In this document: one piece after another, positions 1 through 64,000 of the stretch | How positions within the stretch are numbered: the stretch's first letter is position 1 | Layout: every line of letters begins with the position of its first letter | Origin: a virus | Taxonomy: Duplodnaviria > Caudoviricetes | Length of the DNA: 64,000 nt | Virus record (IMG/VR): IMGVR_UViG_3300026493_000002 | Strand: one strand, 5' to 3' | The notes under the pieces: model-generated | The model's input: only the letters and a program-made list of their open reading frames with translations | Database searches by the model: none | What the model was told of the DNA's origin: nothing | Program-made: the position numbers and the translations under genes

Positions 1-381
1 GGTCACTCCAAGGACATTTACGCGCTCTCCACTCTTATCAGTCAGCAGCGAGAAATCATTGCCGACATTCGTACCCTGGCAGACCTCAGTGGCCAGATCC
101 AGATGGTCGTGGAGATTGTGCTGCGCCCCATGATTTCGGCTATCGGCCAGAACTCACTGGACTGCTTCTACCAGCAGCGCGCGCTGTTGGCCAACACGGT
201 CGATGCCAAGAAGGCGACGTTTGCCCTCGATGAACTGGGCAAGATCACGACCGAGCATGGCAAGTTCTTGCAGATGCAGTACGCAGTCGCAGTCGCAGCA
301 GTCGAGCGGGTATTCAGCGGTGAGGAAATCGTCCCCGAAGGCGAGAAGCCGAAGAAGAAGCGCAAGAAGAAGAAATCCTAA
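1..381 (+). CDS. hypothetical protein, 5' partial, polybasic C-terminus
   Basis: Frame 1 is open from base 1 (GHSKDIYALS...) to TAA at 379-381; ends KPKKKRKKKKS. Confidence 0.75.
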   Translation, partial: GHSKDIYALSTLISQQREIIADIRTLADLSGQIQMVVEIVLRPMISAIGQNSLDCFYQQRALLANTVDAKKATFALDELGKITTEHGKFLQMQYAVAVAAVERVFSGEEIVPEGEKPKKKRKKKKS

Positions 382-393
382 TGGAGGTGATGC

Positions 394-726
394 GTGTCCC
401 TATCGGGTAGACGCCCATCGCGTCCTATCACTGGTCCGAAGAAGCCGCGCGTCGTGTCTAAGATCAGGCGCACGCGCGAGCAGGCCTACACCAGCAACTG
501 GGATGCAATCGCTTACGAGGTCAAACGCCGAGCCGGCTTTAAGTGTCAGAAGTGCGGCGCGAGCGGTCCTCTGGAGGCTGACCACATCATCCCGGTTGCC
601 AAGGGCGGCTTGACCATCATGTTCAATCTCCAGGCCCTGTGCCATACTTGTCATAGTAAGCGTGCAGGCCACAAACACCTGTTCAAACAAAGAACGCTTG
701 GCCGCAAGAAGCGGTCGAGGCTTTAA
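394..726 (+). CDS. HNH endonuclease
   Basis: CQKC...LEADHIIPVAKGG...NLQALCHTCHSKR HNH/zinc pattern; GGAGG RBS. Confidence 0.9.
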   Translation: MSLSGRRPSRPITGPKKPRVVSKIRRTREQAYTSNWDAIAYEVKRRAGFKCQKCGASGPLEADHIIPVAKGGLTIMFNLQALCHTCHSKRAGHKHLFKQRTLGRKKRSRL

Positions 727-742
727 TCACAGAGAGGCTCCT

Positions 743-1156
743 ATGTCCAACGATTACAGTGAATTCCTGAGGTTCGAGCGCAAGTCGGACTTGTTCGAGG
801 CACGTGCTGCTGATTCGCTCGATCCCCAGCTGGCATTCCTCCGTCTGGAGTTCTTCCGTGCCCGCCCCGGCATGCAGGACTACCTGATCCGTGTGGCCAG
901 CCCGAAGAGCCAGCTGGACAAGAAGACCAACACGATCATCACGCTGCACGCGAATCGTCGTCAGACTTCCAACGGCGGCATCCAGGGTACGGCCCGCGTC
1001 ATCGTCCGCACCATGAAGGAGAAGGGTGACACGACCTTCGACTGGTCCAAGATCGACATGGACCACCTGACCAAGATGATCGCACCCGCTGTCAAGTTCT
1101 TCTCGGCCAACATCGCCGCGGAGAAGATGCAGTGGGTCACGGAGGCCCTGCGCTGA
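743..1156 (+). CDS. hypothetical protein
   Basis: ATG 743 after GAGAGG; phage-like codon bias; TGATG overlap with next gene. Confidence 0.7.
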   Translation: MSNDYSEFLRFERKSDLFEARAADSLDPQLAFLRLEFFRARPGMQDYLIRVASPKSQLDKKTNTIITLHANRRQTSNGGIQGTARVIVRTMKEKGDTTFDWSKIDMDHLTKMIAPAVKFFSANIAAEKMQWVTEALR

Positions 1157-2004
1157 TGAAGACCTCGCCCATCGCACGTAGCGTAACGCAGCGTCTGTTG
1201 CGCACCGCTATCAAGAGCGGGGCGAAGACGACGGACAAGTACCTGCAGGCATTCGGCATCACGGACGTCAGTCTTTCGAGGCTGCCGTCCGTGTTCGATC
1301 CGTCATTCGCGCCCGAGTGGAAAGCGTTTCTGGAAGCCAATTCTGATCTACACGGTGGTCCTGCAGAGCGTGCTTTGCGGGCCACTTTGTCGTTCGTGCG
1401 GTACTGCCAAGCGTTGAAGCTGGATCCCTTCCTGCCGAGCTTCCAGTTCCGTGATCCGATCGATGGCGGCAACAAGATCAACCCCGTGAAGATTCAGCAG
1501 GAGATTGCGAAGCAGGAACTGGGCGTCACCTTCAAGGCCATCAAGGACTTCATCACGCGCCTGCGCCTCATGCAGTACATGCGCCTGTACAAGACCAAGG
1601 TGACCACTGTCGGTGGTGCGAAGCAGCCTCGCATGATCGCCGTGTACGCACTCGACGCCACGAACAAGCGTATGCCGCTCGATGCCGTGCTGGTGGGTCT
1701 CAACGGTCTGCTGTACGACGGCCAGATCCCTCCGCAGTTGAAGCCGCTGACCACGACCAGTGTCAAGGGTGCGAAGACGACTGACAAGCGTCCACCCTTC
1801 GATACCATGTTGACTGGCGCAGGCACTGTGGGCTGGTTCCCTGTGACGCGCAACTCCACGTTTGAGTTGTACGCGATCCGCGCCAAGAACAACATTCTGG
1901 TCGTCAAGGTCATCATCCCTCTTGTGCCTGAATCGGAGACTGACGGCGTCACGTCGAAACAACGTGTGGCGATGTGGTCTAAGCTCAAGCCGTTCAGCAC
2001 CTAG
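1156..2004 (+). CDS. hypothetical protein
   Basis: 282 aa ORF coupled to the upstream stop. Confidence 0.7.
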   Translation: MKTSPIARSVTQRLLRTAIKSGAKTTDKYLQAFGITDVSLSRLPSVFDPSFAPEWKAFLEANSDLHGGPAERALRATLSFVRYCQALKLDPFLPSFQFRDPIDGGNKINPVKIQQEIAKQELGVTFKAIKDFITRLRLMQYMRLYKTKVTTVGGAKQPRMIAVYALDATNKRMPLDAVLVGLNGLLYDGQIPPQLKPLTTTSVKGAKTTDKRPPFDTMLTGAGTVGWFPVTRNSTFELYAIRAKNNILVVKVIIPLVPESETDGVTSKQRVAMWSKLKPFST

Positions 2005-2006
2005 AT

Positions 2007-2014
2007 TCTGTAAA
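2007..2014 (+). promoter_or_regulatory. TCTGTAAA candidate phage promoter
   Basis: Intergenic copy of a motif recurring upstream of genes. Confidence 0.6.
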
Positions 2015-2065
2015 TAATCCAGTCGTATTCGATTGGCAATTTCTCCTCGAAACAGGTATACCAAC

Positions 2066-2518
2066 ATGGATAACAACCGCCGTGTTGGCGAGCTTCTGGG
2101 CTCGCTGACCTCGCTCTCGGCCGGGCAGGCCCGCATTCTGGAGCGTCTCCAGCAGTGCAACTTGGTGGCAACTGCGTCGGATGCCAACCAGGAGGACGTC
2201 AAGATCCTGGTCGAATTCCAGAAGCAGAGTCAGCAGATGCGCGAACGCATTGCGGAGCTCACCGAGGAACTCGACGCCGCCAACGACGTGACTGCAACCG
2301 ATGCCGAACTGAGCCAGTTCCGTGGGGCGTTCGCCGGCCGTGTCAAGGGCGTGCAGACCACGATGCTGTTCTCGGCATACGATATCGGTTACTTCCTGTC
2401 GCAGCCTCGCACGCTGCGTCCCATCATTGCGGACGTCCTGATCGAACTGGTCGGTGAACGCAAGGTCGCCCCGCTTCCCCTGTGGCAGCGTGTTTCCAAC
2501 TCCGGTGGAGCTCTGTAA
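2066..2518 (+). CDS. hypothetical coiled-coil protein
   Basis: ATG 2066 after CAGG; 150 aa, helical character. Confidence 0.7.
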   Translation: MDNNRRVGELLGSLTSLSAGQARILERLQQCNLVATASDANQEDVKILVEFQKQSQQMRERIAELTEELDAANDVTATDAELSQFRGAFAGRVKGVQTTMLFSAYDIGYFLSQPRTLRPIIADVLIELVGERKVAPLPLWQRVSNSGGAL

Positions 2519-2520
2519 CA

Positions 2521-5500
2521 ATGGACAACAACATCAACACCCAGATGGGCCTGACGCCTGCTGTCGGCGTTCACGGAATGATCAGCCTGAGCGAGTCGTC
2601 GCCGGGTACGCTGGAGAGCATCCTGCCGGTCCAGATCCAGGATCCGAATCTGGAGCGCAACTACAGCTTCATGCTCTACCCGCGTCGCAAGCCGTCCGGT
2701 GGCTACGACACGCGCCGTGCGCACTACTCGGACGTGTTCCACTACCTGGCCCAGGTCAGTGCTGTCGCCAATGCCGTGCTGGCCCAGCTGCGCTACCTGT
2801 ACAACGAGTTCCCGACCTACGCTGCGTCGGGTTCGCCGAAGGATATGCAGGCTGCCAACATCCTGTCGACCTTCGAGCGCATCCAGAACGCGCTGGACGG
2901 ATCAGTGCTGGAAGATACTGCGCGCGCGACCATGGGCGCCATCGCCCTGGGCAAGTCCCACATCATCCGTCCGAGCGAACGCTACAAGGGCGGCATGGAC
3001 GTCATGTTCACCGGCGTGCCGAACGGCAACTACGGCGGCACGTCCAACGTGTGGTACCGTCCGATCGGCACCATGTACCAGCTGCCGCAGTACGAAACCC
3101 AGATGAACCCCGTTGCACAGAACTCCCCGCTGCGGGAAGCCGTGCTGCGCATGGGTGCCATCGTCAGCGAGTGGATGACTGGCAGTTCCGACTTCGGTGC
3201 GGAAGATCGTCGCCATGTCGTCGGCCGTCCCATCAAGGAGAAGACCTTCGACGTGTCCGCGTTGCAGTCTGCGCTGGACTCCGAAATGCGTACCGCTGGC
3301 TTCGCGGGCTTCGGCAAGATCCAGATCCAGACCGACTGGCCGGAGAAGCTGCAGGAAGGCCTGAGCGAGTTCTTCACGTTCAGCGTCGTCCGTGAGCCGA
3401 ATCACCGCCTGCTGAATGCACGCGAGCGTTACCCTGGGGCTGCCGATCACGGCCTGACCAAGGGCAGTGGTCTGCTGCAAGCCGAGTACGGCCTGTCGAT
3501 CACGATGAACCTGCAGCCGGAGATCGTGTCGTTCATCACGCAGACCCCGAAGGGTGGCAAGCCGCCGCTCGCTGCACTGAACACCTGGGTCAACGTGTGG
3601 GCGCGCGCTGTGATTCGTGTGCCGCGCTCCTCGACCAAGGGCAGCGGTACCGATCGTGTCCTCATTGGCCAGGTGCCGCGTTACATCCTGATGCCGTCGA
3701 AGACCAGCGAACTGGAGAAGCGCCGCAAGGAGCTGGGCCTGTTCACCGAGAAGGGCCGCACGAACGAGGACGGCATCTTCATTAGCGACACCGGCCGTTT
3801 CAACTACTGCCCGCCGGCATCCGACATTGCGTCGGAGAATGCGCGTGCGTATGAGAAGCTGCAGGAAGAGGCACTGGAGGTGTCGTTCGCCGCAGGCTCG
3901 CCGATGATCGCCAGTCAGACTGGTTACGCATCGCCGTACTTCGCCACCGTGGATCAGGACTACCGCGAGAAGATCAAGGGCTTGAAGTCCGATCTGAGCA
4001 AGTACGCTGGTTCGCTCCAGACGTACAGCTGGGACTACAACTGCATCCTGACCTCGTCGGCTTCGGATCCGGATCGCCTGATTTCGACCAAGCTGGAAGG
4101 TGCGACGACTCCCGACGAACTGGCTCTGTCCGAGTACCTGACCAAGCCGGCCGCTGAGGCTCTGTCGGTCATGTTCCCGCGCCTGATCAGCGTCAATGCC
4201 GACACCTACGGCGGCGCAGCGGAAGAGATTCCGTCGGGTTCCCGTATGGACAACGTGGCGCTGCGTACTCCCGATGCGATCCTGGGCTCAAACCTGATCG
4301 TGTCGCTGGTGCGTACCTACTCGTACCTGCTGTACGACAAGAAGGTGCCGGACCTCCAGACGCTGGTCGATCGTGCCGCGAAGGCCCTGGATATCAAGAC
4401 GCTCGACCCGTCGAAGATGTCCGATGCGGCTGAGCAGCGCAAGGAAGACCCGGCGCACTACGACGTCGGCCTGTACAACGGCATGACTCGCTTCAACACC
4501 ACTCCGGTTGTGCAGGATGACCTCAAGGTTGTCCCGAACATCCGTATGCCGGCCATTCCGTCCGACTTCAAGTACGACAAGAACGACCCGAAGTCCGAGT
4601 CCCAGTTCAAAGGCTTCCAGCAGGACCTGGTGAACAACGCCACGGGTATCGTGCGTATGCTGCGCGCTGCCCTGAACGATGCTGCCGGTACGAAGGGTAG
4701 CAACATGCTGCGCATCAACATGATGGCGGGCACGAACTTCGAGGACGACAACCACTACTACGATCCGGCTGTGCACAACCTGGGCGACTTCCAGAACGTG
4801 TTCAACTACCTGGGCGGCCGCGTGTTCTACGAAGCCCTGCAGGCGTTGATGAAGGTCGATCCGAAGGAACTGATGGTCGTCAACCTGCGCAACCCGATGC
4901 CGATGCCGGACTACCCGTCCGTCGTCAAGGACGTGATGCCCTTCACCGTCTTCATCGGCAAGTACGTTCCGGACCGCGAGAAGATCAACGAGAAGGCCGA
5001 GGAAATCAGCGAAGGTCTCAAGGCTGATAACTCGATTTCCACCGATGACATTCACCTGCCGGGCAGCAAGCAGGGCTTCCAGATGTTCCCGCATCAGGCG
5101 GAAGCATTCAAGACGCTCGCACGTCGCCCGCGTTACGCCACGCTGGACATTGCGCCCGGTGGCGGCAAGACGATCCTGGGCCTGACCGATATCGGCAACC
5201 TGATTCACGCCGGCCTGATCAAGCGCCCGTGTGTGCTGGCCCCGAACGGTCTGGTGCGCAACTGGATCGAGGACATGCACTCGGTCACGGACGGCAACTG
5301 GAACCTGATCCCGATCACCACTGCGACGTATCGCACGTGGGGTGAGGAGCGTCTGACCAAGCTGATCCAGACGGCGCCGATCAACACCATCTTCGTGGTT
5401 GGCCTGTCGTTCCTCCGCCTGCTGCGTTATCAGGTGGTGATCGGCAACCACGTCGAGCGCATGAGTGCCACTCTGGAGTTCTGCAAGAAGTTCGGCTTCG

Positions 5501-8349
5501 ACTACATCATCCTGGACGAGTCGCACAAAGCCAAGAACATGAAGTCGCAGACGCATCGTGCGATCAAGCAGTTGACCGTGTCGTCGTCGGTGAAGTACAT
5601 CCGACTGGCTACCGGTACGCTGATCCAGACGAAGCTGACCGACGTCGTGGGCCAGGCTGCACTGTACGGCTCCCATATCTTCCGCACTGCGGAGGAATAC
5701 GAGGCCGAGAACAGCGTGCGTGTGGGTGATAGCCGTGCAACCGTGTTCGCATCGGATACTCCGTACCGTGCACGCCAGCAGTTGTCGAAGCACTCTGCGG
5801 TCATCAGCTTCAAGAAGAAGGAGTGGGCCTTCCTGCTGCCGCGTCCGATCGAATCGTTTATCTCCGTTGCGCTCGACGCCGGCGGTGACGAACTGGGTCA
5901 GGCGCACCAGATGATGTACGACGCCATCCTCAAGGTCACCCTGGAAGAAATCAAGGGCGACAAGACCGTCATGAAGCTGCTCTCGGGCGGCGAAGAGGAC
6001 AACGACGGTCCGGACGATGACGACGATGGTGATGACGCAGAAGACGGCGCCACCCGCAAGTCGGGCAAGTCCAACGCGGTGTCGGGTATCTCCGGCCTGC
6101 CGATTGAAGTCGGCGAAGGTATGGACGACTCCATGATGGAAGACCTCGAGAACGCACTGCGTCCGTACCTGCAGCGCCTCGAAATGCTGCTGACCGATCC
6201 GCTGGGTGACCAGTTCGGTGAGAAGTTCTTCAAGGGAATGAAGAAGGAGAACTACGTCAGTCGCAAGGTGAAGAAGATCATCGAGCGCATCCAGCTGAAC
6301 TTCGAGGAGCAGCCGTGGGAGAAGGGCCGCCGGTACATGCTGAAAGACCTGTGCGACTACAAGGGCGTGCGTTACGTCCTGATGGGTGAGCCGGGCAAGA
6401 AGCTGACGCTGGAGAGCTACCGCGAGGACTACCTGTCGGTGAAGGCACCGGATCAGGATCCGCGCTGGAAGCCCGAGCCGTTCGGCAAGGTGATCGTGTT
6501 CTGCCGCTACACCCGTTCGGTCAATGCGATCTACCGTGCACTGCCGCCGCAGATGAAGAAGCTGGCCGTGAAGTTCAGCGGCGAAGAGGCGAACAAGTGG
6601 CAGAATCTGGAAGACTTCCGCCTGACTCCGTTCAGCAAGGAGAAGGGTGTCCAGATCTTCATCGCCAATGAGCAGGCTATCGCCGAGGGTCACAACCTCC
6701 AGATGGCTTCGCGCATCGTGCGTTCGGAGTCGCCGTGGTCGCCCGGTGAACTCGACCAGTCGTCCTCGCGTATCTTCCGCCCTGACACCACCGGGCAGTT
6801 CCGCCGCGAGAACGTGTACCTCGACTGGGTGCTGTGCAACAACACCATGGAAGTCGCCAAGGTCGGCCGTCTGATCAGCCGTATGATCGACAAGACCAAG
6901 TTCGACGAAGCCAACAACCCGCTGTACGATGAACTGGAGGAGTTGGAACTGCCGCCCATCAGTATGTCGCTGGAGACCATCGCTGCGAAGCCGATGCTCC
7001 GTGACATTCAGGAGTACATGGACGGCTACCAGCAGCTGGTGCGTATCCAGAGCTCCGAGTTCGAGGAAATGCGGCAGACGAAGCCGAGCAACATGTTCCC
7101 GATCGAGCCGACGCCGATGCCGAAGGGCTCTGCGATCCTCGAACAGGTGCCGTACCTGCCGACCCTCAAGAGCGTGCCCGACCGTCACAACTACGGTCTG
7201 CACAAGCTGACCACCTATCTGGCGGACAGCGATTCTCCGGAGGCAGTGGAAGTACAGAACGACAAGCAGAAGCTGATCGGTATGTACGCCCACACGGAGT
7301 TCGGCAACGGCGTCATCATCGGTATCCGTGAAATGCGCTCCAAGACCGAAGGTGGTCAGAGCCGTCTCAGCACCGTGACCGTGCAGTTGGTCAACGGTGA
7401 TCGCTACGATGCGGATCCGGCGATGATCTACCTGGCGCTCAACCTCACCAAGGAAACCGTGGGCAACTTCTCTCCGAAGGGCCGCATGGCGACCAAGACT
7501 GACAAGGTCAAGGCCGAGAAGGAAGAGAAGGAACGTCTGCGTCAGGAGCGTATCGAGAATCGCCGCGCCGAGCGTGAGCAGAAGAGGCTGGATCGTCAGG
7601 CCATTCGCGAGAAGAAGCTCAAGGATGCCGAGAACGCCAAGACCAAGGTGAAGCGCAGTAAGCGCGCTGCTGCCCCGGTCGAGGACGACGAGGAAGAGGA
7701 GGAAGTGATTTCCGTCGATCTGTGGCCCGCAATCTACAACGGCTTCATGGCCGTTGAGGCAACTCCGGGTGAGGACGACGAGAAGTACATGAAGAAGATG
7801 GGCTTCAAGCACTCCGGTGCCTACGCCTACCTGCAGATCAAGGACAAGATTTCCTTCGACGCCCTCATGGTGTGGCTGGAGAAGAAGTTCTACCTGCGGT
7901 CCGAAACCTCGAAGCGCCTGCACAAGCTGGCTGACAGCTTTGTGTCCGGTCGTGGTCGGAAGTTCAACATCGAAATGGCTCCGGTTGCGGACCTCAAGAT
8001 GTTCAACAACATCAAGCACAAGCTCAGCGGCAAGGACAAGGCCTCGGGCCTGCCGGAACTCAAGCTCTATCCGGTCATCATGGACGGTGCGCTGCTGCTC
8101 AACGTGGATATCGCCACCAACCCGGTCATCCGCAAGTATCTGGGCAAGGTCATCCCCGGCACCAAGAACCTCAAGTTCGAGGAAGCCGACGAAATGTGGA
8201 TCCAGTTCTTCAACAGCCGACAGGAAGTCGTCAACTGGACCAAGGGCATTCGTAAGGAGGGATACGAGATCACCAACTACGAGGAGTTCAAGGAACGGGT
8301 TGATGAACTCAAGGACAAGCTCCGCTACATGCAGAAGTTGGCCAAGTAA
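2521..8349 (+). CDS. giant SNF2-family helicase/ATPase (~1,942 aa)
   Basis: DIAPGGGKT (motif I), ILDESHKAKN (II), LATGTLIQ (III), KVIVFCRY (IV), AEGHNLQMASRIVRSESPWSPGELDQSSSRIFR (V/VI). Confidence 0.9.
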   Translation: MDNNINTQMGLTPAVGVHGMISLSESSPGTLESILPVQIQDPNLERNYSFMLYPRRKPSGGYDTRRAHYSDVFHYLAQVSAVANAVLAQLRYLYNEFPTYAASGSPKDMQAANILSTFERIQNALDGSVLEDTARATMGAIALGKSHIIRPSERYKGGMDVMFTGVPNGNYGGTSNVWYRPIGTMYQLPQYETQMNPVAQNSPLREAVLRMGAIVSEWMTGSSDFGAEDRRHVVGRPIKEKTFDVSALQSALDSEMRTAGFAGFGKIQIQTDWPEKLQEGLSEFFTFSVVREPNHRLLNARERYPGAADHGLTKGSGLLQAEYGLSITMNLQPEIVSFITQTPKGGKPPLAALNTWVNVWARAVIRVPRSSTKGSGTDRVLIGQVPRYILMPSKTSELEKRRKELGLFTEKGRTNEDGIFISDTGRFNYCPPASDIASENARAYEKLQEEALEVSFAAGSPMIASQTGYASPYFATVDQDYREKIKGLKSDLSKYAGSLQTYSWDYNCILTSSASDPDRLISTKLEGATTPDELALSEYLTKPAAEALSVMFPRLISVNADTYGGAAEEIPSGSRMDNVALRTPDAILGSNLIVSLVRTYSYLLYDKKVPDLQTLVDRAAKALDIKTLDPSKMSDAAEQRKEDPAHYDVGLYNGMTRFNTTPVVQDDLKVVPNIRMPAIPSDFKYDKNDPKSESQFKGFQQDLVNNATGIVRMLRAALNDAAGTKGSNMLRINMMAGTNFEDDNHYYDPAVHNLGDFQNVFNYLGGRVFYEALQALMKVDPKELMVVNLRNPMPMPDYPSVVKDVMPFTVFIGKYVPDREKINEKAEEISEGLKADNSISTDDIHLPGSKQGFQMFPHQAEAFKTLARRPRYATLDIAPGGGKTILGLTDIGNLIHAGLIKRPCVLAPNGLVRNWIEDMHSVTDGNWNLIPITTATYRTWGEERLTKLIQTAPINTIFVVGLSFLRLLRYQVVIGNHVERMSATLEFCKKFGFDYIILDESHKAKNMKSQTHRAIKQLTVSSSVKYIRLATGTLIQTKLTDVVGQAALYGSHIFRTAEEYEAENSVRVGDSRATVFASDTPYRARQQLSKHSAVISFKKKEWAFLLPRPIESFISVALDAGGDELGQAHQMMYDAILKVTLEEIKGDKTVMKLLSGGEEDNDGPDDDDDGDDAEDGATRKSGKSNAVSGISGLPIEVGEGMDDSMMEDLENALRPYLQRLEMLLTDPLGDQFGEKFFKGMKKENYVSRKVKKIIERIQLNFEEQPWEKGRRYMLKDLCDYKGVRYVLMGEPGKKLTLESYREDYLSVKAPDQDPRWKPEPFGKVIVFCRYTRSVNAIYRALPPQMKKLAVKFSGEEANKWQNLEDFRLTPFSKEKGVQIFIANEQAIAEGHNLQMASRIVRSESPWSPGELDQSSSRIFRPDTTGQFRRENVYLDWVLCNNTMEVAKVGRLISRMIDKTKFDEANNPLYDELEELELPPISMSLETIAAKPMLRDIQEYMDGYQQLVRIQSSEFEEMRQTKPSNMFPIEPTPMPKGSAILEQVPYLPTLKSVPDRHNYGLHKLTTYLADSDSPEAVEVQNDKQKLIGMYAHTEFGNGVIIGIREMRSKTEGGQSRLSTVTVQLVNGDRYDADPAMIYLALNLTKETVGNFSPKGRMATKTDKVKAEKEEKERLRQERIENRRAEREQKRLDRQAIREKKLKDAENAKTKVKRSKRAAAPVEDDEEEEEVISVDLWPAIYNGFMAVEATPGEDDEKYMKKMGFKHSGAYAYLQIKDKISFDALMVWLEKKFYLRSETSKRLHKLADSFVSGRGRKFNIEMAPVADLKMFNNIKHKLSGKDKASGLPELKLYPVIMDGALLLNVDIATNPVIRKYLGKVIPGTKNLKFEEADEMWIQFFNSRQEVVNWTKGIRKEGYEITNYEEFKERVDELKDKLRYMQKLAK

Positions 8350-8364
8350 TCAGGAGAAGTACCA

Positions 8365-8835
8365 ATGCAAGTCGCACCTCGCAAGTTGCTGCGGCAGCAG
8401 GTCATCCTCAAGGGGCTGGGGTTTTACTCCGGCCCCCTGGATGGTATCTGGGGCCCGCAGTCCATCGAAGCAATGAGCCGATTCGAGCGTCGTCTCGAAC
8501 TGTACCGCCCGGCTCGTCCTGTCAACGGCATGCCGTTCGCTGACAACGGCCCGTACCCGAAGGGGATCTACCTCGTCGAGAACGGTCTGCTCTACCATGC
8601 GTCCATCGAGGAGTTCAAGGAAGAGGAACTCAAGGCCGCCGGTGAAGTAGAAGCGGCGCAAGCCTCCGTACCCGTGCCGCAGCGCATTCGTGCTGCACGC
8701 GAGAAGGCGGCTGCCAAGCTCCAGCCGGCTGTCGCTGATCCGAAGAAGGCCGAAGACGATGCACCCGCCGAGAAGCCGGTGCAGAGCCAGAAGCCGGTTC
8801 AGCCGCAGCAAAATCAGCAGAAGAACCAGCGCTGA
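8365..8835 (+). CDS. peptidoglycan-binding domain protein
   Basis: QVILKGLGFYSGPLDGIWGPQSIEAMSRFE matches PG_binding_1 pattern; low-complexity Q/K/P tail. Confidence 0.65.
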   Translation: MQVAPRKLLRQQVILKGLGFYSGPLDGIWGPQSIEAMSRFERRLELYRPARPVNGMPFADNGPYPKGIYLVENGLLYHASIEEFKEEELKAAGEVEAAQASVPVPQRIRAAREKAAAKLQPAVADPKKAEDDAPAEKPVQSQKPVQPQQNQQKNQR

Positions 8836-8848
8836 GTAGGGAATCACA

Positions 8849-8880
8849 GGGGAGGGCTTCGGCTCTCCCCTTTGGTTTTT
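8849..8880 (+). terminator. intrinsic terminator
   Basis: GGGGAGGGC-TTCG-GCTCTCCCC stem with C(UUCG)G loop, then TTTGGTTTTT. Confidence 0.85.
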
Positions 8881-8892
8881 CCGAACACCAAA

Positions 8893-8900
8893 TCTGTAAA
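8893..8900 (+). promoter_or_regulatory. TCTGTAAA candidate phage promoter
   Basis: Between the terminator and the DNA polymerase start. Confidence 0.65.
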
Positions 8901-8963
8901 GACCATCAGATAGATTCACACACGCGCAATCCGTAGACCACAAAGTTCTTCCAAGGTGTCATC

Positions 8964-11900
8964 ATGCCTATTTCTCTCGAAAGCGGGGCGGTCAAGTACA
9001 AAACGCTTGAATACCCCTTCAAGTCTTTCGATGCCATGTCCGAGGATATTGAGTCGTACCAGCATTTGAAGCTGCCGACCTATAACGCGGGCGATGGTCA
9101 TAAAAAGGTCCTGTTCGTGTTGGACTACGTTCCGACCGAGGATTTGCGTAACGGGAAACTGCTGTCGGGTGCACAGGGCAGGCTGCTATCGAACGTCATT
9201 CACCATGTGAGCGAGAAGACCTTCCTCAAGAAGTCGCATCGGTTCTCGTGGATGGCAGTCAGCTACAATGCCTTCCGTACTGCCGGCAAGCCGAAGACCT
9301 TCCAGCAGAACGCACAGCTGGCTTTTGGTAAGCGCGTCGAGTTCATCATCGGCCGCTACAAGCCTGACGTGGTCGTTGTGCTGGGCAGTCGCCCGACCGA
9401 ATACTTCTACAACGAGGAGCTCGACCTCACGGACGGCAAGCAGGGTCCGTGGTATGGTGTACCTCGCCGTAAGACGATCAAGGGCCATGAGTGTACGTTC
9501 TTTAGCACGCTCAGCCTGAACACGTTGGCGACCGGCCAGTCGAGTGGTGAGAACGCGATGATCGGCTACTTCGGCCGTAATCTGGCGAACGCGATCACCA
9601 ACAAGCACCAGTACGCCGTCGATGCTGACCGAATCTCGAACCACAAGACGGTGATGATTGATACCGTCAAGAAGTTCGACAAGCTGATGGACAAGCTGGA
9701 GTCGCACGACGGTCCGGTGGCACTCGATAGTGAAACGGCGAACCTGAATCGTATCGCCAACAAGCTGTTGACCATCCAGTTCGCCAAGTGCCAGGACATT
9801 GGCTACCTGCTTCCGATTCATCACAAGGACACGCCGTTCCTGTCCGATGAATTGAAGTACATCAAGAAGCGGGTGAGGAAGTTCCTCGAAGGCAACAATC
9901 GAAACACGTACCACATCTACACCAACGCGGGGTTCGACCTCAACGTCTTCCGCGCGCAGTTGAAGGTACGGTTCTTCGCCAACAAGCTGTACGACATTCT
10001 CGCCGGCGAGTATGCACTGGACGAGAACCTCAAGTTCATGAGTACGGTGACCGGCGAATACTTCTATTCGTTGGGCAACCTGAGCGTGCAGTACGGCTAC
10101 ACCGGTTACCTGACGGCCGAGTTCGGTAAGAAGAATCGTGCGACCATCGAGAGCCATGACCTGGACGAAAAGCTCCAGCGTTACTGCACCCTCGACGTTG
10201 TGACGCCGTTCGCTATCGCCGAGCAGCAGGTCGCTCGCGCCGAGCATATGGGCCACAAGAAGTTCTTGTCCGTCGTGACGGAACAGGTGTCCGATATGCT
10301 CCATACGTTCTCGCGTATGGAAATCAACGGCAACATGATTGACGTGAACTACCTGTTCTACCTCAAGACGCCGAACTCGCCGATTGAGGCCGAACTGAAC
10401 AAGCTGCAGGACAAGCTGCTCAAGGCGCCGGCCGTAGTCAAGGCCAACAAGCGCCTGATGAAAGCCAAGGGTGTGTCTTCGCAAGGCTGGATGGGCGAAG
10501 TCACCGTCGATATGTTTTCGTTCAACAAGCCCGAGCATAAGCAACTCCTGTTCTTCGATATCCTCAAGCTGGAGCCGCTGACGCAAGGCAAGAGCGGCAA
10601 GGGCAAGATCGACAAGGCGTTCCAGGAGCATTACAAGGATGTGCCCGAAGTCGCCATGTTCCAGAACCTGGGCAAGGCGAAGAAGTTGCGTGATTCCTAC
10701 GTCAACAGCTTCATCAAGCTGCTCGGCAGTTCGGACGACTTCAAGGGCGATCACCGCATTCGACCGCAGTACCAGTACCTCGTGGTGCTGACTGGTCGTA
10801 CCTCGGCAAAGGATCCCAACCTGCAACAGATCCCTGCGCGTAGTGCGTTGGGTAAGCAGATCAAGCGCCTGTTCATTGCCGAGCCTGGCCACCTGTACAT
10901 CAAGGTCGATTACCGTGTTCACGAAGTTCGCTGCTGGGGCCTGATCGCGTTCGACAAGAACCTGGCCAAGGTCTTCCAAGAAGCGAAGGACATGCGCGAT
11001 GAATACCGCCGCAATCCGAATCCCGCTCTGGCCAAACGCCTTAAGCTGGAAGCCGACGTCCACGTCATCAACGCCGCGTACTTCTTCTCGGTCGCCGTCG
11101 ACAAGGTGGACAAGGAGTTGCGTAACGCGGTTAAGGCAGTGGTGTTCGGTCTGATCTATCAGATGGCGGTGAAGACCCTGTCGAACAACCTGGGTAAGAC
11201 GCTGGACTTCACCAAGAACCTGGTGAAGAACTTCCAGAAGCGATTCCCGAAAGCAATGAAGTGGAACGAAGACGTGAAGGCGTCTGCGCGTAGCCAGTTC
11301 TTTGTCGAGTCGCCGCTTGGGTTGCGTCGTCACCTGTGGGGCTATCTGCTGCCTGAGGAAATCCAGCACGCAGAGAAGATCCACGGTGACATGGATCGTC
11401 GTGCAGTGAACAGTCCGGTGCAGGGCATGGGTGCGCAGTTCATGGCCATCGGTGCACGCGCGCTGGACAAGCTGTGGTGGAAGACGCTCAAGAAAGAGAA
11501 GCACGACACCGGCATCAAGATTTCCAACTCGGTTCACGATAGCTTGGAGAACAAGTCTCCGTACGTGACCTTCTTGGAGAACCTCGGCATGGTCGAACAG
11601 GCTCTCACTACCGAAGTGCGTAAGACCGTCCGTGATCGACACGGCTACGACTTCGACGTGGATCTTGAAATCGACTTTGAAATCGGTTCGACTCTCGCCA
11701 ACTGCGACGGCTGGGACTTCTCCCTGTTGCAGCTGGAGGAGCTGGCGTATACCTCCATCCTGTTCCAGAAGGAGGAGTTGAAGTACGACGTGTCCGTGAA
11801 GCGTGCGATGAAGGAAGTATTCGTTGAAGGCTGGGAGAGAGCGCCGGAGTGGTTGAAACTCCAGGCGAAGAACATCGGCTGGAAGTACGACTACGACGTG

Positions 11901-12032
11901 ATCCGCAAGCGACTGGCAGATCGTGCTATCGCCGAAGCCAAGGCTGCTATCGAAGCCGAAGAGAAGCGTAAGGCCGAAGAGGCTGCCAAGGCGGCAGAAG
12001 AAGCCAAGCCGAAGAAGAAGGCCAAGAAGTAG
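8964..12032 (+). CDS. polA: family A DNA polymerase with 3'-5' exonuclease and N-terminal UDG-like domain
   Basis: Exo VALDSET...YCTLDV; TGRTSAKDPNLQQIP; motif A KVDYRVHEVR; motif B RNAVKAVVFGLIY; motif C SVHDSL. Confidence 0.95.
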   Translation: MPISLESGAVKYKTLEYPFKSFDAMSEDIESYQHLKLPTYNAGDGHKKVLFVLDYVPTEDLRNGKLLSGAQGRLLSNVIHHVSEKTFLKKSHRFSWMAVSYNAFRTAGKPKTFQQNAQLAFGKRVEFIIGRYKPDVVVVLGSRPTEYFYNEELDLTDGKQGPWYGVPRRKTIKGHECTFFSTLSLNTLATGQSSGENAMIGYFGRNLANAITNKHQYAVDADRISNHKTVMIDTVKKFDKLMDKLESHDGPVALDSETANLNRIANKLLTIQFAKCQDIGYLLPIHHKDTPFLSDELKYIKKRVRKFLEGNNRNTYHIYTNAGFDLNVFRAQLKVRFFANKLYDILAGEYALDENLKFMSTVTGEYFYSLGNLSVQYGYTGYLTAEFGKKNRATIESHDLDEKLQRYCTLDVVTPFAIAEQQVARAEHMGHKKFLSVVTEQVSDMLHTFSRMEINGNMIDVNYLFYLKTPNSPIEAELNKLQDKLLKAPAVVKANKRLMKAKGVSSQGWMGEVTVDMFSFNKPEHKQLLFFDILKLEPLTQGKSGKGKIDKAFQEHYKDVPEVAMFQNLGKAKKLRDSYVNSFIKLLGSSDDFKGDHRIRPQYQYLVVLTGRTSAKDPNLQQIPARSALGKQIKRLFIAEPGHLYIKVDYRVHEVRCWGLIAFDKNLAKVFQEAKDMRDEYRRNPNPALAKRLKLEADVHVINAAYFFSVAVDKVDKELRNAVKAVVFGLIYQMAVKTLSNNLGKTLDFTKNLVKNFQKRFPKAMKWNEDVKASARSQFFVESPLGLRRHLWGYLLPEEIQHAEKIHGDMDRRAVNSPVQGMGAQFMAIGARALDKLWWKTLKKEKHDTGIKISNSVHDSLENKSPYVTFLENLGMVEQALTTEVRKTVRDRHGYDFDVDLEIDFEIGSTLANCDGWDFSLLQLEELAYTSILFQKEELKYDVSVKRAMKEVFVEGWERAPEWLKLQAKNIGWKYDYDVIRKRLADRAIAEAKAAIEAEEKRKAEEAAKAAEEAKPKKKAKK

Positions 12033-12033
12033 G

Positions 12034-12041
12034 TCTGTAAA
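12034..12041 (+). promoter_or_regulatory. TCTGTAAA candidate phage promoter
   Basis: Directly after the polymerase stop, 64 nt before the next ATG. Confidence 0.6.
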
Positions 12042-12104
12042 TAACCAAGAGTGGCCCAGGACGATCCTGGGCCTTAGTCGTATTGACAGGATGGGGATCC
12101 TCCT

Positions 12105-12893
12105 ATGAATGACATTGACAAGCTCCAGGAGCGCGCCGACCGCATTGATGAATTGCAGTTGCGCGTGCGCTATGGCATCGAGGGTGAGGGTCCGTTCATC
12201 GGGCGTCCCTGCATCCACATCCACAACCTCGGTGATGACGAAGGTCTGGTCCGACGTGACGTTGAGGCCGCGATCATCGCAGCGTACAAGTCATACATGG
12301 ATCCCGAGCGTGAGCCGCGCGTTCCGTGGAGCGCGTTGCAGATCGTGTTCCACTCGCAGGACCTGTCCGACTCGTTCCAGCGTTGCCTCGCGTCCATGCT
12401 GTCCAGCAGCGATGACACCGAAGAAATCGTGATGCTGGAGACGTACTTCCCCAACATCGTGATCGAGACCAATGGCCGTACGCCTCTCGGTCCGCTGTTG
12501 CTGGACGTGCTGCACCTGTATCCCGGCGACGTTCATTTCGTCGTGACGCAGTACATGCCGATGATCGGTCAGGCCTTCGACCCGCGTTCGATCATGACCT
12601 ACATGCGTCCGAAGTCCGAGGTCAACTTCAAGTTCGTGTACGACTGCGGTTCCTTCGATGCTCACCAAATGGCCATCGGGTTCCAACAGCTGGACGAACT
12701 TCTGGCCAAGTACCGCACGCATCAGTTCCTGCGCCCGCGTGAGGCACGTGAGCCCGAACGTTACGTGTGGCTGATCGGCTCAACGCCTGGCGGTCGTCCC
12801 GGCTCCAAGGCCTGCGACGTGCTGCAACGATTCGCGCTCAGTCGCGGCTACAACTTCACTGTCGGCTTCTCCTCACCCTTCTCCCCACGGTAG
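12105..12893 (+). CDS. QueE-like (radical SAM fold) protein lacking the Fe-S cysteine motif
   Basis: GIEGEGPFIGRPCIHI resembles QueE IQGEG..G.P.vFvR; VIETNG and FKFV also match; no CxxxCxxC. Confidence 0.45.
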   Translation: MNDIDKLQERADRIDELQLRVRYGIEGEGPFIGRPCIHIHNLGDDEGLVRRDVEAAIIAAYKSYMDPEREPRVPWSALQIVFHSQDLSDSFQRCLASMLSSSDDTEEIVMLETYFPNIVIETNGRTPLGPLLLDVLHLYPGDVHFVVTQYMPMIGQAFDPRSIMTYMRPKSEVNFKFVYDCGSFDAHQMAIGFQQLDELLAKYRTHQFLRPREAREPERYVWLIGSTPGGRPGSKACDVLQRFALSRGYNFTVGFSSPFSPR

Positions 12894-12917
12894 GCCGACG
12901 CTCTATCAGAGCCCCAT

Positions 12918-13352
12918 ATGAGTCACTCTATCAAAGGCATCGCCGCGTATTTCAACACCGGCGCCTTTACCTTCTTTGAGGAAGAGGCACCCGGCTTCAT
13001 CAATTCCGTTCTGGACAGATTCGGTTCTTACTGCGGTGAGTTGAATGCGGCTGCGGCTCTCGTTGATCAGGACGCAGACTTCCCACCGTTTGCCCTCTGC
13101 GACGACTTCGCCGAGTGTGTGATCGAAGCCTTTGAGGAGCGTGCCACCGAAGCTCGCATTAAACGTCCACGTGTCGCAGAGATTGTAAAGATCCTCGAAC
13201 TGTGTACGTTCACCGCCCTCAGCTATGAGTCGGCGGACAACACCCTTTACGCGCATGTGGATATGTTGATGCCCTCGATCCATGAAGAACTGGCCGAGCG
13301 TGGCGTTGACTTCTACACGCAACCCAAAACCCTGTATACCTACAAGCACTAG
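12918..13352 (+). CDS. hypothetical acidic protein
   Basis: 144 aa ORF filling the gap between genes. Confidence 0.65.
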   Translation: MSHSIKGIAAYFNTGAFTFFEEEAPGFINSVLDRFGSYCGELNAAAALVDQDADFPPFALCDDFAECVIEAFEERATEARIKRPRVAEIVKILELCTFTALSYESADNTLYAHVDMLMPSIHEELAERGVDFYTQPKTLYTYKH

Positions 13353-13363
13353 AGGACCAAATA

Positions 13364-14563
13364 GTGGCAATCGACTACTCTTTCGACAAGCCCAAAGCCT
13401 TCAAGTTCAGCGCGAATGCGAAGGACTTGGAGCAGGTGCTGTCTCGCGTCAGTGGCGTCATGGGCGCCAGTGCATCGCAGACCAAGCACTACTTTCTGAT
13501 CGCACGACACCGGAAGCTGTGCGTGCTGGCATTCAATCAGGACACCTTCTGTGCCGTCGTGGCACCGAACGCCGTATCGGAATCTGACGGCGCAGTCGGC
13601 ATCCAGCCTGCTACCCTGCAGGGCGTCATCAAGGCGCGTGCCGAAATGGACTTCGAGTTCTCCGGTCAGGAACTGATCTTCAAGGCCGCGAAGGGCAAGT
13701 ACAACGGCAAGGTCGTGGTCGAAGCTGTGACCAGCGAGCAGATCGCCTACATCGCTGCGACGTTCGGTGCATCGGCGAAGAAGACCGACGCAACCTCCGG
13801 CCTGTCGCGTGCAACGCTCGACACCCTCAAGGAAGGCATGCGCCTGACTGCGGTCGCCGACGTGTACACCGGCAAGGACCTGGCCTCGTTCGTCGTGTTC
13901 GAGCCGAAGTCCATCATGGTGTCGTCGTTCGATCACCATCACTTCGCGCTGTATCGCAAGAAGCTCAAGGACTCGACCCTGGACTTCCGCGTTGCACTGC
14001 CGATCAACCACTTCAACATCATCGACAAGATGATGGAGAGCGCCGGCAAGGATGCGAAGTTCATCCTGCGTCCCGAAGCGATCCGTGTTGAAGGCCCGAA
14101 CTTCCTGCTGTCGCTTCCCGCCACGCAGGCCGAGGACGTCAACTTCGACCGTACCGCCAAGTTCCTGAAAACGCATGGCGAACTGCCGTACCGTTTCAGC
14201 TACTCGCACGATACCATGTCGAAGCTGGTGGACAACCTGTTCACCCTGAACGCCGACAACTCTCGCTTCGAGATTGCGTACAAGAAGGACTCCATCGGCT
14301 TCACCTTCGCGACGCAGGCCGGCGCAGCTTCGGATGCCTTCAAGGTCAAGACCCTGACGGCGAAGAATCCCGAAGCGAAGGTCAACATCGAACCGCGTCT
14401 CCTGCGCGACCTGATCCGCCTCGGCAAGGGTCAGAAGGAAACGGTGTTGGCGTTCAAGGAGAACGTCATCTGTATGATCGAGAGCAAGATCGAGAGCGGC
14501 GCAAGCCTGACCCTCGCCTGCGCGGTCGTGGTCGACGAAAAGAAGACCAAGAAGAAAAAGTGA
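13364..14563 (+). CDS. DNA sliding clamp (beta-clamp-like)
   Basis: 399 aa, repeated alpha/beta pattern like DnaN (..KDLEQVLSRV.., RATLDTLKEGMRLT, NIEPRLLRDLIR); next to the polymerase. Confidence 0.6.
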   Translation: MAIDYSFDKPKAFKFSANAKDLEQVLSRVSGVMGASASQTKHYFLIARHRKLCVLAFNQDTFCAVVAPNAVSESDGAVGIQPATLQGVIKARAEMDFEFSGQELIFKAAKGKYNGKVVVEAVTSEQIAYIAATFGASAKKTDATSGLSRATLDTLKEGMRLTAVADVYTGKDLASFVVFEPKSIMVSSFDHHHFALYRKKLKDSTLDFRVALPINHFNIIDKMMESAGKDAKFILRPEAIRVEGPNFLLSLPATQAEDVNFDRTAKFLKTHGELPYRFSYSHDTMSKLVDNLFTLNADNSRFEIAYKKDSIGFTFATQAGAASDAFKVKTLTAKNPEAKVNIEPRLLRDLIRLGKGQKETVLAFKENVICMIESKIESGASLTLACAVVVDEKKTKKKK

Positions 14564-14570
14564 GGGCAAC

Positions 14571-15113
14571 ATGGCAATGCGAAGCCCAGTAGTAGCGGGA
14601 GCAAAGTTCACGCTCCCGTTCTCTCGGGTACTCGGGCGTGCCAGCGGTGACGATCAACAGGAAGAAGGTACGGCAGAGGTATCACGGCTGAGTTCCGCCA
14701 TGATCCAAACCGGTGAACAGCGGCTGGATGCACTTCCAGTCGCTTACACCAACCGCTTCTTGAACGTCGGTGTACCGCGCAACAATCCCGGTATCCAGCA
14801 CTCCGTCTACTTCTCCCGCAGGCCGGTAACTGATCGTTACACCATCGAACAGGAGTTCCGCGTCTCCGGCTACATGAGCTACAGCTACCTCCATAGCGGC
14901 TCTATGGTCGTCGGCGTCGTGTTCTCCACCGACCGTTCCAAGACTACGGTCGAAGAGTACAAGCTGGCTGTGCGTGGTCGTGAACTCGGCAAGCGATTCG
15001 TTCCCAACTTCAATCTGGAGAAGCTGGGCTTGTTGATCTTCACCGCGGACAGCAGTTCGACGCTGGTGGTTCCGAACGACTTCGACTCCAGCTTGCTGGT
15101 CCGATCGGACTAA
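14571..15113 (+). CDS. hypothetical protein
   Basis: 180 aa ORF with GAGG RBS. Confidence 0.65.
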   Translation: MAMRSPVVAGAKFTLPFSRVLGRASGDDQQEEGTAEVSRLSSAMIQTGEQRLDALPVAYTNRFLNVGVPRNNPGIQHSVYFSRRPVTDRYTIEQEFRVSGYMSYSYLHSGSMVVGVVFSTDRSKTTVEEYKLAVRGRELGKRFVPNFNLEKLGLLIFTADSSSTLVVPNDFDSSLLVRSD

Positions 15114-15121
15114 GGTAACCA

Positions 15122-15655
15122 ATGAAAACAAGCACTGACCGCGTCCTCAGACTCATTAAGGGCGACAGCAAGTTCAAGCGCCTGAGCAAGGCGTTCGCCG
15201 ACTCTCCGATCTACAACATCCCACGCGAACGGATGCTGGAAGAAATCAAGGAGATCCACGAGTTGCGGGAATCGCGTCGGCTGAATCGACGTGACCCTGA
15301 CTTTGTGGACAAGCTGGTTGAAGCCAACATCCGTGACATGGCCAGTCGTTCGCGTCTCACGGCGATCATCGCCAACTGTGCCGAGACGTCGGACAAGCTG
15401 GCTCTGGCCTGCAAGTCCTTGAAGCAGCACATGCTGCTGACGTATCCGGAGCATCTGCGCCAGTACCGGACCAAGGAAGAGCGCATCCTGATCCTCGACA
15501 TGGCTCTGAGGAAGTACCTCAACTACGTGGATCAGGTCGATTCGATCAAGAACATCGCCATCTTGGTCGTCAACGACATTGACAAGGCCGCGTGGTCCTT
15601 GAAGCTGATCGTGGAGACGTTGAAGATCACGTCCGGCCGCGAGTCCTCACTCTGA
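15122..15655 (+). CDS. alpha-helical protein, possibly UvsY-like recombination mediator
   Basis: 177 aa, all-helical character, just upstream of an SF2 helicase; function inferred from context only. Confidence 0.35.
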   Translation: MKTSTDRVLRLIKGDSKFKRLSKAFADSPIYNIPRERMLEEIKEIHELRESRRLNRRDPDFVDKLVEANIRDMASRSRLTAIIANCAETSDKLALACKSLKQHMLLTYPEHLRQYRTKEERILILDMALRKYLNYVDQVDSIKNIAILVVNDIDKAAWSLKLIVETLKITSGRESSL

Positions 15656-15686
15656 GCCTGCGCGAGACTCGCATTCCCGAGATCCA

Positions 15687-15720
15687 AGCCCGTCATCGCC
15701 GGACGGGCTGTCTTGCGTTT
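15687..15720 (+). terminator. terminator-like hairpin
   Basis: AGCCCGTC/GACGGGCT 8-bp stem with a weak T tract. Confidence 0.45.
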
Positions 15721-15779
15721 GTGGGTTGGATTCTCCTGTTGTGCCCGATGGGCTATGTTATTGTCAATGTCATCCTAGA

Positions 15780-15786
15780 CTGTAAA
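15780..15786 (+). promoter_or_regulatory. CTGTAAA candidate phage promoter
   Basis: Intergenic, 44 nt before the helicase GTG. Confidence 0.55.
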
Positions 15787-15829
15787 CCGTAATTCTTATG
15801 AAGCACACCTATCCCGTTGAGAGTAGACC

Positions 15830-17530
15830 GTGAGCAAAGACAAAATCATCGTGCGGGACCGGATCTACATTCCGATCAAGGTCCTCGACATGGAGACCGT
15901 GAAGAAGGAATACTCCAAGCGTATGTATGACCACGCGGTCTGCAAGAAGTGTGACTACAGGGAAGAGCGGCACAGCTATATCTGCGACACCTGTGAGGCG
16001 TATCAGGGTCAGGTGAAGCTCTACAACACCAAGGAGATTGACGACAGGACCTATGTCGGCGTTCCTACTGGCGACAAGCGCCTGATCCCGAAGAAGCTGG
16101 GCATCGACTGGTCTGACTTCAAGGTACGTGACCTGCGTTCCCGCTTCCCGTTCGATCACAAGGTGAAGCTGACGATCGACCTTCGTAAGAACCAAGAGGA
16201 GGCTGTGTCCGATTACCTGAAACACGGATACGGCATTCTCGAAGCACCGCCTCGTACGGGTAAGACCTTGATGGCGCTGGCTATCGGCGTGCGCCTCGGG
16301 TACAAGTTCGTCGTGCTTGCCAATCAGCACGAATTCCTCACTCAGTTCATGGATCATATCCACGGCAACGAGAAAGAAGGCATTCCGAAGTGTACCAACC
16401 TGCCTGAACTGGAAGAGAAGACTGGCAAGAAGCTGTACGGTATCCCGAAGACGGACGAGGACTTCAAGAACTTCCAAATCTTCGTGATGACCTATCAGCA
16501 GTACCTCAGCGAAAAGTCCGGCAAGGACCGCATGAGGAAGATCATCAAGAAGGTCGGCAGTCTCGTGGTCGACGAAGTCCACAAGGCTGGCGCATCCGGC
16601 TATGCGAAGGTGATCCAGAAGTTCCCCGTTGCGCATCGCGTAGGCGTGACTGCAACGCTGGACCGTAAGGACGGTCGCCAGTTCATCGTGAAGCAAATCT
16701 TCGGGCCGATCAATGCCAGATCGAAGGTCGATTCGTTGATCCCCACGGTGTTCGTCCACGAGACGGGATTCACGTCCAAGCGCAAGTATCAGGGCAAGCG
16801 TGCATGGGTGTTCGCCATGCAGGCAATCGCAAAGGACAAGGCCCGCAACAAGTTCATCGTGGACTACGTGATGAAGGACCTTGCGAAGGGTCACAACATC
16901 GTGATCCCGGTCATGTTCAAGAACCACGTCTACGAGCTCCAGCGCCTTATCAACGAACGCTGGAAGGAAATGGGCAAGCGCGACAACATCTGCGAGGTGT
17001 TCGTCGGCGGTGGTGGTAAGAAGAACAAGGACGACCGCAAGGTCAAGCTGATGGAGGCAAAGCTCAACAAGGTGCGCGTGATCGTTGGTATCCGCAGCCT
17101 GTTGCAGCTGGGTCTGAACGTGCCGTCGTGGAGCGCGATCTACACCGCCATGCCTATCAGCAACGAGCCGAACTACAAGCAGGAGACTTCGCGTGTGCGT
17201 ACGCCTCTTGAGGGCAAGCGTACTCCGATCATTCGCATCTTCTTCGAGGAGGGACTGGGCCAGAGCGTTGGCTGTGGTCGCAACTGCCTCAAGCACTGCG
17301 GCATCTTCGGCTACAACTTCTCCAAGACTCCGAAGCAGCAGCGCCTGATGGGCATCCTCGCCAACTCGGGTCGTCAACAGCGACAAGGCAATGACCTCGA
17401 CGATATGTTCAAGGCGTCGATGGATGCCCTGTTCTCCGAGTCCGGCACGTCCGGCCGCGACAAGGGTAAGGGCAAGAAGGGCAAGTACGGTCAGCAGCCT
17501 CGCGCTCGACAATCCATTACCGGTTTCTAA
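15830..17530 (+). CDS. superfamily II DNA helicase (UvsW/XPB-like)
   Basis: [43 protein letters not shown]; N-terminal CxxC..CxxC. Confidence 0.9.
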
Positions 17531-17539
17531 GGAGCCGAC

Positions 17540-17875
17540 ATGCGTGCAGTAAAATCTCTGTTCGATCTACTGCCGGGCGCTGCAATGCCGCCTCTTCCGA
17601 ACTTGCCCGAACCGGCACGTAAGGAAGAGGACGGCACCCGTCTGTACACCGAGGAGCAGGTGACCGTCTTGCTCTACAGGCTGCTCAACAGTCCCACCCA
17701 CGTAAACGATCACGTGGAGCTCAATCGAATGCTGGCTCGTCTTGGCCAATTCGTGGATGCCGAAGAGGGTTACATGACCCGTGACCGGCACCATGATTTG
17801 CAGTTCATCCTGATCGGCCTGTTGTCGGTCCGCAACGAACTCTTCGGATTACCGTCGAATTTGCCTCCCGTCTAA
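17540..17875 (+). CDS. hypothetical protein
   Basis: AAGGAG RBS, 111 aa. Confidence 0.7.
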   Translation: MRAVKSLFDLLPGAAMPPLPNLPEPARKEEDGTRLYTEEQVTVLLYRLLNSPTHVNDHVELNRMLARLGQFVDAEEGYMTRDRHHDLQFILIGLLSVRNELFGLPSNLPPV

Positions 17876-17877
17876 TG

Positions 17878-17884
17878 CTGTAAA
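17878..17884 (+). promoter_or_regulatory. CTGTAAA candidate phage promoter
   Basis: Intergenic, 43 nt before ATG 17927. Confidence 0.55.
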
Positions 17885-17926
17885 GAACCCATGTAACACC
17901 CACCGAGTATTCACCAAGGAATCACT

Positions 17927-18451
17927 ATGACTGACACCATTACCCACCTCAAACTGAGCGATCCGATTGCCAATTTCGATCTGGCTTTCGATGACTGTGC
18001 GGACACCGGCAACCTCTGCATTTCCGTGGAGCTCGTGGACAGCACGGCACTTGCCGACTTCGGCATTCAGGGTCCCGCGGCCAACATCAAGGCAAAGTTC
18101 CTGCTGGTGTCGGCGCTGCCTGCAATCTTGAGGAAGATCATCGAGGGCAAGCAGCACCGAGGCGGCGTGACGTTCTCGATGCTCGACGCGGAAGGCAAGA
18201 CCGTCGCGTCACGCCGCTTCCGTGTGAAGTCGGCCAGCAGCAAGATCAAGATGAACGCCTCCGACGGCGGTCGTCGCACCCGAAAGCCGGATCCCAAGAG
18301 CGACACCTTGTACGAGCAGGCCGAAATGTTCGAGAAGTGGACCATGCGCCAGAGCGCAGAAATCCGTGACCTCTTGGCGTGCATCGCCAGCAGTGGCGCC
18401 ACTCTGCCGACTGTCGAAGTCCTGTTCATCGAGGAGAGTAACGGTGTCTGA
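17927..18451 (+). CDS. hypothetical protein
   Basis: AAGGA RBS, 174 aa. Confidence 0.7.
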   Translation: MTDTITHLKLSDPIANFDLAFDDCADTGNLCISVELVDSTALADFGIQGPAANIKAKFLLVSALPAILRKIIEGKQHRGGVTFSMLDAEGKTVASRRFRVKSASSKIKMNASDGGRRTRKPDPKSDTLYEQAEMFEKWTMRQSAEIRDLLACIASSGATLPTVEVLFIEESNGV

Positions 18452-19127
18452 TATTGACGAACTGGAAGACGAAGTAGACGAACAGCAGATTCAGGTCGAG
18501 CCGATCAAGATTCGCCCGCTCCCTGATGATCGCAAGAAGCTGCTGATCGCACGTGGTGTCCCCGGCCAGGACCTCATGACTGACGGTGTTCCGGTGTTCG
18601 ATGCCGTGGACTACTTGGTGCGCATGGAGCCTGACGTTCCGGGCGTGACCAACAAGACCATCAGTGCCAAGAAACAGATGGACAAGCTGCGCACCATCCT
18701 GCGCAATCCGCTGCGTCGTCAGCCCTACACGATTGCCATTGGGTCCTATCCGAGCGATGCGCGTGCGAAGTATCTGGCGCACACGTTGTTCAACGCCGCG
18801 ATCACCCAGTATCAGAAGGATCGTCTGCGCTTCGGTGCCCGCGGTCTGCCGATGTGGCATCGCGTGTGGGGCAACTACAAGGACGCGCTGCGCGATGCTC
18901 CCGGTAAGGAGACGCCCAGCATGTTGTTCATCGCCAACATCCATGACGAGTCCACGAGTCTCAAGATCGAGAAGGTCCGTGACTTGTTGGAAATGTACTC
19001 CGACATTCCTCGCGTTGTCATCACCGGCGGCAGCGCACCGATCGACCTCTTCCAATACCGATTGTCCTATCCGCTGACGGCCGGCTTCTACGTTGGCCCG
19101 CCGAACCTGATCAAGGAGAACATCTGA
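18444..19127 (+). CDS. degenerate DnaC/IstB-like AAA+ protein
   Basis: GTG 18444 after GAGGAG; IAIGSYPSDARAKYLA (Walker A position), MLFIANI (Walker B position), KVRDLLEMY..IPRVVIT. Confidence 0.4.
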   Translation: MSDIDELEDEVDEQQIQVEPIKIRPLPDDRKKLLIARGVPGQDLMTDGVPVFDAVDYLVRMEPDVPGVTNKTISAKKQMDKLRTILRNPLRRQPYTIAIGSYPSDARAKYLAHTLFNAAITQYQKDRLRFGARGLPMWHRVWGNYKDALRDAPGKETPSMLFIANIHDESTSLKIEKVRDLLEMYSDIPRVVITGGSAPIDLFQYRLSYPLTAGFYVGPPNLIKENI

Positions 19128-20110
19128 TGCGCCTCGACCTTTCTCTCGAAGGCACCGCTGCCCAGAAGCGCCGCAAGAAAAAGAAAGCTGCGCCCGCCAA
19201 GGACTTGACCTTCACCGAGTCGATGGATGCTCTTGCCACCTTCGACGACGTGCTGCTGACCGGCCGATTGAACGACACGCAGATCACGGCCGAAGTACAG
19301 CAGCCGTGGGCACGCGCCGAACTGGTCGAAGGCGAAGTGCACCAAATGCTCCACATCGTGCCGCTGCGCGATATGCCGGCGGGCACTCTCCTGTACGTCA
19401 ACGGTCAGGTGCCCAACTTCAACGCGGCGACGCTGGTCAACGAGTTGCAGGAGCAGATGCGTCAGTTCCAGAACGCGGTCAACATCGTGCTGCTCATGCG
19501 CAACCAAGATATGCTGCTGGCGAATACGCTGCAGGCGGCTATCAATCGTTGGGCCACGGCCAACGCCGAGACGCTCCAGATCTTGGGCATCAACGCTGAT
19601 GACCTGTACCCGAAGTTCCCGACCGTCCAGGAAACGAAGCTCCGGGAAGGTGATACGGAAGTCTTCGATGAAGACCGGCAGGCCAAGATCGAACACGCCA
19701 AGGATGCCAGCGGCGTGATGCCCCGCATCCACGGCACCGAGTTCCTGATGACGCCGGAAGAAACGGTCGCATACGACGTGCCCGTGATCTTCGCCGCAGA
19801 CGTTATCGAGTTCGGCGACCTCATGAACATCAAGAAAGCCTTCAAGGGCCAGACGGTGTTCCTGTTCGAGTCGGGCATGTTCTTCGACGCCGATCCCGAG
19901 GGCCCCGATTTCTGGGACGTGATCTTCGACTCCCGTTCCGAGTGCAACATCGTTCCGATCTTCCTGCCGTCGGACGTCGAAGCGTGGGCCCAGCTGTTCG
20001 GCGGCAAGATGATGACGCGCTCCGATATCGCCACTCCCGGCTTTGAGAAGGGCGCCATCGTGTTGCGTCGCGGCCGGGTGACGAAAGACACCTTCGAGTT
20101 CACTACCTGA
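19127..20110 (+). CDS. hypothetical protein, polybasic N-terminus
   Basis: 327 aa, TGATG coupling, strong codon bias. Confidence 0.7.
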   Translation: MRLDLSLEGTAAQKRRKKKKAAPAKDLTFTESMDALATFDDVLLTGRLNDTQITAEVQQPWARAELVEGEVHQMLHIVPLRDMPAGTLLYVNGQVPNFNAATLVNELQEQMRQFQNAVNIVLLMRNQDMLLANTLQAAINRWATANAETLQILGINADDLYPKFPTVQETKLREGDTEVFDEDRQAKIEHAKDASGVMPRIHGTEFLMTPEETVAYDVPVIFAADVIEFGDLMNIKKAFKGQTVFLFESGMFFDADPEGPDFWDVIFDSRSECNIVPIFLPSDVEAWAQLFGGKMMTRSDIATPGFEKGAIVLRRGRVTKDTFEFTT

Positions 20111-20120
20111 GTACAGAGCA

Positions 20121-20315
20121 ATGTCTGACAAAACCCACGCACCGATGCCGACCTGCGACTGTCTTCCGTGCAGTCATGTGGAACGGGATCGCCTGCGCAA
20201 TCTGCTGAACAATCGGCCGGCGGTGAATGCCGGTCTGGAAAGTGCGTACGTCAAATGGAGCGGACAGGTGTACGAGTCCGACATGTTGGCACACGCTGGT
20301 ATCCGTCCCAACTAG
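20121..20315 (+). CDS. small hypothetical protein
   Basis: 64 aa, CDCLPC motif. Confidence 0.5.
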   Translation: MSDKTHAPMPTCDCLPCSHVERDRLRNLLNNRPAVNAGLESAYVKWSGQVYESDMLAHAGIRPN

Positions 20316-20322
20316 GTGAGTT

Positions 20323-20751
20323 ATGCGCCTCCACTTCAAAGCTGACAATCAGAACAAGCTGTTGCCGTTCAGTGTCGATCACTGGCAGCGCGTGTTCCTG
20401 CCATACGACAAGCTGATGGTGACTGCCGATTCGGTTGTCGAGGCACCCTCCGTGTTTGAACACTGCGAGCGCGTGGCTCAACGTACTGGTCTGGGCTGGG
20501 AACTGCCTTCGATTGAGACGTTGCAACTGATCGTGGACTTCACCAAGTATCAACCTGCGGCCGATAGCCGTTACTTCCGTTTTGAGCGTGGCTTCTTTTG
20601 GTCGTCCACGCCAACTCCGTGGAGTGACGGTCACCGCTTCGGCATTGAGTTCTTCACGGGCGAAGTGCGCTATCGGCAGATCACCGAGCAGGGAATGGCG
20701 CTTTCTGTGCTGAGGGATTTCCGCCCTCCGGCAGGCAAGGCCCGGCGTTAA
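20323..20751 (+). CDS. DUF1566/Lcl C-terminal domain protein
   Basis: WELPSIETLQLIVDFTKYQPAAD..YF...FFWSSTP matches the family pattern. Confidence 0.7.
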   Translation: MRLHFKADNQNKLLPFSVDHWQRVFLPYDKLMVTADSVVEAPSVFEHCERVAQRTGLGWELPSIETLQLIVDFTKYQPAADSRYFRFERGFFWSSTPTPWSDGHRFGIEFFTGEVRYRQITEQGMALSVLRDFRPPAGKARR

Positions 20752-20752
20752 A

Positions 20753-20760
20753 TCTGTAAA
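20753..20760 (+). promoter_or_regulatory. TCTGTAAA candidate phage promoter heading the modification operon
   Basis: Intergenic, 56 nt before the ParB-like ATG. Confidence 0.65.
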
Positions 20761-20815
20761 TACCAAACGTTATCAACGAGGCCTTAGCGCCAACCACTAC
20801 AAGGCAAACGACAAG

Positions 20816-21634
20816 ATGGGCAAGCACCTGAAACTTACGGACCTGCGTGAGGCCGAATACAACCCGCGAATCATCAGCGCCAAGCGACTGGAGAATCTCC
20901 AGAAGTCCATGCTGCGCTTCGGTGACCTCTCGGGCGTCGTGTTCAACGAGTCCACCAAGAAGCTCGTTTCCGGCCACCAGCGTTTGAAGACGATCCGCGA
21001 AGCCGGCCTCGAAACCGAAATCGTGACGTCCAAGCGCAAGGACAAGCACGGCACCGTGGCAGAAGGCTACATCATCGCCAAGACCCCGGACGGCGAGATT
21101 CGTCTGCCGCTGCGCGTCGTCAACTGGGCCGACAAGAAGGCTGAAATCGCGGCGAACATCGCAGCCAATGCGCACGGCGGTGACTTCGACCGTACCAAGC
21201 TCGGCGCGCTGTTGGTCAAGCTCGAAAAGGGCAAGGCGTTCGACATTGACACGCTGGGCCTCGACCCGCTGTCTCTGCGTGGCCTGATGCAGGTCATGCC
21301 GACGCTGGGCACCAAGGGTGAAGGCGGCGGTGAAGAAGACGGCGAGAGCTTCCCGGAGTACGGCGAAGACAGCTTCGACCTGCATCACACCTGCCCCAAG
21401 TGCAAGTTCCGTTTCAGCGCATCGGCTTCTTCCAAGAAGGCGCCGGGCCCGAAGGAGAACAAGCAGGTCGAGGCAGCCAAGAAGACCAAGGCTGCGAAGA
21501 AGGATGCCGAGAAGAAGGCGTCCAAGAAGTCCAAGAGCGACGACGATGCACCGGTGAAGAAAAAGAAGTCCAAGAACAAGGACGAGCCGGCGAAGAAGTC
21601 GAAGAAGGACAAGTTCAAGAAGCTGCGTAAGTAA
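20816..21634 (+). CDS. ParB/Srx-like domain protein with zinc ribbon and Lys-rich tail
   Basis: LREAEYNPRIIS...FGDLSGVVFN...LVSGHQRL ParB N-terminal pattern; FPEYGED..HHTCPKCKFRF. Confidence 0.8.
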   Translation: MGKHLKLTDLREAEYNPRIISAKRLENLQKSMLRFGDLSGVVFNESTKKLVSGHQRLKTIREAGLETEIVTSKRKDKHGTVAEGYIIAKTPDGEIRLPLRVVNWADKKAEIAANIAANAHGGDFDRTKLGALLVKLEKGKAFDIDTLGLDPLSLRGLMQVMPTLGTKGEGGGEEDGESFPEYGEDSFDLHHTCPKCKFRFSASASSKKAPGPKENKQVEAAKKTKAAKKDAEKKASKKSKSDDDAPVKKKKSKNKDEPAKKSKKDKFKKLRK

Positions 21635-21647
21635 CCGGAGAACAGAC

Positions 21648-22529
21648 ATGGCGCGTAAGGCCCAGAACAAGATCGCAGTGCCGGCATTCAAACGCCGTAA
21701 GTCGGCAAGCGATGCCAAACCGCGCATTCGTCTGCGCTTGACCAAGAGCCTGGAGAAGCACAAGGACGAGCCGTTGGCTATCCTGTTGTCCTCGGGCCTC
21801 GACTCCAATGCCGTGCTGTTCTCGGCATTGGAGCTCGGCATGAAGCCGCATATCTACAGCTTCACGCTCGATGACCGCGAGGCTCGTGACTTCCGTATCG
21901 CTCGACAGACGGCCGAGACCTTCGGCCTAAAGTTCACACCGATCTACCTTCCGACCGACCTCAAGAAGGTCAAGAAGGGCCTGATCAGTACCGTGAAGGA
22001 GCTCGACGCCAGCGGCAAGTCGGCCATCGAATGTCTGTACGCTTTCAAGTACGCGGTCGACTCCATCAAGGAGAAGAACATCGTCAGCGGTCTGGCGGCC
22101 GACATTTACTTCGTGCTGTCCAAGAAGGGCTGTATGCACTACAAGGACTGCGCAGACGACTACCGCATTCCGCGACACGCTACGGTCAAGGGTCCCACGT
22201 CGCAGACTTCCAAGCTGCGTGCCTACTGCAGGAAAAAGGGCAAGCGCTGGTTGAGTCCGTGGCTGACCGATCAGATGATGGACGAGTTCCGTGGTACCAG
22301 CTGGGATGACGTGAACAAGCCCAAGCAGAAGAACCCGATCCACGTGCAGTACCCGGAGTTCCTGGCTCACGCCAAGACCTACCAACACACCAACCTGCAG
22401 CTGGGCGACAGCGGTATCTCGGCACTGTTCACGCAGCTGCTGGACGATCCTCACTGGAATCCCGAGCGCCGGTTCAAGAGCATGACGGGCGTGTACAACC
22501 GCCTCGTTCGTGGAGAGATTACCAAATGA
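21648..22529 (+). CDS. asparagine-synthetase-like ATP-dependent amide ligase (CmoY-like), no glutaminase domain
   Basis: PP-loop AILLSSGLDS; DFRIARQTAETFGL; VSGLAADIYF; SPWLTDQMM; all AsnB synthetase-domain features. Confidence 0.8.
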   Translation: MARKAQNKIAVPAFKRRKSASDAKPRIRLRLTKSLEKHKDEPLAILLSSGLDSNAVLFSALELGMKPHIYSFTLDDREARDFRIARQTAETFGLKFTPIYLPTDLKKVKKGLISTVKELDASGKSAIECLYAFKYAVDSIKEKNIVSGLAADIYFVLSKKGCMHYKDCADDYRIPRHATVKGPTSQTSKLRAYCRKKGKRWLSPWLTDQMMDEFRGTSWDDVNKPKQKNPIHVQYPEFLAHAKTYQHTNLQLGDSGISALFTQLLDDPHWNPERRFKSMTGVYNRLVRGEITK

Positions 22530-23131
22530 TCTTTGAACTGAGCCGCAAAGGCTACAGGATCGAGAAGCTGGAGAAGAGCGCACGCGGTGTCGTCGCTCTC
22601 CTCCCTATCTTCGACTACCTGCGAACGTTGCCCGGCATGAGCCTGTGCACGGATCTGGATGCCCAGATCTCATACGTCGATCAGGAGGACCTCGACCTCT
22701 ACGTGGCCCACAATTTGGACTCGATCTTCGACGTTCCCGCAGAGGGACAAGGCGTGATCGCCATAGCGGGCGTCAAGAACCACCGGTCGTACAGCTACGA
22801 GCCGCGCCCGTACGTGTTCAACGAACCGGGCAGCTTCGGCATGAAGCACGTTGCTCGCGCCGCCGAACTGTGTTGCCTTGCGGTGATGCCCAACTTCCGG
22901 GGCAAGGGGCTTTGCCGCTCACTCACTCTACATCGCCTCGACAAGATGCCCGACAACCGTACGGCAGTCATTGAGTTGCGGCCGAGTGCTGACAGCCTCA
23001 ACCAGCTTTCGCGTGAGCCGGAAGCGCACGCATCTACGACCAGTGTGCAGCGCATCGCGCAGCGCCTGGGATTCAAGTACGAGGGCCGCGCTCTCGCAGA
23101 CAACAGCATGGTGCTGGTAGCACCGTTCTAA
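22526..23131 (+). CDS. GNAT-family N-acetyltransferase
   Basis: ELCCLAVMPNFRGKGLCRSL acetyl-CoA motif A; RLGFKYEG motif B; ATGA overlap. Confidence 0.8.
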   Translation: MIFELSRKGYRIEKLEKSARGVVALLPIFDYLRTLPGMSLCTDLDAQISYVDQEDLDLYVAHNLDSIFDVPAEGQGVIAIAGVKNHRSYSYEPRPYVFNEPGSFGMKHVARAAELCCLAVMPNFRGKGLCRSLTLHRLDKMPDNRTAVIELRPSADSLNQLSREPEAHASTTSVQRIAQRLGFKYEGRALADNSMVLVAPF

Positions 23132-23142
23132 GGACTTCAACC

Positions 23143-24039
23143 GTGCAAATGACCAATGTAGACCTCATTAGCGCCCCGTTTGGTGAGGGCGCTGGTGTTC
23201 TGGGATCCGAGAACGGCCCGAGTATGCTGGTTAAGCTCGGACTCTGCTCGGCGATCGGGCACGAAGGACTGTGCATCAATCAGTTCCACGAAATCAAGGC
23301 GAAGGTGCATCCGTATGTGCCTCAGCCCAGCCTCAAGTGCGGCGGTCACACGATTGCCTACAACGATGCGATCTACGAACGCTGCATCCTGAGTCTGCGC
23401 GACGACAGGTTCCCGCTGATGCTCGCCGGCGATCATTCGCTCTCCATCGGTTCGATCCTCGCCGCCAGCGACTACGCGAAGGAGAATCGGAAGAAGTTCA
23501 TCTGCCTGTACATCGACGCCCACACGGACTTCAACACTCCGGAGACGACGATGACGGGCAACACCCACGGCATGACGCTTGCCGCTGCCGGTGGCCTGTT
23601 CCTCGATCTTGCGGTTGAGGCCTCGGAGAACCACCTGGACCTGTCCAGCATCATCTATTACGGTGCGCGTGACATTGACCACGAGGAGCAGAAGCTGCTG
23701 GATGAACATCCGGAGATTACCGTCATCGACATGAAGGACCAGTTCCACCTTCTGACGCTGATGGATCTGCTGGACGAACGTCTCGACGAGGACACCCACA
23801 TCCACGTCAGCTTCGATGTGGACAGTCTGGATCCGAATCACTTCCTCGCTACTGGCCTGAACGTGCCGAACGGTCTCCTTCCACAGGAAGTCGAGGCCCT
23901 CTTCCAGGATCTGCGTGCCAGCGGCGCGGTCAAATCCCTTGACGTGGTTGAGTACAACCCGTCCAAGGACAACGCCACTTTTGAAGGCGGCCTGATGGTC
24001 AACACCATCGTGTCCCGTCTCTTCCACAACGCCCGGTGA
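23143..24039 (+). CDS. arginase (binuclear Mn ureohydrolase)
   Basis: GDHS, DAHTDFNTPETTMTGNTHG, GARDIDHEE, SFDVDSLDP, DVVEYNP: all Mn ligands and arginase-type substrate residues. Confidence 0.9.
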   Translation: MQMTNVDLISAPFGEGAGVLGSENGPSMLVKLGLCSAIGHEGLCINQFHEIKAKVHPYVPQPSLKCGGHTIAYNDAIYERCILSLRDDRFPLMLAGDHSLSIGSILAASDYAKENRKKFICLYIDAHTDFNTPETTMTGNTHGMTLAAAGGLFLDLAVEASENHLDLSSIIYYGARDIDHEEQKLLDEHPEITVIDMKDQFHLLTLMDLLDERLDEDTHIHVSFDVDSLDPNHFLATGLNVPNGLLPQEVEALFQDLRASGAVKSLDVVEYNPSKDNATFEGGLMVNTIVSRLFHNAR

Positions 24040-25052
24040 CAGACGTGTCCAAGAAAATCTTCAAGATGCCTACGATGAAGGCAATCAACGCCAAGGAGAA
24101 GCACTTCAAGGGTATCAGCACGTTCAGTGGCTGCGGTGGCAGTTCGACTGGCGTGAAGATGGCCGGCGTCAAGGTGCTGGTGGCAACCGAGTTCATCAAG
24201 CCTGCGATTGAGACCTACAAGGCGAACCACAAGGGCACCAAAGTGCTGGGTGATGACATTCGCAAGGTCGACTGGGAAGCTGTGCGCAAGGAGTTCAAGC
24301 TCAAGCGCGGTCAGCTGGACTTCTCCGAGGGCAGTCCGCCGTGCAAGTCGTTCTCCACTGCTGGCACCAAGAGTGAAGGCTGGGGCGAGGAAAAGAAGTA
24401 CTCCGAGAACGTCAGTCAGCGTACCGACGACCTGTTCTACGAGGAAATGCGCAAGCTGTCCGAGTTCATGCCCAAGACCTTTGTGTGCGAGAACGTCAAG
24501 GGCATGGTCGAAGGTGACGCCAAGGGTTACTTCCTTGAAATCCTCCGTGACCTCAAGGCGGTCGGCTACAACGTCCGTGCGCAGGTGTTGAATGCTGCGC
24601 GTCTCGGTGTTCCGCAGGCCCGTGAGCGCATCATCTTCGTTGGCGTCCGTGACGATCTGGCGAAGAAGGGCCACATGCCCGTATTCCCCAAGCCGCAGAA
24701 GCACGAAATCTACGTCACTGACGTGCTGCCGAAGATCGCCTACCTCAAGTCGAAGAAGAACGGCATCATGCAGTACGTGCCGGCTACCATCCCGAGTCCG
24801 ACCATTGTTGCATCCGATGGCCTGAACTCGGAGACTGCGGGCTTCTCGACCGGCGGCTTCATCGAGACCATTGAGGGCGAACGTCGCAAGTACACCATCG
24901 AGGAGTTGAAGAAAATCTTCACCTTCCCCGAGGACTTCGTGTTCACCGGCAACTATCGCCAGCAGTTCGAGCGCATCGGCCGTTCGGTTCCGCCGTTGAT
25001 GATGTACCACGTCGTCCGCGAAATCCGTAGGCAGATCCTCGAAAAGCTGTAA
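24036..25052 (+). CDS. C5-cytosine DNA methyltransferase fold, predicted carboxymethyltransferase (CmoX-like)
   Basis: FSGCGG (I), GSPPCKSFS (IV), ENVKG (VI), QARERIIFVG (VIII); motif X reads IGRSVPP instead of GNSV. Confidence 0.85.
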   Translation: MTDVSKKIFKMPTMKAINAKEKHFKGISTFSGCGGSSTGVKMAGVKVLVATEFIKPAIETYKANHKGTKVLGDDIRKVDWEAVRKEFKLKRGQLDFSEGSPPCKSFSTAGTKSEGWGEEKKYSENVSQRTDDLFYEEMRKLSEFMPKTFVCENVKGMVEGDAKGYFLEILRDLKAVGYNVRAQVLNAARLGVPQARERIIFVGVRDDLAKKGHMPVFPKPQKHEIYVTDVLPKIAYLKSKKNGIMQYVPATIPSPTIVASDGLNSETAGFSTGGFIETIEGERRKYTIEELKKIFTFPEDFVFTGNYRQQFERIGRSVPPLMMYHVVREIRRQILEKL

Positions 25053-25053
25053 A
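25047..25053 (+). promoter_or_regulatory. CTGTAAA candidate promoter overlapping the stop codon
   Basis: Motif includes the TAA of the transferase gene, 29 nt before the next GTG. Confidence 0.4.
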
Positions 25054-25081
25054 CCATCCTCACATCCAATCGGAGATTCCC

Positions 25082-25726
25082 GTGAGCGAAGAACAGAACG
25101 AAACGGCTGTCGTTGTGCCGCCGGAACCCAAGACCATCACGGTGCTGATTCTCGGCACCGATCGCAACGTCGGCCAGGACAAGCTCGGTGAGCAGCTGGC
25201 CGCACAGTTGATCGCTGGTGGCATCAAGGTGCAGCACACGCCGACCGATGACTACGCGCGCATCCGCGCTGGCGAACTGCCCAGCCTGATCGAGAGCCAC
25301 CTGAGCAAGAAGCACGCCATCAACGTGCTGTCCTACAACGGTGCGCTGTCGCATCCCGAGACCGGCCCCGTGGCCCTCGCGCTGCTGTACACGGTGAAGC
25401 CCAGCCTCGTCATCATGTGCCACGCGGGCTTTCGCGGTACGCAGGACGGTGTCAGCGTGCAGGGCGTTGGCCTTGCATCTGAAATCGCCAACACACTGCT
25501 GTTCGCTCGCCGCTTCAATCCCGATGCGAAGCTGGCGGGCATCAATCTGCATGGCGAAGGCCAGACCGAGGCCGACCTCAAGACCACGATTGACGAGACC
25601 TATCCCCTGGGTCAGTCGTTCGGCGTCGAAGTGTTCTCCTTCGACAGTGGCTCCGACGATTCGGAACTGCCCGAGGAGTTCGTTGAATCCATTGACGTGC
25701 TGGCACGAAAGGCGAAGTCACGATGA
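25082..25726 (+). CDS. DUF1611-like (DgcN C-terminal) protein with degenerate P-loop
   Basis: ILGTDRNVGQ vs family GTDcavGK; YNGALSHP vs EGQGSLxHP; LLYTVKPSLVIMCH vs LLxGsxPDxxILCH; KLAGINL. Confidence 0.6.
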   Translation: MSEEQNETAVVVPPEPKTITVLILGTDRNVGQDKLGEQLAAQLIAGGIKVQHTPTDDYARIRAGELPSLIESHLSKKHAINVLSYNGALSHPETGPVALALLYTVKPSLVIMCHAGFRGTQDGVSVQGVGLASEIANTLLFARRFNPDAKLAGINLHGEGQTEADLKTTIDETYPLGQSFGVEVFSFDSGSDDSELPEEFVESIDVLARKAKSR

Positions 25727-26571
25727 ACGCGATTACTGATACGGAGTTCCAGGACCAGGGCGTCGTCTCGCCTCCGTGCGTCAAGAAGGTCGATGACCAC
25801 CAGCCGGGCGCGAAGTGGGAGTTCAATGCCGACGTCGCCGTCAAGTTCGATGACATGCTGGGCCGCTCGATTCCGGGCTACCTGCAGATGCGCGAACTGG
25901 CGTACGAACTGGGCAAGAAGTTCATCCCCGATCAGAACGTCAACGTGATCGACCTGGGCGCTTCGCGTGGTGAGTCGGCTTCGGCCTTCATCGACACGCC
26001 TGCGTTCTCGGGCGCCAACTACTTCCTCAGCGAAGTCAGCGAGCCGATGCTGGATCAGATGCGTGAGCGCTGGAACGGCGTGTCGAACGTCCATCCGGTC
26101 AGCTACGACCTGCGGCGCAAGTACACCGATATCGCCTACGCGATCCACGATCCCGTGCGCAACATGGTGAACAACGGCAAGATACCAAGCACGCCGTACA
26201 CGCTGCATCCGACGACGCTGGTGCAGGCTATCCTGACCCTGATCTTCGTGCCGATCAACTTCCGGCAGGGCATCCTCAAGGGTGTCCACGAGGGCTTGGC
26301 TCCGGGCGGCGCGTTCATCATGGTCGAGAAGGTCCTGGGCGACAGCGCCGAAATGCAGGACCTGTTGGTCGATGCCTACCACGATCACAAGCATCGTCAC
26401 GGCTACAGCTGGGAAGACATTGAGCGCAAGCGTGCGTCTCTGGAGGGCGTGCAGGTTCCCGTGCGCCACGAGGAGAACATCGCCATGCTGCGCTCGGCCG
26501 GCTTCCGCAACGTCGAAACCTTCTGGCGCCATCTGAACTTCGTCGGGTACATCTGCATCAAGGACCAGTGA
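25723..26571 (+). CDS. cmoA: carboxy-S-adenosyl-L-methionine synthase-like
   Basis: WEFNADVAVKFDDMLGRSIPGY, DLGASRG, GLAPGGAFIMVEK, GYSWEDIERKRASL align with E. coli CmoA, including the KR arginine (codon 26431-26433). Confidence 0.88.
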   Translation: MNAITDTEFQDQGVVSPPCVKKVDDHQPGAKWEFNADVAVKFDDMLGRSIPGYLQMRELAYELGKKFIPDQNVNVIDLGASRGESASAFIDTPAFSGANYFLSEVSEPMLDQMRERWNGVSNVHPVSYDLRRKYTDIAYAIHDPVRNMVNNGKIPSTPYTLHPTTLVQAILTLIFVPINFRQGILKGVHEGLAPGGAFIMVEKVLGDSAEMQDLLVDAYHDHKHRHGYSWEDIERKRASLEGVQVPVRHEENIAMLRSAGFRNVETFWRHLNFVGYICIKDQ

Positions 26572-26641
26572 CCTCTTAGAGGCTCACCGCGACAGTCTAC
26601 AACGGGCCTTCTCAGGAAGGCCCCATGAAGAGGGCTTCACT

Positions 26642-27115
26642 ATGTTCGGTTGGCGTAACATCCTGACCGCACCGAAGAACAAACGTATCCTCGTGTGCGG
26701 CAACAACTGGTCCGACTCGCAGGGTCCATTGAAGGAGCCGGTGATTGCTCAGTGGAATGAAAGTCGTGAACGCTGGGAGACTGGCACCGGCATTCTGGGT
26801 ACTTACGGCATTCGCCCGACCCACTGGCAGCCGCTCCCTGAGGTCTACTCCACGTCGTCGATGGATCCGAAGCACATGATCTACGTTGACACGGGTCGCG
26901 TCCTGAGCATTCACGCCGCGGTGAAGGTCGTGCTGGCGTACGAGGGTGTTCCGTTCGACGTGGTGACTGGCCCTCACGGTGCAGGCCTGCTGGTCGAACC
27001 CCAGCATCTGGACAAGATGAATCGCGTTGCCAATGATTGGGGCGGGCTGCGTGACTCCATTCCACGCGCGCTGTTCAACGCTACCGTGGACTACCAACAG
27101 AGGAACAAGCCGTGA
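26642..27115 (+). CDS. DUF551-like phage protein
   Basis: WRNILTAPKNKRIL...W...PTHWQPLP. Confidence 0.65.
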   Translation: MFGWRNILTAPKNKRILVCGNNWSDSQGPLKEPVIAQWNESRERWETGTGILGTYGIRPTHWQPLPEVYSTSSMDPKHMIYVDTGRVLSIHAAVKVVLAYEGVPFDVVTGPHGAGLLVEPQHLDKMNRVANDWGGLRDSIPRALFNATVDYQQRNKP

Positions 27116-27249
27116 GCGACACCCTGAAATGCGACTACTGCGGCTACGTGTACCAGCTCGGTCTCAGCCTGTACAAGGCCGGCGACAAGTGCCCGAAGTG
27201 CAACGGTCGCGGCATTCTCTGTTCCAAAGGCTCGCGAGGTAACCCGTGA
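27112..27249 (+). CDS. 45 aa zinc-ribbon protein (not in the ORF track)
   Basis: GTG..TGA overlapping both neighbours by GTGA; CDYC...CPKC. Confidence 0.65.
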   Translation: MSDTLKCDYCGYVYQLGLSLYKAGDKCPKCNGRGILCSKGSRGNP

Positions 27250-28025
27250 GCAGCCACGTTCTTCGAGTAGTGGACAACCCCACACTTCCGCTCGTTCCGG
27301 AATTCTCGGTCGCCGTCGGTCATTCCATCGGTGACTTCGGAGCGCAGGCCAGCAGTCTCGGAGGCATCGTCTATGCAACGTTGCTTAAGAAGAGCTCCAT
27401 TCCGAATGAGGAGTCGGCGCGTCGTCTGCACGCTTCGATATCCAAGCTGTACACGGAAGATCTGGATCGACCGATAGCGGGCATGACCGCTCAGCTTGAT
27501 GACTACAGCATTCCTCTCTTGCGCATGTCTAGCGCCGAGATTGACCAGTTGGTATATCTCGGATTCAATCCGATCCGCTGCGCAATCCAGTTCGGCGTTG
27601 TTCCGTGGGCGCAGCATACGTCTCATGGGTACAGCATCCAGCTGCTGCGCCTCTTGGTGACGGCTATTCATGCCATTTCAGTACGGGCGGGGCGTGCCTG
27701 CGAAGCCTGTTCGCTGGAAGGACCTGCACGCAATCACGCCCTGTACCACCACTCTGCTGAGGTCTTCATGGAGCTCCAGCAGTTCAGGCTTTCGCATATG
27801 TTCCAACTGGTAGCAGGCAGACACGGAGCGCACGGTATCGCCATTATGCTTGAGCGCGACGCCCCGCCGTTCGGAAAGAACTTCCTTGAGGAGGCTCTGT
27901 GCATAAGCACGGACGTCATGGAGGTCGGTAACGTTTTCGGAACCCTCCACCAGTTGCAGATCCTGCATGAACTGTGGCCGAGCATGTTCACTGGTGGCCC
28001 GCAAATCTGTAAAGGGAATCGGTAG
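27246..28025 (+). CDS. hypothetical protein
   Basis: 259 aa ORF, weaker codon bias. Confidence 0.55.
   Translation: MSSHVLRVVDNPTLPLVPEFSVAVGHSIGDFGAQASSLGGIVYATLLKKSSIPNEESARRLHASISKLYTEDLDRPIAGMTAQLDDYSIPLLRMSSAEIDQLVYLGFNPIRCAIQFGVVPWAQHTSHGYSIQLLRLLVTAIHAISVRAGRACEACSLEGPARNHALYHHSAEVFMELQQFRLSHMFQLVAGRHGAHGIAIMLERDAPPFGKNFLEEALCISTDVMEVGNVFGTLHQLQILHELWPSMFTGGPQICKGNR
28006..28013 (+). promoter_or_regulatory. TCTGTAAA candidate phage promoter
   Basis: At the end of the upstream gene, 33 nt before ATG 28046. Confidence 0.55.
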
Positions 28026-28045
28026 TTTCAGCTGAGGAAATATCC

Positions 28046-28498
28046 ATGCGCGAATTGAAGTTGCTACGCAAGCGCGTAAAGGCAATGTGGAAAATGGAAG
28101 AGGAGTTGTCGCCTCCGGAGCGCAAGCTCCATCAGTGGCAATTCCTCTCGACCCAGACGGGCATCCCGTATCTCGTAGGCAAGGGTGACGCAAACACCTT
28201 CTTCTACAAGATCGGCGAGAAGGGCGAAATGCAGTACGTCATGCCCGACAAGATGTTTGCCATCTTGGACAAGTGGTGCGGCGAGAAGTACGTCATGTAC
28301 GCCATCGCTCGCAACTCCAACGTGAAGAAGGCCAAGCGCCAATCGAAGGTCCTCGCCGACCTGTTGAAGCGCACCAACTCCAAGTATGCGGACTACCACA
28401 TCGTGGGTATCACCGCCGACAGCCGAGTGGACAAGCTGTACTCGATGAAGACAGGCCTGACGGCCAACCAGTGGGTGCCGTTGAAGGTCAAGCCGTAG
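28046..28498 (+). CDS. hypothetical basic protein
   Basis: GAGG RBS, strong codon bias. Confidence 0.7.
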   Translation: MRELKLLRKRVKAMWKMEEELSPPERKLHQWQFLSTQTGIPYLVGKGDANTFFYKIGEKGEMQYVMPDKMFAILDKWCGEKYVMYAIARNSNVKKAKRQSKVLADLLKRTNSKYADYHIVGITADSRVDKLYSMKTGLTANQWVPLKVKP

Positions 28499-28610
28499 AT
28501 GCAGTGTGACGTGTTCAGAAACCGGTGCGCACGTTCTGCCCGGAAACACTAATTTCTGAACACGTTTGGCACACCAAGGTGAGCCTCTTCCACACTACAG
28601 GTACTTCCCC

Positions 28611-28994
28611 ATGAATCCACCCTCGGCAGAGTCGAAGGCATCATCCGGGTCGCGTTACATAACAGTGATGCTGATTCCGGTACTTGGTGCCAACGGCAAG
28701 GTGCAGAATCGCACCATCCCGTTTGACCGTCCTCCCACGAAGGAATTCGCTGTCAATACCTGCGAGCGCCTCCACGAGGAGTACGTCACCCGTGACGGTT
28801 ACGATTCGGAATGGGAGCGTTGCGCGGCAGTACTGAGGCAAATCCCCGAAGAGCGGTTCTCGCGTATGAATCAGCGTCGTGCTACCAGCATGACTCACCT
28901 GGTCGACGTGGCGCTTCCCAACGGTACGATCACCCAGCGAATGTTCAGCGCACGCTCCTGCCTCGTCCACGAGGTCAAGCATTCGGAGCGGTAA
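28611..28994 (+). CDS. hypothetical protein
   Basis: ATG 28611 after CAGG; coupled to the next gene. Confidence 0.6.
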   Translation: MNPPSAESKASSGSRYITVMLIPVLGANGKVQNRTIPFDRPPTKEFAVNTCERLHEEYVTRDGYDSEWERCAAVLRQIPEERFSRMNQRRATSMTHLVDVALPNGTITQRMFSARSCLVHEVKHSER

Positions 28995-29176
28995 TGCCAA
29001 GCATCAACTCCAATCCAAGGCGTCTTCCCTCCCCGTCTGAGGCGAGGGCGCTCTCGCTACAGATGCGCGAGCGAGCGGAGAATCACCCGGACGCTACGCA
29101 GGACGATTGGCTGATTCGCAATCTTCTGCTGGCGTACAGTCGAGGCGAAGTACAGCCTCGTCCGAAAAAGAAGTAA
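28994..29176 (+). CDS. small hypothetical protein
   Basis: TAATG coupling, GGAG RBS, 60 aa. Confidence 0.6.
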   Translation: MPSINSNPRRLPSPSEARALSLQMRERAENHPDATQDDWLIRNLLLAYSRGEVQPRPKKK

Positions 29177-29219
29177 CCGCGTTACAGGCGAACGACTGAA
29201 TCCCGTCATCCTCTCAGGA

Positions 29220-29590
29220 TAGTGAGTAGGTGCTGCCAGGCACCGAGAGCGATGTGACAGTTTGCCTAACCCTGGCGTCCTCGACTGAGTGTGAGCAACC
29301 CAGTTGAGTAAAACCACACGACAACTAGCCAGCTCTCTTGTCTTGGCACCGCCGCTCACTGAACGCCTGGAAAACGTTCGGCAGGCTTGCACGTCGTGGT
29401 TAAGAGTTGGGATTATAGGTCGTACCCTAGTCCCGATGGGTTTATGCGAGCCACACTGGTGCCCTATGAGGTCTGACATACGGCATGGGTAATCTACCAA
29501 AGCACCTCAGACAAGCTGCTAACGCCATTTGGTTTACGGGATTTTCCGATGGCGTCGGCCGATGAATTCGGGCAGCACCTGCCTACCAAG
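29220..29590. ncRNA. candidate structured non-coding RNA
   Basis: No codon-biased ORF; long-range AGGTGCTGCC/GGCAGCACCT pairing (29229/29571) encloses several helices. Confidence 0.4.
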
Positions 29591-29814
29591 ATACACTGCT
29601 AGTTTAATCGTTCGCGTGTCTCCTCGCCGTCGCCCCGGTTTAGGATTGACTACGAACCACTAAAACATCATTCTCGATTGGCACTCGGTGATCCTTGCCC
29701 ACCGTTGAGCATCTTGCGCGAACACGCGGTTCCCCGTCCCGCACGTAATGCGCACTATCCTCACGCCACGACTGATATCCGGAATTTCGGTCTCCGGGCA
29801 GTGTACCCTCCAAA

Positions 29815-29822
29815 TCTGTAAA
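29815..29822 (+). promoter_or_regulatory. TCTGTAAA candidate phage promoter
   Basis: Inside the non-coding island, about 215 nt upstream of a terminator. Confidence 0.55.
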
Positions 29823-30070
29823 GACAGACTGTGAGGATCTTCTACGCGCCGCTAGTTTAATAGCGAATGTGGCAATTCAGTAATCGCCGGCCTTATCCCC
29901 CTTTGGCCCGCGGTCCTGTTCCGGTTGCCGCGCTACCGTCAAAACAGATTGCTTGACAATGGCCTTCCCCAGCCGGAGTCACTACCCAGAGCAATCTATC
30001 CGGTCCATGAAACCGGGCGGCGCACCCTACCCAGAGCCTCACGCCTAATCAAACGGGCGTGGGGCTTTTT
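29823..30070 (+). ncRNA. candidate small RNA or leader
   Basis: Bounded by the promoter motif and a terminator; internal repeats and hairpins. Confidence 0.3.
30036..30070 (+). terminator. intrinsic terminator
   Basis: GCCTCACGCC/GGCGTGGGGC stem followed by TTTTT. Confidence 0.8.
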
Positions 30071-30102
30071 CGTTTGTGTCACCAGTCTGGAGCCTACAGA
30101 GA

Positions 30103-30645
30103 ATGAAACGCACCACCATCTTCGGCACCCGAATCAAGGGTCGTCTTTCTCCACTGCCGATCATCACCTTCAAGCTCAAGCTGAATGGTCCCGATGACAA
30201 GATCGTCAACGGTATCGGCGTGTACGTCTTCTCGGTATTCGATGACGACGGCAAGCTGCACGTGGTCGATGCCGCTACCCAGGTCTGGCACGACCTGAAC
30301 AACACGCTGGTGCTCGCCGACGGCCGTGCCCTGCCGCTCCTCGAAGGCAGCATCGTTGATCGCCGTATGCGTACCAAGGTCGATCACGTTCCGTCGCCGT
30401 CCGACAATGCCATCGAGTATGCCAAAGAGCATATCGCCAGCATGAACGCTCACATCCTCAAGCAGTTTCACGAGAAGTTCAACACCACACTCATGGAGGA
30501 AGTAGATGAAGCCGAAGAAGACGACACCGATCAGGAAGTCCCCGCCGCAGGCGCTGCCGGCAGTACCGCGACCGGTGATCCCAACTACTGGTATGCCAAG
30601 CGTGACGACGGCGTCAGCGACAATGACGACGCGCCGATGCTCTAA
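30103..30645 (+). CDS. hypothetical protein with acidic tail
   Basis: ATG 30103, strong codon bias. Confidence 0.7.
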   Translation: MKRTTIFGTRIKGRLSPLPIITFKLKLNGPDDKIVNGIGVYVFSVFDDDGKLHVVDAATQVWHDLNNTLVLADGRALPLLEGSIVDRRMRTKVDHVPSPSDNAIEYAKEHIASMNAHILKQFHEKFNTTLMEEVDEAEEDDTDQEVPAAGAAGSTATGDPNYWYAKRDDGVSDNDDAPML

Positions 30646-30706
30646 CCATCTGCCGGCCAAACGCTGAAAGAATTAGGCGACAGTCAAACCTGCACTGGTC
30701 GCCAGT

Positions 30707-30714
30707 TCTGTAAA
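30707..30714 (+). promoter_or_regulatory. TCTGTAAA candidate phage promoter
   Basis: Intergenic, upstream of 30792. Confidence 0.6.
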
Positions 30715-30791
30715 CAACAAGGGTAGGCAGTACGCTTCGATATTCGTTGCCTACTGCCTACCCATTTTCTTTTCCAGAGCATAAAACGACA

Positions 30792-31250
30792 ATGAACGAA
30801 TCTCGCCTGGGTTTGCTTTGCAACACCTATCCGTCCGACTGGGAAGAGACTCACACGGGCGTGCTGGTTCTGCTGGACGTCGAGGCCCGCTCCGCGCTTA
30901 TCGTGGGCTATACTCCGTCCGGCGACACGGGCCGCACCGTGGAATTGAACGACGCCCAGCAGTTCATGAACCTGTTTGGTCTCTCGGGCAAGAGCCTCGA
31001 AGGAGACTGTGCAGGCCAGCGCGCTCTGTTCTACGTGACGGTTGATGCACTGAACACCATCGGCAGCACCGTCTACTTCCTGCGTACCGACTTCAAGGTC
31101 AAGGGCGGTGTCGAGGATCAGGCAAAGCTGGCCCAGCATCTGTTCGAGGTCATTTCGGACAGCAGCGATCCCGCGCACGAATACATGGACGATCTTCGCA
31201 TTCTCAAGAACGACGTGTTCGGCAATACCGACGTAGTTATCGGAGTCTAA
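30792..31250 (+). CDS. hypothetical protein
   Basis: 152 aa ORF. Confidence 0.65.
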   Translation: MNESRLGLLCNTYPSDWEETHTGVLVLLDVEARSALIVGYTPSGDTGRTVELNDAQQFMNLFGLSGKSLEGDCAGQRALFYVTVDALNTIGSTVYFLRTDFKVKGGVEDQAKLAQHLFEVISDSSDPAHEYMDDLRILKNDVFGNTDVVIGV

Positions 31251-31253
31251 CCT

Positions 31254-32201
31254 GTGTCCAAGAACAACGATCCGCGACGCCGTCCTCACCACAGCAGCAC
31301 CCTGATCGACGTACATAACGACGACACGGTGCGCGATCTTGCGGACTCCCTGGCTACGGAAATCCGACACGATTCCACGGCTCGCATCCTGCTGATCGTC
31401 GGCTCGTTCTCCGACGGCATTCAGTTGACCAAGCGGCTGCACGCTTTCGATCCGTACATGAAGATCGAGTCCTGCGGCGCCGTGCGTCACATGCGTGGTG
31501 TGATGCCCCGCAATGACACGCAGGTGTACGTCATCCCGTCGATGATTGCCGAACTGGGCAACTCCTGGCCGGGCTTCAACGTCATGTACCTCGTGTCGTG
31601 TCCCGCGAACGACCAAAGCCTCGTTCAGGTGGTGTCCCGCGTCAACCGCGCAGGCAAGAGCAATCCGCGTGTCCGCATCTTCGCCAGCACTGCGGTGCGC
31701 GAGGTGTTTGAGAACGCGCGCTGGCTCGAATCCCGCATCAAGGAAACGATTGACGTTGATCTGCACGTCACGTATCCGTCCAACCTTCGCGACCAGCTGG
31801 TCATCATCACGCCTCAGAATAGCGAGTCCCCGATGATGCTTCTGTCGGACGCCAACCACGTAACGCAGGTGCTGATCGGCTTCTCCACGTCGGGGCCGGA
31901 CGACCGAATCTACTGCGTGCAGTCTCTGGCTGCCATGGACGCGATCTACTCCGATCGCGGACGTGACTACCTGATGCGGCGCACCGCATCCCAGTTGTTC
32001 CTCGATCACAACTCGCCGGTGTTCATCAACCGTATGCGGGAAGGCTCGATGCTCACTTCCGATGGTGTGCGGGTAGGTGCCGCCGCGCAGTCGCATATGC
32101 TCAACACCGCAATCGGTAATGCGTATCGCAACTCACACCCGCTGATGACGCTCTTGCGCCGTGCGTCCAAGTCTGTACCGTTCAACTCGCTGGCCCAGTA
32201 G
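31254..32201 (+). CDS. protein with a stand-alone helicase C-terminal (RecA2)-like domain
   Basis: RILLIVGS...IAELGNSWPGFNVMYLVSCPAND.SLVQVVSRVNRAG resembles SF2 motifs IV-VI. Confidence 0.45.
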   Translation: MSKNNDPRRRPHHSSTLIDVHNDDTVRDLADSLATEIRHDSTARILLIVGSFSDGIQLTKRLHAFDPYMKIESCGAVRHMRGVMPRNDTQVYVIPSMIAELGNSWPGFNVMYLVSCPANDQSLVQVVSRVNRAGKSNPRVRIFASTAVREVFENARWLESRIKETIDVDLHVTYPSNLRDQLVIITPQNSESPMMLLSDANHVTQVLIGFSTSGPDDRIYCVQSLAAMDAIYSDRGRDYLMRRTASQLFLDHNSPVFINRMREGSMLTSDGVRVGAAAQSHMLNTAIGNAYRNSHPLMTLLRRASKSVPFNSLAQ

Positions 32202-32232
32202 TACCTATCAATCTACATATCAGGGGAAGTCC

Positions 32233-32595
32233 ATGTCAGTGCAAGTCGATCCCAAGTATCTCGCCGCGTTGGAGAAGGCAGCGTCCCTCGGCGGTTTGTG
32301 CCACGTATCTGGCCTTACCGGCGAAGAGCGCAACCTGATCGCCCGCCGTCTTCTGTCTGTGTACGAAGGCGCGTTCGCTACGACGCATCCTCGCATCATC
32401 CATCACGGGCCTGCTGCGGTGCACACCCAGGCATGCGCTGTGCATCACGACAAGACGGCTGCGGTCTATGACTGCAACTCAGGCGTGTTCCACCCGTCGT
32501 GGGCTGCGCAGTCTCAGGGCTGGAAGCTGGTGCAGGCGAAAACTTGGTGGCAGCGTCTGCTGCTGAATCTCGGCTTCGGTGACCAGGACTTCTGA
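32233..32595 (+). CDS. hypothetical protein
   Basis: GGGGA RBS, 120 aa. Confidence 0.65.
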   Translation: MSVQVDPKYLAALEKAASLGGLCHVSGLTGEERNLIARRLLSVYEGAFATTHPRIIHHGPAAVHTQACAVHHDKTAAVYDCNSGVFHPSWAAQSQGWKLVQAKTWWQRLLLNLGFGDQDF

Positions 32596-32602
32596 GGAGT
32601 AA

Positions 32603-33202
32603 GTGGTGGCAAAAGATAAGAAGTCGTCGGCCAGAGCAGAGGTCGACATTACCCCGTCCTACCCGACGTATGACGGCGACAATCCGCCGTGGCCGTACAC
32701 TCGACCCGATCCGCGTCCGTACGGCTATCGTGCGAAGTACGACAAGACCGTCCGCCTGCTGATCCTGCCGGGTCATCTGCCGCACGATCCCGCCATGAAT
32801 CAGATCGAGCGCGTAGTCCGTCGCATGATGGACAAGAAGATCGACGTGGTGATCGTCGTTCCCGACTGCTATCGCGGCATCGGTGAAATCATGGCGAGGC
32901 GTAACGGTCTGAACTACCTGATCGTCAACACCGACTACAAGGACAACGTCAACCTGCCGGGCAACAACCTCATGTCGGTGTTGATGACCAGCAAGACGGC
33001 CCGCATCCGTGTCATGCAGTCTGCGGATCGCGCCTGTGTGGTGTTGAAGAATCCGGTGACCGAGCGCTTCATCGAGGAACTGGAAGAAAGCGACATTCAG
33101 GTCAAGACGTTCAAGCCAATCTATCGCACGCCGAAGCCGCGCCCCAAGCCGGAAGCGGTTGTGCCCGAAAAGAAATCCAAGAAGAAGGGGAAGAAACGAT
33201 GA
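32603..33202 (+). CDS. hypothetical protein, possibly divergent SLOG/YspA-like, Lys-rich tail
   Basis: ARIRVMQSADRACVVL...FIEELEESDIQVKTF resembles the RN..M...D~~vaf SLOG tail. Confidence 0.35.
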   Translation: MVAKDKKSSARAEVDITPSYPTYDGDNPPWPYTRPDPRPYGYRAKYDKTVRLLILPGHLPHDPAMNQIERVVRRMMDKKIDVVIVVPDCYRGIGEIMARRNGLNYLIVNTDYKDNVNLPGNNLMSVLMTSKTARIRVMQSADRACVVLKNPVTERFIEELEESDIQVKTFKPIYRTPKPRPKPEAVVPEKKSKKKGKKR

Positions 33203-33561
33203 TGCGTCTGTTGGTTATTGCATTCGTGCTGGCGCTGGTCGCGTGCAGCCCGAGTCAGGAAGATCGAATCGAGGCTGATGCCTTCAACAAGGCTTCGCTC
33301 TCCAATCCACGCTACGTCGGCTGTCTGCCTGACGGCCGTGCGGTGTTCGTTGCGGAAATGAAGGCATTCCGTCCGGGCAGCAGTGTCGCGCAGACCGACC
33401 GCCTGTACATGACGCTCGACGGTGAAGCCACTGTTGCGATTCAGCAGCCCAGCGGCAAAAGCACGGTGCCTCAGTCCGTCTTCTGGCCTGGCACTGGCAA
33501 CACCGTCCCCGGAGATCCGTGTGCGTTGCAGCTGTCGAAGGACGTGGGAAATGGCCGATGA
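33199..33561 (+). CDS. lipoprotein
   Basis: Signal peptide with lipobox LVAC. Confidence 0.75.
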   Translation: MMRLLVIAFVLALVACSPSQEDRIEADAFNKASLSNPRYVGCLPDGRAVFVAEMKAFRPGSSVAQTDRLYMTLDGEATVAIQQPSGKSTVPQSVFWPGTGNTVPGDPCALQLSKDVGNGR

Positions 33562-34015
33562 ACTGATACCTGCTCCGGAAGCGCCGGAGACCGCCGAGCA
33601 GATGATCGAGCGCATCTTTCTCGCGCACGGCTTCACCAAGAAGCCTCAGGAAGACGGCACCGAGGCACTGAACGACTACGTGTTCAAGGCCGCCCATGCG
33701 CTGATCGAAGAAGCACTGAATGCGGAGGCGATGAAGAATCTGTTGCCTTCGCGCTTCCAGTTGAATGACTGGATCACAGCTTCGGATGGCAAACGCTACC
33801 AGATTTGCGGCGTGTCGTTCGTTCTGATGGACTTCAACGACGGTTGGGGTGAAGGCGGCAAGATCATCTACCAGCTGCGCGATCAACAGGGCAATACGAT
33901 GGATATCCTGTCCAACTTCGCGGAGGAAAAGGCATCTGCTCCGCCTCCGAAGCACAACGGTCTACGTCTCGTGGTGAGCAACGATGGGGCATCCGAAGAG
34001 CCGAGTGGCGCATAG
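33551..34015 (+). CDS. hypothetical phage protein
   Basis: IERIFLAHGF..K...LNDYVFKAAHAL pattern recalled from proteobacterial phages. Confidence 0.6.
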   Translation: MADELIPAPEAPETAEQMIERIFLAHGFTKKPQEDGTEALNDYVFKAAHALIEEALNAEAMKNLLPSRFQLNDWITASDGKRYQICGVSFVLMDFNDGWGEGGKIIYQLRDQQGNTMDILSNFAEEKASAPPPKHNGLRLVVSNDGASEEPSGA

Positions 34016-34021
34016 TAACCG

Positions 34022-34600
34022 ATGAACATTTTTGTGCTGCACGAAAACCCACGTAAGGCGGCGCAGATGCACTGTGACCGCCACGTCGTCAAAATGGTAA
34101 CCGAGAGCGCGCAGCTTCTGTGCTTTGCTCACTACGTGGCCAATGACGACAAGCGTTGGGTGAAGCGCCACGTGAAGTTCAAGCTCAACAAGGGTCATGC
34201 TGCGCATCCCTGCACCCTGTGGATGCTGGAAGACCCTAGGCACTACGCGTGGGTGTATCGTCTACTGCAACACCTGTTGAAGGAGTACGACTACCGATAC
34301 GATGGTCTCAAGAAAGGCAAGTACGCCAACATCCTCAAGATGCTGCCCGCTCTGGCAAACATCCCGGGCACGGACCTCACGGTTGACCGTGTGCGCCGTC
34401 GGCCGACTGAGTTTGTCCTCGCCATGGGACGCGCTCCCGAGTGCATTGGTGAGTACGCAGTAGAGTCTTACCGCAGGTTCTATCTCGCCAACAAGCGTGA
34501 GTTCGCCACGTGGAAACACCGAGACGTGCCTGAGTGGTTCACGTCCGGCCTCAAGCAACTGAATCGAAGCGGTGACGTTCGTAAGGTCACCGTCGTCTAA
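34022..34600 (+). CDS. pyrimidine-dimer DNA glycosylase-like (DenV-related) protein
   Basis: MNIFVLHENPRKAAQMHCDRHVVKMVTESAQLL...HPCTLW...Y..RY family signature. Confidence 0.8.
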   Translation: MNIFVLHENPRKAAQMHCDRHVVKMVTESAQLLCFAHYVANDDKRWVKRHVKFKLNKGHAAHPCTLWMLEDPRHYAWVYRLLQHLLKEYDYRYDGLKKGKYANILKMLPALANIPGTDLTVDRVRRRPTEFVLAMGRAPECIGEYAVESYRRFYLANKREFATWKHRDVPEWFTSGLKQLNRSGDVRKVTVV

Positions 34601-34616
34601 TATCGGCAGTAACCAT

Positions 34617-35048
34617 ATGAACTATGATCTTGTCCTCTATCTAACAGCATCCCAGCCTGTAAGCGACACCCACGCCATGATTGGCCCCGCCAGTCCAACG
34701 GCGATTGACGAGTCTCGGATCTACATCGCGATGGTCTGCCACAGTGCAGACGCTCCTCGCGATACGCTGGTGTGTATCGAAACCCTGAACGACCTGTATC
34801 GTCTCTTCCCTGACGTTGAGCATAAGCCCTTCAACTCCGGCTACCTGACCGCACACGGTGTGCTGTCGGCCGGCGGCTCTGTTCAAGCCCTGTTCGTTGC
34901 TCACGATGACGCCGTGTACAAGGCCAGCTATCGGGTAATGACCGAAGCTCTTGCACGTCGCATTCACGCGCATGAAGAAGACGAACGGTTCAAGAAACCC
35001 TTGCGCCGTATCGTGTCGTCGTCGAAGTACCACAAGGTGGTCAGGTAG
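34617..35048 (+). CDS. hypothetical protein
   Basis: 143 aa ORF. Confidence 0.6.
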   Translation: MNYDLVLYLTASQPVSDTHAMIGPASPTAIDESRIYIAMVCHSADAPRDTLVCIETLNDLYRLFPDVEHKPFNSGYLTAHGVLSAGGSVQALFVAHDDAVYKASYRVMTEALARRIHAHEEDERFKKPLRRIVSSSKYHKVVR

Positions 35049-35090
35049 TCCCATTTATCGTAACGCCCATATTGGCCTGAGGGGAATCTC

Positions 35091-35657
35091 ATGGCGCGGA
35101 AGACCAAGATGCGAATGTCGGATGTTGTGCTGGTGTACGCTGACGCCAGCTACTGTTCAAGCACGGCTGCATGGGGATACGGCTACTGCATTTTGGTTGG
35201 TGAGCCGGTGATGCGAAAGACCTATTCGGGAGGCAGCATCTACTGTGTGTCTTCCCAGCAGGCTGAAATGATGGCGGTACGTGAAGCCTTGGATTTCTTG
35301 CGCGTGCATATGACGCCGATGATCCGAGGCAGACAAATCGAGGTCCGCAGTGATTGCCTTGGAGCCATCGCTGCAATCCGTAAAGAGGCGCAAGAGTTCA
35401 TCGACCTGACGGGCGTGTCGGGCGTTGCACTGCACCACGTGCGCTCACACTCCGGACGACGGGACGCTCATTCCCAACTGAATTACCTGTGCCACTGTCT
35501 CGCAAAGCAGGCAATGGCCAAGTACCGCGCTCGCGTGTCCAAGCACCGTGCGCGTAAACGAGGACGACACCGTGGCAAAGAAGCTCCTGAGCATCACCGT
35601 GCGAGGAAAGCACAAGAAGTGGTGCTTCACTCTCTTGGAAGATCCGAAGTATCTTGA
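35091..35657 (+). CDS. RNase HI-like protein
   Basis: VYADAS, SQQAEMMAVREAL, VRSDC, HVRSHSG, NYLCHCLAK. Confidence 0.8.
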   Translation: MARKTKMRMSDVVLVYADASYCSSTAAWGYGYCILVGEPVMRKTYSGGSIYCVSSQQAEMMAVREALDFLRVHMTPMIRGRQIEVRSDCLGAIAAIRKEAQEFIDLTGVSGVALHHVRSHSGRRDAHSQLNYLCHCLAKQAMAKYRARVSKHRARKRGRHRGKEAPEHHRARKAQEVVLHSLGRSEVS

Positions 35658-35829
35658 AGAGTGGCGTGAAGACGGACTGGAGATTGACGAGATTTGCAAC
35701 TCCATCCCGAAGTGGGTTGTTGACGTCGGCTTGATGCAACCGTACATCATCCTGCAGGACATTTTCAATTTCAAGTTTGGCGAAGCCTGGGATGGCATCA
35801 AGCACCTCTTCGCCAAGAACAAGGAGTGA
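35572..35829 (+). CDS. hypothetical phage protein
   Basis: GTG 35572 after GAGGA; overlaps the basic tail of the RNase H gene by 86 nt. Confidence 0.65.
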   Translation: MAKKLLSITVRGKHKKWCFTLLEDPKYLEEWREDGLEIDEICNSIPKWVVDVGLMQPYIILQDIFNFKFGEAWDGIKHLFAKNKE

Positions 35830-35833
35830 CACC

Positions 35834-36481
35834 ATGAAGTACGCAGTGATGATTGCAGGCCCGACGTCTGCCTATGGCTCGCTCGGCCGATACCTTTCGT
35901 TCTCGACCTTCTCACAGGTTGTCGGCCAGAAGGAGCGACCGCGTGCTGACCGCGACAACAACATCTACCATCAGCACGCCGTGCTGCTGTACGATGGGAT
36001 GACGCTGGAGACTCTCTTCCGCGAGATTGCTTTCGGCATCGCCGCGCCCAAATCCCAGGAAGCTCGTTCCGCAGTATCGTGGGATGCGAACGGCGGGCTG
36101 GTGGTTGCTGCTGTGATGCGCGAGCCTCCGATGGCAGCCGTCGAGTACGCCTCACTCGGCGAGCATCATGGTTACGAGTGCATCCTGATCCACAAGCCCT
36201 TTGTGAAGGAGAGTGACCGTCCTGATTCTGTCGTCTCTGTGCGTAGGGTGCCTGTCTATGGCGAACGTAGTATCTCCCGTGCGTTCAATCATCTGCGCCG
36301 TATGATCGCCGGTGAGAGTCATCCCTCTGGCCCCATCCACGTTGAGGACGAGAAGGACCGTTGGTTGAAGCTCGACCTGCTGGACGTGTTCTACCACGCA
36401 GGCTTGGCTCACAACAAGGCTGTCCTGACCGAAGCCGTCGAGGTTGACCCTCTGCTGGATGAAGACGACGGCGAAGAGTAA
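35834..36481 (+). CDS. hypothetical protein
   Basis: AAGGAG RBS, 215 aa. Confidence 0.65.
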   Translation: MKYAVMIAGPTSAYGSLGRYLSFSTFSQVVGQKERPRADRDNNIYHQHAVLLYDGMTLETLFREIAFGIAAPKSQEARSAVSWDANGGLVVAAVMREPPMAAVEYASLGEHHGYECILIHKPFVKESDRPDSVVSVRRVPVYGERSISRAFNHLRRMIAGESHPSGPIHVEDEKDRWLKLDLLDVFYHAGLAHNKAVLTEAVEVDPLLDEDDGEE

Positions 36482-36523
36482 GCCGAGTCCTTGAAGTCCA
36501 CAATCGAGTCTACAGAGAACCCC

Positions 36524-37228
36524 ATGAATATCAGCAGCGACAAAGTCCTCATCCGCTCCCATTTCACCGCGCCGCCGAAAGCTATCCTGTGGAACGATGG
36601 CAGCTTCCCGACGTCCTCCCTCAATCTTCCCGATGGCGTCTACCTTCCGAGTCACGAAGACCTCGAACGCGCGCTGTATCGCCGAGAGAATCGTGTCGGT
36701 ACGGACAACGACATTCCCCATTGGTCCACCTGCGCAAAGATCGAAACGGCACGAGGCACAGCCGTCGTGTTTCCCGGCGATTGGCTGGTTTCAGACTTGA
36801 CGCGCACTCTCGACGTGCCGTACAGGTGGACGGTGATGACGCCGATGCAGTACATGCGTTATCAGGAGACAGTCTTCTTGATGGAGGACCTGCTACAGGC
36901 TTCGGTCAGCGAAATACCAGACCTGATCGAACGTCTGGCGGTTCTCACCGACCTGTCTTCTGACTACGAGCCGACCAAGTGTTCTGGCTCTTGCGAAGGC
37001 GTGATGTTCCCGATCGAGGCCAGTACCTACATCCGTTGCGAAGCTGGCACTCTGGAGATAACGGGTATTCCTCGCGCTCGCTGCTGCCTCTGCCGTACTC
37101 CGGTCACTCTCAGCTATCAGCAGCGTGCTGGACAGCGCATCGTTGAGAAGTTCAAACAAGAGAACCTGGACGACGGCAGGCTGATCGTGCGACCCACTTC
37201 GGTTGTGCGGAGGGAGTATGAAACCTAA
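36524..37228 (+). CDS. hypothetical protein with C-terminal YgiT/MqsA-type zinc finger
   Basis: CSGSC.....LEITGIPRARCCLCRTPV; N-terminal IETARG..VVFPGDW. Confidence 0.55.
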   Translation: MNISSDKVLIRSHFTAPPKAILWNDGSFPTSSLNLPDGVYLPSHEDLERALYRRENRVGTDNDIPHWSTCAKIETARGTAVVFPGDWLVSDLTRTLDVPYRWTVMTPMQYMRYQETVFLMEDLLQASVSEIPDLIERLAVLTDLSSDYEPTKCSGSCEGVMFPIEASTYIRCEAGTLEITGIPRARCCLCRTPVTLSYQQRAGQRIVEKFKQENLDDGRLIVRPTSVVRREYET

Positions 37229-37370
37229 TCGCCGCGTCGATCACGGGATGCAAAACACGATTAACGCTGCTGCCCGTCTCGGCTTGGCCCTTGCCGCGTG
37301 GTCGTATCCAAGTCTCGGTCGTCGCAAGCAGAAGTCGAAGTACACCCGTAAGAAGGGAAAGCGTAAGTGA
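37218..37370 (+). CDS. 50 aa basic protein (not in the ORF track)
   Basis: GGGAG RBS, ATG 37218 to TGA 37370; ends RRKQKSKYTRKKGKRK. Confidence 0.55.
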   Translation: MKPNRRVDHGMQNTINAAARLGLALAAWSYPSLGRRKQKSKYTRKKGKRK

Positions 37371-37384
37371 CCTAGGCTGCCCAA

Positions 37385-37392
37385 TCTGTAAA
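37385..37392 (+). promoter_or_regulatory. TCTGTAAA candidate phage promoter
   Basis: Intergenic, 35 nt before ATG 37427. Confidence 0.6.
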
Positions 37393-37426
37393 CAGACCTA
37401 CAGAGACAGGCACAGCCTGAATAGAA

Positions 37427-37927
37427 ATGGAGAGAGGTATGCAGTCTTACCGCGTGACGGCCAGTGATTACAACATCCGCGAAATGGCGCAGCGGTTTGA
37501 GTCTTACGCGCACGCCAAAGTTTTCAGTCCGAGCTTCAAGGATGCCTTGCACCTTACGCCGAGTCGGGATCCAGGCTATCTGGAAATCATCGTCACCGGC
37601 ATTGACTGCGACTCCGTAGTCATTCGCGCAGACAGCATCGCTTTCGAGTGCGATTCGATTTACGCGAAGGTCGGCGACTACGAATTCGAGGAGTATCACT
37701 ACCCGTTGACCACCGAGGGCGGCTGGTGTCGCGTCGCCTACGAACAGTGGGAACTCGCCGGCCGTAAGGGCCCGATCAAGAGCCGGCTGATGGCCGAGAA
37801 GTGGTTCGACGATTCCATCGACTTGATTGAGGAACGTGCGCTGTGGGTTCGCAACTCGGTGCAGGCCTTCGCCTTCAACGCCGAGCGCGAAGTCCACTTC
37901 ATCGTACAGGAAATGTTCAAGGACTAG
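37427..37927 (+). CDS. hypothetical protein
   Basis: 166 aa ORF. Confidence 0.65.
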   Translation: MERGMQSYRVTASDYNIREMAQRFESYAHAKVFSPSFKDALHLTPSRDPGYLEIIVTGIDCDSVVIRADSIAFECDSIYAKVGDYEFEEYHYPLTTEGGWCRVAYEQWELAGRKGPIKSRLMAEKWFDDSIDLIEERALWVRNSVQAFAFNAEREVHFIVQEMFKD

Positions 37928-37930
37928 ACC

Positions 37931-38503
37931 GTGCCGTACCACAAACCACAATTCGTTCGTGACATTGACGGGAACAAGCTCGACCTTGCACGGTGCGACT
38001 GGACGACCAACGTCTACGCACCGGAAGCAGTTGAGATACTCTGGCCTATCACCGTAGTGCAGGAGTTCCTTTGCGCATGTGGTGAGATTCGCTACGCATC
38101 GGAGTCGATTGGCGAACCCTGCGAGAGCCCAGCCTTCGATAGCCTCGACTATCACTGCCCGAAGTGCCGCACGTACTACAAGAAACTCTGGCGTGTGCCG
38201 CAGCGAGACAGACTGCGCATCGGTTTCATCCCTTGGCTTTCCGAAGCGGACTACCGTCGCATGTATATGCCCGGCGAGGCCCCGTCCTACAAGAAGGTCA
38301 AGGGAGGCAAGATCAAGGCGACCATCGAGTCGCGCAAGCCCGATAGCAAGCTGTTCTCCGAGTGGTCCATCGCCGATGAAGCTATCGGCGCGAGCCTGCC
38401 CGATGTTGAACGTCACGTTGAGGCCTTCCTTGCGTGGAACGGACACTACGAAACCTATTACAACCTCACGGGCTGGGAAGTCCGTGTCCTTTGGAAAAAG
38501 TGA
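37931..38503 (+). CDS. hypothetical protein with zinc-binding motif
   Basis: CACG...YHCPKC. Confidence 0.65.
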   Translation: MPYHKPQFVRDIDGNKLDLARCDWTTNVYAPEAVEILWPITVVQEFLCACGEIRYASESIGEPCESPAFDSLDYHCPKCRTYYKKLWRVPQRDRLRIGFIPWLSEADYRRMYMPGEAPSYKKVKGGKIKATIESRKPDSKLFSEWSIADEAIGASLPDVERHVEAFLAWNGHYETYYNLTGWEVRVLWKK

Positions 38504-38511
38504 GAGCCCAT

Positions 38512-39327
38512 ATGAACCACCCGAACAATCCGCATGGCAATCGTTTCGTGCGCAAGACCAACAAGGTCACGACCACCAAACAGATCCTGGCCCAGATCGA
38601 CCGCGCCCTGCCGCGTGACTACTACGAAGGTCGCAAGACGCGCACGACGCAGTACAAGCTTGGCGTCGGCTCCATCTGGGAATGCCGTCTGTTCCACATC
38701 AAGGACGTGTTCGACAGCCAGGTACGTCAGCGCGTCGAAGGTACGCCGTACGATGCACACGTCCACGTGAATCGTCTCGACAACGCCTTCAAGAGCCTGC
38801 GCCATCAGCTGCTGGACGTGATTTCCGATCACGGTGTGTACGACCTGGATTCCAACCTGGTCCAAGTCACGATCACCAGCGGCAAGTTCGGCGAAGTTCT
38901 CTCCGTCACGATCCAGGTGCATCTGGACTCGGCGGGCAATGCCGTGGTTCCGTCCCCGAGCGACTACACCCCGCCGGTGTTTGCCGAGAAGGCCAAGACC
39001 GACACCGATCCGCTGCTGGACGATGACGAGCATGATGGCCCTGCGTTCCTCGTGACGCCCAAGGAAATCACCTCGCTGGAAGGGCTGACGGCCAAGCAGC
39101 GTCTGCTCAAGCTGCGCGTCGGCCATATCGTGTCGTACCGCACCAACGGCCTAAATGGTCCGAAGCGCATCGGCTTTGTGCGTGAAGTCAACGGCGTCAA
39201 GGGTCCGATCAACTTGCCTCAGCAGGCTGTGCAGATCCTGGACAAGAACCGTCGTCGCACGTGGGTGAGCGCGCTCGCAGTCGTCTGCATCTACGGTGAC
39301 CTGACGAAGGCACTGGCCAAGTTCTAA
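38512..39327 (+). CDS. hypothetical protein with C-terminal SH3/KOW-like barrel
   Basis: Strong codon bias; LRVGHIVSYR...GFVREV. Confidence 0.65.
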   Translation: MNHPNNPHGNRFVRKTNKVTTTKQILAQIDRALPRDYYEGRKTRTTQYKLGVGSIWECRLFHIKDVFDSQVRQRVEGTPYDAHVHVNRLDNAFKSLRHQLLDVISDHGVYDLDSNLVQVTITSGKFGEVLSVTIQVHLDSAGNAVVPSPSDYTPPVFAEKAKTDTDPLLDDDEHDGPAFLVTPKEITSLEGLTAKQRLLKLRVGHIVSYRTNGLNGPKRIGFVREVNGVKGPINLPQQAVQILDKNRRRTWVSALAVVCIYGDLTKALAKF

Positions 39328-39337
39328 GGAGTAGTAC

Positions 39338-39667
39338 ATGGGACGCATCGACCTTGTCGAGATTCGCCGTAGACAGGCTGCACGCGAGAAACAGAAGAGA
39401 CGCGAAGTGTTCGTTCGCACCCGATTGAAGAACTGGCGCTGGTACGTGTGGCTGCCGGTCGGAATCCCGTTCGGCCTATTCGTCATTCTCTTCTCCTACT
39501 CGGTTGAGGGCCTGAACGCGGTGTCGCGCTTCTTCTCCAATCTGGAGAATCGCTTTGACAGGTCGATCCGTCCATACACCGGCCTCGTTCTCAAATGGCT
39601 CAACGCGCCGTACGAGAAGAAGAAGCCGAACACAGTCACCGACGACGAGGAGGAAGACGATGAATGA
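39338..39667 (+). CDS. membrane protein
   Basis: AAGGAG RBS; hydrophobic WYVWLPVGIPFGLFVILFSY segment. Confidence 0.65.
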   Translation: MGRIDLVEIRRRQAAREKQKRREVFVRTRLKNWRWYVWLPVGIPFGLFVILFSYSVEGLNAVSRFFSNLENRFDRSIRPYTGLVLKWLNAPYEKKKPNTVTDDEEEDDE

Positions 39668-39911
39668 TCGGGCACCCAGCTATCCGGAACATGACCGCAC
39701 GTCGTGCAACGAATCGAACCCCAACATCAATGCAACGGCTGATGGCAGCACCGGTTGCGCGCGCTGCACTGCGCTCCTGCTGGAACGTGAGACGATGACT
39801 GCCGAATTCCTGGCAGCCTACGCAAAGGGCACGCGCAAGGGTCGTGACGCTTCGCCTCTCCAGAAGACGGAGCTCATTACCAGCCTGCTCGAACTTTACG
39901 GGCTGCGCTGA
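39660..39911 (+). CDS. hypothetical protein
   Basis: GAGGAGG RBS, ATGA-type overlap, CARC motif. Confidence 0.65.
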   Translation: MNDRAPSYPEHDRTSCNESNPNINATADGSTGCARCTALLLERETMTAEFLAAYAKGTRKGRDASPLQKTELITSLLELYGLR

Positions 39912-40324
39912 TGACCGGTAGCCTTCACTCCGCATGGATGGTAGTGCTGCATGTTCCTGGCAAACCTGACGTGCCGCACGTACTCATGCTAGGCAACAAG
40001 AGTCCGCAGCTGTCTGCCCAGATCCGCAGCATCCAATACTTCAAGCGGCGGGAGGCTGATCGGGTGGGCCTCACGTCCCGTTTCAGCCTCGGGCTTGGCG
40101 AGTATATGCGCCTGTCAAAGCTGATCCGGTACTGCTCGGTAACCCCTATTAGCACCCAAAACGGCCAGTGCGAAAGGCTCCCTTTTGACAGCTTGGCGTG
40201 TGTAGAGCGTGAACACGGTCCAATCGACACCTGGGCGCAATGTGAGAGCATTTGGGAGCTATACCGCGCCATCGGCTATAACCGCAAAAGAAAGCGGTAT
40301 GATGAACCGGAGACAGTCGAATGA
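39911..40324 (+). CDS. hypothetical protein
   Basis: TGATG coupling. Confidence 0.55.
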   Translation: MTGSLHSAWMVVLHVPGKPDVPHVLMLGNKSPQLSAQIRSIQYFKRREADRVGLTSRFSLGLGEYMRLSKLIRYCSVTPISTQNGQCERLPFDSLACVEREHGPIDTWAQCESIWELYRAIGYNRKRKRYDEPETVE

Positions 40325-40542
40325 AGCTCTATGCGTTTTACCCGGACAGCTACTACCCGACCAGCGCCGTGGTGCTAGCTGAGGACCGCGAAACCGCGAA
40401 GCAGTTGATCCGTGCTGAGGTGTTGAAGGAGTACGCGTATCTCGAGGACGGCAATGGCGTTTTTCCGTCAATAGACGAAATGCTCGAACACTACACCAAG
40501 ACCGCGCCGCCCGGAACCGTCATCACGATGCCGCAGTCGTGA
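40321..40542 (+). CDS. small hypothetical protein
   Basis: ATGA overlap, 73 aa. Confidence 0.65.
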   Translation: MKLYAFYPDSYYPTSAVVLAEDRETAKQLIRAEVLKEYAYLEDGNGVFPSIDEMLEHYTKTAPPGTVITMPQS

Positions 40543-40895
40543 AGGACCTTGTGATCTTCGCCGTAACGGGCGGTCGCGACTACATCGACAAGCAGAAGGT
40601 ATGGGACAAGCTGGACAAGTTCTGGCTCAAGTACCGATTCAACTACCTGCTGCACGGCGGCGCATCAGGTGTTGACAGCTTCGCCGATGCTTGGTGCGAT
40701 ACCAAACCGGGCGTGCAGTCGCTGTGCGCTCGGGCACACTGGAACCGCGATCAAAAGGCAGCTGGTCCGATCCGCAACGGTATGATGGGTCGCCTGATGC
40801 CGCTGCGTCTCGTGGCATTCCCCGGCGGTACAGGCACCGCTCACATGCGCCGAACGGCAGAACGCCTCGGCATCAAGATCATCAACGTCAAGTAG
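40539..40895 (+). CDS. SLOG/YspA-like (DUF2493) protein
   Basis: VTGGRDY...LLHGGASGVD...W....AAGPIRNGMM...VAFPGGTGTAHM. Confidence 0.85.
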   Translation: MKDLVIFAVTGGRDYIDKQKVWDKLDKFWLKYRFNYLLHGGASGVDSFADAWCDTKPGVQSLCARAHWNRDQKAAGPIRNGMMGRLMPLRLVAFPGGTGTAHMRRTAERLGIKIINVK

Positions 40896-40903
40896 AGGCA
40901 CCA

Positions 40904-41197
40904 ATGCGTCGTCAGAAGGGATTCACTCTCACTCAGGTTTCCGTCGTCATCCTGTTGCTGGCCATCTTCCTCACGCTCACTTCGGATATCATCCCGCTGC
41001 GTATGCGTGAGGAGCGTGCGATCAAGGCTGTGCAGTCGGCTGGCATGACGAACGTCCAGCTTGGCGGCGTTGCCTTCTTGGGTTGCAAGGGCGAGAAGTT
41101 CCGTCGCAAGTTCGTCGCCGTCAATGCGCAGAATCAGACCGTGACTGGCGTAGTCTGCGGCGGCTGGTTCAGCGACGACACCATTCGATACCACTGA
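40904..41197 (+). CDS. small protein with type IV prepilin-like N-terminus
   Basis: MRRQKG/FTLTQVSVVILLLAIF resembles a class III signal (E5 is Q); two Cys in the C-terminal domain. Confidence 0.6.
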   Translation: MRRQKGFTLTQVSVVILLLAIFLTLTSDIIPLRMREERAIKAVQSAGMTNVQLGGVAFLGCKGEKFRRKFVAVNAQNQTVTGVVCGGWFSDDTIRYH

Positions 41198-41204
41198 GGT
41201 CACC

Positions 41205-41864
41205 ATGCTGCTGATTCGACCCGAAACCGAACGTCACCGTGGCATTCTGGAACTCCAGAGAGGCGATGACTTCTCGCACAAGCAATACGTCAAGCGCATC
41301 CTCGATCCGGTCACGGGCTTCCGCGCTTTCAACGCCTACCTCGACTTCAACCAGGAGGGTCCGAACTGGATCACCTTCTCCTGCGAGCATTACGATCACG
41401 GCGCACGCGAGGAACTGGAGCTCACTCGCAAGGTGATGCAGACCAAGACCGGCGACAAGGGCGACTGCGCACGTGCCGCGATTGCGACCTATCTCGGCCT
41501 GCCCCTCAGTGCCGTGCCCGACTTCATCGAGACGTCCGACGGTATCGCACGCAACTTCTGGATGGACATTGAGGAGTTCTTCGAGGACAGAGGCTTCTCA
41601 TTCGTGGAGACCAGGCTGGTGCGTGAGTTCGCGGGCGAGGAACGACGCACGGCACCCGCAGGCCTGTGGCTGGCGTCGGGCACCACCGTGAGGTCCGAGA
41701 GCAACAACAAGACCCACATGGTCGTGATGAAGGGCTTCGACCTCTACCACGATCCGCACCCGAGCAACGCCGGTCTGTTGAAGATCAATCACGGCTGGAT
41801 AGCCCAGCTGAGTAGCGTCATCGACGTTGCCTCGTTCGGTCGCCAAGTGACCATAGTACCGTGA
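41205..41864 (+). CDS. papain-like fold (peptidase C39-like) protein
   Basis: Q..TGDKGDCARAAIATYLG..VPDF...THMVV...LYHDPHP, Cys-His-Asp arrangement. Confidence 0.55.
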   Translation: MLLIRPETERHRGILELQRGDDFSHKQYVKRILDPVTGFRAFNAYLDFNQEGPNWITFSCEHYDHGAREELELTRKVMQTKTGDKGDCARAAIATYLGLPLSAVPDFIETSDGIARNFWMDIEEFFEDRGFSFVETRLVREFAGEERRTAPAGLWLASGTTVRSESNNKTHMVVMKGFDLYHDPHPSNAGLLKINHGWIAQLSSVIDVASFGRQVTIVP

Positions 41865-41912
41865 CCACTGAGCGGCATCCGGCAGAGACGCTGGGTGCCG
41901 CTCTGTCGTTTC

Positions 41913-42047
41913 CGGCATCTGTCAAACCCGAGTGACAGCCCACGTGAGGCACGCTCAGACGTAGCCCTTGACACGTCTAACAGCGTGTGTTATACTGTAA
42001 GTGAGCAGCGACTAGACGCCACGACGATTCGGGTTTGACAGATGCCG
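41913..42047. repeat. perfect 19-bp inverted repeat bracketing a promoter
   Basis: CGGCATCTGTCAAACCCGA (41913-41931) and its reverse complement (42029-42047). Confidence 0.9.
41968..41996 (+). promoter_or_regulatory. sigma70-type early promoter P1
   Basis: TTGACA-17 nt-TATACT with extended TG. Confidence 0.9.
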
Positions 42048-42091
42048 CTCAGTGACACTCACACAAAAACGACAACACAGAGAGCTACGCA

Positions 42092-42610
42092 ATGGCTAAG
42101 AAGACGAACACCCCGGCAGCACAGCAGATTCAGGGCACGCGCGTTGTGATTCCGAAGGAGGCCTATCAGGGCCTGCCCGCAGTGCGCTTCCCCAACGACG
42201 GCGGTTACTCCACGGTAGTAGGCGTAGGCAAGACGGGCGAGTATTGCAGCTGGAAGAAGGCACGCGATGCGACGAAGCACCGCAGCGGGTTTACTGTCAT
42301 CGGCAACGCGCTGGTCGTCGGCAGCTACGAGGCATCGGGTCAGTCGATTGCCAAGTTCCTGGCGTCGCACGGTCTGACCGCGAAGGCGGACGCCGGCAGC
42401 CTCTCGGGTTTGCCCATCCCGGCAACGGGCAACACGCGCCGCTGGGCCACGCAGGCTGAGACTGACGCCTACGTCAAGGCCGAGTGCGAAATGCGCCGCA
42501 AGATGCTGGGCAAGGCAGTCGCCTACGCGAACGCACAGCGGCGCAAGGCAGAGAAGATGCTGGTCGAGGCGCAGCGCACGCTCGACGCCTGGTCCAATCT
42601 GGACTGCTGA
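42092..42610 (+). CDS. hypothetical early protein
   Basis: First gene after P1. Confidence 0.7.
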   Translation: MAKKTNTPAAQQIQGTRVVIPKEAYQGLPAVRFPNDGGYSTVVGVGKTGEYCSWKKARDATKHRSGFTVIGNALVVGSYEASGQSIAKFLASHGLTAKADAGSLSGLPIPATGNTRRWATQAETDAYVKAECEMRRKMLGKAVAYANAQRRKAEKMLVEAQRTLDAWSNLDC

Positions 42611-42699
42611 TCGCATCACGGTGGAGGGGCCTCGCGCTCCTCCATCGGTCAAACCCGAATACCACATCCCATATCAGACTACATATCAAGGACACCACA

Positions 42700-43395
42700 A
42701 TGGCTACCACCAAGACCGCTGCCTCCGTCAAGACCGCCGCTGCCAAGAAGCTCGCTACTGCCACCAAGACTGCCGGGTTCAACGCCGTCGGTGAGTCAAA
42801 CCCGAGCGCCGAGCGCCGCATGACGGCAGCCGACCGCAAGGCGCGCATCCAGCGCATGGCCAAGCTCATGTTCAACAGCGAACTGCGCATCCTGATCGAC
42901 GAGGTGGACACCAGAAAGCACTCGCATGGCGGCCGCGCCCTCTGGCGCTTGGCCCAGACCGGCGAGGTGTTCACGGTGCACACGTCCCACGACGGCGTCG
43001 AGACCGGCCTGGAGATTTCGGCGTACCTCGCGAACGAACTGTACGACTCGGGTTTGGTCATCCGCCGGGCCATCAACGGTGCCGACCAGCTGCTGCACGC
43101 ATGGGAGGACACCGCCGGCTTCAACAACCCGAGCCGCAACTACGGCCTGCCGGGCGCCATGAAGGTGTCGGACCTCAAGCCGGGCGCCATGCTGACCGTC
43201 CGCTTCCTCGACACCGAAGAAGACGAACCCGCAATTCTGATCAGCCGCGACAGCATCGACCGCAAGAACAAGTCCGGCTACGAGTACAGCGCCAAGGTGC
43301 TGTCGCGCGATGCCGACGGTGACTGGACCGCACGCAGCATTGGCTGGCACCAGATCATGATGCACAACGGCATGGTCAAGACCTTCCGCGACTGA
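42700..43395 (+). CDS. hypothetical early protein, A/K/T-rich N-terminus, SH3-like C-terminus
   Basis: AAGGA RBS, ATG 42700. Confidence 0.7.
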   Translation: MATTKTAASVKTAAAKKLATATKTAGFNAVGESNPSAERRMTAADRKARIQRMAKLMFNSELRILIDEVDTRKHSHGGRALWRLAQTGEVFTVHTSHDGVETGLEISAYLANELYDSGLVIRRAINGADQLLHAWEDTAGFNNPSRNYGLPGAMKVSDLKPGAMLTVRFLDTEEDEPAILISRDSIDRKNKSGYEYSAKVLSRDADGDWTARSIGWHQIMMHNGMVKTFRD

Positions 43396-43475
43396 CCGCT
43401 GGCGAGTGACACAAACGAGGGGCGTCGGGCATTGGCTCGCCGCCCCTCTTGGCGCAAACCCGAATGGACACACCG

Positions 43476-44159
43476 ATGACGACCGCAACCCCGACCGCAC
43501 CGAGCAAACCCGAACTGAGCCGCGCCACCGACGGCCTGCCGATCTACACCGCTGCCACGCAGATCGAACGCGAGCATGGCCCCGACTTCGCCATCCAGAT
43601 GCCGGCACCCTTCGGGTATGCAACCCTCCTGGTTGCGTGCAGTGACGTTACCCCGCTTCGCGTCTGGAAGCTGCACGCCGACTACGTGCGTCAGGGACCG
43701 ATCCACGTCGGCTACATCCCGTACGCCAAGTGTCGTCCCCACATCGACAACGAGTTCAGCCCTGGCTGCCTCATGCGCTCGCACAACCCCGGGTGCGAGT
43801 TTGACGACCGGGACGCATACGCTTACAACGAACCCGAGGCGCTCTTCCTGTTGAGCCGCGTACATCCGCGCTACGGCATGAACCCGGACCGCATGGGTCT
43901 GCCGCTGCCCGAAGGCGTCACACCCGAACACCTGACGGTAGGCACGCGCGTGCTGCTCCGCTTCACCGACCGCCGCGACCGTGAGGGCATCATCACTCGG
44001 GTTGCTCCTCCGGGAAACATCGGCGACGCGGCTCTGCCGATGCGCGCCATGGTCGACAACTCCTCTGACGAGGACGCGTACCCCGTGTTCAGCGAAGTCA
44101 CTGCCGACTACCGACAGGTCGTCAAGGTCCTCGGCAAAATCAAGCTCCCGATTCTCTAA
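43476..44159 (+). CDS. hypothetical early protein, SH3-like C-terminus
   Basis: Start uncertain (43464 or 43476). Confidence 0.65.
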   Translation: MTTATPTAPSKPELSRATDGLPIYTAATQIEREHGPDFAIQMPAPFGYATLLVACSDVTPLRVWKLHADYVRQGPIHVGYIPYAKCRPHIDNEFSPGCLMRSHNPGCEFDDRDAYAYNEPEALFLLSRVHPRYGMNPDRMGLPLPEGVTPEHLTVGTRVLLRFTDRRDREGIITRVAPPGNIGDAALPMRAMVDNSSDEDAYPVFSEVTADYRQVVKVLGKIKLPIL

Positions 44160-44194
44160 TCCGCTGTCCAAACTACAACAAGGCATAGACCACA

Positions 44195-45700
44195 ATGAAC
44201 ACCAAGACCAAGACCACCAAAGAAGCCGGCCGCGCGATGAAGAAGAAAAAGAACCCGGTCGCCGCAGCGCAGAAGGCAGCAGTCGTGAAGAAGGCGGTTG
44301 CCAAACCCGAATCCAAGATCGGCCTTGCGGGACGCGGTCAGGCCGTCATCATGTGCGGTGGCCTGACTCTGGAGCAGTCGCTCGAAAAGATCCGTGAACT
44401 CCCGAGCGCATCGGTGATCCAAGCCGAAGTGCTGTGGAACACTGACTTCTCGATCACGCCGAAGACGAGAAAGAAGTGGCGCACGGCCGCATCCGCCGTC
44501 CTCCTCGCCGACCTCATTGAGGAGCTCAGCCAGGATTCGATCATCGACACGCGCGAGTATCTGGCCGCGTTGCAGAACGATATCGGTATCATCCGCTGGA
44601 CCAAACCCGCTGCAAAGAAAAAGCAGGCTACTCCCGTGTCGACGCCTGCACCGCTTCCGTCCGTCCCCACGCCGAACGCGGTGATTATCGGCGGCCGCAC
44701 GTTCACCCAGATCCTCCAGATCTTTGGCGCCATGCCGCAGAAGACGATGAACTCGGTGGTCGCCACGTGGAACGAATGGGAGGACGAGATTAACCGCGGC
44801 CCCAACGTGACCCGTGCGAAGCTGACGCCCGAAGAGTTCACTGCCCACCTGCAGAAGGTGTACGACGGCCCTAACGGGTTTGAAACCGTACGCGGGTTCT
44901 GCCACTACCTGATGCACGAAGAGGGCCTGATCGACTGGAACAAGACCAAGCTGCCGCTGCCGCTGCCCGAAGAGTTCTTCGCCGAAGCTCCCGAAGAGCG
45001 CAAAATACCGTCCAAAGCCGTCATCCAGGCAGCCGCCAGGGCGTCGAAAAAGGGCAGTGGCGTACACAATACGAGTTGCTCCCAGTTGAACAAGATTCGC
45101 ACCGAAACCGTCGCGGCTCTTGTCATGCGTGGTGCCGATCCCCAAAAGCTGGGCCTGGCACCGCAGTCGCACCATGCCAACGCGATCTGCGAATCCGAGG
45201 CGGTCGAGGCCGTCACCGTCCAGTACATCAATCATCGTATGATGGAAGTGGTGATGATCCTCGGCCCTCTCGGCAAGTCCAAGACGTACCGTGCGCTGTC
45301 GGCAACCGGTGACGAAATGTGGGTGCATCCCGCGCAGATCGTCAACGTGCGGGAAGACGTGACGGTCGGCTTTGCCGAAGTCCTCGAGGCCGCCAACGAC
45401 CAACTCCACCTGGGTCGCAATCCCACCGCACTCCTCTACTTCATGAAGGAGTACAACGCCTACCTGACCTACGGCGGCAACGTCTACACCGCAGGCAGCC
45501 GCGTGCCGTTGTTCACCGCCGACAAGTCGGTCATCAAGGATCTGGAGAATCAGCCGGGTGTCGTCGAGCGCCTGATCTGGGACAAGGGCAGCGACCTGTG
45601 CAAGGTGCTGTGCGTCGAATCCGATCCGGTCGTCCGCAAGCTGCAGGTCGAAATCAACTTCGAGGATCGCGCTCGCAAGCTCGAAGACGTCCTGAACTGA
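44195..45700 (+). CDS. hypothetical protein (501 aa)
   Basis: Long codon-biased ORF, followed by a terminator. Confidence 0.75.
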   Translation: MNTKTKTTKEAGRAMKKKKNPVAAAQKAAVVKKAVAKPESKIGLAGRGQAVIMCGGLTLEQSLEKIRELPSASVIQAEVLWNTDFSITPKTRKKWRTAASAVLLADLIEELSQDSIIDTREYLAALQNDIGIIRWTKPAAKKKQATPVSTPAPLPSVPTPNAVIIGGRTFTQILQIFGAMPQKTMNSVVATWNEWEDEINRGPNVTRAKLTPEEFTAHLQKVYDGPNGFETVRGFCHYLMHEEGLIDWNKTKLPLPLPEEFFAEAPEERKIPSKAVIQAAARASKKGSGVHNTSCSQLNKIRTETVAALVMRGADPQKLGLAPQSHHANAICESEAVEAVTVQYINHRMMEVVMILGPLGKSKTYRALSATGDEMWVHPAQIVNVREDVTVGFAEVLEAANDQLHLGRNPTALLYFMKEYNAYLTYGGNVYTAGSRVPLFTADKSVIKDLENQPGVVERLIWDKGSDLCKVLCVESDPVVRKLQVEINFEDRARKLEDVLN

Positions 45701-45711
45701 TCCATCCCAAG

Positions 45712-45741
45712 GCCCCTGCCCTAACCCGGCAGGGGCTTTTT
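45712..45741 (+). terminator. intrinsic terminator
   Basis: GCCCCTGCC/GGCAGGGGC stem followed by TTTTT. Confidence 0.9.
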
Positions 45742-45825
45742 CGTTGTGGTGAAGATACCGTGAAATCTCAAACCCGAACTGTTCGCCTCTGAGGCGCTGT
45801 CTGACACGGCTTGTTAGCAAGACTC

Positions 45826-45854
45826 TTGACGACTCTAACAGACTGTGTTATACT
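45826..45854 (+). promoter_or_regulatory. sigma70-type early promoter P2
   Basis: TTGACG-17 nt-TATACT with extended TG; spacer shares TCTAACAG..TGTGT with P1. Confidence 0.88.
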
Positions 45855-45933
45855 GAAAGTGCGACGAATCTAACAGAAACAACGATTCGGGTTTGCGATC
45901 CTACCAAAACTACAACATCAAGGAATTGCTAAA

Positions 45934-46287
45934 ATGAAGACCCTGACTTTCGCTGCTGCCAAGAAGATCATCAAGAGCGTTGCCGACGAGCGCAGCATCT
46001 GGAACCAAAGTAGCAGCTTCCACCGCGGCGGTTACTGCGTCCTGTTCGACCGCTGGAACAACAATCGCGGTCATCACGTCAAACTGGAATTGACCTTCAT
46101 TCAGAGCGGCGCGGTCCTGCTGGCATGTGTCGGCGCGGTCGACACTCACACGGGCCGCGACTACGAATCGAACTTCATGCGCGGTCCTGAACTGCGCGCG
46201 GCAATTCAGGTTGCGGCCCAGACGACCGGCCTGAGCAAGAAGCAGGCGAGCGAAGTCATCGCGTATCTCGACGCGCTGGTCGCCTGA
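45934..46287 (+). CDS. hypothetical early protein (paralog trio, 1)
   Basis: AAGGA RBS; shared C-terminal helical motif. Confidence 0.7.
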   Translation: MKTLTFAAAKKIIKSVADERSIWNQSSSFHRGGYCVLFDRWNNNRGHHVKLELTFIQSGAVLLACVGAVDTHTGRDYESNFMRGPELRAAIQVAAQTTGLSKKQASEVIAYLDALVA

Positions 46288-46331
46288 TTCAAACTCAAAC
46301 CCGAATCATTCAATCTACAGGGAATTCACCA

Positions 46332-46736
46332 ATGTCCAAGTTCAATCGCAACAAGCTCGACCTCGTCGACCTGCTGGAAACCGCCGACCACTTCATGTCC
46401 AAAGCGGGTTACATCACCACGCTGCACGCGAGTCGCCGTCGTCGCGGCAAGCGTCGTAACCCCGAAGTGACTGCCGAAGGCAAGCGCATGATTCGCGCCG
46501 ATGACGGCAAGCGCTGGAGCTACGTGCTGACGTTCAAGGTCATCAAGGATCAACTGATGGCTTCCTTCTGTGTCGAAGGCGATCACGCGCAGAACGAAGA
46601 CGCGCCGAGCCATTTCAGCGTCTTCGCTCAAGGCAGGCTGCTGCGCAAGAACATTGTTCGGATCTGCAAGAAGGCTGGACTGCCGATGGCTCTCGCCAAC
46701 GACGTGTGCGCCGCGCTGGACCGTATCAAGGGCTAA
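46332..46736 (+). CDS. hypothetical early protein (paralog trio, 2)
   Basis: Shared C-terminal helical motif. Confidence 0.7.
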   Translation: MSKFNRNKLDLVDLLETADHFMSKAGYITTLHASRRRRGKRRNPEVTAEGKRMIRADDGKRWSYVLTFKVIKDQLMASFCVEGDHAQNEDAPSHFSVFAQGRLLRKNIVRICKKAGLPMALANDVCAALDRIKG

Positions 46737-46788
46737 ACCCGAAACACTCCGCTTCACCAATCGAATCTACTACTCTCTGGAGAACACC

Positions 46789-47175
46789 ATGTCCAAGTCT
46801 GTCGCCATCAACGCCAACAACCTCAACGCCAAGCAACTGATCGACGCCGTCACGAAGCGCGCCGAGTTCGACTCCATGGAGGTTGTCAACGCGCGCTCCA
46901 AGTTCAACAAGCACGCGGTTGCCATCGAGTTCCCCGCCGTAAAGGGCAAGAAGAAGGCTGAGTGGATGCCGACCCTCGTTTTCATGGCCCACGACATTGA
47001 CGGGTTGACTGCTCGCCTCCATCTGGAAGAGTGGGAAGGTGAAGGTTACATCGAAACGGAATACACCAACGGCGCCAAGCTGCGTAAGCGCATCCAGAAG
47101 GCTGCGAAGAAGGCTGGCATCAAGAAGAAGGCGGTCAAGGACTTCACCAACTTCCTGGACAGCCTCGTTGGCTAA
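46789..47175 (+). CDS. hypothetical early protein (paralog trio, 3)
   Basis: GGAG RBS, ATG 46789. Confidence 0.7.
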   Translation: MSKSVAINANNLNAKQLIDAVTKRAEFDSMEVVNARSKFNKHAVAIEFPAVKGKKKAEWMPTLVFMAHDIDGLTARLHLEEWEGEGYIETEYTNGAKLRKRIQKAAKKAGIKKKAVKDFTNFLDSLVG

Positions 47176-47218
47176 ACCCGAAGAGCGCCATATCAACCAA
47201 GTCGAATGTGAGTCTACA

Positions 47219-48361
47219 ATGTCTACGATCAAATCACTGAACATCTACAACGTTGCCGATATCGGTCAGTACGTCGAGCGGGTTATCTCCGACGTCCGTG
47301 AGGCTCACATTCGCACTTGGTTCCGTACCACCTACCTGCGTTGGTTCCGGCACGAATCGGACAACGTGCGTATCATGGTTCCGGGCGTGTTTCGCAACCT
47401 GCACGAACCCTTCGGCCTGCGTTCGACAAAGACGGACGTGCTGGCGACGTCCTTGAAGCATGACGTGTTCCACTTTGTGGACGATTACCCCACGGAGCAG
47501 TGGGCCATCGACGCGATGCTTCACGGTAAGCTGTTGTGGTGGGTTGAGCCGCGTCGTCGCGCGACGGACATTCTGCGCCACTGGATCGACTTCATGCGCA
47601 CGCTGCCTGCCGATAAGCCGATTCGCCAAAGCGTTGACGCCATGATCGAAGCCGTGCGGAAGTACGATGAAATGCTGGAGCGCCAGAAGTTGATCGACAA
47701 CCTCAACGACGGCGTTTTGAAGGTTCACGAAGATCCGCAACGTGGGTTCCAGATAGTTCGTCTCGACACGAGGGAGGCAGTGCGCGCCGAGGGCGCCTAC
47801 ATGAAACACTGCATCTGGACCAGTCGATATGATTTGCGCCTGCACACTAGGCTGTTCTCAATCCGTTCAATCGAAACTGGTTTGCCGCTAGCCTCTATTG
47901 AAGTGCGCGCCGCCTCGATCAGGCTGCCTGCGGACAAGGTCAAGACGTTCTGCGGCTTGTCGGTATTCAAACGCGAGTTCATGGACTTCGACGGTTATGT
48001 GCTTGTGCAGGTCTCAGGGCCGCGCAACCGTGAAGTCGCTGACGAAGTTCTCGCCAGTGTCAACGAGTGGTTTGTTGATTCCTGCGATCATCGGGTCAAC
48101 TTGGTATCTCCTCCGCCGGAAGGAAATCCGACCTACGTCTTCGAGGTCTCCGGCAAGAGTGAATACGGTGACGACGATGACGATGGTGAAAACGACGCCC
48201 ACTTTGACGACGGTGAAGCTGACGGCGAGGACGATGATGATGACGCCGAGGACGAAGCCGAACCGGAAAACGACGATGACAAGGACAAAGCCGAGGACGA
48301 GGACTTCGACGACGAAGCCATCGAAGAAATCAGTGCCGCCCTTGATTACGTCGATGACTAA
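47219..48361 (+). CDS. PcfJ-like domain protein with acidic tail
   Basis: AVRAEGAYMKHCI...LFSIR...PLASIEV; long D/E tract. Confidence 0.7.
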   Translation: MSTIKSLNIYNVADIGQYVERVISDVREAHIRTWFRTTYLRWFRHESDNVRIMVPGVFRNLHEPFGLRSTKTDVLATSLKHDVFHFVDDYPTEQWAIDAMLHGKLLWWVEPRRRATDILRHWIDFMRTLPADKPIRQSVDAMIEAVRKYDEMLERQKLIDNLNDGVLKVHEDPQRGFQIVRLDTREAVRAEGAYMKHCIWTSRYDLRLHTRLFSIRSIETGLPLASIEVRAASIRLPADKVKTFCGLSVFKREFMDFDGYVLVQVSGPRNREVADEVLASVNEWFVDSCDHRVNLVSPPPEGNPTYVFEVSGKSEYGDDDDDGENDAHFDDGEADGEDDDDDAEDEAEPENDDDKDKAEDEDFDDEAIEEISAALDYVDD

Positions 48362-48395
48362 CTGAAACACCTACAACTTTCTACAGGAAACACCC

Positions 48396-48668
48396 ATGAA
48401 CACCCAGACGATCCTCACCCAGAACAATAAGCACTTCCTCCTCAGCGAAGGCGCAACCAAGATCGTCAAGGCGCTCCAGAAAGCAGGCGACAACGGCCTG
48501 ACCTATGCCGAGCTCCAGACGAAGACTAAGACGGCACAGGCCTCCATCTACGTGTTCGCGCAGCGTCTGCGCGACGCCAAGCTGGTCGACACGAAAGAAG
48601 GCACCATCAAGCGTCTGGTGTTGAAGAACGCCAAGACTGTTTCCATTGGAAACGCAACCCGACTTTGA
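48396..48668 (+). CDS. winged helix-turn-helix protein
   Basis: KIVKAL...GLTYAELQTKTKTAQASIYVFAQRLRDAKLV. Confidence 0.65.
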   Translation: MNTQTILTQNNKHFLLSEGATKIVKALQKAGDNGLTYAELQTKTKTAQASIYVFAQRLRDAKLVDTKEGTIKRLVLKNAKTVSIGNATRL

Positions 48669-48678
48669 GGTAAAGAAC

Positions 48679-49158
48679 ATGGACAACAGGAGCCAGTGGC
48701 ACGTACACAGTAACGCCGCAGTACGGATGAACGGATCGGGTTCAAGCATAGCCGATGAAGTTCAGGTCACCTACTACAACAACTGCGGCCTACAACCACG
48801 TAGCGAAGACACGCTGCGACACAAGATGGCTGAGCGCGTTACGTCGCTTCTGAACCAGTTGCCTCAGGACGAATTTGGCATGCCCTGCTTGCCTGATGAC
48901 TTCGAGAGCCTGCTTCGCAAAGCGAAGAACTGGGACGACCTGCAGGAAGTGCGTAGACAGTCCTACGCCAACAGCACCGATCCTGATCCAATGTGGAAGC
49001 GACTGGCGCTGCAGGGCAAGGTAACAGATGCGATCAAGTCGCACCGCATTTTGCACGGTAGCAGTCTCGCCGAATCGCGCGACGTTGTGAACCACTACAT
49101 CAACAATCAGAACAAGGGCGGCGACACCTCGCTGAACTCCGTTCTGGAACGACCGTAA
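48679..49158 (+). CDS. hypothetical protein with L7/L12 C-terminal-like motif
   Basis: GKVTDAIKSHRILHGSSLAESRDVVN. Confidence 0.5.
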   Translation: MDNRSQWHVHSNAAVRMNGSGSSIADEVQVTYYNNCGLQPRSEDTLRHKMAERVTSLLNQLPQDEFGMPCLPDDFESLLRKAKNWDDLQEVRRQSYANSTDPDPMWKRLALQGKVTDAIKSHRILHGSSLAESRDVVNHYINNQNKGGDTSLNSVLERP

Positions 49159-49174
49159 ATAGGAGAACACCGCA

Positions 49175-49510
49175 ATGAACGTCAAGAACACCGAACTGCC
49201 GCAGAACGTGAGCGACACCCTGAACAAGCTGGTCGGCACCCTGAACGAACAGGATCGCCTGCGTCTCGCAACGGCCCTGATGCTGTCGATCCCGCACACG
49301 CTGATGGGCCCGACCATCGGCGCAGCGAACAACATGATCCACGCTGACGCCAACATGGATCGCGCCCATGAAGTGCTGCGCGTCTTCTCGCACGTGGAAC
49401 GCGACGTTCGCTTGCACGTCGAGGCGCTGGTGAAAACCGGTGTGGAACTCAGCACTCTGGCCACGGTGCTGAACTACGTGAAGCCCGACCCCGAGCCGGT
49501 AGAGGCTTGA
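49175..49510 (+). CDS. hypothetical protein
   Basis: AGGAG RBS. Confidence 0.7.
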   Translation: MNVKNTELPQNVSDTLNKLVGTLNEQDRLRLATALMLSIPHTLMGPTIGAANNMIHADANMDRAHEVLRVFSHVERDVRLHVEALVKTGVELSTLATVLNYVKPDPEPVEA

Positions 49511-49514
49511 CCGC

Positions 49515-49757
49515 ATGGCGGCCGCAGTACCAACGAAAGCGCAGGCAGCAAAAGCGTGGCGCGACCTGAAAGCCGCCGAGTCGGATATGGCTCGGCTCAA
49601 GACGTACAAGCGCATGGATCAGTCTATGCGCTCTCGCTACAACAGGATGCGGGACCTCCACTTTGAGAGCGAACGCATCCTGACCGCATTCTTCTCTGGC
49701 AAGCCCTACACGGCGCCTGCTGCCGAAGAACCCATGGACGACAATCTGCCGTTCTAA
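49515..49757 (+). CDS. small hypothetical protein
   Basis: 80 aa, ends DDNLPF. Confidence 0.6.
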   Translation: MAAAVPTKAQAAKAWRDLKAAESDMARLKTYKRMDQSMRSRYNRMRDLHFESERILTAFFSGKPYTAPAAEEPMDDNLPF

Positions 49758-49796
49758 CCGAAGTACAATCCCTAAAACTACAACAAGAGGTGTCAT

Positions 49797-50105
49797 ATGA
49801 AATACCGTATCGCAATCATCGTCGCAGCCGCATTGGCAATCACTGCCTGTTCGGAGAGCAAACCCGAGCCGGCGAGCATCGAACGTTCCTTGCCTCACTT
49901 CATCGTGAACTGCAAGGAACAGTACAAGCGCAACAACAACCAGACCATCGACACGCCGCTGATGTTCCAGTATTGCGGCTGTCTCAGCAACACCTGGGCG
50001 GCCGAGACCAGCAACGGTCGCACGGAGCAGAACAAAGTCTTCCAGAACGAAATGCTCGCGCGATGCCGCGAAGTCACCGCCGTCACGCAGCCGAAGGGGA
50101 ACTGA
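49797..50105 (+). CDS. lipoprotein, 4-Cys family (paralog 1)
   Basis: Lipobox ITAC; F...C..YCGC..CRE. Confidence 0.75.
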   Translation: MKYRIAIIVAAALAITACSESKPEPASIERSLPHFIVNCKEQYKRNNNQTIDTPLMFQYCGCLSNTWAAETSNGRTEQNKVFQNEMLARCREVTAVTQPKGN

Positions 50106-50107
50106 AC

Positions 50108-50422
50108 ATGAAGCGCACCATGATGCTGCTCGCACCGACCGCCGTGCTGCTGATTGCAGCCGCCTGCTCCAACAACGAGGTCGCTACGCGGCCTCCGAAC
50201 CAGCCCGACTTTGTTCTCCAGTGTCGGGCCGACATTCACAACATGACTGGCTCCAGCAAGGTCAGTCCTCTCGCTGACGCCTATTGCCTGTGCGTCAACG
50301 TTGAAGCACTGGATATCAGCGGTGGCTACGCTCGCAGCATCAACCCGAGCGAACGCAACACCATCGTGTCCATGTGCCGCGAGAAAGCGGAGCTCAACGT
50401 AACCCAACGCCCGGTGAATTGA
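50108..50422 (+). CDS. lipoprotein, 4-Cys family (paralog 2)
   Basis: ATG 50108; lipobox AAAC; F...C..YCLC..CRE. Confidence 0.75.
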   Translation: MKRTMMLLAPTAVLLIAAACSNNEVATRPPNQPDFVLQCRADIHNMTGSSKVSPLADAYCLCVNVEALDISGGYARSINPSERNTIVSMCREKAELNVTQRPVN

Positions 50423-50423
50423 C

Positions 50424-50729
50424 ATGGCCGCTTCCAGGAAGAAGACGACGTTTCAGGTTGCAGTCGATCTGGAGGACGTCAACACCAGCGACTGGTACCC
50501 GCTTGAAGGTACATCGGCAAATCCGGTACCGGAAATGCTTCCGCACTTGATGCACTCCGGGTCCTACGAAAGTCTCACGATCAAGGTGCGTAAGCGTATC
50601 AAGGCCGAGGCGCGTAAGGCCCGCCGCGAAATGAAGTACAAGATCGCGGTGGAGGTTCTGCACTACGATCCGACCGACATTGACGAATCCATCGGCACGT
50701 TCTTGGTCGCCAACGTCACCATGTGGTAA
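50424..50729 (+). CDS. hypothetical protein
   Basis: 101 aa ORF. Confidence 0.6.
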   Translation: MAASRKKTTFQVAVDLEDVNTSDWYPLEGTSANPVPEMLPHLMHSGSYESLTIKVRKRIKAEARKARREMKYKIAVEVLHYDPTDIDESIGTFLVANVTMW

Positions 50730-50766
50730 CAGGCTTCAACATCCCTCAACTACCCAAACTACAACA

Positions 50767-51369
50767 ATGCCCCAGAATAATCGTCCCTTCCTGAGCATCG
50801 AAGACCTGGTAGCAGCGGCCCTCGATCACGACTACGTGTCCAACAATCGCCGTCTCGTTCGTTTCGACCTGAATCAAATCCGTGTGGCTATTCGCGCACG
50901 GTTTGTCACCAAGCCGATGCTGTCCAAGATCTTCGGCATCTTGGAAGAGAAGCAGTACATCATCATGCGGCCTAGTGACTTGGCGGAAATCATCCCGTCC
51001 GAGTTCGAGGACGTGTACGTGATGATGAAGCGTCCTCCGATGATGGTGGCGTCGACCATCATGTTCGGGCCTGACGATCTGGACCGCGCCGAATTGCGAC
51101 TGCTCGGTGAAGTGGAGCTCGCAGACGGCAGCCGCATCAAGCACGGCAAGGTCAAGCGCGTGCCCGCCAACGGTGACTGGATCAAGTACCGCGACAAGAA
51201 GGGCGCCATCCACGACGTGCTGGTTGTTGACGTTCGCCGTGATGGCTCCTCCAAGCACTTCGCGTACACGGTGTTGGCCCGTGTCGGCAAGGCGGGCAAG
51301 ATCGACAGCATCGACATTACGGCTGACTCCGTGGTCGAACTCGGCCGCAGTTCGTTCGAGGGGAAGTGA
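50767..51369 (+). CDS. hypothetical protein with SH3-like C-terminus
   Basis: ATG 50767 after an A/C-rich leader. Confidence 0.65.
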   Translation: MPQNNRPFLSIEDLVAAALDHDYVSNNRRLVRFDLNQIRVAIRARFVTKPMLSKIFGILEEKQYIIMRPSDLAEIIPSEFEDVYVMMKRPPMMVASTIMFGPDDLDRAELRLLGEVELADGSRIKHGKVKRVPANGDWIKYRDKKGAIHDVLVVDVRRDGSSKHFAYTVLARVGKAGKIDSIDITADSVVELGRSSFEGK

Positions 51370-51371
51370 GC

Positions 51372-51761
51372 ATGTCGGTATCACGCAACAGTAGTCACGT
51401 CAACTCCAGTGTGGAGTGCCCGCGCTGCCTCGCTCTTCCCGGCGAGCGTTGCCGCACCAAGATGAACCGCCCGTTCGTTGCCGAGTGTGACGCTCACCAG
51501 GAACGGGTTGCTGTCGTCAAGGCAAATCTGGCGGAGTTCGAGATTCTGAAAGAACGCGCGCGTGCTGCTGCGCAGGTCAACGTCGGCAAGATGGATCCGC
51601 GCGCGGCCGAGTTCGTGTACCACTACACGCGCCTGTGTCGCCGTCTCGGCATCGCATTGGCCCACGAGGACGATCGCGGTTCTTTCGTCATCACCGACCA
51701 GGACCTCCAAGACAACATCAACTGGGTCAGTCACGCCGACGTTCGACTCAAGGAGAAGTGA
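51372..51761 (+). CDS. zinc-finger protein
   Basis: CPRCLALPGERC...H..R. Confidence 0.65.
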   Translation: MSVSRNSSHVNSSVECPRCLALPGERCRTKMNRPFVAECDAHQERVAVVKANLAEFEILKERARAAAQVNVGKMDPRAAEFVYHYTRLCRRLGIALAHEDDRGSFVITDQDLQDNINWVSHADVRLKEK

Positions 51762-51762
51762 T

Positions 51763-52200
51763 ATGAACCATCGCCGCAGAATGGAAATCGCCGAGAAGCT
51801 GCGGGTTGCGCTCCAGACCAAGAACGCTGCCGAACGGCGTTCAGGCTTCACTCGCGCAGCAACCGTCGAAATCTTCAAGACGGAATGCAGCCAGTTGATC
51901 GACAAGCACGGAGCCGAGCTTCTGGAACTGATGGAAGCCGTGAGCGAAGAAGAGTCGACCGAGCCTGATGACGGCCCGAAAGTCTTCGCCGATATTGAGT
52001 CTCTGCGCTCGGAGTTCAACGAAGCATCGGACGCGCATTCGGCCTTGAACACCAGTCCGAAGGCACTGGCCAACTTTGAACGCTCGGCTGGTGTCTTCTT
52101 CGCTGCCAACATGAACATCATCCGCGACTGGCTGGCGGGCAAGAAGATCGTTGCGCTCAACAGCGATGGCAGTGTCAGCGATACGAAGCTCGGCGGTTGA
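51763..52200 (+). CDS. hypothetical protein
   Basis: AAGGAG RBS. Confidence 0.7.
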   Translation: MNHRRRMEIAEKLRVALQTKNAAERRSGFTRAATVEIFKTECSQLIDKHGAELLELMEAVSEEESTEPDDGPKVFADIESLRSEFNEASDAHSALNTSPKALANFERSAGVFFAANMNIIRDWLAGKKIVALNSDGSVSDTKLGG

Positions 52201-52203
52201 GCC

Positions 52204-52611
52204 ATGAAGGGCCAGAAGAAGAAAGCCTTGTGGGCAGCAAAGCGTGCGGCCAATGCCGAGAAGCGCGAAGCCGAACGCAAGGCAAACACCGCCAAGCCCT
52301 TCAGGAAGAAGCGCGAGTTTGTAGAACTGAAACCCCGTGACTCCAAGTACGTCATCACCGATGAAATGAAGCGAGCCGCGGAAGCACCGTCTGCTGCAAT
52401 GCCTGCACCAACTGGAGTCGTGCGGGTCGACGGCAAGAAGGCCAAGCGCAACATGGGCGAGGACGAGTATGCCCGTCGTGAGGCCGAAGCGCAGAAAGAA
52501 ATCAAGCGCAAGAAGACCAAGGTCGCCCCGCTCTACAACAAGGGCGGGTATCAGTACGTGGGCGACGACGCGCCGCCTGAAATCATCAAGAACCTGGGAA
52601 GAAAGGTATGA
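52204..52611 (+). CDS. basic hypothetical phage protein
   Basis: C-terminal APLYNKGGYQY motif recalled from large myophages. Confidence 0.65.
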   Translation: MKGQKKKALWAAKRAANAEKREAERKANTAKPFRKKREFVELKPRDSKYVITDEMKRAAEAPSAAMPAPTGVVRVDGKKAKRNMGEDEYARREAEAQKEIKRKKTKVAPLYNKGGYQYVGDDAPPEIIKNLGRKV

Positions 52612-53003
52612 CTGACAAGAGCAACGCTTTCGACATTGCCAAGCCGTTTGGCACCGGCACCGTGCGCATTCTCACTACGAGCCCGGCTACGCGCTTCTAC
52701 TCTGGCGCAGCGTTTGAGAAGCTCCGCCGCGAACAGGAGGGGAGTCAGTGCCGTATCCACGAGGTGAAGGACACGCCGCAAACCCGAACGATGCTGAACG
52801 CCTACAAGACCAAGGGCGTCAAGAGTCGTCGTCTGCGGAAGCGCGGTGTCATCGTGATGGGCAATCCCGTCGTGATGAATATGTCCTCAACGTTGTGCGA
52901 ACGCATCGCAGCGAAGATTGTCGAGGTCGACACCAAGCAAAAGACCAAGCGTGACAACTGGAAGGCCCGCTACAAGAAGCCGACCAAGCGAATCAAACGC
53001 TGA
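52608..53003 (+). CDS. basic hypothetical protein
   Basis: ATGA overlap. Confidence 0.6.
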   Translation: MTDKSNAFDIAKPFGTGTVRILTTSPATRFYSGAAFEKLRREQEGSQCRIHEVKDTPQTRTMLNAYKTKGVKSRRLRKRGVIVMGNPVVMNMSSTLCERIAAKIVEVDTKQKTKRDNWKARYKKPTKRIKR

Positions 53004-53013
53004 CGAGAAGATC

Positions 53014-53340
53014 ATGACCAATTCATTGAAAGGCGGCACTGAGACAATCCGTGCCGAACTGAAAGCGGCCGAGTATTCGCGCGGTGTGATCCACGACGTG
53101 ATGCTGGAGCATGTGCCAATCGCCGATCTGCCTGGCGATCTGGGCATTCCCGATGCCGCCGTTATCGCCGTGATCGACAGCATGACCGAAGACGAACTCC
53201 TCGAGGCTGGACGTTGGGGAGTGGACGACACGGTGGTGCGCGACACGATCTTCACCCGTTTGGAAGAGAACGGCCTGCCGCAAGCTGCACTCGATGCCAT
53301 CAAGGAGCAGAAAGATGCCTACCGCACAGTATCGCCGTAA
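53014..53340 (+). CDS. hypothetical protein
   Basis: ATG 53014. Confidence 0.6.
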   Translation: MTNSLKGGTETIRAELKAAEYSRGVIHDVMLEHVPIADLPGDLGIPDAAVIAVIDSMTEDELLEAGRWGVDDTVVRDTIFTRLEENGLPQAALDAIKEQKDAYRTVSP

Positions 53341-53830
53341 GTTCATCACCGAAGACACCCTCGGCATGAAGGTGCACAAGATCCTTCGGGCCAACGGTAC
53401 GGAAGTCGCCACGATCTTCGCAACCACGATCAACACCGTGAATGCGGTCGTGGAAGAACTGAACAACGTGGCCCCGCCGCCGGACGTGCTTTTCCCTCAC
53501 GGTCCGATGCGACTGCACAACGTCTTCAACTGGCGCATCGTCACTCGCCATCGCAACGGCGTGACGCACAGCATCCGCACGCGCACCGGTCAGTACCACA
53601 TGGCAGTCAACGCCATTTTGGCAATGCTCACTGTGGAGGAACTCGACTCGGTGACTCTCGCCAGCGGTGAGTTCCACGCCTGGATAGAAATCTGGATGAA
53701 GGACTTGGTCGATGCGAACGGGCCGTATCCCTACGTGTTCAATGGCCATTCGGCACAAGCCATCATCTACTCCGACGAAGAACTGGAAGCAGCCCGCTTC
53801 TCGATCCTCAACAACGCAGCAGAAGCCTGA
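53315..53830 (+). CDS. hypothetical protein
   Basis: AAGGAG RBS, ATG 53315. Confidence 0.65.
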   Translation: MPTAQYRRKFITEDTLGMKVHKILRANGTEVATIFATTINTVNAVVEELNNVAPPPDVLFPHGPMRLHNVFNWRIVTRHRNGVTHSIRTRTGQYHMAVNAILAMLTVEELDSVTLASGEFHAWIEIWMKDLVDANGPYPYVFNGHSAQAIIYSDEELEAARFSILNNAAEA

Positions 53831-53840
53831 GGTAAGCACT

Positions 53841-54185
53841 ATGGCAAAGTGGATCGAGTACGACGCCGAAGATCAGGCTGGCTATCAGGAGTGGTTGAAG
53901 CAGGCACCGCCCGATGTTCGCGCTCGGATCGAGGAACTCGGGTTGCATCCCGACGTGCTGTTCCGCATGAAGTCCACTGACCAGCGTGTGTTCGTCAGTG
54001 GCTTCGCAGCAGACGGCAAGGTCACCGTCGTCATCCTGCATCGCTACAACACGCACCTGAAAGATCGTCCGCCGCTCGACTTCAAGGTGTTCGGCGTTGA
54101 TCCTCACGATCTTGTCGAGTGTGACCTGCCTGACGGTATCGAAATCATCCGGCGCGAGCCGCGTCCGCAACCCAGGGTTCACTAG
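53841..54185 (+). CDS. hypothetical protein
   Basis: GAGGT RBS, ATG 53841. Confidence 0.7.
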   Translation: MAKWIEYDAEDQAGYQEWLKQAPPDVRARIEELGLHPDVLFRMKSTDQRVFVSGFAADGKVTVVILHRYNTHLKDRPPLDFKVFGVDPHDLVECDLPDGIEIIRREPRPQPRVH

Positions 54186-54193
54186 GAGCAACC

Positions 54194-54439
54194 GTGGCAA
54201 AGGAGTACATGACGTACTGGAAATACTGGCGCAAGAGTGGTTGGGCGGCACGCCATCTGTTCGCGCTACCTGCACTGTTCATCGGACTGGTTAGTCTGTA
54301 CGGCGGAGAGCCCAAGTACAGCTACACCATTTCCATTCTCAGCCAACTGCTGGTTCAGGTGTTCATCCATGGAGCTGTCCTGTTGCTCGCGCGTTTCGAG
54401 TGGAAAGTTGAATACGGAGACCATCACAAAGCTATGTGA
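54194..54439 (+). CDS. small membrane protein
   Basis: AGGAG RBS; two hydrophobic segments. Confidence 0.6.
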   Translation: MAKEYMTYWKYWRKSGWAARHLFALPALFIGLVSLYGGEPKYSYTISILSQLLVQVFIHGAVLLLARFEWKVEYGDHHKAM

Positions 54440-54455
54440 TGATCCATGGACGGTG

Positions 54456-54869
54456 ATGATGCTTAGGGATCATGCCGACGACATGGAGAAGATGATGCCG
54501 GGGATAACCGAGATATTCAACAGGTATATCCCGAGAGCAATCGGCGTTACGTCAGGTCGCAATCGCGTCGTGTTCCACATGGGGCACTACGTGGTGAAAA
54601 TCCCGATGAATTACAACGGCATCGCAGACAACGACTGGGAGGGATCGGTGCGACATAGCCCTGATCCTCGCATGGCGAAGTATGCGCGAACCCGAATGGT
54701 GTATCACACCGAAATACCCGTGGTCTTTATGGAGTATGTAAAGTACATTGCGTACGGCGAACTCCGTGAGCGCGGGCCTGTTCCCCACTGGGTTGACGGT
54801 ATCGACTGTCAGCAAGTCGGGTTTAATAGACGCGGCCAATTGGTCGCATATGATTACGGCATAAGGTAA
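54456..54869 (+). CDS. minimal protein-kinase-like fold protein
   Basis: SGRNRVVF..YVVKIP...N..E...IDCQQVG...LVAYDYG; start uncertain. Confidence 0.55.
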   Translation: MMLRDHADDMEKMMPGITEIFNRYIPRAIGVTSGRNRVVFHMGHYVVKIPMNYNGIADNDWEGSVRHSPDPRMAKYARTRMVYHTEIPVVFMEYVKYIAYGELRERGPVPHWVDGIDCQQVGFNRRGQLVAYDYGIR

Positions 54870-55129
54870 TGACAAACAACAACGAAATGATCCAGCCTGC
54901 ACCGAACCCCAACATCCCCGGCATCGCAGCCACTGGCCTGACGCGCAATCAGGTTGACGTGCTGACCATCGGGCGAGCTACCAACCCCGCTGCAGGCAAC
55001 ACGGGCGTTCGTGTCCAGCGCGGTGTGATGACCGACATGCTCTGGAACTATCTCGATCCGAATCCGGAAGAGACGACGCTCGCAGTCATCAACCTGCAGG
55101 CTCGTATGCGAAAGGCGAGCAAGCCGTGA
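54869..55129 (+). CDS. hypothetical protein
   Basis: TAATG coupling. Confidence 0.6.
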   Translation: MTNNNEMIQPAPNPNIPGIAATGLTRNQVDVLTIGRATNPAAGNTGVRVQRGVMTDMLWNYLDPNPEETTLAVINLQARMRKASKP

Positions 55130-55347
55130 GCCGTATGACTGAGCGTATGGCGGCTCGCGCCAAGGAAATCACGGATCAGACGGTGGCGAGTCTCGGACTT
55201 GATCCTGCCGAAGTCCACGCAGCCGCAGCCTCGATTCCAGTCGGTGAGCAGCGTGTCTTCTCTCCGACCGAACTCAAGACCAGCCGTGAGCGCCACATGC
55301 AGGCTCTCGCCCCGTTCGTTCCCATGCACATGTTCGACGCACTCTAA
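55126..55347 (+). CDS. small hypothetical protein
   Basis: GTGA overlap. Confidence 0.6.
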   Translation: MSRMTERMAARAKEITDQTVASLGLDPAEVHAAAASIPVGEQRVFSPTELKTSRERHMQALAPFVPMHMFDAL

Positions 55348-55360
55348 GGACTAGACCACA

Positions 55361-55912
55361 ATGACTGACAAGACCTTCTCCGATATTGTCAACGCGCGCG
55401 GCACTCACCTCATCAAGATCGAGGGCAGCTGGTTCTGCATCGAAAACACGAACCTCAGCATGGCGTTGAAGTACGGGTTGCAATCGGCCGGCTCGTTGAT
55501 CGACGGCGAATACTTCATCGCCAAGCTCGGCCCGATGACCAACACCGAGGAGTTGGGCGAAGCGCTGGAAGCCTATCGCGCTGGGCGCATCCCCGAAATC
55601 AAGCGCCTCAGGGGACTGGCCATGACCGACGTGGTCTACGCCAACGCCAACATGCTGCACGTCGTCAGTTGCTCCATGCTGGAAGTCAGTTCGATTGAGG
55701 ACGTGTACGCGCTGCAGGAGAAGCAGTTCGGCAAGCCGACCGATCCCACCGTGATCGCTGCCCGTGACGCTGCCACGAAGGCGAGGAAGAACCTGGAAGA
55801 GGCGCTGGCCGAGAATCAGAATGCAATGACCGCACGCTCTGCTGCCGGTTACGCATCGGGTTTGAAGCTGAGGAACACCCCGACCGCGCCGCAAGAATCG
55901 CACGAACTCTGA
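55361..55912 (+). CDS. hypothetical protein
   Basis: AAGGA RBS. Confidence 0.7.
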   Translation: MTDKTFSDIVNARGTHLIKIEGSWFCIENTNLSMALKYGLQSAGSLIDGEYFIAKLGPMTNTEELGEALEAYRAGRIPEIKRLRGLAMTDVVYANANMLHVVSCSMLEVSSIEDVYALQEKQFGKPTDPTVIAARDAATKARKNLEEALAENQNAMTARSAAGYASGLKLRNTPTAPQESHEL

Positions 55913-55947
55913 TCCACCACAACTAAAACTACAACGAAGGAAGTCCC

Positions 55948-56367
55948 ATGTACCGTAACCTCATGATCGCTGCTCTCCTGATGGCAGCAACCAACGTCGC
56001 CAGCGCACGTCTCCTGAACGGCGATGACCTGGAGTACTGCGGAAACACCGCAGGTCTGGCCGAAGTCGCAATGAAGCATCGCCAGTATGTGGATGATCTG
56101 GCGCAGGCCAACAAGACCAATCAGGAGTCGAACGACGGCTCGCCCTCTGGGCAGATGGTGACCGAAGTGTTGACGGCGTTGCTTGCCGATGCCTACATGC
56201 GACCGATCGTGTTCGGTGAGCAGAAGAAGGCGGAGGCAGTCGCCAAGTTCCGTAGTGACGTGCAGCGCCAGTGTTTGGAAACACAGCAGCAGCAGCCGGA
56301 CTACGAGGCACAGCGAACGCCGCCGCGCCCGCCGCAACTCCCCGTGAACAAATCCAAGTCCAAGTAA
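55948..56367 (+). CDS. exported protein
   Basis: Sec signal MYRNLMIAALLMAATNVASA; two Cys. Confidence 0.7.
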   Translation: MYRNLMIAALLMAATNVASARLLNGDDLEYCGNTAGLAEVAMKHRQYVDDLAQANKTNQESNDGSPSGQMVTEVLTALLADAYMRPIVFGEQKKAEAVAKFRSDVQRQCLETQQQQPDYEAQRTPPRPPQLPVNKSKSK

Positions 56368-56380
56368 GGAGCAGCGCATC

Positions 56381-56998
56381 ATGAAGGTCACTATCGCAAA
56401 GGGCGAGTCCCTGATCGTCAACCTCGAAGGCACTGACGGCGAATTCATCATCACCTACGGCCAGTCGGTGCTGAGTGTCACCGCCGATCTGCCTGACACC
56501 GACGGCCGTGAGGGTGTCATCTACAGCGAACGCTTCGGCGCTGACGACGATGACGACGAGGATACGGTCGACAACGTGCGCCCTCCGAAGCGTCCCGTTC
56601 CAACCGACGAAGAAGTCGTGATCGGTCGCTTCCCGAAACTCCCGAGGGCGGCGCCCCGCAAGAGAGCGTCGGCCAACTCGTACTTGCCGAAGAACACCAA
56701 GGTCGCTCTTCCGAGCGGCTACTACTCCAAGATGGCCTTCGCTAGCCGTCGAATGTTCCTCGAAAATCTCGCGCTGGTTGAAGCTAGCCCGCTTACCCGT
56801 CAGATCCCCGCCGAGCTAGTTGACCACTGCAATAACTGCGATGACGAAGAGTCGGTCACTCTGGACACGAACGGTGATAGTTTCCGTACCGACAACGACG
56901 TTCAGTGGCCCAAGGCGCTGCGTCACCACGTCGAGAAGCACGGCTGGCGTCCGCCTCGCTGGTTCATCAACTACATTGCCAACAAGGCGGTGAACTGA
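56381..56998 (+). CDS. hypothetical protein with CxxC/HxxxH domain (paralog 1)
   Basis: FLENLALVE..CNNC..WP..LRHHVEKHGWRP. Confidence 0.65.
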   Translation: MKVTIAKGESLIVNLEGTDGEFIITYGQSVLSVTADLPDTDGREGVIYSERFGADDDDDEDTVDNVRPPKRPVPTDEEVVIGRFPKLPRAAPRKRASANSYLPKNTKVALPSGYYSKMAFASRRMFLENLALVEASPLTRQIPAELVDHCNNCDDEESVTLDTNGDSFRTDNDVQWPKALRHHVEKHGWRPPRWFINYIANKAVN

Positions 56999-57312
56999 TG
57001 GCCGGCAAGAGCAACCCGAAGCGCGAAGGCTTCTTCACCGAGAGAGTGAAGCCGACCGTTGATCCCGACTGGGATGGCCGTGACAAGTTCCTGCGCGCGT
57101 TGAACAACGTCGAGCGCGAACTCAAGCGTCACATGTGGCGAGGCATTGAGCGGTGCCAGTTGTGCCCCGTGTCCAAAAGCATCGCCGAGTATGCACTCGA
57201 TGATTGGGAATGGTCCGGCTTCTACAACCACTACATCGACGCGCATGACGTGCGGCCCTCGCCGGAGTTCATCGCCTTCATCGAAAAGGAATACGCAAAG
57301 TACCATGGCTAA
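56998..57312 (+). CDS. hypothetical protein with CxxC/HxxxH domain (paralog 2)
   Basis: FLRALNNVE..CQLC..W...NHYIDAHDVRP; TGATG coupling. Confidence 0.65.
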   Translation: MAGKSNPKREGFFTERVKPTVDPDWDGRDKFLRALNNVERELKRHMWRGIERCQLCPVSKSIAEYALDDWEWSGFYNHYIDAHDVRPSPEFIAFIEKEYAKYHG

Positions 57313-57808
57313 GACCCGTGACACTCGACACCTCCGGGCCGGCACTCGGCCCGCACACCTGACTCCGAAGCAGGAGGTCGTGGAGGACAAGCTGATTATG
57401 ATTCTCCAGCTGCAGGAGCAGTTCGAGGCGATCAACATTCCTCTGAAAGCACGACGCGCATCCATGATGCTGGTGTACGATGACCACTATCCCAAGGTGT
57501 TCATCAAGACTGCGAACAGCGAACCCGAAGTAATCGCAATCATGGACACGCGTAACAAGCGGGTCAGCATGGTGAAGCCCGCGAACGAGGACAACCGCAT
57601 CTGTGCCGACCACATCATCGAACGGCTCAAGAAGTTGGACTGCTCCTTGCTCATGTCCTACGACGTAGACCCGAAGACCCAGCGCAAGCGCGTCAAGCTC
57701 CAGCTGGGTAGTCAGTTCGCACGCACCGTACGCCACACGTTGTGGTGGTGCTGGAAGGGCGAGACGAGTCCGTGGCTTGAAGGCTTCACCGTACCCGAAC
57801 ACCTCTGA
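57305..57808 (+). CDS. hypothetical protein
   Basis: ATG 57305 after AAGGA. Confidence 0.65.
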   Translation: MAKTRDTRHLRAGTRPAHLTPKQEVVEDKLIMILQLQEQFEAINIPLKARRASMMLVYDDHYPKVFIKTANSEPEVIAIMDTRNKRVSMVKPANEDNRICADHIIERLKKLDCSLLMSYDVDPKTQRKRVKLQLGSQFARTVRHTLWWCWKGETSPWLEGFTVPEHL

Positions 57809-57862
57809 TCCGCATTCCGTATTCGACACACGACACCTATCAAACTACAAGGTATATCTCAG

Positions 57863-58897
57863 ATGACTTCTCAGCTTCCGTTCAAGGCTGTCACGCGCGA
57901 CAACAACCCGTTCTACATCGAGCGTCAGGTCGTCAACTCGCTTCCGTCGGGTATGACCGTTTCGGACCTGGCGCCCTTCACGTTCATCGCGTGCCAGGCC
58001 ATGTCGATGCGCGAGCCGTTCGATGCCATGGTGATTAGCGCAGACCCGCGCTCCCGCATCGTGAGCGTTCTCGACCGCATGGGCCGTCAGCGCAAGCTGC
58101 GTTTCGATCAGGTTCTGGCCGTCACCAAGACCAGCGAGAAGTTCGAGGACGGCTATGCCGAAATCTTCCCGCTTGAAACCGAGTACGTGCGTAGCTGCTC
58201 GCCGAACACCCTGCTGGACCAGTTGAATGATCGCCAATACCCACGCGTCCTCGTGTTCAGCAACGACGCATGGCTGCTGATCCCCGTCAGCCCCAACGGT
58301 TCTTCCAGTGTCGTTCCGACGGAAGCTGCCAACATCGTCGTCCAGAACGAACTGATGTTCGAGGCGCCGGTGACCGTGCAGGGCCGCGACTACGAACACG
58401 GGTACGTCTCGCTGGGGAACAGCAGTGCTGGTGAGGCCCTCAACTGGAGCGCACGCGCGCTGGCCCAGTTCCTGGAGACGCGACCGGAGTCGATGCTGGA
58501 CCTCTCCTACGAGTACAGCGAAGCCACTGTGTACCTCGACCTGATGGAGCAGTTCAGCATCGAGGTCAACTGGCCGGTCGATCTGGAAACCGCCGAAGCC
58601 GTGGCCCGCTACACCAACTTCGTTCGCACCGATATCAAGAAGGAGAACATGGCTCCGCGTCAGGTCATCGTGCCGCACGGCCATCCGATTCTGGAATACG
58701 CCGTGACGTTCGAGAAGCGCAGCGTTCCGAAGCCTGGGAAGAAGGGACCGGCCGTTCGCAAGTCTATCGCCAAGAAGGTTGCTCGCAAGGGCGTGCCGCG
58801 TGACGTGCAGCGCGAAGTCGGCGCCAGCTTCTCCAAGCCCAAGCCCGCAGTGAAGCGTACCGTGAAGAAGGCTGCCAAGAAGGCGGTCAAGTCGTGA
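57863..58897 (+). CDS. hypothetical protein with histone-like K/A-rich tail
   Basis: 344 aa, strong codon bias, ends KRTVKKAAKKAVKS. Confidence 0.75.
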   Translation: MTSQLPFKAVTRDNNPFYIERQVVNSLPSGMTVSDLAPFTFIACQAMSMREPFDAMVISADPRSRIVSVLDRMGRQRKLRFDQVLAVTKTSEKFEDGYAEIFPLETEYVRSCSPNTLLDQLNDRQYPRVLVFSNDAWLLIPVSPNGSSSVVPTEAANIVVQNELMFEAPVTVQGRDYEHGYVSLGNSSAGEALNWSARALAQFLETRPESMLDLSYEYSEATVYLDLMEQFSIEVNWPVDLETAEAVARYTNFVRTDIKKENMAPRQVIVPHGHPILEYAVTFEKRSVPKPGKKGPAVRKSIAKKVARKGVPRDVQREVGASFSKPKPAVKRTVKKAAKKAVKS

Positions 58898-59286
58898 TCC
58901 GGGTCGGCAGCCATGTGATCGACAAGGCTGGACGTGTGGTCGTGTGCCGTGAAGCGACCGCCAGCCTCGACGACCATAGGACGGTGATGGCCCGCACGTC
59001 GAACAACCTGATCGGCACTGATCCCGTCATGGACTTCCGCTTTATCAACGGCCAACGTGTGCAATCGCTCACGTTGAGTGCCGAAGCGGCCAAGACGTTG
59101 ATGCTCCTGTTGATGGGCGCGTTCAACACCGTTGTCGATGGGGACGATGTTCACACCAACCTCGAGGCGTTCTCCATCGAGGGCATGCCCTTCCCGTTCA
59201 CCTACGAACAGTACCAAGACTACATGGCGAAGAGACATGCCGAAGAAGAACAAGCAGAAGAACATCCGTCGCAGGAAGATCGCTGA
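58894..59286 (+). CDS. hypothetical protein
   Basis: GTGA overlap. Confidence 0.6.
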   Translation: MIRVGSHVIDKAGRVVVCREATASLDDHRTVMARTSNNLIGTDPVMDFRFINGQRVQSLTLSAEAAKTLMLLLMGAFNTVVDGDDVHTNLEAFSIEGMPFPFTYEQYQDYMAKRHAEEEQAEEHPSQEDR

Positions 59287-59920
59287 GGCAGCACGGTCGA
59301 CGCCCGCCATGTTCCACAATCCGGAAATGATCCACGTCATCGAGGATTCCATGCGCAAGAGCTTCCTCGACCCGATGCCGAAATGCAGCCCGAACCTGAT
59401 CCTGCTAGGGGATAAGGACCCGTCTATCCATCTTGACGTGCTGCACTCCAGCCGTCTGGACGTTCTCGGTGACCTGCACGTTGGCTTGATGACCGAAAGC
59501 CCGAAGTGCAGCCCGTTCGCCGACAAATCAATTCGAGAGCTAATCCAAAACATGTTCAATCCTCAGAGCAAGATCAACCCGAAGGTCTACGTCACCGACA
59601 AGGACTGCGATATCCTCAAGGTCGATGGTTACGTCCACGTCATCAGCGGTGATCCCACCATGGACTTTGGCATGATCCTGGAGTCGGTGACTGGCGACAA
59701 CTACGACGACACGGGCAACCGCGACAAGCTCCTCAAGTACGGCATCACGTTCGCGCACGGCCGCCGCCTGATCGACCTCGAAGACGCCAACGTTCTCGGC
59801 ATCTTCGCGCAGTACCTGATCGACAACGGCGTCAGCTACGTCCACTTCGAGTGGGATGCGCGCGACATTGACCTAGGCCGTGTCGCACTGATGGCCGGCG
59901 AGTACCAGGAGCGCATGTGA
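59237..59920 (+). CDS. hypothetical protein
   Basis: ATG 59237; start uncertain. Confidence 0.6.
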   Translation: MPKKNKQKNIRRRKIAEAARSTPAMFHNPEMIHVIEDSMRKSFLDPMPKCSPNLILLGDKDPSIHLDVLHSSRLDVLGDLHVGLMTESPKCSPFADKSIRELIQNMFNPQSKINPKVYVTDKDCDILKVDGYVHVISGDPTMDFGMILESVTGDNYDDTGNRDKLLKYGITFAHGRRLIDLEDANVLGIFAQYLIDNGVSYVHFEWDARDIDLGRVALMAGEYQERM

Positions 59921-60306
59921 ACATCGTGCTGGTAGTAGGCGCACGGAACTTCGATGACTGCGCTCGCGTGCATCGGGTTCTCGACAAGGCCCACGCCAAG
60001 AAGCCGATCACTCACGTCGTCCACGAGGGCTACAGCGCAGGTGCATTCGCATCTGCCTGGTCGCGGGTTAACGACGGCGTGATCGAAGTGGCGATGCCCG
60101 CACTGTTGCATCGCCGCATCAAGCGCAAGATGGAACACAAGGCGAAAGCCATCTTCGACCTACTAAAGGTCAGGACCGTGCTGACGTTCAATGTGGATCC
60201 CGAGTGCTACTTCCTCCTCAAGGAGGCCGAGGCCCGCGGCGTGACCATTCGTCCGTTCAAGCCCAAGGACGAACCCGTAAAGGAACGCAAATCGAGGAAG
60301 CGATGA
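59917..60306 (+). CDS. divergent SLOG/DUF2493-like protein
   Basis: VLVVGARNFDD...VLDKAHAKKPITHVVHEG..GA..FASAW parallels 40539-40895. Confidence 0.55.
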   Translation: MNIVLVVGARNFDDCARVHRVLDKAHAKKPITHVVHEGYSAGAFASAWSRVNDGVIEVAMPALLHRRIKRKMEHKAKAIFDLLKVRTVLTFNVDPECYFLLKEAEARGVTIRPFKPKDEPVKERKSRKR

Positions 60307-61577
60307 ACTTCAACATCTACAACGAGAAGCGCATCGACGATTGGATAGATGCGATGATCGGCGGACAGTTGGTGACGTGCTATGTGGATACGTGGTTCTA
60401 TACCATCTTCCGACGTTGGGCACGAAAGCAACCCAGCATGTTGCGACTCGCACTGCCGAACAAGCTGCTCGACTCTCCGCTGCTGCACGACCTGTACAGG
60501 AAGCGTCTGGACGGCGGGTTGGTGCCTGATGAAAGTTCGGTTCTCTCCGAGTCTCGATTCGACCTCATTCCTACTCCTACTGAGGACTGGGCAATGAAGG
60601 CGATGTTGAACGGCGAACTGTACACGTTCCGTCCGTCGATTCAGGTCACACGCCTGATTCCACACTGGCTCGACTTCATGCGTACACTGCCCGATCGTCC
60701 AATACGACACACGGTAGAGAGCCTGATGAAGGCTGTGGACCGCTGGGATGAACAAGCTCTGCGTCGCAAAACGGTCATCGACTCCACGACAGGCGTCACC
60801 GAAGTGTGGTCGTCCGGTGAGCATTACGTGGTGAGGCTTGACGCGCAGGATTCGGTGAGGGCAGAAGGCGCACTGATGGGCCATTGTGTTTGGTCGCAGC
60901 GTTACGACCTGCGCCGAGGTTCAACCCTGTTCTCTCTGCGTCGTCGCAATGTTGATCGACCTCTCGCCACGATGGAAGTGACCGAGCCCGTGTCAAAGTT
61001 GCGACTGGCCGATCTTGCGGGTCTGATCGGTGAGCCGTTCCAAAGTAGGCTCACTGCCATGAGTGGCTCCCACAGCAGCATTGCGCAGCTACTGGTAGAT
61101 AGAGCTATGGAGCAGTGGGAGACGAACGCTGGGGGCCAGGTCGTCGGCAATTTCACTGTGCCTCTGCCGAAAGAACACATGCCGCTGGGTAAGCCGATCC
61201 TCGCTCAGATTTGCACGGTACGGAATCGCGCGCTTAGTGAGGAGATAGTCCGCTCGGTGCACGCATGGTTCAGCGAGAAGTACCCAACGTGCAGTCTCAG
61301 CCCGCAAGCTATCGTTGAGGTCGTCGCTGCTGCCGCTGAGTTAGTACCTGACGGAGTCAACCCAAACAATCGCCCAGGCCCGTTGCGAGACCTCCTCGGT
61401 ATAGCACTGCCTGACGTCTGGGAGCCGGTGCGTGAGATTGGTGAAGATGACGTCCAGCGTCGAATGATGCACGCACTCGGTATCCCTCAGGATATGCTCA
61501 CCGGTCGTCCAGACTGCGCAGGCTACACCGTAGAGTTCAACGCCGATCGTTTCCCACAACAACCAAACAACAACTAA
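60303..61577 (+). CDS. PcfJ-like domain protein (paralog of 47219)
   Basis: SVRAEGALMGHCVWSQRYDLR..LFSLR...PLATMEV. Confidence 0.7.
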   Translation: MNFNIYNEKRIDDWIDAMIGGQLVTCYVDTWFYTIFRRWARKQPSMLRLALPNKLLDSPLLHDLYRKRLDGGLVPDESSVLSESRFDLIPTPTEDWAMKAMLNGELYTFRPSIQVTRLIPHWLDFMRTLPDRPIRHTVESLMKAVDRWDEQALRRKTVIDSTTGVTEVWSSGEHYVVRLDAQDSVRAEGALMGHCVWSQRYDLRRGSTLFSLRRRNVDRPLATMEVTEPVSKLRLADLAGLIGEPFQSRLTAMSGSHSSIAQLLVDRAMEQWETNAGGQVVGNFTVPLPKEHMPLGKPILAQICTVRNRALSEEIVRSVHAWFSEKYPTCSLSPQAIVEVVAAAAELVPDGVNPNNRPGPLRDLLGIALPDVWEPVREIGEDDVQRRMMHALGIPQDMLTGRPDCAGYTVEFNADRFPQQPNNN

Positions 61578-61589
61578 GTGGAGTTTCCC

Positions 61590-62174
61590 ATGAATCACAA
61601 CATGACCCTGCTGTCCGGCGCAATGCCCGTTACCGTCGAACTGGAATCGCTGCACAAGCTCAACCTTGTGCTGCTCCTGAAATTGATCGACCATATCGGC
61701 GAGGCTGCACGGCGCCACCAGCTGGAACTGGGCCTCAACTCGCGCGTGACCATCGAGCAGAAGACCGAGACCTTCGAGGTCAAGATCAAGCCGCTGGACC
61801 ACATGCCGCAGACCTACGTGTTCGAGTTCGGATACGACCGCGACAAGCTGTCGGTCACGTATGTTCCTCCGCAGAAGAAGGTCGCTCCGTACCTGATCTT
61901 CGCTCTCTTCGGCAAGGCGTGGTATGCGTCCACGCTCGGCGAGGGTTCGGCACTCGGCCACAAGCTGCGCGAGTATTCCGACCTCATGATCCGTATGCAA
62001 TTCGACGGCAGCTACTGCATCATCAAGGACAAGGGACAGCCTGATTTCCGTGTCACCGATGTGGTCAGCGCGTATATCGCCGGCGATCTTCCCGAAATGC
62101 CCGAGTTCGATTCGCGCATTACTTCCAGTGATTTGCTTGAGCGTCTTCGCAATCACTCCGCAGTGACCGCCTAA
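61590..62174 (+). CDS. hypothetical protein
   Basis: GGAG RBS, ATG 61590. Confidence 0.65.
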   Translation: MNHNMTLLSGAMPVTVELESLHKLNLVLLLKLIDHIGEAARRHQLELGLNSRVTIEQKTETFEVKIKPLDHMPQTYVFEFGYDRDKLSVTYVPPQKKVAPYLIFALFGKAWYASTLGEGSALGHKLREYSDLMIRMQFDGSYCIIKDKGQPDFRVTDVVSAYIAGDLPEMPEFDSRITSSDLLERLRNHSAVTA

Positions 62175-62178
62175 CAAG

Positions 62179-62186
62179 TCTGTAAA
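62179..62186 (+). promoter_or_regulatory. TCTGTAAA candidate phage promoter
   Basis: Intergenic, 35 nt before GTG 62221. Confidence 0.6.
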
Positions 62187-62220
62187 GATTCGTTAGACAC
62201 CTCAGTGAAGTGAGCAACCT

Positions 62221-63030
62221 GTGACCAAGCCTTTTAATGCCGGCGACGTGGTTAATCTCAATGGCGCTTCTGTCAAAATCACCGATGTGACCTGTGATGG
62301 AGACGAAGCGACGCTGCATATGGACATTGAGGCAGCACGTCCCGTCTCCGCAATCACCGTTTATACCGTAGTCAATCGCAAGGGATCCACTATGAACCAG
62401 TCTGTGAATGAAGATCAGGATATCGCGGATATCATGCGCGCGTCCGATGCCCAAGCCGCTGTCGAGGCGGGCGCTACCGAACCATCCGGCGTGCTGTACG
62501 CGGCACGCAATCTGCTGACGGGCTACGAATACCCGTCCGAGCAGATCGACGAATTCGGTGGCATTCCGCTGGATACCAGCTACGACTACGTGGCCGATCA
62601 GTTCCTGTACGGCCTCGTCAACTACGGCAAGAACCATCGCGTCTACCTGATGTGCCGTTACGGCCTGAACAACGAACACCAGACCGGCGTCGCTGACGAC
62701 GACTACGTTCCGACCGAAGAAGAGTACAAGAAGTTCATCGACAACAAGATCATGACCCGCAACAACAGGCTGGACGGCGACGACTGGCTGGTCATGTACG
62801 AAACGGCCAACAGCTTCTTCTCCATGTGGTTCGATCAGGACTCCAGCGACTGCTCGGTCGATCGTTGGAGCAAGGATCTGTGCGCCCAGCTCGGCATCAA
62901 CACCATCGACGAGTTCGAGGCCGCTCGCGTTCAGTGGCACAACGCGATGGCCGACTCGTTGCGGAAGCGCGACAACTGGCCCAAGATCCTGTTGAAGATG
63001 GAAGTGCGCAACCCGTGGTTCGGCCCGTAA
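62221..63030 (+). CDS. hypothetical acidic protein
   Basis: Start uncertain (62221 or 62392). Confidence 0.65.
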   Translation: MTKPFNAGDVVNLNGASVKITDVTCDGDEATLHMDIEAARPVSAITVYTVVNRKGSTMNQSVNEDQDIADIMRASDAQAAVEAGATEPSGVLYAARNLLTGYEYPSEQIDEFGGIPLDTSYDYVADQFLYGLVNYGKNHRVYLMCRYGLNNEHQTGVADDDYVPTEEEYKKFIDNKIMTRNNRLDGDDWLVMYETANSFFSMWFDQDSSDCSVDRWSKDLCAQLGINTIDEFEAARVQWHNAMADSLRKRDNWPKILLKMEVRNPWFGP

Positions 63031-63085
63031 GACCGTAGCACCGAAACACCACCAAGTATATCTCGTACACCAAAAGGAAATACCG

Positions 63086-63754
63086 ATGACTGTCGAAACC
63101 GTTGAACACGCCGTCCAAATGAATCACCGTCGCATGGTTCTGGATCCCAAGCCGAAGCTGTCGCGTGAGGACAAGATCCTCAGCATGAGCCAGTTGTTCA
63201 ATAGCTCCGGCCGGCACCCCGGCCACGCCCTCTTCCTGCCGCAGAGTACGCCGCGCACCATGAAGGTCGATAGCTACAACGACTACGACGTGGTGCTGAT
63301 CGCCCAGGAGATTGTGTCGGAACATCGCTGGATGTATATCAACGAAGACCGCAGTTTGACGCCGGTGAGCAGACGGCACGTGCCGGTATTCCTGTTGAAG
63401 TGCTTGCTCCTTCGCTACACGTCGCCGTGGGGTGAACCCATCATCGAGAGCGAGCGCGTCTACGCACCGGAGTTCAAGCCTCGTGCAGGCACGACAAACT
63501 CGCGCAAGACGTCCTATCGAAAACGAGTGCAGAAGAAGTGGAACAAGCGTTTTGGTGGTGAACGCCTTGTCCACTCCGCGCAAGAAGTCTACGTTCTCAT
63601 GGGCTCTATCTACGTGCAGTCGATCGGCCAGATCTTGGATAGCAAGCTGGCCGCAGCCGTCGACAGGCCCGAAGGTGGAAGGTTCCCGCCTCCGTACAAC
63701 GCGCCGAGATTTGAGCCGGTAGACTTCAAGCGGCTCCTGTCTCCAATCAAGTAA
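63086..63754 (+). CDS. hypothetical protein
   Basis: AAGGA RBS, 222 aa. Confidence 0.65.
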   Translation: MTVETVEHAVQMNHRRMVLDPKPKLSREDKILSMSQLFNSSGRHPGHALFLPQSTPRTMKVDSYNDYDVVLIAQEIVSEHRWMYINEDRSLTPVSRRHVPVFLLKCLLLRYTSPWGEPIIESERVYAPEFKPRAGTTNSRKTSYRKRVQKKWNKRFGGERLVHSAQEVYVLMGSIYVQSIGQILDSKLAAAVDRPEGGRFPPPYNAPRFEPVDFKRLLSPIK

Positions 63755-63783
63755 CTTCCAGTCAACAACAAACGACAACGACA

Positions 63784-64000
63784 ATGACTACCAAATACCG
63801 CATTCGCAATCGTTCGACCCGGCAGTCCCCGGTTCGACACGTCAATCGCCTCGCCAAGTGGAAGAAGCCGCCCCTGTTGGCATCCATGACGCTGGAGCAG
63901 ATCGCAAAGGCCAGCTACGGCACCGTTCTCGCTCGCGTCGTACTGTCGCCGGACTCGGCCTTCATCTGGGTGTATCAGGTGATGGGCCGCCCGAACACCC
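63784..64000 (+). CDS. hypothetical protein, 3' partial
   Basis: ATG 63784, frame open to the window end. Confidence 0.6.
   Translation, partial: MTTKYRIRNRSTRQSPVRHVNRLAKWKKPPLLASMTLEQIAKASYGTVLARVVLSPDSAFIWVYQVMGRPNT

Follow-up and report, generated by a model that had tools for sequence, protein, structure and literature searches.

We found that the asymmetric ten-base word C-AAACCCGA-R, here called the box, most likely serves as binding site for a putative regulator of phage early genes. The box is a strongly selected DNA word and not a by-product of codon or dipeptide usage, and in this uncultured soil jumbo phage it marks only the stretches read by host RNA polymerase. We tentatively read it as a dispersed asymmetric operator at which a phage DNA-binding protein would gate or shut off early transcription in a stoperator-like manner, an interpretation to which we assign slightly less than an even chance.

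Enrichment and territory of the box

The window, which is the whole 64,000-nt stretch of DNA that was analysed, contains 18 copies of the core AAACCCGA (12 on the + strand and 6 on the - strand), all within 41924-55863. At least 18 copies in both orientations across the early region, and none noticed in the first 41 kb, had been stated in the original prediction; scanning both strands of the window, we located no copy in 1-41923 or in 55864-64000, which make up the other 50 kb. The coordinates given at that time were exact for the - strand, while 10 of the 12 for the + strand mark the C one base before the 8-mer. This C is a genuine part of the motif: In a logo of 56 distinct sites from at least five phage lineages, the core is preceded by C in 79% and followed by A or G in 80%, with no conserved flank beyond these two positions.

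Shuffling the window yielded an expectation of 1.51 copies and a maximum of 6, and under an order-2 Markov model the core was the top-enriched 8-mer of the window (18 seen, 0.9 expected). The codon-shuffled control, which had been proposed together with the claim of a selected nucleic-acid signal, gave 0.43 +/- 0.62 coding copies against 9 observed, and none of the 2000 shuffles reached 9. Because this control falls far below the observed coding count, the claim of selection holds and codon or dipeptide usage does not explain the word.

The comparison with relatives that had also been proposed showed that the boxes are kept. The layout is preserved in a relative with 50-65% protein identity (REL) and in at least three further soil jumbo-phage lineages, and in all lineages examined the boxes occur only at and after sigma70-type early promoters. 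REL has 14 copies, the first of them at its P1 promoter, and its boxed region is preceded by 17 kb and followed by 10 kb without a box; the boxes of the JAAIGE and JACCDR loci are confined in the same way. Seven of nine intergenic copies are kept in REL, as are four of the eight alignable coding copies, against a background of 13% for 8-mers. Another motif, CTGTAAA, occurs 12 times in the window, always on the + strand, at 2008-37386 and 62180, and the box zone starts at P1, inside the sole stretch of the window without it. On a 233-kb ENA contig, whose overlap with the window is identical in sequence, a third boxed promoter (P3; + box, promoter, - box) lies at window-equivalent 68.1 kb, 4 kb past the window. 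The 12 kb of this contig between the last box of the window and P3 hold no boxes, which resume exactly at the P3 cassette. The genome probably has at least three separate box clusters, each starting at a sigma70 promoter.

These clusters bear on the highly improbable alternative that the box is a signal for DNA entry, packaging, a replication origin, compaction or nuclease protection, as Chi is. The boxes are indeed clustered, and read on its complementary strand the box is rich in G and T, like many Chi sequences. Hypermodification of the phage DNA is probable, and neither strand of the core contains a GC dinucleotide; a related enzyme has GC specificity (PMC12783734). However, several clusters at sigma70 promoters differ from one cluster at an end or origin, a fixed distance to the -10 element would be meaningless for such processes, and both orientations are interleaved along the zone. 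Boxes tied to promoters, with a fixed leader position and in several clusters, therefore fit poorly with a signal of one entering end or of compaction. From the original list of protection, entry, compaction and transcription, only transcription gained evidence.

Paired boxes at the early promoters

Two near-consensus sigma70 promoter cassettes in the zone, P1 at 41968 and P2 at 45826, support the view that the stretch is an early region, transcribed by host RNA polymerase. Each is preceded by a + box and followed by a - box, which lies exactly 32 nt past the -10 element:

41870-41903, + strand: terminator-like hairpin that closes the non-early gene before it (41205-41864); 14 pairs (10 G-C), then a T-rich tail
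41924-41931, + strand: upstream partner box of P1, 36 nt before the -35 element; conserved in REL
41968-41996, + strand: promoter P1, TTGACA, 17-nt spacer, TG-n-TATACT; 11/12 matches, extended -10
42029-42036, - strand: leader box of P1, GATTCGGGTTTG on the + strand; 32 nt after -10, about +25 to +34 of the transcript
45709-45739, + strand: intrinsic terminator of the P1 unit; 12 pairs, then TTTTTCGTT
45770-45777, + strand: upstream partner box of P2, 48 nt before -35
45826-45854, + strand: promoter P2, TTGACG, 17-nt spacer, TG-n-TATACT
45887-45894, - strand: leader box of P2, 32 nt after -10

The P1-type cassette is conserved in five lineages, and its box at 41924 belongs to a 19-bp perfect inverted repeat with 42029-42047. 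At each early promoter, the leader box stands in - orientation at +25 to +34, a site that borders directly on the downstream edge of RNA polymerase during initiation, as in roadblock operators. Its distance from the -10 element is constant at 32 nt in all cassettes listed for this comparison, with 34 nt in cassette L009 and 31 nt in the variant cassette L027. Most early promoters also have an inverted partner box 94-117 bp upstream of the leader box; cassettes L009 and L013 have none. These upstream partners are located past intrinsic terminators and so belong to no efficiently terminated mRNA.

The box-to-box distances of 94, 105 (six cassettes), 106, 116 and 117 bp amount to 8.95, 10.0, 10.1, 11.05 and 11.14 helical turns, and an 11-nt indel separates the P2 cassette of the window from its orthologue in REL. 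Our own Rayleigh estimate for the four distances other than 105 bp gave p ~0.03, based on few independent values. In the gal system, the looping operator pair OE/OI brackets a promoter at a distance of 113 bp and acts with HU. The phage boxes resemble it in having a site on either side of the promoter, some 10 helical turns from each other, with one of the two in the transcribed region and a spacing that varies by whole turns. The gal operators, on the other hand, are palindromes bound by dimers whereas each phage box is an asymmetric half, and looping is only a proposal for the phage. The phage gene of the HU/IHF family, located beyond the window, is probably not early, because it follows a CTGTAAA motif.

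The outer flanks of the boxes of one promoter match at 37 of 70 positions, compared with 26 expected from the boxes of other promoters (p ~0.014), and in L027 both promoter-flanking boxes share a C-to-T variant. Both observations look more like pairing selection or gene conversion than protein recognition.

Boxes at gene ends and inside genes

Apart from the promoter partners, the non-leader intergenic copies are all at gene ends in + orientation. Over this genome the non-leader intergenic copies number 9 on the + strand and 0 on the - strand (two-sided binomial 0.004), and REL and JAAIGE show the same polarity. That intergenic copies sit right after stop codons or hairpins was borne out: They lie just past or overlapping stops (46735 and 47174 read TAA-ACCCGA) or past hairpins (42651, 43456, 41924 and 45770).

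42620-42646, + strand: hairpin after gene 1, no T-run, directly before the box; conserved in REL
42651-42658, + strand: gene-end box following gene 1; the next start codon is 42 nt further on; conserved in REL
43417-43448, + strand: hairpin after gene 2, directly before the box
43456-43463, + strand: gene-end box following gene 2; gene 3 starts 13 nt further on
46297-46304, + strand: gene-end box of paralogue 1 (45934-46287), 10 nt past the stop; conserved in REL
46735-46742, + strand: gene-end box of paralogue 2 (46332-46736), overlapping the TAA stop
47174-47181, + strand: gene-end box of paralogue 3 (46789-47175), overlapping the TAA stop

The hairpin after gene 1 has one stem change in REL, which makes a better pair, and the hairpin after gene 2 with its box is identical in REL over ~60 nt between flanking genes that are ~60% identical. 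The order of box and hairpin varies, with the box after the hairpin, in its loop (L010 8424) or before it (L017 17695). Stop-overlapping boxes likewise follow members of the paralogue gene family in the JAAIGE phage.

Several of these sites adjoin differences in gene content. The boxes could accordingly be ends of exchangeable early gene cassettes, with a portable inverted-repeat promoter unit, that persist by mediating or accompanying recombination, much as PeSL cassettes of T4-type phages or a miniature inverted-repeat element would; we consider this quite improbable. In REL, a 233-aa gene stands in place of paralogue 2 directly after box 46297, and neither box 47174 nor the 380-aa gene at 47219-48361 is present; in three lineages a box invariably stands at the end of the multi-copy gene family, and the promoter units bear 9-19 bp terminal inverted repeats with partner-specific flanks. 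Nevertheless, a core of 9-10 bp that lacks conserved flanks offers little length for homologous exchange. Between the upstream box and -35, both sequence and length are variable, which is unlike a mobile element, and no recombinase or transposase is associated. The rare-codon coding copies at orthologous positions, moreover, are not cassette ends.

The nine coding copies in the window cover all three codon phases and both strands:

42404-42411, - strand: box in early gene 1 (42092-42610), read as S-G-L
42798-42805, + strand: box in gene 2 (42700-43395), codon phase 3; orthologous position kept in REL
43048-43055, - strand: box in gene 2, S-G-L, rare codons; orthologous position kept in REL
43506-43513, + strand: box in gene 3 (43476-44159), K-P-E via AAA and CCC; kept in REL
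44303-44310, + strand: box in gene 4 (44195-45700), K-P-E; absent from the REL orthologue
49860-49867, + strand: box in gene 49797-50105, K-P-E; kept in REL
52780-52787, + strand: box in gene 52608-53003, codon phase 2; not kept in REL
54817-54824, - strand: box-like 8-mer in gene 54237-54869, atypical flanks (T before, C after); not kept in REL
55856-55863, - strand: box in gene 55361-55912, atypical 3' flank (T); not kept in REL

Three of them read K-P-E as AAA CCC GAR and three read S-G-L as TCG GGT TTG. The earlier remark that the motif forces otherwise avoided codons is correct, since AAA makes up 9% of Lys codons, TTG 13% of Leu codons and CCC 22% of Pro codons. The REL orthologue of gene 1 has a - box 69 nt away from the 42404 position, which, judged from the two sequences, is site turnover; the 8-mer at 54817 may be non-functional. 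With the part beyond the window included, the coding copies of this genome number 7 on the + strand and 5 on the - strand. This lack of orientation bias, together with conserved - copies such as 43048, fits recognition of double-stranded DNA.

The polarity between genes suggested a different mechanism, in which the leader anti-box UUCGGGUUUG at +25 would pair with the gene-end CAAACCCGAA, in cis or in trans via short leader RNAs, and would organise the processing, stability or translation of polycistronic early mRNAs. RNase III sites between T7 early genes and RegB cuts in T4 early mRNAs have a comparable purpose. All non-leader intergenic copies are sense, and relative to them the leader copy is without exception antisense. 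In some pairs the complementarity runs past the core, to 13 nt for the P1 leader with the box that follows gene 1 and to 12 nt for the P2 leader with 46297. The flank bases common to both boxes of one promoter and the concerted C-to-T change in L027, which preserves complementarity between the two partners, point in the same direction, and the conserved hairpins adjoining gene-end boxes could protect 3' ends after a cut. We nonetheless regard RNA pairing, the main rival of the operator reading, as possible but doubtful. The upstream partners past terminators, one of them past a non-early gene, would be outside the mRNA barring read-through, 5 of the 12 coding copies are antisense, some of them conserved, and the position of the box relative to hairpins is not constant. 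Furthermore, the leader sequences do not fold significantly (z from -0.5 to -2.3), the coding pair 42798/43048 is complementary only over the 9-nt core, an Rfam search of RNA families gave no match, and the near-integer helical-turn spacing has no RNA rationale. The gene-end copy of L027 (CCCG) would even mismatch its own leader (CCTG).

A candidate reader and comparable systems

For the dispersed operator, a protein that reads the box would be needed. The original prediction had named a winged helix-turn-helix protein at 48396 as one candidate, and its winged helix is supported by structure comparison (TM ~0.7 to ArsR, MarR and HTH_24 models):

48396-48668, + strand: early 90-aa winged-helix protein, candidate box reader

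Among 5.8 billion proteins, this type forms only four clusters, all in phages with boxed promoters; its best-conserved part is the recognition helix, and each of the four lineages that carry it encodes it within a boxed early operon. Other early proteins, from gene 1 and the paralogue family, show equally good co-occurrence with the boxes. From these modelled structures and gene neighbourhoods, the 90-aa protein is a plausible candidate reader.

A host global regulator or nucleoid protein could instead read the same operator and couple early transcription to host state, which is improbable in our judgement. The strong sigma70 promoters indicate early units built for host machinery, and among the early phage proteins only the small winged helix has a recognisable family assignment. 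Against a host reader, the identical 9-mer recurs across lineages that span 51% to 60% G+C, share 40-60% protein identity and probably infect different hosts. We know of no bacterial operator consensus that matches the box, and a scan of 185,579 species genomes for the phage cassette pattern, as distinct from a host regulon, gave no match.

In the operator model, a phage-encoded early sequence-specific DNA-binding protein, with the winged helix as the best candidate, would occupy the boxes. The two boxes around a promoter would trap RNA polymerase, or block it, just past initiation, possibly via a small loop, and the co-oriented gene-end boxes would be polar roadblocks to elongation. Early transcription would thus be shut off or gated at the switch to the phage's own CTGTAAA-type promoters, and in an apparently lytic jumbo phage the role would be timing, unlike the immunity of the L5 network. 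The leader copy is opposite to the gene-end copies, an orientation that a single polar-roadblock rule leaves unexplained.

The closest precedent in design that we compared is the operator/stoperator network of Cluster A mycobacteriophages (L5 gp71, TipsytheTRex repressor), whose intergenic L5 stoperators are co-oriented with transcription (PMC9283540). Shared features are a short asymmetric site in more than 20 copies, a location at early promoters and in short intergenic gene-end spaces, some copies touching stop codons, intergenic copies that follow the direction of transcription, and a proposed action on both initiation and elongation. By contrast, the phage box has 10 bp instead of 13 bp, is limited to sigma70 early units instead of spread genome-wide, and lies inside genes in either orientation in about half of the cases; the promoter box is downstream of the start, inverted and usually accompanied by an upstream partner. 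A two-domain repressor like gp71 was not found in the phage, which looks lytic, so that temporal shut-off would take the place of immunity.

The operators of the C1 repressor of phage P1 are asymmetric 17-bp sites scattered over the genome. Like the boxes, they are dispersed, single or in inverted pairs, and control several separate operons; they differ in sequence and length, belong to a temperate phage, and are at promoters and not at gene ends or inside genes. The PeSL (promoter-early stem-loop) units, reportedly described by Arbiol et al. in 2010 as mobile regulatory cassettes of T4-type phages, are similar in combining repeated early-promoter units with stem-loops between small genes of unassigned function, at which relatives differ in gene content. 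Unlike in PeSL, a discrete 10-bp box forms part of the conserved unit and is also found alone at gene ends and inside genes, and no sign of excision or shuffling was seen. The intercistronic processing signals of early phage mRNAs, namely T7 RNase III sites and T4 RegB GGAG sites, likewise recur as short signals between early cistrons, beside hairpins. They act only in sense RNA, whereas antisense and untranscribed copies of the box are conserved too.

Definition of the box and evidence for selection

Overall, the repeated word of the early zone is real and under strong selection, and it is a conserved signature of host-polymerase-dependent early units in a group of soil jumbo phages. Its core, AAACCCGA, is the top-enriched 8-mer of the window: there are 18 copies (12 on the + strand and 6 on the - strand), all within 41924-55863, compared with 1.5 expected from dinucleotide shuffles. 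This count agrees with the original prediction of a motif repeated at least 18 times in both orientations. A logo of 56 distinct sites from at least five phage lineages defined the full box as C-AAACCCGA-A/G, a non-palindromic 10-bp word with no further information in its flanks. The word is sharply defined, since one-mismatch variants are only about three times denser inside the zone. Another six copies follow in the 10 kb beyond the window.

Nine copies in the window are coding; together they occupy all three codon phases and either strand. We ran the codon-shuffled control that had been proposed along with the prediction: synonymous-codon shuffles of the early genes gave 0.43 expected coding copies, and none of the 2000 shuffles reached nine. 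The commonest in-frame readings are AAA CCC GAR and TCG GGT TTG, and in this genome AAA supplies 9% of the Lys codons, CCC 22% of the Pro codons and TTG 13% of the Leu codons, so the box does force codons that are otherwise avoided, as had been claimed. Chance and codon or dipeptide usage are excluded as sources of the boxes by the shuffles, the 8-mer enrichment and the codon-shuffle control. Tandem gene duplication was likewise rejected as the sole source: at the ends of three paralogous genes (45934-47175) the flanks have diverged while the box is exact, and the 15 other copies are unrelated. These three paralogue-end boxes may nevertheless be common by descent. A literature search for the literal motif returned only unrelated primer-type occurrences.

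A separate observation concerns base composition. The AAACCCGA core has no GC dinucleotide on either strand, and some copies have G-C in front. The carboxymethyltransferase of phage S-B43 modifies GC sites (PMC12783734), and a related enzyme is encoded at 24036-25052 of the window. If the enzyme of the window phage also modifies GC sites, the box core would stay unmodified.

Promoter cassettes and their conservation

The intergenic boxes are organized around early promoters and gene ends:

P1, 41968-41996, + strand: TTGACA-17-TATACT, near-consensus sigma70 promoter with a TG extended -10
P2, 45826-45854, + strand: TTGACG-17-TATACT, near-consensus sigma70 promoter with a TG extended -10
42651 and 43456, + strand: gene-end boxes, each after a hairpin without a T-run
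46297, + strand: gene-end box, 10 nt past a stop codon
46735 and 47174, + strand: gene-end boxes overlapping TAA stop codons

P1 and P2 belong to homologous cassettes, which run in the order terminator, + box, 36 or 48 nt, CTTGAC-N3-TCTAACA-N3-TGTGTTATACT, 32 nt, GATTCGGGTTTG (a - box, hereafter the leader box), AAAAC-N-ACAAC, ribosome site and start codon. Assuming that transcripts start about 7 nt past the -10, this box occupies approximately +25 to +34. Readings of the leader box as part of a promoter were rejected: neither a -35-like element (TTGACA within GGGTTTGACA) nor a -10-like element (AACGAT before the box) is conserved across the cassettes. The remaining intergenic copies in the window are all in + orientation at gene ends. 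Counting the sequence beyond the window, this genome has three boxed promoters, nine gene-end intergenic boxes (two of them over stop codons) and 12 boxes inside genes. The gene-end boxes are all + (9 to 0), the leader box is always reversed, and the boxes inside genes are mixed (7 + and 5 -).

The cassettes also contain a second early-zone motif, AAAAC-T/G-ACAAC, found only on the + strand (44171, 45908, 49776, 50757, 55927 and 57842, with the variant AAACGACAA at 42067). Its end lies 12-20 nt ahead of start codons, immediately 5' of the ribosome site, and every promoter cassette of the relatives carries it unchanged. In early mRNAs it may serve as a 5'-UTR or translation element.

Conservation in relatives, which had been named as a check of the prediction, was found at several distances. 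In the 12 kb shared with a close relative (97% identity, locus L002), all 15 boxes are preserved. A distant syntenic relative, REL, was stitched out of a 79-kb Logan contig into 40.8 kb and shows 48-91% protein identity to the window. Its 14 boxes start at its own P1, with none in the preceding 17 kb or the following 10 kb. Counterparts in REL exist for seven of the nine intergenic window boxes, and four of the eight alignable coding boxes are kept, compared with 13.4% of all aligned 8-mers. In gene 1 (42092-42610), both phages carry a - box at positions 69 nt apart, indicating turnover under selection. Scanning metagenomes for a -10 element followed by a leader box yielded eight true cassettes, four in JAAIGE (a 236-kb contig, 52% G+C) and four in the JACCDR assembly; a match in L011 was attributed to chance. 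One more lineage, L027 (51% G+C), was found via the winged-helix protein described below. At all these loci, the boxes occur only at and after promoters, and the gene-end copies are +.

Among 5.8 billion proteins, a 501-aa early protein had only two relatives, those of L002 and REL, and a protein-based locus search in IMG/VR gave no match. The cassette pattern had no match in 185,579 species genomes, and its two IMG/VR matches, each a single box and one of them in 31% G+C DNA, were dismissed as chance. A megablast of the region against a phage collection gave no nucleotide-level match. At the protein level, the window comes from an uncultured soil jumbo phage whose family A DNA polymerase shares 41-44% identity with its counterparts in Pseudomonas phages PaBG and Lu11 and Erwinia phage Yoloswag.

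Recognition of the box and candidate readers

Several observations argue for recognition of the box as double-stranded DNA. The boxes inside genes lack strand bias and their - copies are also conserved, the upstream partner boxes (the + boxes before the -35) lie beyond terminators, and boxes and hairpins keep no constant arrangement. Paired boxes are separated by 94, 105 (six cassettes), 106, 116 and 117 bp, each at most 0.15 turn off whole helical turns, and the orthologous P2 cassettes of the window and REL differ by an 11-nt indel. This phasing is a weak statistic (estimated p about 0.03 on four informative values); few of the distances are independent, and two boxed cassettes have no upstream partner.

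The main rival, which we regard as less likely, is a pairing network in RNA between the antisense box of the leader and the gene-end boxes. It would account for the strictly sense gene-end boxes and the strictly antisense leader box. Moreover, boxes flanking one promoter share more outer-flank bases than non-partners do (37/70 vs 26, permutation p about 0.014; 27/49 vs 17 in a set without orthologues). The cassette of L027, a more distant phage (2505-2619 of JGI Ga0596952_0025117), has flanking boxes CAAACCTG / CAGGTTTG, 105 bp apart. Here both promoter partners show a concerted change to CAAACCTG from CAAACCCG, in line with a pairing mechanism in RNA or otherwise, and the gene-end copy, CAAACCCGC, keeps CCCG and lies inside a hairpin stem. 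On the other hand, the folding of the leader RNAs was not significant, and Rfam 15 covariance models gave no match at E up to 1 on either strand of 41000-57000. Seven metatranscriptome runs contained the stretch. In the four examined, soil libraries labelled metatranscriptomic, window 38500-58400 lay in contigs of 10-74 kb at flat depth, with the largest contigs there reaching 190-240 kb. Such long contigs at flat depth carry no information on transcripts, ends or processing; they are probably phage DNA in the libraries.

No protein of 41-57 kb could be assigned to a Pfam or PHROG family. The 90-aa protein at 48396-48668 is a predicted winged helix (TM about 0.7 to ArsR, MarR and HTH_24 models), the sole helix-turn-helix fold among the proteins of this region. 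Worldwide it forms only four protein clusters, each in a phage with boxed promoters and always inside a boxed early operon, and the recognition helix is its most conserved part. A PDB sequence search with its profile gave no match. A winged helix acting as a monomer could span 9-10 bp. Co-occurrence with the boxes is equally good for the gene 1 protein and for the multi-copy paralogue family. The paralogues (the genes of 45934-47175 and several in L016) are early proteins of 117-134 aa that vary in their N-terminal parts and share a conserved, basic two-helix tail at the C-terminus (G-x-x-LR ... FLDSLVG); the family is multi-copy in three phage lineages, with a box after each gene. Its model (pLDDT 86.5) combines an alpha/beta fold and a pair of C-terminal helices, with no convincing match to solved or Atlas folds. 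The idea of an HU-like DNA binder was not supported for this family, as the confident model has no informative fold match.

Among known systems, the L5-type operators and stoperators (PMC9283540) are the closest comparison: they too are short asymmetric sites in many dispersed copies, found both at early promoters and within short intergenic gaps. Orientation along transcription, another L5-type trait, holds here for the gene-end boxes but neither for the reversed leader boxes nor for the mixed boxes inside genes. The 12 boxes inside genes are not typical of L5, and a gp71-family repressor (HTH plus stoperator domain, about 180 aa) was not found here, as judged by Pfam/PHROG searches and folds. 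In gal/lac looping, operators sit on both sides of a promoter on the same helix face; the box pairs here may be comparable, with distances close to whole turns of which few are independent, and two cassettes lack the partner. The T4-type PeSL are mobile units of early promoter and stem-loop that flank exchangeable small genes; here a repeated promoter cassette with an upstream hairpin is present and two gene-content differences from REL adjoin boxes, in too few genomes for a statistic.

A dispersed asymmetric operator is, in our analysis, the most likely mechanism, held tentatively at somewhat below an even chance. Such an operator would block initiation or promoter escape at +25 to +34, and the gene-end boxes would block elongation in the manner of L5 stoperators (PMC9283540) without membership of that system. 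After this operator and the less likely RNA pairing, a host-encoded reader, a cassette-boundary role, and an entry, replication or protection signal share most of the remaining probability. We consider it possible but doubtful that a lytic jumbo phage here runs a stoperator-like silencing network, or else an RNA-RNA network of leaders and cistron ends of early mRNAs. Under silencing, one small monomeric winged-helix protein from the early operons would recognise an exact 10-bp word in three settings: every host-type promoter (at +25), the ends of genes and the interior of early genes. The whole host-polymerase-dependent programme would thereby be switched off at once.

Early units within the transcription programme

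Another word, CTGTAAA, lies outside the box zone. Its 12 copies are all on the + strand (2008-37386 and 62180), mostly intergenic and ahead of replication or modification genes. Practically all window genes lie on the + strand; those of the first 41 kb are replication and DNA-modification genes (PolA, clamp, helicase, SNF2 helicase and a C5-methylase-like enzyme), not structural ones. The box zone lies within the sole CTGTAAA-free stretch, 37.4-62.2 kb. CTGTAAA and the boxes occupy complementary territories, a pattern to be expected of a phage-specific promoter class. Phages of the PaBG group have genes for sigma factors and none for an RNA polymerase (PMC7412058), and this arrangement fits a programme in which host-sigma70 early units come first and phage-sigma units follow.

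A 233-kb ENA contig (ena:ERZ27256723:k141_304056), identical to the window over 53086-64000, was read 10 kb further. Across the window end and this contig, no box occurs in the 12 kb after 55863. At window-equivalent 68.1 kb lies P3, a third boxed cassette whose + and - boxes are separated by 105 bp; four further boxes come after it. This third cluster ends at the first CTGTAAA-bearing gene after P3, which encodes a 206-aa protein with a C-terminal HU/IHF domain (PF00216, 27.3 bits vs a cut-off of 22.4; L017 19656-20276, window-equivalent about 72.7-73.4 kb).

The hand-over from host-driven early transcription to own promoters is little understood in jumbo phages without RNA polymerase. To our knowledge, no regulatory site has been described in the PaBG/Lu11-like group. 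In the PaBG genome paper, promoters receive no more than a brief mention (PMC7412058). Either network, if true, would time early expression in these giant phages in a manner not described so far, and if the box acts on elongation besides initiation, the stoperator principle would no longer be confined to temperate mycobacteriophages. The box is an exact handle: it delimits the early regulon from sequence alone, is conserved in several uncultured soil lineages and has a small set of candidate readers.

Some minor observations concern individual genes and the host. A 110-aa HNH endonuclease (PF01844; 394-726, L020 1263-1595) is encoded between two replication-region genes; as one related contig (L021) lacks it, a mobile insertion of the homing type is probable. 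Weak PcfJ-like matches were seen for two large proteins of the early or middle class (47219-48361 and 60204-61577), below the Pfam cut-off (E 0.003 and 0.0006, respectively), and REL lacks both the first of them and the box at 47174. Isolate-type runs of two coded organisms contained 36-55% of the words of window 38500-58400, which might point to a host.
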